Assembly: GCA_016935715.1 (NCBI GenBank)
Contig: JAFGQJ010000112.1
Coordinates: 1-33,737 of the forward strand
DNA from: Spirochaetales bacterium
Lineage (GTDB): Bacteria; Spirochaetota; Spirochaetia; SZUA-6; DRHE01
Reading direction: 5' to 3'
Length of the DNA: 33,737 nt
A program made the position numbers and the translations under genes. Positions 1-33,737 of the stretch are shown here, one piece after another. The stretch's first letter is position 1, and the number at the start of each line of letters is the position of its first letter. The notes beneath the pieces were generated by a model. That model was not told the DNA's origin. It searched no databases and was given only the letters and a program-made list of their open reading frames with translations.

Positions 1-6
1 CCGTGA

Positions 7-36
7 TTGCAGGACCGAGCCGGAATGTGGTATAAG
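7..36 (+). promoter_or_regulatory. Candidate sigma70 promoter of the V/A-ATPase operon
   Basis: TTGCAG (7-12), 18-nt spacer ending in TG-n (extended -10), TATAAG (31-36). A purine-rich GGGAGAGG follows before ATG 61. Confidence 0.5.
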
Positions 37-60
37 GGTCGGGAGAGGTGGGATGAGCTC

Positions 61-381
61 ATGCAGGAAATCGTAACCAAGGTACTGGAAGCCGAGCAGG
101 CCGCGGAGCAGCGCATCCAGGAAGCCCGCAGCAAAGCCGCAGAGATCCGCGCCCGGTCGGATCGGGATGTCCAGGCCCGGCTGCAGGAGGCCCGCGAGCA
201 GGCGGGAAAGCGATCCCAGGAGATCCTGGAAAAAGCCCGCGCTCAGGTCCGGGCGGAGCATGACAAGTCCCTGAAGCAGGCCCAGGGAGAGAGCCGGGAG
301 TTTTTTCAAAGCCACGAACATGACATCGAACGCGCCGCGGAGGCGGTGATCAGGCTGGTCACGGCTTCGGAGTGGTCTTGA
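61..381 (+). CDS. atpH: V/A-type ATP synthase subunit H/G (peripheral stalk)
   Basis: Short, highly charged A/E/R/Q-rich coiled-coil protein (VLEAEQAAEQRIQEARSKAAEI) and first gene of the operon. ATG 61 is preferred over the track's TTG 7, which coincides with the -35 box. Confidence 0.75.
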   Translation: MQEIVTKVLEAEQAAEQRIQEARSKAAEIRARSDRDVQARLQEAREQAGKRSQEILEKARAQVRAEHDKSLKQAQGESREFFQSHEHDIERAAEAVIRLVTASEWS

Positions 382-409
382 GGATCTGCGCGCGCCCTGG
401 ACGCGCTCC

Positions 410-441
410 GGTTTCGCGGTACCGGAAGGTTCCGCGAAGCC
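410..441 (+). other. Intergenic stem-loop with GGAA (GNRA) tetraloop
   Basis: GGTTTCGCGG-T-ACC-GGAA-GGT-T-CCGCGAAGCC: 10-bp plus 3-bp stem with one G-U pair, no U-tract. Confidence 0.6.
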
Positions 442-471
442 CACAGATTCGATCACGGCTGTGCGGAACGG

Positions 472-1551
472 GTGAGGATTGTGGCAGGACCCCTTAAAAC
501 CTACGCCTTCATCAATGCCAAGCTGCGGACCCGGATCAGCAAGATCCTGCCGCAGGAGTTCATCCGGCAGCTGGTGCGCTCCCGCTCCCTGGCGGAGAGC
601 GTGCAGATGCTGGCGGAAACGGATTTCGCGCCGGTGCAGAAAATCTACGAACAAACGGGGGACATCAAAAGCGCGGAGCTCGAGATGCTCTCCGAAGAGC
701 TGGCGATCTACCTGGAGCTGGAGAAGCTGGTGGAAGAGGAGGTGCGCGGCTTCGTTCACGCCCTCAGCATGCGCTTCGAGACGGAAAACCTGAAAAACGC
801 ACTGCGCCTCTGGTTCGACAGGCGGATCCGGGGACGAAGCATCGAGGATGCGCTGAGCTATCTTCTGCGTGAACCGATCCATCACCCCATCGACCTCGAT
901 GCAGTGATCCACGCCGACACGCTGGAGCAGGCCGCCGAACGGCTGCAGGCCACCCCCTACGGCGCAATCGTGCGGCAGCACGCGGGACGGGTTATGGAGG
1001 ACTCCAGCCTGTTTTCACTGGAGCTGGCCCTGGACCGGTTCCAGTTCGGACGTCTGGTGCAGGCGGCGGATCAGCTTACGCCCCGAGACCGGGACATCGC
1101 CCAGCGCCTGATCGGGGTGGAAATCGATCTGCAGAATATCGGCTGGCTGATCCGTTTCAAGCACTTCTACTCCCTGGATGTGGAGCAGGCGCTTGGCAGC
1201 ACCCTTCCCGGGGGGTTGAACCTGGCTCCGGAGCTGATGCGGGCCAGCTACGAGTCGGAGCACACCGATCGGGAGATCTCCACCCTGGTGGGAAGGCGCT
1301 ACCCGGAGATCGCTCCCCTGCTGGCCTCCCGGGATCAGACCAGGATCACCTCCCGCCTGACCATGATCGAACGAGTCCTCGGGCAGATCATGACGATCGA
1401 GGTGCGAAAAATCCTGGCCGGCTACCCCTTCACAATCGGAATCATTATGGCCTATTTTATTCTCAAGAGCGACGAGATGCGAAAAATCATGACCGTTCTG
1501 AACGCCAAGTTCTACGAATGGCCGGAGGAAAGCATCCTGGCACTGATCTAG
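472..1551 (+). CDS. atpC: V/A-type ATP synthase subunit C (d)
   Basis: YAFINAKLR N-terminus, EIDLQNIGWLIR, and C-terminal PFTIGIIMAYFILK. About 360 aa, in operon context. The start could instead be GTG 481. Confidence 0.9.
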   Translation: MRIVAGPLKTYAFINAKLRTRISKILPQEFIRQLVRSRSLAESVQMLAETDFAPVQKIYEQTGDIKSAELEMLSEELAIYLELEKLVEEEVRGFVHALSMRFETENLKNALRLWFDRRIRGRSIEDALSYLLREPIHHPIDLDAVIHADTLEQAAERLQATPYGAIVRQHAGRVMEDSSLFSLELALDRFQFGRLVQAADQLTPRDRDIAQRLIGVEIDLQNIGWLIRFKHFYSLDVEQALGSTLPGGLNLAPELMRASYESEHTDREISTLVGRRYPEIAPLLASRDQTRITSRLTMIERVLGQIMTIEVRKILAGYPFTIGIIMAYFILKSDEMRKIMTVLNAKFYEWPEESILALI

Positions 1552-1558
1552 AGGCGCT

Positions 1559-3583
1559 ATGATCTTCACCGAACCGATGCAGCAGGTCGTGGCCGTGGTT
1601 CTCGATCACCACGCCGACGCGGTAACCAAGGAGCTTCTGCGCCTTGGGCTGCTTCACTTCGTGAGCATTACCGAGGTCGACCGGGAGGTGGGCGCGAAGG
1701 TGGAGGCGGTGGTGCCGGCGCTGGCAGAAGCGGGAATCACGGAGATACGCCGGCGGATAGAGGGTTTCTTCGCCATGGTGAAGGAGAAACCTCCGACAGG
1801 AGAGGACCTCAAGGTGGAGGATCTGCAGGCGGTCGACCTGGATGAAACGACCAGGGTTCTCGATACCCTGGCCGCTTCGGTTCAGGAAATCCGGGATCGC
1901 CAGAACGTCCGCCAGCAGGAAATCCTCCGGCTTCAGGATATCCAGCGGCAGCTGCAGATGTTCGGCAACCTGAGCGAGGTGGTGGAAGCCCGCTCCCAGT
2001 ATTCCTTCCTCAGTGTCCATACCGGCTCCATCCGCAGCTCCCTTCTCGAGCCCTTCGAGCAGGCCCTGGCAGAAGTTCCGAACGTGGTGATGGAGATGGG
2101 TGCCCAGGACAACCGGACCCTGCTGCTTCTGATCGCCATGAAGCGAGACGAGGGACAGCTGGACCACGTGCTGGACAAGTTCGAGTGGACCGACGTTCAT
2201 CTCCCCCGGGAACTGTCCGGAAAAAAGGAACAGGTACGGGAGGAATTGGAGAACAAGCTGCGGCTTCTGAAGGACGAGCAGGAACAGCTGAGATCTCGGG
2301 CGGAATCTCTGGTCCGGGAGAAGCTTCCAGCCCTGGAGCAGATGTGGAGAAACCTGCGTCTCAATGAGCTCTACGCGCGCGTGCAGTCCTTCTTCAGCAA
2401 GACCGCCCGAACCGTCATATTTTCAGGGTGGCTGCCTTCCGGTAAACGGCCCGTCGTGACCGAGGCGGTGCGCCGCGTCACCGACGGCCAGTGCTATCTG
2501 GAATGGCACCGGGGGCGGGAGGTTTCCAGGGAGCATCCGGCTTCGGTGCCGGTTCAGATGCACAATCCCCGCTTCCTCTCCCCCTTCCAGATGCTGGTCA
2601 CCAACTATTCGGTCCCGGAGTACGGCACCATCGATCCCACGCCCCTGGTGGCCGTGGCCTACCTGATCATGTTCGGCCTGATGTTCGGCGACGCCGGGCA
2701 CGGCGCAGTATTGATCCTGGTGGGAGCGCTCGGCTCCATTTTGAACCGGGACGCTCGTCAGGGGGTGCGCGACCTTCTGCGCCTGATCGCCTACTGCGGA
2801 GGTGCCGCTGTGGTCGCCGGCGTCCTGTTCGGCTCGTATTTCGGAATGCAGTGGTTTGAACCTCTGTGGTTCGACTACCACGCGGTGGTGGCCGGACACG
2901 GGGGAGGGGGTCTGGTGAGCGATATCTACGGGATCCTGGTGATCACCATCTATTTCGGCATCGCCGTCATCGCCCTGGGGCTGGCGCTCAACTGGATCAA
3001 CTGCGTGGCCAAACGGAGATGGTTTCGACTGATCTTCGACAAGGGAGGCCTGATCGGCGGCTGGATCTACGCGGCCGGGGTGTACGCGGCCACGTACTTC
3101 GTCAGGCATGATTACAGGCAGCTGCCTGACGCAAATCTTCTCATTTTCCTGATCGGCATCCCCGTGCTGATCCTGACCCTCAAGCCGGCGCTGGAGTACC
3201 TGCTTCACAAGCCGCGCAAACCCTTCACCCTGCTCACCCCGGTGGATTTTTTCATGGAATGGATCGTGGAGATCCTGGAGATCTTCTCCGGCTACCTTGC
3301 CAACACCCTCTCCTTCATGCGGGTGGCGGGCCTGGGAATCGCCCACGTCAGCCTGATGATGGCTTTCTTCTCGATCGCCGGCATGATCGGCGGACCTTCC
3401 GGGAGCTTCACCGTTGGTTCCTATCTCGTCTTGATCGCCGGCAACGTACTGGTTATCCTTCTGGAGGGTTTGTCCGCGGGAATCCAGTCATTGAGGCTGA
3501 ACTACTACGAGTTCTTCTCCAAATATTTCAGCGGCTCCGGACGGGCCTATGCCCCGGTGTCGCTGCATAAAACTTCTGCTTAG
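1559..3583 (+). CDS. atpI: V/A-type ATP synthase subunit I (a)
   Basis: Soluble N-terminal half, then P-x-Y-x2-IDPT, FGLMFGDAGHG, NTLSFMR (essential Arg) and LRLNYYEFFSKYF, with multiple TM segments. Confidence 0.96.
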   Translation: MIFTEPMQQVVAVVLDHHADAVTKELLRLGLLHFVSITEVDREVGAKVEAVVPALAEAGITEIRRRIEGFFAMVKEKPPTGEDLKVEDLQAVDLDETTRVLDTLAASVQEIRDRQNVRQQEILRLQDIQRQLQMFGNLSEVVEARSQYSFLSVHTGSIRSSLLEPFEQALAEVPNVVMEMGAQDNRTLLLLIAMKRDEGQLDHVLDKFEWTDVHLPRELSGKKEQVREELENKLRLLKDEQEQLRSRAESLVREKLPALEQMWRNLRLNELYARVQSFFSKTARTVIFSGWLPSGKRPVVTEAVRRVTDGQCYLEWHRGREVSREHPASVPVQMHNPRFLSPFQMLVTNYSVPEYGTIDPTPLVAVAYLIMFGLMFGDAGHGAVLILVGALGSILNRDARQGVRDLLRLIAYCGGAAVVAGVLFGSYFGMQWFEPLWFDYHAVVAGHGGGGLVSDIYGILVITIYFGIAVIALGLALNWINCVAKRRWFRLIFDKGGLIGGWIYAAGVYAATYFVRHDYRQLPDANLLIFLIGIPVLILTLKPALEYLLHKPRKPFTLLTPVDFFMEWIVEILEIFSGYLANTLSFMRVAGLGIAHVSLMMAFFSIAGMIGGPSGSFTVGSYLVLIAGNVLVILLEGLSAGIQSLRLNYYEFFSKYFSGSGRAYAPVSLHKTSA

Positions 3584-3592
3584 GAGGAAGGG

Positions 3593-3967
3593 GTGGAAAA
3601 AACAAACAGAACGAGATTCAGACGGAAGATCTTCTTGAGCCTGGTCTTTCTTTTTGCCTTCTTCGTCATGTTCGGGATGGTCTCGGTGGTGCGGGTCTTC
3701 GCCCAGGAACAGGCACCGCCGGCCGAGGTGGAGATGACCGCCGAACGCGCTTCGGTGGCCCGCTTCGGCCTGATGGCCGCAGCCATCGCGTTCGGTTTCG
3801 GCGCGATCGGTGCCGGCATAGCCATCGCCAACGTGGGGGCGGCCGCCATGGGCGCCATCGGTGAGAGGCCGGAGATTGCCAGCCAGGCCCTGATCTTCAT
3901 AGCCCTGGCCGAAGGTCTGGTGGTCTTCGGATTCATCACCGCTCTGATGATCCTGGGGAGAATATAG
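3593..3967 (+). CDS. atpK: V/A-type ATP synthase proteolipid subunit K (c), single hairpin with N-terminal leader
   Basis: GAIGAGIAIANVGAAAMGAIGERPE and IFIALAEGLVVFG (ion-binding Glu). SD AGGAGG lies upstream of the GTG. Confidence 0.93.
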   Translation: MEKTNRTRFRRKIFLSLVFLFAFFVMFGMVSVVRVFAQEQAPPAEVEMTAERASVARFGLMAAAIAFGFGAIGAGIAIANVGAAAMGAIGERPEIASQALIFIALAEGLVVFGFITALMILGRI

Positions 3968-3985
3968 GACGATAGGCTCGAGAGA

Positions 3986-4291
3986 ATGCGCTACTTCATC
4001 ATCGGGGATGAGGATGCCGTGCTCGGTTTCGGACTGGTCGGTGTGGCAGGAACGGCCGCCACCAGCGTCGCTCAGGCCCAGGAGGCCTTTAACGCGGCCA
4101 TGGAGCAGTCGGACATCGGGATCATCATCATCACCGAGCGGGTGGCCGATCTGATTCGTCCCCAGGTGGATCGCTTCATCTTCACCCGGAATTTCCCGCT
4201 GATCGTGGAGATCCCGGACCGGCAGGGACCTCTTCCCGGTAAACCGGGAATCCGGGAGATGGTCAACCAGGCAATAGGTATCAAGCTATGA
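3986..4291 (+). CDS. atpF: V/A-type ATP synthase subunit F
   Basis: IIGDEDAVLGFGLVGV, IGIIIITE, PLIVEIP and QAIG motifs; 101 aa. Confidence 0.94.
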   Translation: MRYFIIGDEDAVLGFGLVGVAGTAATSVAQAQEAFNAAMEQSDIGIIIITERVADLIRPQVDRFIFTRNFPLIVEIPDRQGPLPGKPGIREMVNQAIGIKL

Positions 4292-4956
4292 GCGATCGCA
4301 GGAGGCGGAACCAGCAGGCGGAGCAGGACACGGAGCAGCAGGCGGATCTGATCGACGGCATCGCTCAGGATGCCGGGGCGGAGGCTGAGAAGATCATCAG
4401 CGAAGCCGAAAAAGCGGCGGAGGAGCGGATCCGGGCCGCCGAGGAACAGGCCAGGGCCGTGGTCCAGCAGGCGGAGAGCAGGGCCGAGGAACAAGCGGAG
4501 CGCATCCGTACTCAATCCGCCTCCTCACTGCTCATGGAGCACCGGCGCACGCACTTGAAGCTGCAGGAGCAGGTGGTTCAGGAGGTGCTCTCCCGGGTTC
4601 GGCAGCAGCTCGCCGGGATGATCGGCAAGCCGGCGTACCGGGAGGTGCTGCTGGCCTGGATCGTGGAAGGGGCGATCGGACTGGATGTGGAGCAAGCGAC
4701 CGTGAACGCCTCCGCGGCCGAACGGAAGCAGATCGACAAACGGCTGCTTCAGGATGCCCAGGGCAAGGTCGCGGAGCTCACGGGGAGGAAGGTGAGCCTG
4801 ACCCTGGCGGAGGACGGTCCCCTGATCCCCCAGGGGGTGGTGCTGAAGGCCGCGGACGGACGGGTGGAGTTCAACAATCAGGTGGCCACCAGGCTGCTGC
4901 GCCGGCAGTCGGAAATTCGCAAAATGATCCAAGATATAATATGGAAGAACGAATAA
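4288..4956 (+). CDS. atpE: V/A-type ATP synthase subunit E
   Basis: Coiled-coil N-terminus and C-terminal GVVLKAADGRVEFNN; ATGA overlap with subunit F. Confidence 0.88.
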   Translation: MSDRRRRNQQAEQDTEQQADLIDGIAQDAGAEAEKIISEAEKAAEERIRAAEEQARAVVQQAESRAEEQAERIRTQSASSLLMEHRRTHLKLQEQVVQEVLSRVRQQLAGMIGKPAYREVLLAWIVEGAIGLDVEQATVNASAAERKQIDKRLLQDAQGKVAELTGRKVSLTLAEDGPLIPQGVVLKAADGRVEFNNQVATRLLRRQSEIRKMIQDIIWKNE

Positions 4957-6719
4957 TCGGACAGGTAAGGCGGGTCAACGGTCCGGTCATCGAAGCCGCC
5001 GGCGTCAGCGACGCCATGATGCTGGAGCTGGTGCGGGTGGGGGAGGTGCGCCTGGTCGGGGAGGTCATCAAGCTGGCCGGAAATCGGGCCATCATCCAGG
5101 TCTACGAGGACACCACCGGAATCGCTCCGGGAGACAACATCTTCGGTTCCGGAAGTCCCCTGTCCGTGGAGCTGGGCCCGGGATTGATCGGGACCATATA
5201 CGACGGCATCCAGCGGCCCCTGGAGCGAATCCTGGCCCTGTCCGGAAACTTCATCGAGAGGGGCATCCGCGCAGCCTCCCTGGATCGGGAGAAGAAGTGG
5301 CTGTTCCATCCGGCCGATCTTGCTGCCGGCTCTCAGGTGAGCGGAGGCGTCGTTGTCGGCACGGTGCAGGAAACCGAGCGGATCGAACACCGCATCCTGC
5401 TTCCCCCCGACGCGGGGGGAACATTGAAGTCCCTGGCCGTCGAAGGGGAGTACACGGTGGAAGAGCCGATCGCCCTGATCGAAAGCGAAGGCGGGGAGCG
5501 GGCCGTGCCCATGATGCAGCGCTGGCCCATCCGCACCCCCAGACCCACGGGCGAACGACTGCCGGCGAACCGCCCCCTGATTACCGGGCAGAGGGTCATC
5601 GACACCCTCTTTCCCGTAGTCCGGGGAGGCACCGTGGCCATCCCGGGGGGGTTCGGGACGGGCAAGACCATGACCCAGCATGCCATCGCCAAGTGGTGCG
5701 ACGCGCAGATCATCGTGTACATCGGCTGCGGCGAGCGGGGCAACGAGATGACCGACGTTCTCAGCGAATTTCCCAAGCTCATCGATCCCCGAACCGGGCG
5801 CAGCCTGATGGAGCGCACCGTGCTGATAGCCAACACCTCGAACATGCCCGTGTCCGCCCGGGAAGCCTCGATCTACACCGGGGCGACCCTGGCCGAGTAC
5901 TACCGCGACCAGGGCTACGACGTGGCGGTCATGGCGGACTCCACCTCCCGCTGGGCCGAGGCGCTGCGGGAGCTCTCGGGGCGCATGGAGGAGATGCCGG
6001 CGGAGGAGGGCTTTCCCGCCTACCTGCCCACCCGCATAGCCGAGTTTTACGAGCGGGCCGGATCCATGAACACTCTGGCCGGCCAGAGAGGCTCGGTATC
6101 CATGGTGGGGGCGGTGTCCCCTCCCGGGGGGGATTTCTCCGAGCCGGTGACCCAGCACACCAAACGCTTCGTACGCTGCTTCTGGGCTCTGGACCGCCAG
6201 CTGGCCAACGCCCGCCACTACCCGGCCATCTCCTGGCTGGAGAGCTACAGCGAGTACGTAGAGGAGGTCACCCCCTGGTGGGAGCAGGAAGTGGGAGGCG
6301 ATTGGACGAAGGACCGGGCGGAGATCCTGGATCTGCTGCACCGGGAGGTGAGGCTGCAGCAGGTGGTCAAGCTGGTCGGGCCCGATGCCCTGCCGGACAG
6401 CCAGCGATTCGTAATCGAAGTCTGCTCCCTGTTCAAGAACGCCTTCCTGCAGCAGAATGCCTTCGACGACGTGGACCGCTACTCCACGGTGGACAAGCAG
6501 AGCCGGATGCTCGCCATCATTTTGACCTACTGGCGCCGGGGGGCCGAGGCGATCCGGCGGGGGATGACCCTGGTCCGGCTGAGGCGCATGAAGGTGCTCC
6601 AGGACGTGGTGAAGATGAAGTTCACGATCGCCAATGACGATGCCCGGGGCTTCGACAAGCTGGCCGCCCGCCTTGAGCGCTCCCTCGATCAGCTGGAGGA
6701 GATCTATGAGGAAAAGTAA
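4941..6719 (+). CDS. atpA: V/A-type ATP synthase catalytic subunit A
   Basis: P-loop [29 protein letters not shown] and [14 protein letters not shown]. No intein (592 aa). Confidence 0.99.
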
Positions 6720-8133
6720 AAACTCCACCGGCGATTTGGAAGAGGCCCAGAAGCGCCTTCTGGCCGGCCGGGAGTACATCGGGGTGGATCGCATCGAGGG
6801 ACCCCTGGTGTTCGTGCGCAACACACACCCGGTGGGCTACCGGGACCTGGTGGAATGCGTGGATCCCGGCGGGGATACCCGGCTGGGCATCGTCCTGGAC
6901 ACTTCCGCGGACATCGTGGTGGTGCAGGTGTTCGCCGGTACTTCGGGGCTGACCATGCCGGGAACCCACGTCCGCTTCCGGGGGGAGCCCCATACCCTCC
7001 CGGTCAGCGACAGGATGCTGGGACGGGTGTTCAACGGCCTGGGCCGGCCGATCGACGGCGGTCCTCCCCCCATCGGAGAGGAGCAGCTGGACGTCAACGG
7101 CAGGCCGATCAATCCCACCGCAAGGGAGTATCCGCGGGATTTCATTCAGACCGGAATATCCGCCATCGACGGCATGAACACGCTGATTCGCGGTCAGAAG
7201 CTGCCGATCTTCTCCGGCAACGGGCTGCCCCACAACGCCCTGGCCGCCCAGATCGCCCGGCAGGCCAAGATCCGCGGGGAGGAGAGCCGTTTCGCCGTGG
7301 TCTTCGCCGCCATGGGGGTCAAGCACGATGTGGCCCGTTTCTTCATCGACAGTTTCGAAAGCTCCGGGGTCCTGGAGAACGTGGCCCTGTTTCTCTCCCT
7401 GGCCGACGATCCTTCCATAGAGCGGCTGATCACACCGAGAACCGCCCTTACCCTGGCCGAATACCTGGCCTTCACAAAAGACATGCACGTCCTGGTGATC
7501 ATGACCGACATGTCCAACTACTGCGAGGCCCTGCGGGAGATCTCCACCATCAGGGGGGAGATCCCCTCCCGCAAAGGCTACCCCGGCTACCTGTACTCCG
7601 ACCTGGCGGAGATCTACGAGCGTTCAGGCATGATCAAAGGGTTTACCGGGTCCATAACCCAGGTGCCGATCCTGACCATGCCCAACGACGACATCTCTCA
7701 TCCCATTCCGGATCTGACCGGCTATATAACCGAGGGACAGATCGTGTTCGAGCGGGAGATGGATGCCAGGGGCATCTATCCCCCCGTTGCCGGGCTTCCC
7801 TCCCTGTCCCGGCTGATGAAGGACGGGATCGGCGAAGGCATGACCCGGGCTGATCATCCCCACCTGGCCAGCCAGCTGTTCGCCGCTTACAGCTACGTCA
7901 AGGACGTGCGCAACCTGGCCTCGGTGATCGGAGAGGAGGAACTGACTCCCCTCGATCATCAATACCTCGAGTTCGGGGAGAGCTTTGAACGCAAGTTCGT
8001 CAGCCAGACGAAGAGCGAGGAGCGCACCATCGAAGAGACTCTGGAGCTGGGCTGGGAGGCCTTGAGGCTTCTTCCGGTGGAGGAGCTGCACCGGGTCAGT
8101 GAAGAGGAGATCGAGAAGTACTACGGGGGATAG
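6706..8133 (+). CDS. atpB: V/A-type ATP synthase subunit B
   Basis: [29 protein letters not shown] and [14 protein letters not shown]. Start placed at ATG 6706 (GGAGGA at 6695-6700) rather than the track's 6634. Confidence 0.98.
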
Positions 8134-8135
8134 GA

Positions 8136-8774
8136 TTGCCGAACGTAGCGCCGACCAAAACCAACCTCCTGCGCATCCGCAATGAGCTGGAGTTCGCCCG
8201 CCTGGGGCACGAGCTGCTGGATCAGAAGCGCAACATCCTGGTCATCGAGCTGCTCAACCTGGTGGACCAGGCGGTTGACTTCCAGGAGCGCGTGATCAAG
8301 GCCCTGGAAGAGGCGTACCGGACCCTGGAACAGGCGGTGCTGCGCATGGGCAAGCTGCGGGTGTCGAATCTGGCCAGCGCGGTGAACATCCGCACGGAGA
8401 TCGAGCTCAAGACCCGCCGGGTGATGGGGGTGCGGCTTCCGGTCGTGGAGACCAGCTTTGCGGAGCATCCACCGTACTTCAGCCCGCTGGGCACCAGTTT
8501 CTGGATCGACAACTCCCTTGAGGAGTTCAAGGAAGCCCTGCAGCTGATGGGACGGCTGGCGGAGCTGAAGATCTCGATCATCCGCCTGGCCGCGGAGGTG
8601 CGCAAGACGATCCGAAAAGTCAATGCACTGGAGAAGATCGCCATTCCCGACCTGGAGCAGACGGTGGGCTTCATCCAGAACAGGCTGGAGGAGAACGAGC
8701 GGGACATGTTCGTTCTGATGAAGATGGTGAAGAACCGTCTGGAAGCAAAGGAGCAAGCGGAGCGAGGAGCATGA
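8136..8774 (+). CDS. atpD: V/A-type ATP synthase subunit D
   Basis: PTKTNLL, GHELLDQKR and KTIRKVNALE; TTG start 2 nt after the subunit B stop. Confidence 0.96.
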   Translation: MPNVAPTKTNLLRIRNELEFARLGHELLDQKRNILVIELLNLVDQAVDFQERVIKALEEAYRTLEQAVLRMGKLRVSNLASAVNIRTEIELKTRRVMGVRLPVVETSFAEHPPYFSPLGTSFWIDNSLEEFKEALQLMGRLAELKISIIRLAAEVRKTIRKVNALEKIAIPDLEQTVGFIQNRLEENERDMFVLMKMVKNRLEAKEQAERGA

Positions 8775-9259
8775 ACGGTCCGATTAAAAAGATTCTCGTA
8801 TACGTCGATGGAACCGAGGGCTCGATCACCGCGGCCCAGTATGCGGTCGTGTTGAGCCGTACGCTTCGTGCCGACCTGGCCGCGTTGTACGTGGTCAACA
8901 CGCGGGCGCTGGATGACCTGCTCAAGGCCCGGATTTTCATCAAGGCCGAGGAGGAGGAGTACAAGCGCGACCTGGAAGCGGACGCCAACCGCTATCTGAA
9001 CCACGTGCAGAGCCTGGCCCGCAAGAAGGGGCTGGCCATCGAAACGGTCAGCGTCAGTGGAGCCGTCCATCAGGAGATCAAAAAGTACGTGCAGGAGAAG
9101 GACATCGATCTTCTGGTGATCGGCGAGCTGTCCCACGTGCGCAGCCGCCGGGATGAGTTCTACAATGAGGCCGAGCGGGCCATGCGCAGCGTTGCCTGCT
9201 CCGTGCTGATCGTGAAAGATGAAGACCGGGTTTGGGAACTTTACGACGCCCTGACCTGA
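8771..9259 (+). CDS. Universal stress protein (UspA family, single domain)
   Basis: IKKILVYVDGTEGS N-terminus, IDLLVIG and CSVLIVK; ATGA overlap with atpD. Confidence 0.9.
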   Translation: MNGPIKKILVYVDGTEGSITAAQYAVVLSRTLRADLAALYVVNTRALDDLLKARIFIKAEEEEYKRDLEADANRYLNHVQSLARKKGLAIETVSVSGAVHQEIKKYVQEKDIDLLVIGELSHVRSRRDEFYNEAERAMRSVACSVLIVKDEDRVWELYDALT

Positions 9260-9280
9260 GCTGTAGAGAAAGGATTGACT

Positions 9281-9730
9281 ATGGCACTAGTTGATTTGAT
9301 TCGACCGGAGGTTGTCAAGGTTCCCCTGGTCTCCACCACCAAACCGGAGGTGATTCGGGAGCTCGTGGAGTGCTTGAGGGACGCCGGCAAAATTTCGGAC
9401 GTGGAGTCGGTGTACGACGCCCTGATGAAGCGGGAGAGCATGGGTTCCACCGGTCTGGAGCAGGGCATCGCCGTACCCCACGCCAAGACCCCGGCCGTCA
9501 ACGCCCTGACCGTGGCGTTGGGCATCTCGCCCAGGGGAATCGATTTCCAGGCAATTGACGGCAACCCATCCAGGTTGTTCTTTCTGCTGCTCGCGCCGCC
9601 GGACCAGTCCGGTCCCCACATCGAGGCTCTGGCGGACATCGCCCGCATCACCAAAAGCCAGGCCTTCTGCCGCACCGTGATCGGCTCCACCTCTCCGCAG
9701 GAGGTGGTGGAGCTGTTCAGCGAAGATTGA
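9281..9730 (+). CDS. Stand-alone PTS EIIA component (Fru/Mtl/Ntr family, PtsN-like)
   Basis: RESMGSTGLEQGIAVPHA carries the phospho-accepting His, plus GIDFQAIDG. AAAGGA SD precedes ATG 9281. Confidence 0.92.
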   Translation: MALVDLIRPEVVKVPLVSTTKPEVIRELVECLRDAGKISDVESVYDALMKRESMGSTGLEQGIAVPHAKTPAVNALTVALGISPRGIDFQAIDGNPSRLFFLLLAPPDQSGPHIEALADIARITKSQAFCRTVIGSTSPQEVVELFSED

Positions 9731-9746
9731 GCTCAAAGGATCTGAT

Positions 9747-11366
9747 ATGCCGGGAATGATCGTCGCCTCCGAGCCTCTCGCGGTGGAAGAGGGATGGCGG
9801 GTGCTGGTGGAAGGCGGCAACGCGGTGGATGCTGCGGTTACGGCCGCTTTGGTGCAGGGCGTTGTGAATCCGCAGATGTGCGGGATCGGCGGCTATACGC
9901 TCTTGAACCTGTTTGTTCCGGGAAAGGGCGGTCAAGGACTCTCCCAAATCCACGACGCGCCGGCTCTGGCTGGTTCTGCAGTGAGGCCGGACATGTGGGT
10001 CAACGAGGTGATCCGGCCGAATCCCGACGGGTGGGGCTATTTCCTGAAAAACGGCGTCAACACGGTGGGATACACCGCCATCTGTACGCCCGGAGCAGTA
10101 AGAGGGCTGACAGAGATGCTCTCAAACTGGGGAACGATCTCATGGAAGCGTGCTCTGCAACCCGCGATTCGCATCGCCCGCGAGGGCTATATGGTCAGCG
10201 CCGCTGTGGACAACTACTGGAAGGAACGGGCCAGATACCCCGAGGCCTACTCCTTTATCGATATCATCCGCAGCAATGCCGAAGCGAGCCGGATCTACCT
10301 CACGGCCGAGGGAAAGTCTCTCGACAAGGGGGCAGCGCTAAGAAACCCCGACTACGCCGCTACGTTGACCCGGCTGGCAAACGACGGGCCGGAAGATTTC
10401 TACACGGGGAGCCTGGGTGAGATCATCAGCAGGGATCTGGATAAGAATGGCAGCTTTGTCACCATCTCTGACCTGGAAAATTACCAGGCACGTTCGGGCG
10501 ACCCCATAGCGACAACCTACCGCGGCTTCCGTGTGGAAACGGTTCCGCCTCCCCACGGGGGAGCGACCCTGCTCGCCATCCTCAACATCCTGGAGCATTT
10601 TGACCTGCGTTCCATGGGACACAATTCGCCGGATTACATCTACACGATAGCCATGGCCATGAAAGCGGGCTTTGCCGATCGCAATCCCCATCTCGGGGAT
10701 CCGAGCTTCGTGAATGTTCCTCTGGAGTGGATGATCTCCAGCGAAAGAGCTCGATACTGGTACGAAGAGATCCGGAGCGGCGGGCCGATTGAGGTGGTCT
10801 TTGCGCCTTCAGAGCCCCCGGAGACCACCCACCTCAGCGTGGTCGACAGCGGCGGAAACTGCGTCGCCCTGACGCATTCCCTCGGGACTTCCTCCGGCGT
10901 GATTACCCCGGGCCTGGGCTTCATGTACAACAACTCCATGGTCAATTTTCACCCGGTCCCGGGTCACCCCAATTCAATCGCTGCGGGCAAGGGGCGCACC
11001 ACCGGCATGACGCCGACCATCATCTACAGGAAGGATCAGCCCATTCTGGTGATCGGCGCCCCGGGGGCGACCCGGATCATCACCTCTTTGGTCCAGGTGA
11101 TTGTGAATGTGATCGATTTCGGCATGCCTGTAGAGCGGGCGGTGCTCGCTGCCCGCATGGACTGCCAGGGCGACCTCATCCGCTGCCAGGCCCGCATTCC
11201 CGGCCACGTATGCGCTGAAGTCGAGAAGCGCCATCCCGTCCGGCGCATGCCCGAGAGCCACGGGGGGCTCGGCCTGGTGCACGCGATCGCCATCGATCCC
11301 GAGTCTGGGGTTTTGTCCGGGGCAGCCGATTTCGGCAGCGGGGGAATGGCCCTGGAGGTCGAGTAG
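9747..11366 (+). CDS. ggt: Gamma-glutamyltransferase family Ntn-hydrolase, cytoplasmic, with atypical donor site
   Basis: GGNAVDAAV, P-x2-CGIGG, ETTHLSVVD (autoprocessing Thr) and GAPGA. No signal peptide. Confidence 0.88.
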   Translation: MPGMIVASEPLAVEEGWRVLVEGGNAVDAAVTAALVQGVVNPQMCGIGGYTLLNLFVPGKGGQGLSQIHDAPALAGSAVRPDMWVNEVIRPNPDGWGYFLKNGVNTVGYTAICTPGAVRGLTEMLSNWGTISWKRALQPAIRIAREGYMVSAAVDNYWKERARYPEAYSFIDIIRSNAEASRIYLTAEGKSLDKGAALRNPDYAATLTRLANDGPEDFYTGSLGEIISRDLDKNGSFVTISDLENYQARSGDPIATTYRGFRVETVPPPHGGATLLAILNILEHFDLRSMGHNSPDYIYTIAMAMKAGFADRNPHLGDPSFVNVPLEWMISSERARYWYEEIRSGGPIEVVFAPSEPPETTHLSVVDSGGNCVALTHSLGTSSGVITPGLGFMYNNSMVNFHPVPGHPNSIAAGKGRTTGMTPTIIYRKDQPILVIGAPGATRIITSLVQVIVNVIDFGMPVERAVLAARMDCQGDLIRCQARIPGHVCAEVEKRHPVRRMPESHGGLGLVHAIAIDPESGVLSGAADFGSGGMALEVE

Positions 11367-11369
11367 GCT

Positions 11370-11431
11370 TCCCGGCCGCCCTCATGCCGGGAGCGGGGCG
11401 ATCCACCGCCGCGGGGACACGATAGCGGCGG
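11370..11431. terminator. Two GC-rich hairpins between the convergent ggt and nagA-like genes
   Basis: TCCCGGC/GCCGGGA (11370-11392) and CCGCCGC/GCGGCGG (11406-11431). No clear U-tract. Confidence 0.35.
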
Positions 11432-11455
11432 GGGGCTCTGTAGTCGCAGGGGGCT

Positions 11456-12616
11456 CTATGGCCGCCGCGGGTCGCTCGGCTTCCCGGCGACGATTACTTT
11501 CTGCAGCTCCAGGTCCGGGTTCACGATAATGATGTCGGCGTCCATACCGGAGGCTAGGTACCCTTTGCGATCGATGCCCAGCAGACGGGCGGCATTGCCT
11601 GAGCAGAGCATCGAGGCCTGCGGGAGCGAACGACCGTAAACGTTAACGGCGCGAAAGAATCCTTTTTCCAAGGTCAGGGCGCTACCGGACAGCAGGTCGT
11701 CCGACACCCTGCGCACCCCGCGATCCGGGGTCACTTCCAGTTTCCAGCCGGGATACAAGCCGTCGTATATTCCGGGGGAGCTGCCTGCGCCGGGTACGCT
11801 GTCGGTGATGAACACCACCCGCTCCATTCCCTTGCAGCGCAGTGATTTTTCCACCAGCATCGGATAGACGTGGACGCCGTCGGGAATGATTTCCACGGTC
11901 AGCCTGTCCTCGATGTTGATATAGTCGGTGACTCCTTCCGGGTAGACCCCCTCATCGATTTCCTCGGGAATGGGGAACAGGTCGTAGAAATGCGTTACCA
12001 GGCGCATGCCTGCGTCCACGGCCTCACGAATTTGGGGGACATCCGCGAAGCTGTGGGCCATGCTGGTGACGATGCCATTGCGCGCGGCCCAGCGGATGAA
12101 ATCCGTTGCCCCTTCCAGCTCGGGCGAAACGTCCCATATGCGGATCGTCCCTTGGCCGGCTTCGAACAGGGCCTCGGTGTTTTCCGCCGTGATCGGGGCC
12201 AGAGAGTCGGAAGAGCCGGCGCTGGCATCGCTGATGTAGAGGATTTCCGGTCTGAATCCCACCAGATTCGGCGTTCGTTTGAAGTGGTCGGTTTCCTTCA
12301 GTCCTTTTCGGATGACCTCGATGTCTTCCTGCAGTGTGCCGGCCAAGGTAGGAACGCAGGCTGTAATGCCGTGACCGAGCTGCAGGCGTGCAAACTCGGC
12401 CAGGTCCCCGTGATCGACCCGCACCTCGTGCAGCCCGTGGGTGTGGATGTCGATTAAACCGGGCAGCACGTAGCAGCCCTCCGCGTCGATTACCTCTTCC
12501 CCGTATTCACCTTTCAGCTCCGGGCCGATCGAGCGGATCGTCTTTCCCTCGGTCCGTACGTCGCAGCCGATTTCCATCCTGTTTGCATGCAGAACCTTGC
12601 CGTTTTTTATGATCAT
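11456..12616 (-). CDS. NagA-like (N-acetylglucosamine-6-phosphate deacetylase family) amidohydrolase, divergent
   Basis: PGLIDIHTHG, SPE, AHS, VTHF, DGVH, ITDS, LSGS and G-x-DADI motifs; GAGGAGG SD. Confidence 0.88.
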   Translation of the reverse strand: MIIKNGKVLHANRMEIGCDVRTEGKTIRSIGPELKGEYGEEVIDAEGCYVLPGLIDIHTHGLHEVRVDHGDLAEFARLQLGHGITACVPTLAGTLQEDIEVIRKGLKETDHFKRTPNLVGFRPEILYISDASAGSSDSLAPITAENTEALFEAGQGTIRIWDVSPELEGATDFIRWAARNGIVTSMAHSFADVPQIREAVDAGMRLVTHFYDLFPIPEEIDEGVYPEGVTDYINIEDRLTVEIIPDGVHVYPMLVEKSLRCKGMERVVFITDSVPGAGSSPGIYDGLYPGWKLEVTPDRGVRRVSDDLLSGSALTLEKGFFRAVNVYGRSLPQASMLCSGNAARLLGIDRKGYLASGMDADIIIVNPDLELQKVIVAGKPSDPRRP

Positions 12617-12636
12617 GAAGCTCCTCCTCAGCCGAA

Positions 12637-13476
12637 TCAGCCCTTGATGGCTCCAGCGGTTAGTCCCTTGATGAAGTATCGGGACAGGGCTACAAACAGA
12701 ATGATGGGCGGGACCGCGGCGGCCGACAGAATCGCGAACAGCAGGCCGTAGTCCGTTTCGTGCTTACCGAACAGCCGAGCGGTAGCCAGGGGGATGGTCA
12801 TCAACGAATCCTTGTTGATCAGGATCAACGGGAACCAGAAATCATTCCAGACCGGAACCAGATTGTACACCGCTACCACGACGATCGCCGGGCTCAGCAG
12901 GGGAACGATTACGCTGGTGAAGATGCGGGTCTCACCGTAGCCGTCGATCCGCGCCGCGTCACTGAGCTCATCTGGGATCTCCCGTATGAAGCCGGTGAAA
13001 ATCAGGATGCCCGCGGGTATGCCCATGGCCGTGTAGATTATTATCAGTGAAATCAAACTGTTGAACAGGTTGATGGTTATGAAAATCTGCATGATGTTGA
13101 TCGTGCCCAGCCGAATGGGAAGCATCAGACCGATCAGGAAATAGAGAAAAACCGTCTGGTTGCCCCGGAAGCGGTATTTGGCAATCGCGTAGGAGGCTAT
13201 GGAGGTTGCCATAATGGCGAAGAGGATGGCCAAGAATGACACCAGTACGCTGTTGAAGAAATATCGTTCGTAGCTCTGCTGGATGAACAGGCGGGCGTAA
13301 TTGTCCAGGAACAGTGGCTTGGGAAACGCGAAAGGGTTCTTGAAGATGAGGCGGCTGGCCTTCACCGAGGAAACCAGCATCAGCAGTATCGGAAACAGAA
13401 CGACCACGCTCTGGGCCAGTAGCACCAGATACAGCACCGTTCTCAGCGTTTGTCTCCGCACTTGCAGCCAGGTCAT
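12637..13476 (-). CDS. Carbohydrate ABC transporter permease (MalG-type)
   Basis: EAA loop IPDELSDAARIDG, WNDFWFPL and C-terminal GLTAGAIKG. Confidence 0.95.
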   Translation of the reverse strand: MTWLQVRRQTLRTVLYLVLLAQSVVVLFPILLMLVSSVKASRLIFKNPFAFPKPLFLDNYARLFIQQSYERYFFNSVLVSFLAILFAIMATSIASYAIAKYRFRGNQTVFLYFLIGLMLPIRLGTINIMQIFITINLFNSLISLIIIYTAMGIPAGILIFTGFIREIPDELSDAARIDGYGETRIFTSVIVPLLSPAIVVVAVYNLVPVWNDFWFPLILINKDSLMTIPLATARLFGKHETDYGLLFAILSAAAVPPIILFVALSRYFIKGLTAGAIKG

Positions 13477-13497
13477 TCGCTTGTTTCTCCCCGCAGC

Positions 13498-14400
13498 TCA
13501 GCCGCTGCGCCGAAAAATCCTGAGAAACAGAAGGACTCCCGTGAAGATGATGAAGAACATGATCGAGGCCAGCGCAGCCCCCAACCCGACGTCATTCACG
13601 TTGTTCATCACCGTCCCGAACGCCGTACGATAGAAGAACGAACCGAATACGTCGGTGGCGTATTCGGGATTTCCGTAGACCGTCTCCATGGTGTACACGA
13701 TTTCGAACTCGCTGAAATTGCCCACAAAGGTGAGGATCGTCACGATTCCGATAATCGGTTTCAATATGGGAATCAGGATGTGACGCACTTCACCGAGAGC
13801 ACCCAGTCCGTCGATTCTTCCCGCCTCGAGGATATCGGTGTTGATGCTGTCGATTCCCGCCGTGAAAAAGATGATGGGTATGCCGATGTAGTGCCAGGCC
13901 GTGACCACCGCCAGGATCGGCAGTGCCAGCAGCGGGTCGCCGAGCCAAGGCCGGATCAATGCTTCCAAACCGGCGGCGCGCAGGATGCGGTCGAATACGC
14001 CCCAAACTGGATTGAGGATAAGCTTGAAGACGAATCCCACGATAATGACCGATAGAGCCACGGGCACGAAAAAAAGTGTGCGAAAGAAACGCTGTCCCCG
14101 GAACTTGCGGGTCAGCAGCACGGCTAAAAAGAAGCCGAAGGCATTCTGAGTAATGCAGACCATCAGGAAGAACTGGACGTTGTTCCTGAGAACGTTGAAG
14201 AACCGCTCGCGGAAAGGAAACTGCGTAAACAGCTTGACGTAGTTACCGATGCCGACGAATTGGTTCGGCCGTATGCCCGTTCCCGTGTACAAGCTGAATC
14301 GCATCGATTGCAGGATCGGCATGATCATGAATGCCGTGTAGATGCTGAGGGCGGGCAACAGATAGAGCAGCAGGTAGAACCTGATCTTGCGAGATTGCAT
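13498..14400 (-). CDS. Carbohydrate ABC transporter permease (MalF-type)
   Basis: FVGIGNY, FFRTLFFVP, WLGDP and EAA loop ILEAGRIDG. Confidence 0.95.
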   Translation of the reverse strand: MQSRKIRFYLLLYLLPALSIYTAFMIMPILQSMRFSLYTGTGIRPNQFVGIGNYVKLFTQFPFRERFFNVLRNNVQFFLMVCITQNAFGFFLAVLLTRKFRGQRFFRTLFFVPVALSVIIVGFVFKLILNPVWGVFDRILRAAGLEALIRPWLGDPLLALPILAVVTAWHYIGIPIIFFTAGIDSINTDILEAGRIDGLGALGEVRHILIPILKPIIGIVTILTFVGNFSEFEIVYTMETVYGNPEYATDVFGSFFYRTAFGTVMNNVNDVGLGAALASIMFFIIFTGVLLFLRIFRRSG

Positions 14401-14416
14401 GCGATGATTTACCAGC

Positions 14417-14450
14417 CGACGTTCGCCCGGCTGAAGCCGAGCGAACGTCG
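14417..14450 (-). other. Stem-loop between SBP1 and the first permease (mRNA stabiliser or attenuator)
   Basis: CGACGTTCGC-C-CGGC-TGAA-GCCG-A-GCGAACGTCG. On the minus-strand RNA this is a 15-bp stem (one U-G pair) with a UUCA loop. Confidence 0.7.
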
Positions 14451-14464
14451 ACCCTCAGTATGGC

Positions 14465-15745
14465 TCAATAATACCAGGTGTCCAGGCCTTTCTGGACGTG
14501 TGCGGTCGCCTCTTTGGCGCTCCACGTGCCGTTCATGAATTTCTGCATCGCCTCGTTCTCCAGGGTGGCCCCGCTGGGCTCCTGGCGGGAGAGCTTCTCC
14601 CACATGAGCTGCCCGGTGGTATCCACATCCGGCCGCTGGGCGATTTGCACGATTTCCAAGGCCAAAGGATCGGCTATGTCGAACTTGACTTTCAGAGGAG
14701 GGAACATGCCGGGAAGCTCGTTTGCCAAAAGCGAAGCGTGTTCGGGCGTGGCAACCCAGCGCAGGAACTCCACTCCCTCATCCTTGTATTGGGTCGCCTT
14801 GTTGAGGCCCAATCCCAGGTCCGCATAAAAGGCGTACTGCATGCGGTCGCCCTTCTTTTCAACCGGCGGTCCGAACCAGCCAACCTCCAGGCCGGAATCC
14901 CGTATGATGCCTAGCTCCCAGGAGCCGGCTATCCACAGGGCCGCCTGCCCGTTGATGAACATCTGCTGCATAGTCACGTAATCGATAGCCTGATAATTCG
15001 GGGGGAAGAACTCGATCAGCTCCTTCATCTTCTCATAGGCTTTGACAAACAGCGGATCGGTGTATTTGATCTCCTTGTTGATCAGCTTCTGGCGGGTTTT
15101 TTCCCCTCCGTAGAAGTTCGGACCCAGATCGCACAGCAGAGTCTCTGTCAGTACCCACTGCTCATTGGTGCCGTGAGCGAGAACCGTTTCACCGGCGTTC
15201 TTGAGTTTGCGGCTCAGCTGAATAAACTCGTCCCAGGTAACGGGCTCCTGGAGGCCATGCTCGGAGAATATTTCCAGGTTGGTCCATACACCGGTGATCG
15301 AGCCGAAATAGGGTAGCCCGTAGCTCACCCCATCCTCGGTTGCCCAGGTAGCCACGGAATTGGCGGTGAAGTCGGAGCGCAGATTCGGCACCAGGTCGTT
15401 CAACTCGTATATGTAGCCCGCGTCGTAGATCTGACGACCCCCATCGTAGGATCGCAGGATCATGATGTCCGCACCGACACCTGTTTCGAGGGATGTCTTC
15501 AACGCCGTATCGTATTCCGAGTTCTTGATGGGTTCGAACTTGATCTGAATATTAGGATGCTTTTCCATGAAAACCGCATTTATGCGGTTCTCCCGTTCGG
15601 CGTCCTCGGTCCTGAGGCTGGTGTATCTCAGCACCACCTTTTGCGGGCCGGCGGCCTGTTCTTCCCCGCCGCCCCCGGCGAACACGGGGCCCGCAGTCAA
15701 CGCCAGGGCCACTGCGATAATCACTAACACAACGCCATTTTTCAC
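14465..15745 (-). CDS. Carbohydrate ABC transporter solute-binding protein (family 1)
   Basis: Signal peptide MKNGVVLVIIAVALALTAGPVFA-GGGGEE, PVTWDEF, FINGQAALWIAGSW. GTG 15745 follows SD AAGGAGG; the track's start at 15961 is too long. Confidence 0.93.
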   Translation of the reverse strand: MKNGVVLVIIAVALALTAGPVFAGGGGEEQAAGPQKVVLRYTSLRTEDAERENRINAVFMEKHPNIQIKFEPIKNSEYDTALKTSLETGVGADIMILRSYDGGRQIYDAGYIYELNDLVPNLRSDFTANSVATWATEDGVSYGLPYFGSITGVWTNLEIFSEHGLQEPVTWDEFIQLSRKLKNAGETVLAHGTNEQWVLTETLLCDLGPNFYGGEKTRQKLINKEIKYTDPLFVKAYEKMKELIEFFPPNYQAIDYVTMQQMFINGQAALWIAGSWELGIIRDSGLEVGWFGPPVEKKGDRMQYAFYADLGLGLNKATQYKDEGVEFLRWVATPEHASLLANELPGMFPPLKVKFDIADPLALEIVQIAQRPDVDTTGQLMWEKLSRQEPSGATLENEAMQKFMNGTWSAKEATAHVQKGLDTWYY

Positions 15746-15918
15746 TTCGTCCTCCTTGATCCTTGAAGTTTTTGTAGAAACATCTCGATCGGGGTCCCTC
15801 ATCCTTTGAACCGAATGCAGTTGGAGTTTGCCTATTACCTCCTTTCCCGACCTGTCTGCACAACGCTCGATCGCTGGGTTCGATCCAACTGCGAAGCGAC
15901 GCGCGGGCAGATGAATCC

Positions 15919-15946
15919 CTTCTATCAGGTAAAACCCCCTCGTCAA
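15919..15946 (-). promoter_or_regulatory. Possible promoter for the SBP1 operon
   Basis: Minus strand TTGACG-N16 (ending TG-A)-TAGAAG just downstream of the ROK stop; the -10 box is imperfect. Confidence 0.35.
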
Positions 15947-15962
15947 CCAAAGTCCGAACAAC

Positions 15963-17171
15963 CTATGGACAGAAGATCCGGTCCATCGCGATCAGGGCGA
16001 TTCCTAGGGCTGAGCTGTCGACCCCCAGCTTCGAAACTCTGATCTCGATGTCCTCGGCGATACCCATCATCGTGTATTGCTTCAGGGATTCTTTGATGCT
16101 GTCGATCAATATGCTGCCGGCGTTGACCAATCCGCCCCCCAGGATCAACAGCTGCGGATCGAGCAAGTTCACCGCATTCGCCGTGGCGGCCCCTATGTAT
16201 CTCCCTGCTTCCCTCAGCAGGGCAACGGAATACTCGTCGTTCATGCTGGCGGCTATGGCGACATCGTGGGCCGTGACGGTTTCACATTTTCCGTGGGTCA
16301 GCCGCTCGAGCAGTTCGGATCGCTTCTCGGCGATTCCGCTTGCGGCCTGGCGGGCGATTCCTCTGCCGGAGGCCACGGTCTCCAGGCATCCCCGTTTGCC
16401 GCAGGTGCACTCCGTACCGTCGAGCTTGACGACCGAATGACCGATTTCCCCCGCTTTGTAGCCGCTTCCGGTATACAGCTCGCGGTTGAGAAAAAGAGAC
16501 ATCCCGATGCCGTAGCCCAGATCCAGGGTCAAAAAATCTTTGGCCTGCTTGCCTTCCCCCAGCCAACGTTCTGCAAAGCCCGCCGCCCTGGAGCAGTCCT
16601 CCACGTAAACCGGCTTTCCCTGCTCCTGTTCAAAGATCTCCCGTATGCGTACATCCCGCCAACCCGGAATGTTCTCCGCGATCACCGAGATCCCGGTGTC
16701 GGGATTGACGAATCCGGGGACGCACAGCCCGATTGATGGAATTTCAGCGGTGGCGCGTTGCGATTTGATCAGAGTTTGGCAGACTGTCTTCATCTGCTCG
16801 AGGATCAGCTTGACGGGAAGTTGGGGTCTTATTTCGAAATACACCCGGTCCACGACCTCGCCTCTAAGATTGACGAGGATGCCGATTACGTGGGTTGCAC
16901 CGAGATCGATGCCGATGAAATTGCTGTGTGCCCCGTTCAGTCGCAGGATCTCCTGCCTCCGTCCGACCTGCGAGTCCTTGTATCCCGCGCTTTCGATCAA
17001 CAGCTTGTTGGAAAGATCCCGCACTAGTGTCGACACCGTTTTCTTGTCGATATCGAGGGCTTCGGCTATCTCGGTGCGCGTACAGTTGTCCTTCTCCCGT
17101 ACGAAGTTGAGCACCTGGAGCTGTTTGGCATGTACACTGTCCAGGTCCGAAAAATTCTTCGTTTTTCTCAT
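15963..17171 (-). CDS. ROK family transcriptional repressor (NagC/XylR-like)
   Basis: N-terminal HTH (TRTEIAEALDIDKKTVSTLV), IGIDLGAT, GYGIG, AGEIGH and Zn motif CTCGKRGCLE. Confidence 0.95.
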   Translation of the reverse strand: MRKTKNFSDLDSVHAKQLQVLNFVREKDNCTRTEIAEALDIDKKTVSTLVRDLSNKLLIESAGYKDSQVGRRQEILRLNGAHSNFIGIDLGATHVIGILVNLRGEVVDRVYFEIRPQLPVKLILEQMKTVCQTLIKSQRATAEIPSIGLCVPGFVNPDTGISVIAENIPGWRDVRIREIFEQEQGKPVYVEDCSRAAGFAERWLGEGKQAKDFLTLDLGYGIGMSLFLNRELYTGSGYKAGEIGHSVVKLDGTECTCGKRGCLETVASGRGIARQAASGIAEKRSELLERLTHGKCETVTAHDVAIAASMNDEYSVALLREAGRYIGAATANAVNLLDPQLLILGGGLVNAGSILIDSIKESLKQYTMMGIAEDIEIRVSKLGVDSSALGIALIAMDRIFCP

Positions 17172-17183
17172 ATTGTTCCCCGA

Positions 17184-17212
17184 ATAGTAACATGGATGGC
17201 GGAAAAATGCAA
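17184..17212 (-). promoter_or_regulatory. sigma70-type promoter of the ROK gene
   Basis: Minus strand TTGCAT-N17 (ending TG-T)-TACTAT; the -10 box ends 12 nt before the ATG. Confidence 0.6.
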
Positions 17213-17285
17213 TTTCCTTGTAACAATCCCTTTTTTGACTGTTGTTGAGCTATTAGGCGTATTAGGAGTTTTATTTGCCCTATTA

Positions 17286-17317
17286 TTGACTAATCGGCAT
17301 ATTGGACTATAATAGTC
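17286..17317 (+). promoter_or_regulatory. sigma70 promoter of the DegT-dehydrogenase operon with overlapping palindrome
   Basis: TTGACT (17286-17291)-N16-TATAAT (17308-17313). The inverted repeat GACTAT-A-ATAGTC (17305-17317) covers the -10 box. Confidence 0.75.
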
Positions 17318-17376
17318 GTGACGCTGCTGCAACATACAATCGAATCAAACCGCCGGATTCTCAATTGGAGGAAGAA

Positions 17377-18705
17377 ATGAAAGACCGATTGGCTATCGAG
17401 GGAGGAAACCCGGTTATCGAGCCAGGGTCGGTCAAACCCTGGCCGGTGATCGATCAACGGGACAAGGACGCCGTCATGCGTGTCCTGGACGGTGCCTATC
17501 TATGCGGAGGGGGAGCCCCCGAAGCCAAGGCATTGGAGGAGGAGTGGGCCCGCTACGTGGGCCGAAAATACTGTTTGACCACGAGCAGCGGAACCGCCGC
17601 CCTCCACATGGCCCTGGCGGCTTTGAACATCGGTCCAGGGGATGAGGTGATCGTGCCCTCTCACACATTCCTGGCAACCGCATCCTGCGTGCTGCATGCA
17701 GGGGCGATCCCCGTTTTCGTGGATATCGACCGCCGGACCTATACCATGGATCCCGAGAAGATCGAGGAGAAAACCAGCGATCACACCAAGGCGATCATTC
17801 CGGTGCACCTGCATGGATTGTGCGCGGACATGGACCGGATTCAGTCGATCGCGAAAAAACACAAACTCTTCGTGATTGAAGACGCCTGCCAGGCCCATGG
17901 TGCGGAATACAACGGAAAGAAAGCCGGTACGCTGGGGGACCTGGCCGCGTTCAGTTTGAACAGTTCCAAGAACCTCTGTGCGGGAGAGGGGGGTTTGCTG
18001 GTCATGGATGATGATACCCACTTCTCCCGGGCCGATATGCTGCGGATGTTCGGAGACGAGGTAGACGATGAAACCAAGCTGCGGGTCTACAACGCTTCGA
18101 TTCTCGGCTACATGTACAGGAACCAGGAGCTGCCGGCCGCCTTTACGCGGGCGCAGCTGCAGCGATTGGATGAGAACAACGATATTCGCATTCAAAACTG
18201 TGATTATTTGAGTGAAAATCTCAAGGGAATTCCCGGACTGCATACCCCCTATGTCCCGGAAGGATACAAACATGTCTATTGGATGTACGTTATAGAGTTC
18301 TATCCGGAAGAGACGGACATAGGCTTGAGCCCGACAGAATTCCGCATCGGAATGGAAAAAGCTCTGTTCGCCGAAGGGGTTCAGCTGGGTCAGTGGCAGA
18401 CGATGCCCGTTCCCGATCAGGACCTGTTCCAGACGAAGAAGGGATATGCGGCCAGCGGTTTCCCGTGGAGTTATACCGAACGGGGCAAACAGATCGTCTA
18501 CAGGGGAACGGAATTCCCCAATGCACTGGATCTGTGCGAACGCTACACCGCGGTGGTCGGTTTTGCTCCCCCCAATGATCTGAGCTTGATGGAGAAGTAC
18601 GTAAAGGCCTTCAAGAAAGTCTTCGCCAACCTCGGTGTCGTAAAGAAGCATTGGCAGGATGACATGGTGGCCCACTACCGGGGCGAGTTGTTCCGGGCGA
18701 AATAG
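17377..18705 (+). CDS. DegT/DnrJ/EryC1/StrS family PLP-dependent aminotransferase
   Basis: SSGTAALH, GPGDEVIVP, IEDACQAHG and FSLNSSKNLCAGEGG (PLP Lys); N-terminal LAIEGGNPV...WP. ATG 17377 follows GGAGGA. Confidence 0.95.
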   Translation: MKDRLAIEGGNPVIEPGSVKPWPVIDQRDKDAVMRVLDGAYLCGGGAPEAKALEEEWARYVGRKYCLTTSSGTAALHMALAALNIGPGDEVIVPSHTFLATASCVLHAGAIPVFVDIDRRTYTMDPEKIEEKTSDHTKAIIPVHLHGLCADMDRIQSIAKKHKLFVIEDACQAHGAEYNGKKAGTLGDLAAFSLNSSKNLCAGEGGLLVMDDDTHFSRADMLRMFGDEVDDETKLRVYNASILGYMYRNQELPAAFTRAQLQRLDENNDIRIQNCDYLSENLKGIPGLHTPYVPEGYKHVYWMYVIEFYPEETDIGLSPTEFRIGMEKALFAEGVQLGQWQTMPVPDQDLFQTKKGYAASGFPWSYTERGKQIVYRGTEFPNALDLCERYTAVVGFAPPNDLSLMEKYVKAFKKVFANLGVVKKHWQDDMVAHYRGELFRAK

Positions 18706-18717
18706 GAGGAGGATGCC

Positions 18718-19740
18718 ATGAAAGCCCTGTTTGCCAAAAAGTCTTTCGAGTTCAAAATCGAAGAACGGGAGCCGAAAAAACCCGGCCAGGACCAAGTCCT
18801 GGTGAAGGTGCACGCCTGCGGCGTCTGCGGCACGGATCTCCATTTTGCAAGGGATTGGACGGAGGGTTTTGCCCCTCTGGGCCACGAAATCGCGGCGGAA
18901 GTTGTCGAAATAGGAACCGGAAACATTCCCTACAAGGTCGGAGACAAGGTCATCGTGGAAGATGTCGCCCTCTGCGGTGTATGCGAGGACTGCAAATCCG
19001 GCAGGACGGAGTTTTGCCGCAATATGTACGATCTGGAGGGTCAGCCCGGGATGGCTGAGATGATGACGGTGAACTACCACCTGCTGGATCGTTTCGATGG
19101 TATTCCCTGGACGCACGCGACCCTGGTCGAGCCCATGGCCGTCGCCTACAACACGGTGCTCAAGGCGAAGATTCCTTTGGGCGGCAATGTTGTCGTGCTG
19201 GGTCCCGGACCCATCGGTTTGATGTGCGTGCGCCTGGCCAAAATGGCCGGAGCGGTCAAGGTCGTCCTGGTCGGCTGGTCCAGCAAGGATGTCAGAGAAG
19301 CCGCCCGCCTGAAGGTCGGCACCCAGATGGGGGCGGACACGATCGTCGAATCCGCCGAGGGAGATCCGGCGAAGCGGATCAAGGAAATCTTTCCCAAGGG
19401 TGCCGACAGCGTTATCGTGACCTCCCCGCCGAAGACACTGCCCCAGGGAGTGAGCTTCGCGAAATTCGGAGGAACCGTATCATTCATCGGCATCAACCTA
19501 GGGGGAAAAAGCACGATCGAGCTGGACGTGAATGACCTGATCTTCAACAAGATTTCCCTGATTCCCTGCTTCGCGGAGCCGGCTCTGAATTTCCCGGAAA
19601 CGATCAAGCTGCTGCAGGAGAAAGCCGTGGATGCCTCTCTGCTCATCACCACGGAGTTCGGATTCTCAGAGGCCGAGGAGGTGTTCCGGAACAGCGATTC
19701 CGGGCGGGAAGCGACGATCAAAGCGGTGCTGGTGCCCTGA
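18718..19740 (+). CDS. Zn-dependent medium-chain alcohol/polyol dehydrogenase
   Basis: CGVCGTDLH, GHE, structural Zn motif C-x2-C-x2-C-x7-C and GPGPIG; strong SD AGGAGGAGG. Confidence 0.95.
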   Translation: MKALFAKKSFEFKIEEREPKKPGQDQVLVKVHACGVCGTDLHFARDWTEGFAPLGHEIAAEVVEIGTGNIPYKVGDKVIVEDVALCGVCEDCKSGRTEFCRNMYDLEGQPGMAEMMTVNYHLLDRFDGIPWTHATLVEPMAVAYNTVLKAKIPLGGNVVVLGPGPIGLMCVRLAKMAGAVKVVLVGWSSKDVREAARLKVGTQMGADTIVESAEGDPAKRIKEIFPKGADSVIVTSPPKTLPQGVSFAKFGGTVSFIGINLGGKSTIELDVNDLIFNKISLIPCFAEPALNFPETIKLLQEKAVDASLLITTEFGFSEAEEVFRNSDSGREATIKAVLVP

Positions 19741-19803
19741 CACCAGCGCCCTGACTCGAAAAGCCTCCTGACACGACTCCGCGGATCGCGGTCGAGCGGG
19801 GAA

Positions 19804-20670
19804 TCAGCCCTTCAGGCTGCCGGCGGTCAGGCCGGCAATGAGTTTTCTCTGAAACACGGCGTAGACCACCAGTACTGGCAGGATGCAGATGATGGCGGCG
19901 GCGAACATCGCACCCCAATCCCGGCGCTCTCCGAAGGTATCGTACAGTCCTGACAGGAATTCCACCAACCCAAGGGCCAGCGGTTTCTTGGCCGTATCCC
20001 CGATCAAGGTCAGAGGCAGGATATAGGTGCTCCAAAACTCGAGGAAGTGGAAAACCCCGACGGTGATCAACCCCGGGCGGGCCAGGGGTAGCATAACGAG
20101 GGAAAAGGTCTTGAAGTGGGAACAGCCGTCGATCATGGCCGACTGTTCAAGCTCACGGGGCAGGGTCTTGAAAAAGGCAACCAGCAGGAACACCGCGAAG
20201 GGCATCCCCCAGAATATGTAGGCGATGATCACGCTCAACCGCGTATTGTAGAGATGAAACTCCCGCATCAGGAAGAAGAAGGGGATGACGGTGAGAATCT
20301 GCGGCATCAACAGACCGGCGATGAACAGCTTGTAGAGAAAATCCCGGCCGAAAAACGCGAAGCGGGCGATCACGTAGGCGACCATGGCGCCCAGGCTCAG
20401 GTTTACCAGAACTGCGACGGAGGTGATGATTATGCTGTTCACCATGTACACACCGACGTGTACTTTCTTGAAGGCCACCACGTAGTTCTGCCACTCCAGC
20501 TGGGCTGGGAGGGACCAGATGTTGTGATTGAACTCCATGTTGGTCTTGAAGGTGTTGTAGAACATCCAAACGAATGGTAGCAAAACGATCAGCCCGTATA
20601 GAATGAAAAACAGCCGGAACAGATTGGTAGTAAGAGCTGTCGTTGTTTTTCTACTCAAGTCGAATACCAT
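19804..20670 (-). CDS. Carbohydrate ABC transporter permease (MalG-type), copy 2
   Basis: LPRELEQSAMIDGCS, PLARPGL and AGLTAGSLKG. Confidence 0.95.
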   Translation of the reverse strand: MVFDLSRKTTTALTTNLFRLFFILYGLIVLLPFVWMFYNTFKTNMEFNHNIWSLPAQLEWQNYVVAFKKVHVGVYMVNSIIITSVAVLVNLSLGAMVAYVIARFAFFGRDFLYKLFIAGLLMPQILTVIPFFFLMREFHLYNTRLSVIIAYIFWGMPFAVFLLVAFFKTLPRELEQSAMIDGCSHFKTFSLVMLPLARPGLITVGVFHFLEFWSTYILPLTLIGDTAKKPLALGLVEFLSGLYDTFGERRDWGAMFAAAIICILPVLVVYAVFQRKLIAGLTAGSLKG

Positions 20671-20680
20671 CAGATGTGAT

Positions 20681-21532
20681 CTATCCTTTCAGGCTGCCCG
20701 CCGTCAGGCCGGCCACCAGCTTTCTTTGAAAAACCGTGTAGATCAGGAGAATGGGGAGAATGCAGATGATGCAGGCTGCGAACATGGCTCCCCAATCCTG
20801 TCGGATCCCGACTCCGGAGGAGAACTCGACAAGGCCTAGGGATACCGGTTTCCGCGCTTCGTCGGCGATCAGGGTCAGGGGCAGGATATAGGCGCTCCAG
20901 AACTCGAGAAAATTAAAAACCGAAACCGTTATCAATCCCGGGCGGGCCAGGGGCAGCATGATCAGGGTAAAGGTCTTCCAGTAGGAACAGCCGTCGATCA
21001 TGGCCGCCTGCTCCAGCTCCTGGGGCAATGTCTTGAAGAAGGCGACCAGGAGGAAAGTTGCGAAGGGCATCCCCCAAAACGTGTAGGCTATGATCACACT
21101 GGCCCGGGTGTTGAACAGGCTCATCTCTCTCATGAGGAAAAAGTAGGGAATCACCGTAAGAATCCGCGGCATCAACAGACCCGCCAGGATGAGCTTGTAG
21201 ATGAAATCGCGGCCCCAGAATTTGAAGCGGGAAATCACGTAGGATAGCGCAGCGCTCAATCCGACGTTCAGCAGAACGGCGATGCAGGTGATGATCACGC
21301 TGTTGATCATGTACACGCCGATATTCGCTTTGTCGAACGCAAGCCGGTAGTTCTCCCATCTCAACTGGCTGGGCAGGGACCAGATGTTGAGGTTGAACTC
21401 CATGTTCGACTTGAAGGTGTTGTAGAGCAGCCAGACGAAGGGCAGCAGGACCACGATCCCGTATATGATGAAGATCAATCGGAACAAATTGGTGACCAGA
21501 AACTTCAGGGTGTTGCTTCGTATGCGTTGCAT
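20681..21532 (-). CDS. Carbohydrate ABC transporter permease (MalG-type), copy 1
   Basis: LPQELEQAAMIDGCS, PLARPGL and AGLTAGSLKG. Confidence 0.95.
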   Translation of the reverse strand: MQRIRSNTLKFLVTNLFRLIFIIYGIVVLLPFVWLLYNTFKSNMEFNLNIWSLPSQLRWENYRLAFDKANIGVYMINSVIITCIAVLLNVGLSAALSYVISRFKFWGRDFIYKLILAGLLMPRILTVIPYFFLMREMSLFNTRASVIIAYTFWGMPFATFLLVAFFKTLPQELEQAAMIDGCSYWKTFTLIMLPLARPGLITVSVFNFLEFWSAYILPLTLIADEARKPVSLGLVEFSSGVGIRQDWGAMFAACIICILPILLIYTVFQRKLVAGLTAGSLKG

Positions 21533-21553
21533 CGCTTATTACACCTCGGTTGC

Positions 21554-22456
21554 TCAGTACTGGATGACTTCCCTTTTTGTTGTCCGGAGCAAGATCAGCG
21601 CCAGAATCAGGGTTATTACCAGGATCATCACCCCGATCGTCGTGCCGTAGCCGAACTTGGAAAAAGTGAAGGCGTTCTCGTACATATAGGTCACCAGCAC
21701 CTCCGAAGCCCGGTCCGGCCCACCGTGGGTCGTCATGAAGATGATGGCGAAGGAAGCGGCAAAGGAGGAGATGATGAAGAACACCAGGGCGGTGCGCACG
21801 ACTTCCCAGATCAGGGGCAGGGTGATTTTGATCGTCTGCTGCCAGGTTCCGGCACCGTCGATTACCGCGGATTCATAGAGCTCCGCCGGAATGTTCTGGA
21901 TGGCGGCGATCATGAGCACCATGTAGAACCCCAGTACTTTCCAGACCAGGAAGGTAATGAGCGATGGCTTCACCAGGTGTTTGTTGGAGAACCACAGCTG
22001 CTTCAGGCTTCCCAAGCGGATCGCATCGAGAAAGGTGTTGAGGATTCCGTTGGTCGGCGCGTAGACGCTCATGGCGATGATGCCGACCACGACCATTGGA
22101 ACGGCTGCCGGAAAGAAAAATATGGTTCGGTAGATGTTTCGCTCCGGCAGAACGTTTCTCGACAGGATCACGGCGAAGAAGATGGAAAATACGAACAGCA
22201 ACACGGAGGTGAAGAAGAAGATGTAGAGATTGTTGTACAGAGACTTCAAGAAATTGCGGTCCTGGAACAGATCGACGAAGTTCTTGAAGCCCACGAAGCT
22301 CATGTTCATGGAGATTCCCCGCCAGCGGAACAGGCTCATGTACAGTCCGCGGATGCAGGGAAAAATATAGAACAGGATATACAGGGCGATGATGGGAACC
22401 ACGATCGAAATAATGAAGATATTACGTTCTCGCTTTGTAGTTGTTAATTTGACCAT
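21554..22456 (-). CDS. Carbohydrate ABC transporter permease (MalF-type)
   Basis: FVGFKNF, YRTIFFFP, IPAELYESAVIDGA and THGGP. Confidence 0.95.
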   Translation of the reverse strand: MVKLTTTKRERNIFIISIVVPIIALYILFYIFPCIRGLYMSLFRWRGISMNMSFVGFKNFVDLFQDRNFLKSLYNNLYIFFFTSVLLFVFSIFFAVILSRNVLPERNIYRTIFFFPAAVPMVVVGIIAMSVYAPTNGILNTFLDAIRLGSLKQLWFSNKHLVKPSLITFLVWKVLGFYMVLMIAAIQNIPAELYESAVIDGAGTWQQTIKITLPLIWEVVRTALVFFIISSFAASFAIIFMTTHGGPDRASEVLVTYMYENAFTFSKFGYGTTIGVMILVITLILALILLRTTKREVIQY

Positions 22457-22489
22457 GCGTATATCCTACCATTGTGATTTGCGGGCGAT

Positions 22490-22520
22490 AATACGGCCGG
22501 GCTTTAGACCCGGCCGTATT
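22490..22520 (-). other. Perfect 12-bp stem-loop between SBP2 and its permease (mRNA stabiliser or partial terminator)
   Basis: AATACGGCCGGG-CTTTAGA-CCCGGCCGTATT. Confidence 0.75.
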
Positions 22521-22544
22521 GAATGCTATGGAAGCCGTGCTCGA

Positions 22545-23861
22545 TTACTCGAAGGTGTACTTCGGAATCGTATCGTCATCGATGACCGCTTTTGTGGCCT
22601 CGGTCATCCGCTTCATGAAATCGCTCGGCTCCTGATCACCGGATACCAGAGCATTGATCGCGTTGCCCGCTTCTTTGGGCAGGGTTTTGTACCAGGCACT
22701 CCACATGCTCACCATCGATGGATTGGTGTTCAGGGCGGCCACGGCGCTGGTTACGGCATCTGGAAGAAGGTGACCGAAGTCGTCGGCGAAGCCTTTGATG
22801 GGCATGATGAACTTGTTCGCCTCGATGTTCTTCCTGATGGTCTCTTTATCGTTGAGCAGGTACTGGTAGTACTCGATGACCAGCGCCTGGTTTCGCACCG
22901 GTTTGGGCACCGAACCCCTGAGCAGAATCGACCAAACATAATTATCCCCCGAAGCTGTTTTCTTTCCCGGGGTGGGGAAGAAGGTGAGGCCGAAATCCGC
23001 CGGCCAGCTGTCCCCCATCTCCGCGTACAGCCAGGAGCCGCAGGGGTACATGCCGATGTTGTACTTGAGGAACTCCTGCTGGACCTCGATCTTCGCGGTG
23101 AGCGAGGGCGGCCAGATGTAGCCCTTGTCCCGCATTGAGGCAAACCTTTCCATCGCTTCCTTTACCGCCCCAGATTTCCAGGCATCCGGCTCCAGGTTCT
23201 GAATATCCACGTAGGCCTGGTGGCTCAAGCTGTTGATCATGGGGAAGAGGAAGTAGTTCAGAGGATATTCATGAGCGAAATCGCCCATATAGGCAAACGC
23301 CTCGATACCGTTCTGTTCGAATTTGGCCGCGGCGGCCATGAATTCATTCCAGGTCTCCGGTACAGTCACCCCCAGATCGTCCACCAGCTTCTGGCTGTAC
23401 CACATGCCCCCCAGATAGGAGACTTCCGGAATGAGATAGTGCTTTCCATCCACGTAGCCGCTGCTGTCCATGTCGGGCTTGTAGAAGACGTCTCGCATCT
23501 TCCCCTTGCCGTCGAGGGTTGGGGCATCGTAGATGAAATCGATGGGGGCGAGAAGACCTTCGGTAATGGCCCCGTAGTAGTCGAACAATCCCTGGTTCAC
23601 GTGGGCAACGTCCGGCGGCTCCCCCGCCATGATTTTGTTGCGGAGAATGTCCTGAGCTTTGTGGCTGTACTCCAGAGAGATGTCGACGTCCGGATGGTTC
23701 TGCTTCAGCATGTCAACCGCGGCGTTGGCCATCTCTCCCATGCCGCCAACGAAGTACAGGACCTCGAATTTCCCCGGAGCCGCACCCTCCTGCGCTCCAC
23801 CGGAGAAGGCGAACGGGCAGGTCAACAGCAGGACTAATCCGAGTAACAATAGTTTTCTCAT
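22545..23861 (-). CDS. Carbohydrate ABC solute-binding protein, resembling the NgcE (GlcNAc/chitobiose-binding) type
   Basis: Signal peptide MRKLLLLGLVLLLTCPFAFSGGAQE, EVLYFVGGMG, AGEPPD, PETWNEF and CGSWLYAEM. ATG 23861 follows AAGGAGG. The NgcE resemblance comes from remembered motifs only. Confidence 0.88.
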   Translation of the reverse strand: MRKLLLLGLVLLLTCPFAFSGGAQEGAAPGKFEVLYFVGGMGEMANAAVDMLKQNHPDVDISLEYSHKAQDILRNKIMAGEPPDVAHVNQGLFDYYGAITEGLLAPIDFIYDAPTLDGKGKMRDVFYKPDMDSSGYVDGKHYLIPEVSYLGGMWYSQKLVDDLGVTVPETWNEFMAAAAKFEQNGIEAFAYMGDFAHEYPLNYFLFPMINSLSHQAYVDIQNLEPDAWKSGAVKEAMERFASMRDKGYIWPPSLTAKIEVQQEFLKYNIGMYPCGSWLYAEMGDSWPADFGLTFFPTPGKKTASGDNYVWSILLRGSVPKPVRNQALVIEYYQYLLNDKETIRKNIEANKFIMPIKGFADDFGHLLPDAVTSAVAALNTNPSMVSMWSAWYKTLPKEAGNAINALVSGDQEPSDFMKRMTEATKAVIDDDTIPKYTFE

Positions 23862-23898
23862 CTGTCCCTCCTTAATATGAAGAATAGTATTGGATGTA

Positions 23899-23927
23899 AT
23901 TTTACCGTATACATAGCGCTTTGTCAA
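23899..23927 (-). promoter_or_regulatory. Near-consensus sigma70 promoter of the SBP2 ABC operon
   Basis: Minus strand TTGACA (23927-23922)-N17-TAAAAT (23904-23899). Confidence 0.8.
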
Positions 23928-24087
23928 GATTCAATTCGGAGGTAGATTTCCGTTTTGGAGATTAGGTCGTCTTTGTTACGCAAATTTCCATTAGAAAGCT
24001 AATTATGGGAAAATTGACCTCTAATGACCTATATAGTGGGTGTCCTGCACAATTAGTACCAATTTCTCTTCGTGACGGGCACCTATA

Positions 24088-24115
24088 TTGACAAACCGGG
24101 ATATGTGGCTACAAT
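24088..24115 (+). promoter_or_regulatory. sigma70 promoter of the second NagA-like/ceramidase operon
   Basis: TTGACA (24088-24093)-N16-TACAAT (24110-24115). Confidence 0.75.
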
Positions 24116-24138
24116 TACTCCAGGTCGAGGTGACAACG

Positions 24139-25377
24139 GTGAGTGCACGGAAGCTGGATGGTTCGTTGGTGCTACGAAATGCGAACGTTCTGCTCGGCAG
24201 CGGTGAGTTCCGGGAGTGCGACGTCCGCATCGACGGCCCGGTCATTTCAGCAATCGGTGAGGGACTGGGCGGCGGCGAAGAGCGGGACGTGGGCGGTTGC
24301 TACGTCTTGCCTGGTTTGATCGATCTGCATACCCACGGAATCGGCTACCAGGCGGTGGAGGTCTGTGATTTGTCCGCCTATGCCGAGATGGAGGCCGCCC
24401 GGGGTGCTACTTCGGTCGTGCCCACGATGTTCGCGCCGCTCGACGAAATCCTGCGCCAATTGAAACGTCATCGAGCCGAGACGGCGGAGCTGTCGCGGCT
24501 CAAGCAGGTCCGCGGTTTCCGCCTGGAGTCTCCCTACGTGGCGAACACCGGAGCCGGGAGGCGGCAGGACCTGGAGCCGATATCCCGGGAAACCACCGAT
24601 GCGATTCTCGAGGCCGGGGGTGGTCATATCCGGATCTGGGACATCTCCCCCGAGCTTCCACGGGCCCCCGAGGAGATTCGCTATCTCACCGGCAAGGGCA
24701 TCGTCTGCAGCATCGCCCACACCAAGGCGACGATCGAGCAGAGCCGGGCCGCCGTGGATGCCGGCGCCGCCTTGGTGACCCACCTCTTCGACGTGTTCGA
24801 ATTGCCCGAACAGACCGAAAGCGGCGTGATCCCGGCCGGCCTGGTGGATTACCTGCTGACCGAGGATCGGGTGGTCTGCGAGATCATCCCGGACGGAACC
24901 CACGTTTCCCCGATACTCGTGGAAGAGGCATGGCGCTGCAAGAGCCCGGAGCGCATAGCGATGGTCACGGATTCGAACCTGGGCGCGGGTCTCCCTCCCG
25001 GAAGGTATACCCTGGCCAGAGGCCTGGGAGAGGTGATTATCCGGGATGTGAACGACGGGGTGCGCCTGGTCGACCGGGGAATGGGCCTGGCCGGAAGCGC
25101 GCTCACCCCTTTGGACGGCCTGCGGAACCTGGTGCGGCTTTTCGGGAAAAGCCTGGAGCTGGCCAGTCGGGTCTGTTCGCGCACTCCGGCCCGGCTGCTC
25201 GGCCTCAATGCCGGGGAGATCGCCGAAGGACGGGATGCGGACCTGATCGTACTGGATGAACAGCTGCACCTCCTGCTCACCATCACGCGGGGGGCCGTTG
25301 TATTCCGGGCCGAGTCGCTGAAATCTACACAAACGGAGGTATTAGCATGTTTGCCGGAACAGGGAAAATCGACATAA
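24139..25377 (+). CDS. Second NagA-like amidohydrolase, divergent
   Basis: PGLIDLHTHG, SPE, AHT, VTHLFD, DGTH, VTDS, LAGS and GRDADL. GTG 24139 follows GAGG; the track's TTG 24088 is the -35 box. Confidence 0.88.
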   Translation: MSARKLDGSLVLRNANVLLGSGEFRECDVRIDGPVISAIGEGLGGGEERDVGGCYVLPGLIDLHTHGIGYQAVEVCDLSAYAEMEAARGATSVVPTMFAPLDEILRQLKRHRAETAELSRLKQVRGFRLESPYVANTGAGRRQDLEPISRETTDAILEAGGGHIRIWDISPELPRAPEEIRYLTGKGIVCSIAHTKATIEQSRAAVDAGAALVTHLFDVFELPEQTESGVIPAGLVDYLLTEDRVVCEIIPDGTHVSPILVEEAWRCKSPERIAMVTDSNLGAGLPPGRYTLARGLGEVIIRDVNDGVRLVDRGMGLAGSALTPLDGLRNLVRLFGKSLELASRVCSRTPARLLGLNAGEIAEGRDADLIVLDEQLHLLLTITRGAVVFRAESLKSTQTEVLACLPEQGKST

Positions 25378-26651
25378 CGCCCCGGGGCAGCGTCTGGATG
25401 GACGGGATGATTCGCGCCCATCGATCGACGGGGATCCACGATCCCCTCCACGCCCGGGCCCTCTACCTGGCAGCGGATGAGAATCCCCGAAACGCCTTCG
25501 TCCTGGTTGCCATGGACGTCGTGGGCCTGAACGCGGAGGACGGGATGGTGGTGCGCCGGAGCGTGGAGAAAAGCACCGGGATCCCCTGGGATCACATCAT
25601 CCTGGCCGCCTCCCATACGCACTCCGGACCGGCCACGATTGGAGCCTTCAACCCGAAGGAAACGAAGTACGTGGGGGAACTGCAAAAGAAGCTCGTAACG
25701 GTCATCGGGCGGGCTGCGGGCGGCGCGGTTCGGGCCGCCGCCGGCAGCGGCTCCGGAAAGGAAGACACAATCAGTCACTACCGGCGGTTTCTCACGAAGG
25801 ACGGCCGGGTCGTGATGATCTGGGAGCCCTGTCCCGCGGAAGATATCGTCGGACCCCTGGGGGAGATCGACCCGGAGCTCGGCGTGCTCAAGGTGACCGG
25901 GAGCGAGGGGAGCAGCGACGGCAACCTCTGCATCGCCTTCAACCACGCGGGTCATCCCAACGTCCTGTCGGGGGAGAACTACCTGATCAGCGGCGATTAT
26001 GCCGGTCTGGCGGCGCAGCTCGTGGAGGAGAGGTTCGGCTGCACCTCCATGTTCTTAAACGGTGCCCAGGGCACCATGGACGTGGACGGTTTTAAGGACC
26101 GGGACTGGGAAGGACGGGATCGGATCGGAAGGACCCTGGCCGATGCGGTCGGCTCGGTGGCGGCCGATCTGCCGACCTCCCCTTCCGTGCATCTGCGGGG
26201 AGGGTCGGTACGCTACACGATCCCCTCGAGGAAAATCAGCGAAGAGGAGTATCGCTGGGCCGAGAAGATACTGGAGCAGACCGGGGGAAAGATCCAGCCC
26301 CTGGCCGACGGGATAGGGGATGACTACCTGGCCGTACTGTTCAAGCGCCTGCGGGGCAGGGAGCAGGAGGAAAACCCGGCCGAGCAGGTCTGTGTGGCAC
26401 TGGATGACAGCGCTTTTCTCAGCTTCCCCGGCGAGCTGTTCACGGAGATCGGGATGGAGATCAAACAGGCCAGCCCCTTCAAGCACACCTACATCGTCGA
26501 CCTGGCCAACGGGACGATCGGCTACGTTCCCAGCAGAAAGGCCATCGGCGAAGGGGGATACGCGGTGGTGACGCGGAAGCTCGACCACAGCGCCGCGGAT
26601 CTGGTCAAGGAGCACAGCCTGGCCCTGCTGCGCGAGGTGTTCGACCGCTGA
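25347..26651 (+). CDS. Neutral/alkaline ceramidase-like amidase
   Basis: DITP, HDPLHARAL, SHTHSGP (Zn ligands), AGHP, ISGDYAG, PGELFTEIG and GYVP; GGAGGT SD; no signal peptide. Confidence 0.85.
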   Translation: MFAGTGKIDITPRGSVWMDGMIRAHRSTGIHDPLHARALYLAADENPRNAFVLVAMDVVGLNAEDGMVVRRSVEKSTGIPWDHIILAASHTHSGPATIGAFNPKETKYVGELQKKLVTVIGRAAGGAVRAAAGSGSGKEDTISHYRRFLTKDGRVVMIWEPCPAEDIVGPLGEIDPELGVLKVTGSEGSSDGNLCIAFNHAGHPNVLSGENYLISGDYAGLAAQLVEERFGCTSMFLNGAQGTMDVDGFKDRDWEGRDRIGRTLADAVGSVAADLPTSPSVHLRGGSVRYTIPSRKISEEEYRWAEKILEQTGGKIQPLADGIGDDYLAVLFKRLRGREQEENPAEQVCVALDDSAFLSFPGELFTEIGMEIKQASPFKHTYIVDLANGTIGYVPSRKAIGEGGYAVVTRKLDHSAADLVKEHSLALLREVFDR

Positions 26652-26666
26652 ACGTTCAGGATTAGG

Positions 26667-28769
26667 GTGAAGGAACTTCTTCGTCTTCCCGTTACCTGCA
26701 ACAAGGACTGCGGGGGAGGCTGCCCCCTGATCGCCGAGATCAGGGACGGCCGTCTGCTCCGTCTTCTGGACAATCCCCTCAAACCCCCTGCCATGAGGGG
26801 CTGTGTCCGGGGCTATCAGATGGCTCGCACGGTGTACCATCCCCGGCGTCTGCGGGCACCCCTGCTGCGAAGCGGCCCCCGGGGCTCGGGGCGGTACCGC
26901 GAGGTCGGCTGGAAGGAGGCCCTGCGGGTGGTCGCCGAAAGGCTGGAGCGGATCCGCGCCGCCGGGGATCCGCAGGCGGTCATGCGGCTAGGGGGTTCGG
27001 GCTCCCCTCGGGGCGCTCTGCACAACACCGACCTGCTCACAAAGCGCTTTTTATCCCTATTCGGGGGCTTCACCGATCTCAGCGGGAGCTACAGCGCGGG
27101 AGCCGAGCTGTTCGTCAATCCCTATCTTTTCGGTCCGGCCCATGCCGGGAGCGCGGGAATAGACGCCGCCACCCTGCGCCATTCCCGGCTGATCCTGCTC
27201 TGGGGCGCGAATCCAGCCGATACCCGTTTCGGCGCCGAACTGTGCACCCGCATCCGCGAGCAGCGCAGGCGGGGTACTCCGGTCATCACGATCGATCCGC
27301 GCTGTTCGCGCACGGCAAGGAGCCTGTCCGACCAGTGGATAGCGGTGCGGCCGGGAAGCGACACGGCCCTGATGGCGGCGATTCTCTACGTGTTGCTGGA
27401 GGAGGAGCTGGTCGATCGGGTGTTCGTTCGCGAGCACAGCCTCGGCTTCGAAGCGCTGGAACGCTACGTCCTGGGCAGGGACGACGGGGAAGCCAAGACA
27501 CCGTCCTGGGCCGGGGAGATCTGCGGCACGGGCCGGGATGTCATCCTGCGGCTGGCCCGGTTGTACGGAAAAAGCCGACCCGCCGCCCTGATTCCGGGGC
27601 TGTCCATCCAGAGAACCATCGGCGGGGAGGAAGCCATTCGCATGGCCGTGGCTCTGCAGACCGCTACCGGCAACGTGGGCGTCCCGGGCGGATCCTCCGG
27701 TTCCAGCGCCTGGGGAAGGCTCCCCGATCCCCGCTGCGGGCGAATGACCGTGCCTCCGGGGGGGCCGCGCCCGGAGGTACCCGAGTACCGCTGGGCCGAC
27801 GCGATCCTGGAAGGGCGATCAGGCGGCTATCCCGGCGATATCCGGGCCCTCTACAATGTCGGGGGCAACTACTTGGCGACGGGAAGCGACGTGCGGAAGA
27901 ACATACGAGCCTTTGCAAAGGTGGATTTCTCAGTCTGTCACGACTGCTTCCTGACGCCTACGGCTGCACATTGCGACGTGGTGCTGCCGGTTACCACCTT
28001 TCTGGAACGGGAGGATATCGTTTTTCCCGAGAGCAACCACCTGTTGTACTCCCACAAGGCGATCGAGCCGGTGGGGCAGTCCAGGAACGATTACGATATC
28101 TTCTGCGGGCTGGCCGATCTGCTCGGCTTCGGCCGGGAGTATTCCCTGGGCAGGAGCGCCGGCGAATGGTTAGAGTGCTTCCTGGAAGAATCGGAGATCC
28201 CGGATGCGGATGAGTTCCGCCGCACCGGCATCTATTCGGGTCCCGAGCAGGAGCGCTGCGGCCTGTCCGAGTTCGCCGCCGATCCGGAGGGTTTCCCGCT
28301 GTCCACCCCGTCGGGGAAGATCGAGATCGCCTCCGCCGGATACGCCCGCCTCGGCTTTCCCGCCTTTCCCACCTGGAGGGGCTTCCGGACCGGGGAGGAA
28401 TATCCGCTTTATCTGATCACCCCCCATGCTCGCTACCGGACCAACTCCCAGCACGCCAATGATCCCTGGTTCGTGGAGCGGGAAACGCAGCTTCTGTGGA
28501 TGCATCCCCGGGATGCCGCGGCCCGGGGCATCCCGGAAGGAAGCCGGGTGGAGGCGGCCAGTCCACAGGGGAAGCTGCGGGTCACGGTCCGGGTCACCGA
28601 GGAAATCATGCCCGGCGTGGTGTGCCTCCTGGCCGGAATGTGGCCGGAGATAGGCGGGGACGGCGTGGACACGGCGGGCTCGGCGAATATCCTCACCTCC
28701 ACGCTGCCCACCCAGCCCAGCCAGAGCTCCCGCACCCACTCGGTGGCCGTGGATGTGAGGCCCGCCTGA
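26667..28769 (+). CDS. Molybdopterin oxidoreductase catalytic subunit (DmsA/BisC-like)
   Basis: N-terminal CNKDCGGGC...CVRG Fe-S motif, RLRAPL, GSYS (Ser ligand position), WGANP, IDPR, RPGSDTAL, DVVLP and MHPRDAAARGI. Confidence 0.92.
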   Translation: MKELLRLPVTCNKDCGGGCPLIAEIRDGRLLRLLDNPLKPPAMRGCVRGYQMARTVYHPRRLRAPLLRSGPRGSGRYREVGWKEALRVVAERLERIRAAGDPQAVMRLGGSGSPRGALHNTDLLTKRFLSLFGGFTDLSGSYSAGAELFVNPYLFGPAHAGSAGIDAATLRHSRLILLWGANPADTRFGAELCTRIREQRRRGTPVITIDPRCSRTARSLSDQWIAVRPGSDTALMAAILYVLLEEELVDRVFVREHSLGFEALERYVLGRDDGEAKTPSWAGEICGTGRDVILRLARLYGKSRPAALIPGLSIQRTIGGEEAIRMAVALQTATGNVGVPGGSSGSSAWGRLPDPRCGRMTVPPGGPRPEVPEYRWADAILEGRSGGYPGDIRALYNVGGNYLATGSDVRKNIRAFAKVDFSVCHDCFLTPTAAHCDVVLPVTTFLEREDIVFPESNHLLYSHKAIEPVGQSRNDYDIFCGLADLLGFGREYSLGRSAGEWLECFLEESEIPDADEFRRTGIYSGPEQERCGLSEFAADPEGFPLSTPSGKIEIASAGYARLGFPAFPTWRGFRTGEEYPLYLITPHARYRTNSQHANDPWFVERETQLLWMHPRDAAARGIPEGSRVEAASPQGKLRVTVRVTEEIMPGVVCLLAGMWPEIGGDGVDTAGSANILTSTLPTQPSQSSRTHSVAVDVRPA

Positions 28770-28836
28770 TTCAGGCCGGGTATGATCGGCGGAGCGTCAA
28801 TGCAGAATGCATAGTAAAATTACTAGGAGGAACGAT

Positions 28837-29862
28837 ATGATTTCCAAAGAACAGATGCGTGAAAAGATCGCCTCGGAATCCGGCGCGGTGATCGACGTCC
28901 ACACCCACGTGGGCATCAGCCCGGGAGGGTACATCAGCCAGGGATATCCCTACTGCCTCAGCCTGGAAGACCTGGCGATCCGGATGAACATCCTCGGGAT
29001 TTCCTACTCGGTGGTTTTTCCCTTGGGGTCTTTCTACTATGCCCTGTCCCGGTCCAAGGAGAAGAAGGTCCGGATCAGCGGGCGGATCAGCCGTTTCCCG
29101 TACGAGCTGGCGAATCAGAACCTTCTCAACGAGATTTTCGAGATATTCCCCGGGTATTCGCAGCTCTTTCTTCCCTTCGCCATGTTCGATCCCTCCAGAA
29201 AACAGGCGGCCCAGGTGAAGCTGCTCCGGACCCTAGCCGATCGCTATCCCCTGTACGGATTGAAGACGGTGACCAGCTATTCCCAGGCGAACATCACGGA
29301 CCTTCTCTCGCCGCGGGGCCGCTGCATCCTGGAGTTTGCCCGGGATCTGGATATCCCCGTCACGATCCACACTTCGGTGGCCCCGGGAGATCCCTGGGCG
29401 AATGTTTTCTCCATCCTCGATGTGGTTTCCGACAATCCGGAGGTGCGCTTTTGCCTGGCTCATACCTGCCGCTTCAGCAAGACGGCCCTCGACACCGCCG
29501 ATCGCCTGGACAACTGCTTCGTGGACCTGTCCGCCTTTCACATCCACTGCCAGCTGGCCGTCCAGGACAGTCCGTCGATCGCGGGCAGGGATGAACGGTT
29601 CGACGCCGACTACCACAGGCCCCTGGAGGCGCTGAAACAGCTGGCCGAAGCCTATCCGCAAACCCTCTGCTGGGGTACCGATACGCCCGCCTACTACTAC
29701 ATCAATCGCTGGGTGGATGACCAAGGGAGGATGCACCGGTCGGATTTGAAGTGTGACTGGGACGTGGAAGCGCTGGCCCTGAGGAAGCTGGACGATCAGA
29801 CCCGCCGGCGCCTGGCCTACGACAATCCGCTGCGTCTGCTGTTTGCGGGCAAAGTTGTCTGA
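28837..29862 (+). CDS. Amidohydrolase-2 family metal-dependent hydrolase
   Basis: IDVHTHVG, VTIHT, LAH and WGTDTP; ATG 28837 follows AGGAGG. Confidence 0.82.
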   Translation: MISKEQMREKIASESGAVIDVHTHVGISPGGYISQGYPYCLSLEDLAIRMNILGISYSVVFPLGSFYYALSRSKEKKVRISGRISRFPYELANQNLLNEIFEIFPGYSQLFLPFAMFDPSRKQAAQVKLLRTLADRYPLYGLKTVTSYSQANITDLLSPRGRCILEFARDLDIPVTIHTSVAPGDPWANVFSILDVVSDNPEVRFCLAHTCRFSKTALDTADRLDNCFVDLSAFHIHCQLAVQDSPSIAGRDERFDADYHRPLEALKQLAEAYPQTLCWGTDTPAYYYINRWVDDQGRMHRSDLKCDWDVEALALRKLDDQTRRRLAYDNPLRLLFAGKVV

Positions 29863-29863
29863 G

Positions 29864-31045
29864 ATGGCCAAAGCCGAATTGAGCTCCAGGGAACGGATGC
29901 TGGGAGCGATCGAGTCGCGGGAGATCGACTATATCCCCTGCTCCTTCATGCTGTTCTGGAACGTCTCGCAGAGCTGTTCCTCCCAGGAGGAAAGCGTCGA
30001 AAAACAGCTGCAGCTGGGGCTCGATCCCTACCTCACCACGGGGCCGAAGCGCTGCCTTCATCCCGACGTCGAGTACCGGGAATGGGCGGAAACCCGGGAG
30101 GGGATCAAATATTTCTGCAGGAGCTTCGATACGCCCCGGGGGCCTCTCACCGGTGCAGTGCGCCAGATCGACGGCTGGCCCTCGGGGGGGGGCCTGCCCC
30201 TGTTCCACGACTTCATCGTTCCCCGCATCGCCGAGCCCCTTGTCAAGCCCGAACGGGACCTGGAGAAGCTGCCCTACCTGTTCGGGCCGTTCAGCGACGC
30301 GGCCGTAGCGGAATTCCGGGAGAAAGCCGGGAAGACCAGGGCGTTCGCGGAGAAGCACGGCCTGCTGCTGACCGGGGGATTCGGCTACGACGGCTATGAA
30401 GGGCTGGTCGGGGCCGAGGCCATGTCCTGGATTACCGGCTTCACAGAGACGATGATCCTGTCGGTGACCCGCCCTGAGCTCATCCGGGAATACGCGAACA
30501 TCATCCACGAGTGGAATCTGCGCCAGATCGAGCTGATCCTGGATATCGCGAATCCGGACCTGCTCATACGCAGGGCCTGGTATGAAACCACCGAATTCTG
30601 GACCCCGACAGCCTTCAGACAGATCATCGCCCCGACCATCCGCCGGGAAGTCGAGCTGGTGCATCAGGCGGGCAAGAAATACGGCTACCTAATCACAAGT
30701 GCATTCCTGCCAATTCTGGAGGACATCCTGGAGGCCGGCATCGACGTACTGATCGGACTGGACCCGAAGGAGGGAAAGGGGACGGACATCGCCGTGGTCA
30801 AGGAGCGTTTCCGTGCTCGAAACAAGGCCATTTGGGGAGGTGCCAGCGGGTCGGTGACCGTCGAGATGGGAACGGAGAGGGAAAACGAACAGGCGGTCAT
30901 GGAGACCCTCACTGTTCTCGGTAAGGGTGGGGGATTCATCCTCTCACCGGTGGACAATGTGCGGGAGGACAACGAAAGAACCTGGCGGAATACGTACACC
31001 TATATCGACACCTGGAAACGCTACAGGACCATCTATGGCCACTGA
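29864..31045 (+). CDS. Uroporphyrinogen decarboxylase / MtaA-CmuA-like TIM-barrel protein
   Basis: SSRERMLGAI...DYIP N-terminus, GIDVLIGLDP, IWGG and GGGFILSP. Confidence 0.75.
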   Translation: MAKAELSSRERMLGAIESREIDYIPCSFMLFWNVSQSCSSQEESVEKQLQLGLDPYLTTGPKRCLHPDVEYREWAETREGIKYFCRSFDTPRGPLTGAVRQIDGWPSGGGLPLFHDFIVPRIAEPLVKPERDLEKLPYLFGPFSDAAVAEFREKAGKTRAFAEKHGLLLTGGFGYDGYEGLVGAEAMSWITGFTETMILSVTRPELIREYANIIHEWNLRQIELILDIANPDLLIRRAWYETTEFWTPTAFRQIIAPTIRREVELVHQAGKKYGYLITSAFLPILEDILEAGIDVLIGLDPKEGKGTDIAVVKERFRARNKAIWGGASGSVTVEMGTERENEQAVMETLTVLGKGGGFILSPVDNVREDNERTWRNTYTYIDTWKRYRTIYGH

Positions 31046-31083
31046 TCCCATTAGCGGTGTATGATGCCGGGAGCGCTCGGATC

Positions 31084-32062
31084 ATGAGGGAACTACTGTC
31101 CACAGCGATTACTCCCGATTGGGAAGGTTTGATCTCCTGCATCCGGTGTGACAAGACCCCCGCACGCACGCATCACATCGAGCTCCTCCTCGACGAGGAG
31201 GTCCAGGATGCCGTCTGTGCCAGCTTCACCCTTCTCGAAGGCCTGGATCAAGAGGATCCGTACTTTTCGGAGAAAAGGCAGATCCGGCTGCAGCGTTTCC
31301 TCGGTTATGATTACGTCACAGTCTGTCCGGAGAATTCGGAAAGCTTTCTTCATCACTACGACAGCACCGAAGATACGGCAAATCTCAAGCGCTCGGAAGG
31401 GCGGGTGTTCATCGACGAGCATCGCGACCCCATCACCGATTGGGACGAATTCGACTCGTACCCCTGGCCCGATCCCCGCGATTTCACCACCCGCTCACTC
31501 GAGTACTACCAGGAAAACCTTCCCGACGACATGTGCATCATCGGCGGACTGGTCGGTTCCTACGCGGAGAACATCACCTGGCTGATAGGCTACGAGAGGT
31601 TGTGCTACGCCCTCTACGATCAGAGGGATCTGGTGCAGGCCATAGCCGACAAGCTCACGGAGATCTTTCGTGCCACTGTGCAGATGATCCTGCGCTTCGA
31701 TCGCGTCAAGGCAATTTGGGGAAGCGACGATATGGGCTTCCGAACCGGCACGTTCATCAGCCCGGAGGATCTGAGGACTTTCGTTTTGCCGGGCCACAAG
31801 GCTCTGGCCGAAATGGCGCACGATGGGGGCCATCCATATTTCCTCCATTCCTGCGGACGGATTGACCGCGTGACGGAAGATCTCATTGAAGGTGTCGGCA
31901 TCGACGCCAAGCACTCCTTCGAGGATACCATCGAAAGCGTCGTCGAGTTCACGAAGAAATACGGGCGGCGGATACTGCCTGGGCACGGGCAACTCGGTGG
32001 CCAACTACATTCCTCTGGCGGGCTATCTCACGATGCTCGATGAGGGGCGGAAATCCCGGTGA
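31084..32062 (+). pseudogene. UroD/MtaA-like protein disrupted near the C-terminus by an apparent deletion with frameshift
   Basis: YPWPDP, SDDMG, FLHSCG and DAKHSFED are in frame up to KKYGRR (about 31971). The family-like tail GGYCLGTGNSVANYIPLAGYLTMLDEGRKSR* is in the +1 frame (31964-32062). Confidence 0.8.
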
Positions 32063-32883
32063 ATAGCAGCGATCACGGCAAAGATGACCCGGCGCGGCGG
32101 CAGCACGCGAGCGAATCACCGGGGGAGATCCTTTTCCTGCGCGTTCCGCCCGCGGGACTGGTCAAGCCCGTGGGGAGTGTCGGGCGACCCGTGCCGGCCC
32201 GCCTGCGGGCCGTGTTCGACCGCGACGGTTTCCGCGGCCGGGCGGGGCAGCGCAGCGTCACCTGTTTCTGGATCGGGATGGGCAGGCGCGTACGAGTGCC
32301 GGGCCGGAGGCTGCTGGAGCGGATTCGCTGCGGGGAGATTACTGAAATTATCGACATCGGCTGCGCCGGCGCCCTGGATCCGGCCCTGCGCAGGGGCGAC
32401 ATGGTCCTGAGCAGCGACGACATCGTCTTCGACGGCGGCTTGCCCGTGGTTGTTAGCCGCCGCCCGGAGCTGAGTTCCATTCTGGCCGAGGTGGCCGCGG
32501 GCCGGGGAGCCGCCTTCCGCAGAGCTCCGATCCTGACCCACGAACGTTTCGTCGCGAGACGGGAGCAACGCATCGAGCTGTTCGAACGTACCGGCTGCGT
32601 GGCTGTGCAGATGGAACACGCCTGGTTCGTCCGGCTCCTGCAGCAGCTGTTGGCAGCCGACAGGTTCGAAAAGATCCGGATCACCCACCTGGTGCTGATT
32701 ACCGACGCGGTTCCCCGCGGAGCAGGCCGGAGGGAAACAATGCTTTCAACCTGGGATGCCCTGACAGGCTACACTTTTCCGGGAGGAAGATGCGGGATCG
32801 CCTCCCTGCGTCGGGAGGTACTGAGCCGCTGGCCGGGTGCTACAGAGCCGCCCGGCGCCGTCCCTCCCCACCGATCTGGGTGA
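32059..32883 (+). CDS. Nucleoside phosphorylase/nucleosidase-like protein (PNP/UDP fold)
   Basis: IGMG, DIGCAGALDPALRRGDMV and AVQME motifs; GTGA overlap with the upstream +1-frame stop. Confidence 0.7.
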   Translation: MNSSDHGKDDPARRQHASESPGEILFLRVPPAGLVKPVGSVGRPVPARLRAVFDRDGFRGRAGQRSVTCFWIGMGRRVRVPGRRLLERIRCGEITEIIDIGCAGALDPALRRGDMVLSSDDIVFDGGLPVVVSRRPELSSILAEVAAGRGAAFRRAPILTHERFVARREQRIELFERTGCVAVQMEHAWFVRLLQQLLAADRFEKIRITHLVLITDAVPRGAGRRETMLSTWDALTGYTFPGGRCGIASLRREVLSRWPGATEPPGAVPPHRSG

Positions 32884-33691
32884 GCTCCCTGTACCCGATT
32901 CCCTTGAGTATCCGGGCCGCCTCGACGTAGTACCCGTCAAGCTGCTCAGGCCGGTGGGCGTCGGAGTTGATCATAACGGGTATGTTCCGTTTGAGGCACT
33001 CGGCCAGGATCCACTCAGATGGATAGAGGGCCCCGCTGGTGTTGCGCACGATGCCGCCGGTGTTGACCTCCAGGATGCAGGGGGATGCGGCCACCGCGTC
33101 CAGGGCACGGCTTACCGCGGCACGGTACCAGGATGCCTCCTCGGAGAAGTACTTCCCGTCCCGGTTGTTCTTCTTGATAAGATCGAAGTGCCCGATGATG
33201 TCCGGGGCCGCTGTAGCGACCATGGCGGTCATCCGGCTGTAGTACTCCTCTACGGCTCTGCGGATATCACCTCGGAAGGTTTCAGCCAGGCCCCTTTCCG
33301 TCTCTTCGGGAGGACCATCGACCGTCCAGAGCTCGCCGCCGTTCAGGCGCCCGACGAAGTGCACCGATCCAATCGTGAAATCCAGGTTCAGGGCCCGGAT
33401 ATGCGCCGCCGCGGGTGTGATGATCTCTGGGATGTAGTCCACCTCCAGGCCTACGAGCAGTTCGATCCTGTCCCGGTACGTGTTTTTGAGCCGTCGAGCC
33501 GTGTCGAGGTACTCCGGCAGAAGCGGGGAGGGGATCGTCCAATCGCAGTCGAACGGCACCGGAGCGTGCCCGCTGAAGCCCAGAGTGTGCAGGCCTTTCT
33601 GAAGGGCCGCCCGTACGTAATCTCCCAGCTCGCCGTGGCCGTCGTCGAGGCGGGAGTGGCAGTGGTAGTTGGCCAGGATGCTTTGCTTCAT
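32840..33691 (-). CDS. hisK: PHP-family histidinol-phosphatase (HisJ/HisK type)
   Basis: NYHCHS, GFSGHAP, GLEVDY, IGSVH, IGHFDLIKK, LEVNTGG and NSDAH. Confidence 0.88.
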   Translation of the reverse strand: MKQSILANYHCHSRLDDGHGELGDYVRAALQKGLHTLGFSGHAPVPFDCDWTIPSPLLPEYLDTARRLKNTYRDRIELLVGLEVDYIPEIITPAAAHIRALNLDFTIGSVHFVGRLNGGELWTVDGPPEETERGLAETFRGDIRRAVEEYYSRMTAMVATAAPDIIGHFDLIKKNNRDGKYFSEEASWYRAAVSRALDAVAASPCILEVNTGGIVRNTSGALYPSEWILAECLKRNIPVMINSDAHRPEQLDGYYVEAARILKGIGYRELTQIGGEGRRRAAL

Positions 33692-33737
33692 GGGTGGATT
33701 CTACCGGAGCGATCGAGGAATGAACAGACGCCGCGGA

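Follow-up and report, generated by a model that had tools for sequence, protein, structure and literature searches.

A candidate cluster for breakdown of N-acylated amino sugars without phosphorylation in a Spirochaetales bacterium

Which compound is handled by the importers, deacylases, aminotransferase and dehydrogenase encoded side by side in this locus, and do these genes serve one pathway? Judging from sequence and gene context, on which the whole reading is based, we lean towards the window (the entire 33,737-nt stretch analysed) holding a gene cluster that would break down an imported, amino sugar-like N-acylated compound without phosphorylating it. Many uncultured bacteria carry the same enzyme set, which points to a probably undescribed non-phosphorylating route of acylated amino-sugar breakdown; a full-text literature search found no description of such a module.

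Gene content, importers and regulation

Pfam scans of 32 ORFs spanning the window and NCBIfam scans of 20 ORFs gave a gene content matching that listed by an earlier, sequence-only reading: two sugar ABC importers, a ROK protein, two NagA-like proteins, a ceramidase-like protein, GGT, a DegT protein and a Zn-dehydrogenase were all confirmed by domain scans. Its claim that sugar kinase, NagB, glycosyltransferase and nucleotidyltransferase genes are absent also holds, no kinase, NagB/SIS, glycosyltransferase or nucleotidyltransferase family being matched in the 32 ORFs (Pfam). The window further contains no ABC ATPase gene, no acyltransferase or carrier protein (Pfam scans), and no glycoside hydrolase, despite the resemblance of the binding proteins to oligosaccharide binders. 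Two of the 32 scanned ORFs are probably spurious antisense frames, and ORF 32837-33736 gave zero family matches.

9747-11366: GGT (361.2 bits on TIGR00066, cut-off 357.85)
11456-12616, minus: NagA-like deacetylase 1, a CE9-type amidohydrolase without phosphate clamp (TIGR00221; 6fv3 alignment)
12637-13476 and 13498-14400, minus: importer 1 permeases, MalG/UgpE-like and MalF/UgpA-like (BPD_transp_1, E 1.3e-12 and 1.6e-11)
14465-15802, minus: solute-binding protein 1, CUT1 type, with signal peptide (SBP_bac_1, E 5e-39)
15963-17171, minus: ROK-family transcription regulator, wHTH and ROK domains (ROK, E 2e-58; MarR_2, E 1.7e-6, residues 16-60)
17201-17217, unstranded: inverted repeat GGAAA-N7-TTTCC, candidate operator (exact match, ROK/DegT intergenic region)
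17286-17313, plus: sigma-70-like promoter 5' of DegT (TTGACT-16-TATAAT, 11/12)
17377-18705, plus: DegT/DnrJ/EryC1/StrS-family PLP aminotransferase, 442 aa, Fic25-like long form (PF01041, E 4e-92)
18718-19740, plus: Zn-dependent medium-chain dehydrogenase/reductase, polyol/threonine-dehydrogenase subgroup (ADH_N, ADH_zinc_N)
19804-20670, 20681-21532 and 21554-22456, minus: importer 2 permeases, two MalG-like and one MalF-like (BPD_transp_1)
22545-23861 (ORF to 23927), minus: solute-binding lipoprotein 2, NgcE-like (TIGR03851 chitin_NgcE)
23899-23927, minus: sigma-70-like promoter, importer-2 operon (TTGACA-17-TAAAAT, 11/12)
24088-24115, plus: sigma-70-like promoter, NagA2/ceramidase-like operon (TTGACA-16-TACAAT, 11/12)
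24130-25377 (ORF 24088-25377), plus: NagA-like deacetylase 2 (TIGR00221; 6fv3 alignment)
25347-26651, plus: neutral-ceramidase-fold Zn amidase, short form, 434 aa (N-terminal part of PF04734, E 1e-11)
26667-28769, plus: cytoplasmic molybdopterin oxidoreductase, DMSO-reductase family (Molybdopterin, Molydop_binding and Fe4S4 domains)
28807-29862, plus: Amidohydro_2-family protein (PF04909, E 1e-18)
29843-31045 and 31057-32043, plus: two URO-D-like proteins (PF01208, E 1.6e-6 and 1.5e-11)

Both binding proteins resemble GlcNAc-oligosaccharide binders. The best solved relatives of the first are a sugar-binding lipoprotein (3vxb, E 2.4e-21) and the chitin-oligosaccharide binder NagB2 (7eho, E 1.2e-18); the translation of its ORF (14465-15961) shows a hydrophobic leader, and the true start is probably 15802 or 15745 and not 15961. 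Its companion permeases have sugar ABC permeases as their top NCBIfam names. Solute-binding protein 2 starts at ATG 23861, with an RBS and a lipobox-like leader, and scores 203.7 bits against TIGR03851, under the cut-off of 399.65; among solved structures it comes closest to 9h0n (E 3.9e-20), with chitin-oligosaccharide binders next. The two MalG-like permeases of importer 2 are tandem duplicates (73% identity to each other).

We take the ROK protein for a regulator and not a kinase because it has a wHTH domain and matches the NagC model best (162.9 bits, below cut-off); the CxCGxxGCxE motif is present. The region's three best promoter-like sites sit exactly at the 5' ends of three operons. 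The inverted repeat GGAAA-N7-TTTCC is unenriched (2 matches vs 1.01 expected) and does not recur in the second divergent region, and is therefore a lead, not a finding; no operator shared among the window's operons was found.

Active sites of the four core enzymes

The two NagA-like proteins, 44% identical to each other, score 151.4 bits (protein 1) and 172.3 bits (protein 2, probable start between 24130 and 24169) against TIGR00221, below its cut-off of 225.65, and align with M. smegmatis NagA (6fv3), protein 1 over its full length (E 8e-29) and protein 2 with E 2e-38. Both retain the HxH, Glu, His, His and Asp metal and catalytic residues. In M. smegmatis NagA, Asn212 and Arg219/Arg220 contact the 6-phosphate (PMC6016474). 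Asn212 is Asp in both window proteins, and Arg219/Arg220 are Glu/Gly in protein 1 and Gln/Thr in protein 2. The same genome has two canonical NagA genes at other sites, and the one on contig C398 retains Asn and His-Arg. The Asp substitution occurs in 10 of 12 aligned module-linked NagA-like proteins (the window's two and 8 of 10 orthologs) and, by alignment, in none of the genome's four other NagA-family proteins. Loss of the phosphate-binding Asn/Arg residues from both proteins thus supports the non-phosphorylated substrate proposed in the sequence-only reading.

The third deacylase shares the catalytic fold of neutral ceramidases but lacks their C-terminal domain. Its profile matches P. aeruginosa ceramidase (2zws, E 3.4e-21) over two stretches, and Foldseek ranks 1-4 for its structure model (pLDDT 93.7) are all neutral ceramidases (TMq 0.70-0.75). 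H90, H92, H203, E363 and Y393 and all aligned metal-site residues are invariant among 36 sequences. No signal peptide was found, and the protein is predicted to be cytoplasmic.

The DegT enzyme (ORF 17302-18705) starts at ATG 17377, preceded by GGAGG, and its active-site Lys motif can be read in the translation. All NCBIfam NDP-sugar models score under cut-off. Among solved relatives it is closest to Fic25 (8gyh, E 4.8e-85, residues 4-422), which aminates a non-nucleotide dihydroxy-ketone and interconverts dihydroxy-ketone and 2-amino-1,3-diol (PMC11726168); the second, 7b0d (E 3e-65), aligns only to about residue 310. The top solved relative of the Zn-dehydrogenase is L-threonine 3-dehydrogenase (2dfv, E 1e-38), then sorbitol and ketose reductases; neither its catalytic and structural Zn ligands nor its GxGxxG motif vary among 13 orthologs.

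Neutral ceramidases as the only structural relatives of the third deacylase, the chemistry of Fic25 and the placement of the dehydrogenase in the polyol/ketose-reductase subgroup would also fit a true ceramidase or N-acyl amino-alcohol amidase pathway, in which sphingoid-type 2-amino-1,3-diols are deacylated, transaminated to a dihydroxy-ketone and reduced. We regard this as very unlikely: the ceramidase-like protein appears cytoplasmic and has no C-terminal domain, it is partnered with NagA-like sugar deacetylases, and transport beside the module is by sugar-type ABC importers, a SusC/SusD pair and a sodium-solute symporter, not by lipid carriers.

Alternatively, the substrate could be an N-acylated aminocyclitol (inosamine, 2-deoxystreptamine or an aminoglycoside fragment), with DegT and the Zn-dehydrogenase reversing 2-deoxystreptamine-type steps. 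2-Deoxystreptamine biosynthesis pairs just such a DegT-type aminotransferase with a Zn-MDR dehydrogenase; the better solved matches to DegT include L-glutamine:(2-deoxy-)scyllo-inosose aminotransferases (7b0d, 3e-65; 5w71, 1.9e-60; 2c7t, 4.3e-60); the dehydrogenase's best NCBIfam name is scyllo-inosose 3-dehydrogenase IolM (153.3 bits, cut-off 450); and iol-like genes (TPP enzyme, AP_endonuc_2, PfkB, class-II aldolase) are scattered through some related loci. An aminocyclitol is nevertheless less likely here because neither IolD nor IolE reaches its family cut-off in the 91%-complete genome (best 239.5/715 and 31.7/290 bits). The binding proteins and ROK protein resemble those for N-acetylhexosamine oligosaccharides, the NagA-like enzymes are sugar deacetylases, and the wide sediment and freshwater spread would fit a common envelope sugar better than rare aminocyclitols, so that we consider this substrate quite improbable.

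Recurrence of the module in other genomes

Linkage of the four enzyme genes extends well beyond this genome. Among 80 metagenome loci found through the ceramidase-like protein, with adjacency counted only where the locus had room, the next gene downstream of the ceramidase-like gene encodes DegT in 35 of 59 (no adjacent DegT in 24), the gene right after DegT encodes the Zn-dehydrogenase in 19 of 23, and the gene immediately before the ceramidase-like gene, on its upstream side, is NagA-like in 18 of 52 (NagA2 orthologs, 54-67%). Anchoring on DegT gave the dehydrogenase directly after it in 11 of 13 loci with room. Of 15 loci with a DegT of at least 56% identity, 7 carry a ceramidase-like gene no more than 10 kb away (Spirochaetota, Chloroflexota, Brocadiaceae and a planctomycete, going by record titles). 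By these synteny counts the association is far above chance, and the core enzymes are a real, recurrent unit, very widespread in sediment and freshwater metagenomes.

In the closest DegT locus, L011, the DegT, dehydrogenase, NagA-like, ceramidase-like and ROK genes form one run. Identity to L011 is 79% for DegT and 72% for the dehydrogenase but only 38% for the ceramidase-like protein, which is 81% identical to that of locus L051, where an 87% ortholog of solute-binding protein 2 lies beside NagA2 and the ceramidase-like gene. Since their nearest relatives differ, the cluster is a mosaic. In the window itself, the genes fall into five transcription units on alternating strands, the importer-2 operon separates DegT and the dehydrogenase from the NagA2 and ceramidase-like genes, and GC is 0.53-0.57 at 12-24 kb vs 0.60-0.66 in the flanks. 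Together with the missing shared operator and with importers and regulators that are not conserved with the enzymes, this would suit ordinary chitobiose/GlcNAc uptake operons beside an unrelated DegT/dehydrogenase pair and hydrolases. Against such an assortment, to which we assign little probability, stand the four enzyme genes as neighbours in dozens of loci from different phyla (the adjacency counts above) and the single run in L011.

Neighbourhoods were annotated for 24 related loci. Transport genes beside the module encode CUT1, ribose-type and Opp-type ABC importers, an SSF symporter, an MFS carrier and, in one locus, a SusC/SusD pair; regulators are of ROK, GntR/UTRA, LacI, AraC or DeoR type. 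Peptidases, a hydantoinase or amino-acid-type genes accompany some loci. Importers and regulator type vary from genome to genome, so the expectation of ABC importers as constant partners is not supported; that of ROK genes stood within spirochaete loci (3/15; orthologs of 54-57% in DegT loci L011, L013 and L014, with a 63% ortholog of NagA-like protein 1 adjoining the ROK gene in L014). Co-occurrence of the four enzymes was borne out across several phyla. Importers, sugar-type repressors and the SusC/SusD locus as neighbours point to catabolism, in keeping with the context first proposed.

Biosynthesis or salvage, in which an imported sugar is oxidised and then aminated, the resulting amino sugar going into the envelope or into a secondary metabolite, is highly improbable. 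Dehydrogenase before DegT is the usual order in biosynthesis, and the characterised DegT-family enzymes in the PDB match list are nearly all biosynthetic. However, the window lacks nucleotidyltransferase, glycosyltransferase, acyltransferase and carrier protein genes, two or three deacylases would make no sense in that direction, the neighbours are importers and catabolic-type repressors, and of the 24 annotated loci just one has a glycosyltransferase (L129, opposite strand).

The same neighbourhoods raise an amino-sugar acid as substrate, such as 2-acetamido-2-deoxy-gluconate produced by oxidative cleavage of chitin, or a 5,7-diacetamido nonulosonic acid, to be deacylated, transaminated to a 2-keto or other keto acid and then reduced or cleaved by an aldolase. 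The annotated loci include HpcH/HpaI aldolase (5/24), DHDPS-family lyase (5/24), Ldh_2 (4/24), SDR (8/24), GFO/IDH/MocA (12/24) and Amidohydro_2 (6/24), a family that includes sugar lactonases; BNR sialidase-like genes occur in L018 and L030, and L-threonine 3-dehydrogenase, closest to our dehydrogenase, acts on an alpha-amino-beta-hydroxy acid. A precedent exists in the known GlcNAc1A catabolic route, which begins with a non-phosphorylated deacetylase, OngB, of the D-aminoacylase branch (PMC12017989). OngB, however, belongs to neither the NagA nor the ceramidase family, Asp at the phosphate-binding Asn position would disfavour an anionic group, and window and genome lack close orthologs of the L011 aldolase (best 25%) and class-III aminotransferase (best 31%). 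An acid substrate therefore seems unlikely.

Proposed route and extent of the cluster

In the favoured amino-sugar route, two binding-protein-dependent importers would take up the substrate, probably an N-acetylhexosamine-containing mono- or oligosaccharide. Its amino group or groups would be freed by two amidase types, the clamp-less NagA-like enzymes and the cytoplasmic neutral-ceramidase-fold Zn amidase. The DegT enzyme would pass the freed amino group to a keto acid, leaving a keto sugar, and the Zn-dehydrogenase would reduce the keto group to give a neutral sugar or polyol for ordinary pathways, with the ROK protein as putative local repressor. We infer the substrate class, the order of steps and the direction from amine through ketone to alcohol; because the DegT reaction is reversible and known DegT functions are mostly biosynthetic, a point against the pathway, its direction is read solely from context. 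One aminotransferase for three amidases, and threonine dehydrogenase as the dehydrogenase's best solved relative, also count against it, as do the mosaic make-up, the gap between the two enzyme pairs, the missing glycoside hydrolase and shared operator, the ceramidase-anchored loci without a neighbouring DegT, and the peptidase, hydantoinase or amino-acid-type genes of some loci.

GGT, initially taken as a pathway member, is not supported as one: none of 121 related loci has it linked, and in the window it lies on the other strand, behind V-ATPase/Usp/EIIA genes. The right-hand boundary drawn at 26651 is probably too short because the NagA2-ceramidase-like operon continues through the Mo-oxidoreductase, Amidohydro_2 and two URO-D-like genes. 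Module membership of the co-oriented Mo-oxidoreductase is uncertain; L051 has a 75% ortholog after its ceramidase-like gene, and none was seen in the other related loci. The Amidohydro_2 and URO-D-like proteins are possible members, each family occurring in 6 of 24 annotated loci, with window copies only about 26% and 24-27% identical to them, respectively. L018, L023 and L024 carry fusions of Amidohydro_2 with a class-III aminotransferase, and P0126 one with a ceramidase-like domain.

Gene layout of the window

The source is a 3.29-Mb metagenome-assembled genome of 426 contigs, 91% complete. Pfam and NCBIfam scans confirmed every gene listed by the sequence-only reading, which had proposed a catabolic cluster for a non-phosphorylated N-acylated (di)amino sugar or aminocyclitol. 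The absence from the window of a sugar kinase, NagB, glycosyltransferase and nucleotidyltransferase was also borne out (no family matches among the 32 ORFs scanned; SIS likewise absent). The module region and its flanks form five transcription units:

Unit a, + strand: V-type ATPase operon, then Usp, PTS EIIA-2 and GGT (9747-11366)
Unit b, 17171 down to 11456, - strand: ROK regulator, binding protein 1, two permeases, NagA-like 1 (11456-12616)
Unit c, to 19740, + strand: DegT (real start ATG 17377), Zn-MDR dehydrogenase
Unit d, down to 19804, - strand: binding lipoprotein 2 (real start 23861), three permeases
Unit e, + strand: NagA-like 2 (24130-25377), ceramidase-like gene, molybdopterin oxidoreductase, Amidohydro_2, two URO-D-like genes, PNP_UDP_1, unassignable ORF running off the contig

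Within 9000-28900, the three best promoter-like sites, matching 11 of 12 consensus positions, lie exactly 5′ of units c, d and e. The longest ORFs for binding protein 2 and NagA-like 2 open with TTG codons, at 23927 and 24088, that belong to the TTGACA -35 boxes of a back-to-back pair of promoters, so the automatic ORF starts there are too long. The left third of the window holds a complete V/A-type ATPase operon (472-8774; subunits C, I, K, F, E, A, B and D by Pfam), and the window's last ORF returned nothing usable from Pfam at E<=0.5.

The GGT gene had been counted as part of the cluster, and this did not hold up. None of 121 related loci (41 anchored on DegT, 80 on the ceramidase-like protein) has a GGT match, and in the window the gene stands on the + strand after Usp and EIIA, separated by 16-bp gaps, behind the V-ATPase operon; GGT is unrelated to the module. 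The protein is without a signal peptide, keeps the Thr-Thr-His processing site and scores barely above the TIGR00066 cut-off.

Parts of a CUT1 importer, a binding protein with permeases, occur twice in the window, and none of the 32 scanned ORFs gave an ABC ATPase family match; importers of this class usually share an ATPase whose gene lies elsewhere. Binding protein 2 resembles NgcE (203.7 bits, under the cut-off), and its best solved relative is 9h0n, followed by chitin-oligosaccharide binders; 9h0n is reportedly cited in a preprint on the uptake of fucosylated lacto-N-biose blocks. Binding protein 1 gave similar but weaker hints. The MalG-like permeases of importer 2 (19804-20670 and 20681-21532) are tandem duplicates with 73% identity, and three permeases are unusual for CUT1.

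The ROK protein has a MarR_2/HTH_24 winged helix (residues 16-60), a ROK domain (86-397) and the CxCGxxGCxE motif, and is NagC-like without reaching the NagC or Mlc equivalog cut-offs. Comparison of the two divergent promoter regions for a shared ROK operator found no common word longer than 8 bases, and the inverted repeat GGAAA-N7-TTTCC (17201-17217) is not enriched (2 matches vs. 1.01 expected).

In unit e, a cytoplasmic DMSO-reductase-family molybdoenzyme (26667-28769; no aligned Tat leader region) is found 16 bp 3′ of the ceramidase-like gene and is co-oriented with it. This arrangement is kept in L051, the locus with the closest ceramidase-like gene (3542-5635; 75% identity), and was not seen in the other related loci. 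Amidohydro_2 and the second URO-D-like protein have no solved relative by sequence at E<=0.01. The window's Amidohydro_2 and URO-D-like proteins share only 24-27% identity with their counterparts in related loci, so what recurs is the family, with orthology not shown.

Enzymes of the module

The two NagA-like proteins are 44% identical, and each aligns over its full length to Mycobacterium smegmatis NagA (6fv3). Against TIGR00221 they score 151.4 and 172.3 bits, below the cut-off of 225.65, while the genome encodes two further proteins scoring 306.2 and 251.7. According to the structural report, the 6-phosphate in M. smegmatis NagA is contacted by Asn212 and, from the partner subunit, by Arg219 and the invariant Arg220 (PMC6016474). 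The Asn212 position is Asp in both NagA-like proteins, and Arg219/Arg220 are replaced by Gln-Thr in NagA-like 2 and Glu-Gly in NagA-like 1; a canonical NagA of the same genome, on contig C398, keeps Asn and His-Arg. Both window proteins and 8 of 10 module-linked orthologs show the Asn-to-Asp change, L114 and L129 being the two that retain Asn; none of the genome's four other NagA-family proteins has it. All characterized CE9 enzymes are described as having a conserved Arg for phosphate (PMC12017989).

The canonical NagA/NagB route shares with the NagA-like proteins the amidohydrolase fold and the metal and catalytic residues (HxH, Glu, His, His and Asp, all kept in both proteins relative to 6fv3 and in a 16-sequence alignment), and the NgcE-like importer and NagC-like regulator extend the likeness to canonical GlcNAc use. 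It differs in that the window proteins score below the cut-off, the phosphate-contacting Asn and Arg are replaced and the cluster is without kinase and NagB; the amine would be removed by a PLP aminotransferase rather than by a deaminase/isomerase. Each of the two above-cut-off NagA genes lies within ~2 kb of a NagB-family match (itself below cut-off). Since the genome has these two genes, the window copies are, by sequence, extra and divergent paralogs. That the cluster is the organism's ordinary GlcNAc pathway was rejected, the canonical NagA genes and their NagB-family neighbors being on other contigs.

The Pfam match of the ceramidase-like protein (PF04734) covers the N-terminal part only, and this model is noted to yield many partial matches (PMC4443539). 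An AlphaFold model (pLDDT 93.7) retrieved neutral ceramidases at Foldseek ranks 1-4 (E about 1e-26, TMq 0.70-0.75), with TM scores <0.2 for matches below rank 4. A profile of 36 homologs matched Pseudomonas aeruginosa neutral ceramidase 2zws in two stretches (E 3.4e-21), aligning the invariant H90, H92, H203, E363 and Y393 to H97, H99, H204, E411 and Y448 of 2zws, which we take to be the zinc site. The protein thus has the catalytic-domain fold and aligned metal-site residues of neutral ceramidases (P. aeruginosa 2zws/2zxc, human 4wgk), but has 434 residues vs. 646-688, at 14-19% identity. Characterized neutral ceramidases have a C-terminal domain and a secretion signal, whereas the ceramidase-like protein has neither: the alignment to 2zws stops near residue 489 of 646, and the N-terminus begins directly with the conserved core.

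The shared fold and metal site bear on an alternative in which the module acts on sphingoid-type amino-diols. Unlike neutral ceramidase genes, however, the ceramidase-like gene is set in sugar-type operons with no lipid-related neighbor seen, and we regard such a substrate as very unlikely. The protein belongs to a large unnamed family (814 proteins at E<=1e-10 among 8000 candidates scored). A fusion check found four longer relatives at E<=1e-20, none fused to DegT, NagA or dehydrogenase; one (P0126) joins the ceramidase-like domain to Amidohydro_2. Fusions of Amidohydro_2 with class-III aminotransferase adjoin the module in Brocadiaceae-type loci (L018:14586-17033, L023:14186-16540, L024:12402-15587 and L060:1861-4146). 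At the level of gene fusion, the Amidohydro_2, class-III aminotransferase and ceramidase-like families are functionally linked.

The DegT protein scores 309.6 bits against PF01041 (cut-off 19.8), and its Ser-x-x-x-x-Lys...GEGG active-site stretch could be read. It falls below the cut-off of all named NDP-sugar aminotransferase models (PseC, WecE, ArnB, LegC, DesI and others), the best being PseC at 223.5 vs. 423.5 bits, and a protein-atlas look-up returned generic DegT clusters only. Its best solved relative, 8gyh, aligns over residues 4-422 with the C-terminal domain included (E 4.8e-85), whereas NDP-sugar and inosose aminotransferases align only up to about residue 310. The sister entry 8GYJ, identical in sequence, is Fic25 of the ficellomycin pathway, which acts on a carrier-bound amino-dihydroxy-6-oxoheptanoate and yields the 6-amino compound; this substrate is a non-nucleotide ketone between two hydroxylated carbons (PMC11726168). 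The best solved relative over the whole length of DegT is thus an enzyme for a non-nucleotide keto-diol. Fic25 differs in being biosynthetic and in taking its substrate bound to an amino-group carrier protein; no carrier gene fits the gaps of the window cluster in the ORF layout.

In the dehydrogenase, C34, H56, E57 and E138 (catalytic Zn), C86, C89, C92 and C100 (structural Zn) and G162-G164-G167 (GxGxxG) are invariant in 13 orthologs. The nearest solved relatives are L-threonine 3-dehydrogenases, then sorbitol dehydrogenases and a ketose reductase. Its dinucleotide fold lacks an acidic residue following the second strand and has an invariant Arg nearby, a combination that by rule of thumb hints at NADP(H), and hence at a reduction.

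Oxidoreductase and DegT genes also stand side by side in biosynthetic pairs that interconvert alcohol, ketone and amine (2-deoxystreptamine NeoA/BtrS type, WbpB/WbpE, NtdC/NtdA and KdnB/KdnA), and the PDB matches of DegT include WbpE, NtdA, Kdo8N transaminase and inosose aminotransferases. Such pairs build amino compounds, and their neighbors are synthases, nucleotidyl- or glycosyltransferases. By contrast, the module's pair adjoins deacylases, importers and repressors, and its oxidoreductase is an MDR of the polyol/threonine-dehydrogenase type; we give very little credence to a biosynthetic module. The matches to inosose aminotransferases also bear on aminocyclitols as the substrate. Counting against this reading, an inositol/inosamine test covering IolD and IolE detected neither in the 91%-complete genome (best scores 239.5 of 715 bits for IolD and 31.7 of 290 for IolE), and we hold the reading to be improbable.

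Conservation and neighbors of the enzyme set

The sequence-only reading had proposed a synteny check, and co-occurrence elsewhere was indeed found for DegT, dehydrogenase, NagA-like and ceramidase-like genes, with ROK confined to spirochaete records. Querying a genome collection with DegT gave 41 loci, 15 of them with a DegT of 56-79% identity. The dehydrogenase lies directly 3′ of DegT in 11 of the 13 with room (L012 and L016 are without it; L014 and L020 are cut), and the 15 loci include seven with a ceramidase-like gene, six with a NagA-like gene and three, all spirochaete records, with ROK. By database record, the seven ceramidase-like loci are from Spirochaetota, Chloroflexota, Brocadiaceae and a planctomycete. 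A ceramidase-like gene also follows a more distant DegT (41-43%) in three Bacteroidota-type records (L027, L029 and L030).

The ceramidase-like protein served as an independent anchor; of 137 confirmed metagenome stretches, the best 80 were taken. Among the 59 loci with 700 bp or more of room, 35 have a same-strand DegT no further than 400 bp downstream (38 have one anywhere downstream), and the dehydrogenase is next after DegT in 19 of 23 loci. Directly upstream stands a NagA-like gene in 18 of 52 loci and a GntR/UTRA regulator in 9 of 52. The related loci rest on heuristic ORF calls and are not phylogenetically independent, and the tblastn tallies required at least 40-50% query coverage, which misses fragments at contig ends. 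Taken together, the synteny counts from both anchors mark (NagA-like)-ceramidase-like-DegT-dehydrogenase as the conserved unit on sequence grounds, with importers and regulator variable. Mere juxtaposition of genes is, given this recurrence, an improbable account, although the window's own unit is interrupted by the importer-2 operon and is a mosaic.

The window's DegT and dehydrogenase are nearest to those of L011, the closest DegT locus (79% and 72%), and its NagA-like 2 and ceramidase-like proteins to those of L051 (78% and 81%), vs. only 32% and 38% to L011. No ceramidase-like ortholog was found in nine same-genus genomes searched (best 26-30% identity), and GC is 0.53-0.57 across 12001-24000 vs. 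0.60-0.66 on either side. The low GC, the differing nearest relatives and the result in the same-genus genomes suggest that the cluster was put together by gene transfer.

Contig C100 of the same genome carries a second DegT-dehydrogenase pair (L009:245-4741; 72% and 66% identical), with a DUF4432 protein next and a sugar-binding protein gene upstream in opposite orientation. L010, a cluster of this type, adds a URO-D-like gene and an SDR. The DegT of the same-genus genomes is of the type of this DegT-dehydrogenase-DUF4432 cluster, and not of the window's copy.

In 24 related loci, ORFs were called heuristically and annotated with Pfam.

Transporters, regulators and recurrent enzymes adjoining the module in related loci
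Transporter, CUT1 ABC: L009, L010, L011
Transporter, ribose-type ABC: L014
Transporter, Opp-type ABC: L104, L114
Transporter, SSF symporter: L062
Transporter, MFS: L071
Transporter, SusC/SusD with anti-sigma factor: L030, Fodinibius roseus
Regulator, ROK
Regulator, GntR/UTRA: L019, L021, L022, L062, L080
Regulator, LacI: L104, L114
Regulator, AraC: L071, L072, L074
Regulator, DeoR: L027
Enzyme (24 loci), GFO/IDH/MocA: 12 loci
Enzyme (24 loci), SDR: 8 loci
Enzyme (24 loci), URO-D-like: 6 loci
Enzyme (24 loci), Amidohydro_2: 6 loci, fused to class-III aminotransferase in three
Enzyme (24 loci), class-III aminotransferase: 5 loci
Enzyme (24 loci), HpcH/HpaI aldolase: 5 loci
Enzyme (24 loci), DHDPS-family lyase: 5 loci
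Enzyme (24 loci), Ldh_2: 4 loci

A glycosyltransferase occurs once among the 24 annotated loci (L129, on the opposite strand) and a nucleotidyltransferase in none. The neighboring genes elsewhere suggest that an imported sugar-like compound is catabolized. Many organisms seem to extend the route into sugar-acid or deoxy-sugar-type steps. Close orthologs of the class-III aminotransferase and DHDPS-family lyase of L011 were not found in the window's genome (best 31% and 25%), where the product of the core four enzymes probably feeds directly into ordinary sugar metabolism. That the substrates are themselves amino-sugar acids is a reading we consider unlikely.

Proteins of ~155 residues, single or paired, are encoded beside DHDPS-family lyase genes in module loci (L062:17747-18678, L018:4808-5730, L024:3283-4184, L021:18221-19134, L022:15349-15816 and L080:15311-15778). 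Pfam at E<=0.5 gave nothing usable for these gene pairs or for the adjoining unknowns of ~320-490 residues.

Proposed route and its relation to known systems

The reading towards which we lean, from sequence, predicted structure and gene context, is a route of uptake, N-deacylation, transamination and reduction. The substrate would be imported and N-deacylated by the NagA-like and ceramidase-fold amidases; the freed amine would become a keto group by transamination, and the keto group would be reduced to give a neutral sugar or polyol. Direction and substrate alike are inferred. Enzymes of the DegT family are known to act at ring positions C3 and C4, at terminal carbons and on cyclitols; our best guess is therefore N-acylated 3- or 4-amino or diamino sugars from microbial envelopes, and then plain N-acetylhexosamines.

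The Ong pathway of oxidative chitin use is likewise catabolic, with cytoplasmic deacetylation of a non-phosphorylated N-acetyl amino sugar derivative by OngB, a GlcNAc1A deacetylase (PMC12017989). OngB is D-aminoacylase-like, unlike the module's NagA-like and ceramidase-like enzymes, and that source describes no DegT step. It lists the known carbohydrate de-N-acetylases as five CE families and OngB (PMC12017989), none of them with a ceramidase fold. The module differs in a defining respect from the NagA/NagB, Ong, neutral ceramidase, Fic25-type and biosynthetic dehydrogenase-DegT systems, and no prior description of it was found in the full-text literature searched, a body with most subscription journals outside its coverage. 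It would be a sugar catabolic cluster with new enzyme types.

More tentatively, the module may represent a widespread and unrecognized amino-sugar catabolism that dispenses with a kinase and a NagB-type deaminase. It would combine two new kinds of de-N-acylase (a cytoplasmic neutral-ceramidase-fold Zn amidase and a CE9 enzyme without the phosphate clamp) with a catabolic DegT and a polyol-type Zn reductase, by which uncultured Planctomycetota, Verrucomicrobiota, Chloroflexota, Spirochaetota and relatives would consume N-acylated (di)amino envelope sugars. In soils and sediments, the amino sugars found in cell walls, capsules and lipopolysaccharides form a large organic-nitrogen pool, and only a few of these sugars have known breakdown routes. 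If the proposal is true, DegT-family enzymes, known almost only from biosynthesis, would gain a catabolic role; a ceramidase-fold enzyme and phosphate-independent NagA relatives would join the short list of carbohydrate de-N-acylases; and a family annotated only as ‘ceramidase N-terminal domain-containing’ would receive a function. The enzymes could also serve in making or editing amino sugars.

With three or four genes, the module is compact and so directly testable in vitro. A possible experimental handle is the cultured Fodinibius roseus DSM 21986 (L030, NZ_FQUS01000038.1), in which DegT and ceramidase-like genes lie inside a SusC/SusD locus that also holds two Amidohydro_2 genes, a BNR_4 protein and an anti-sigma factor.
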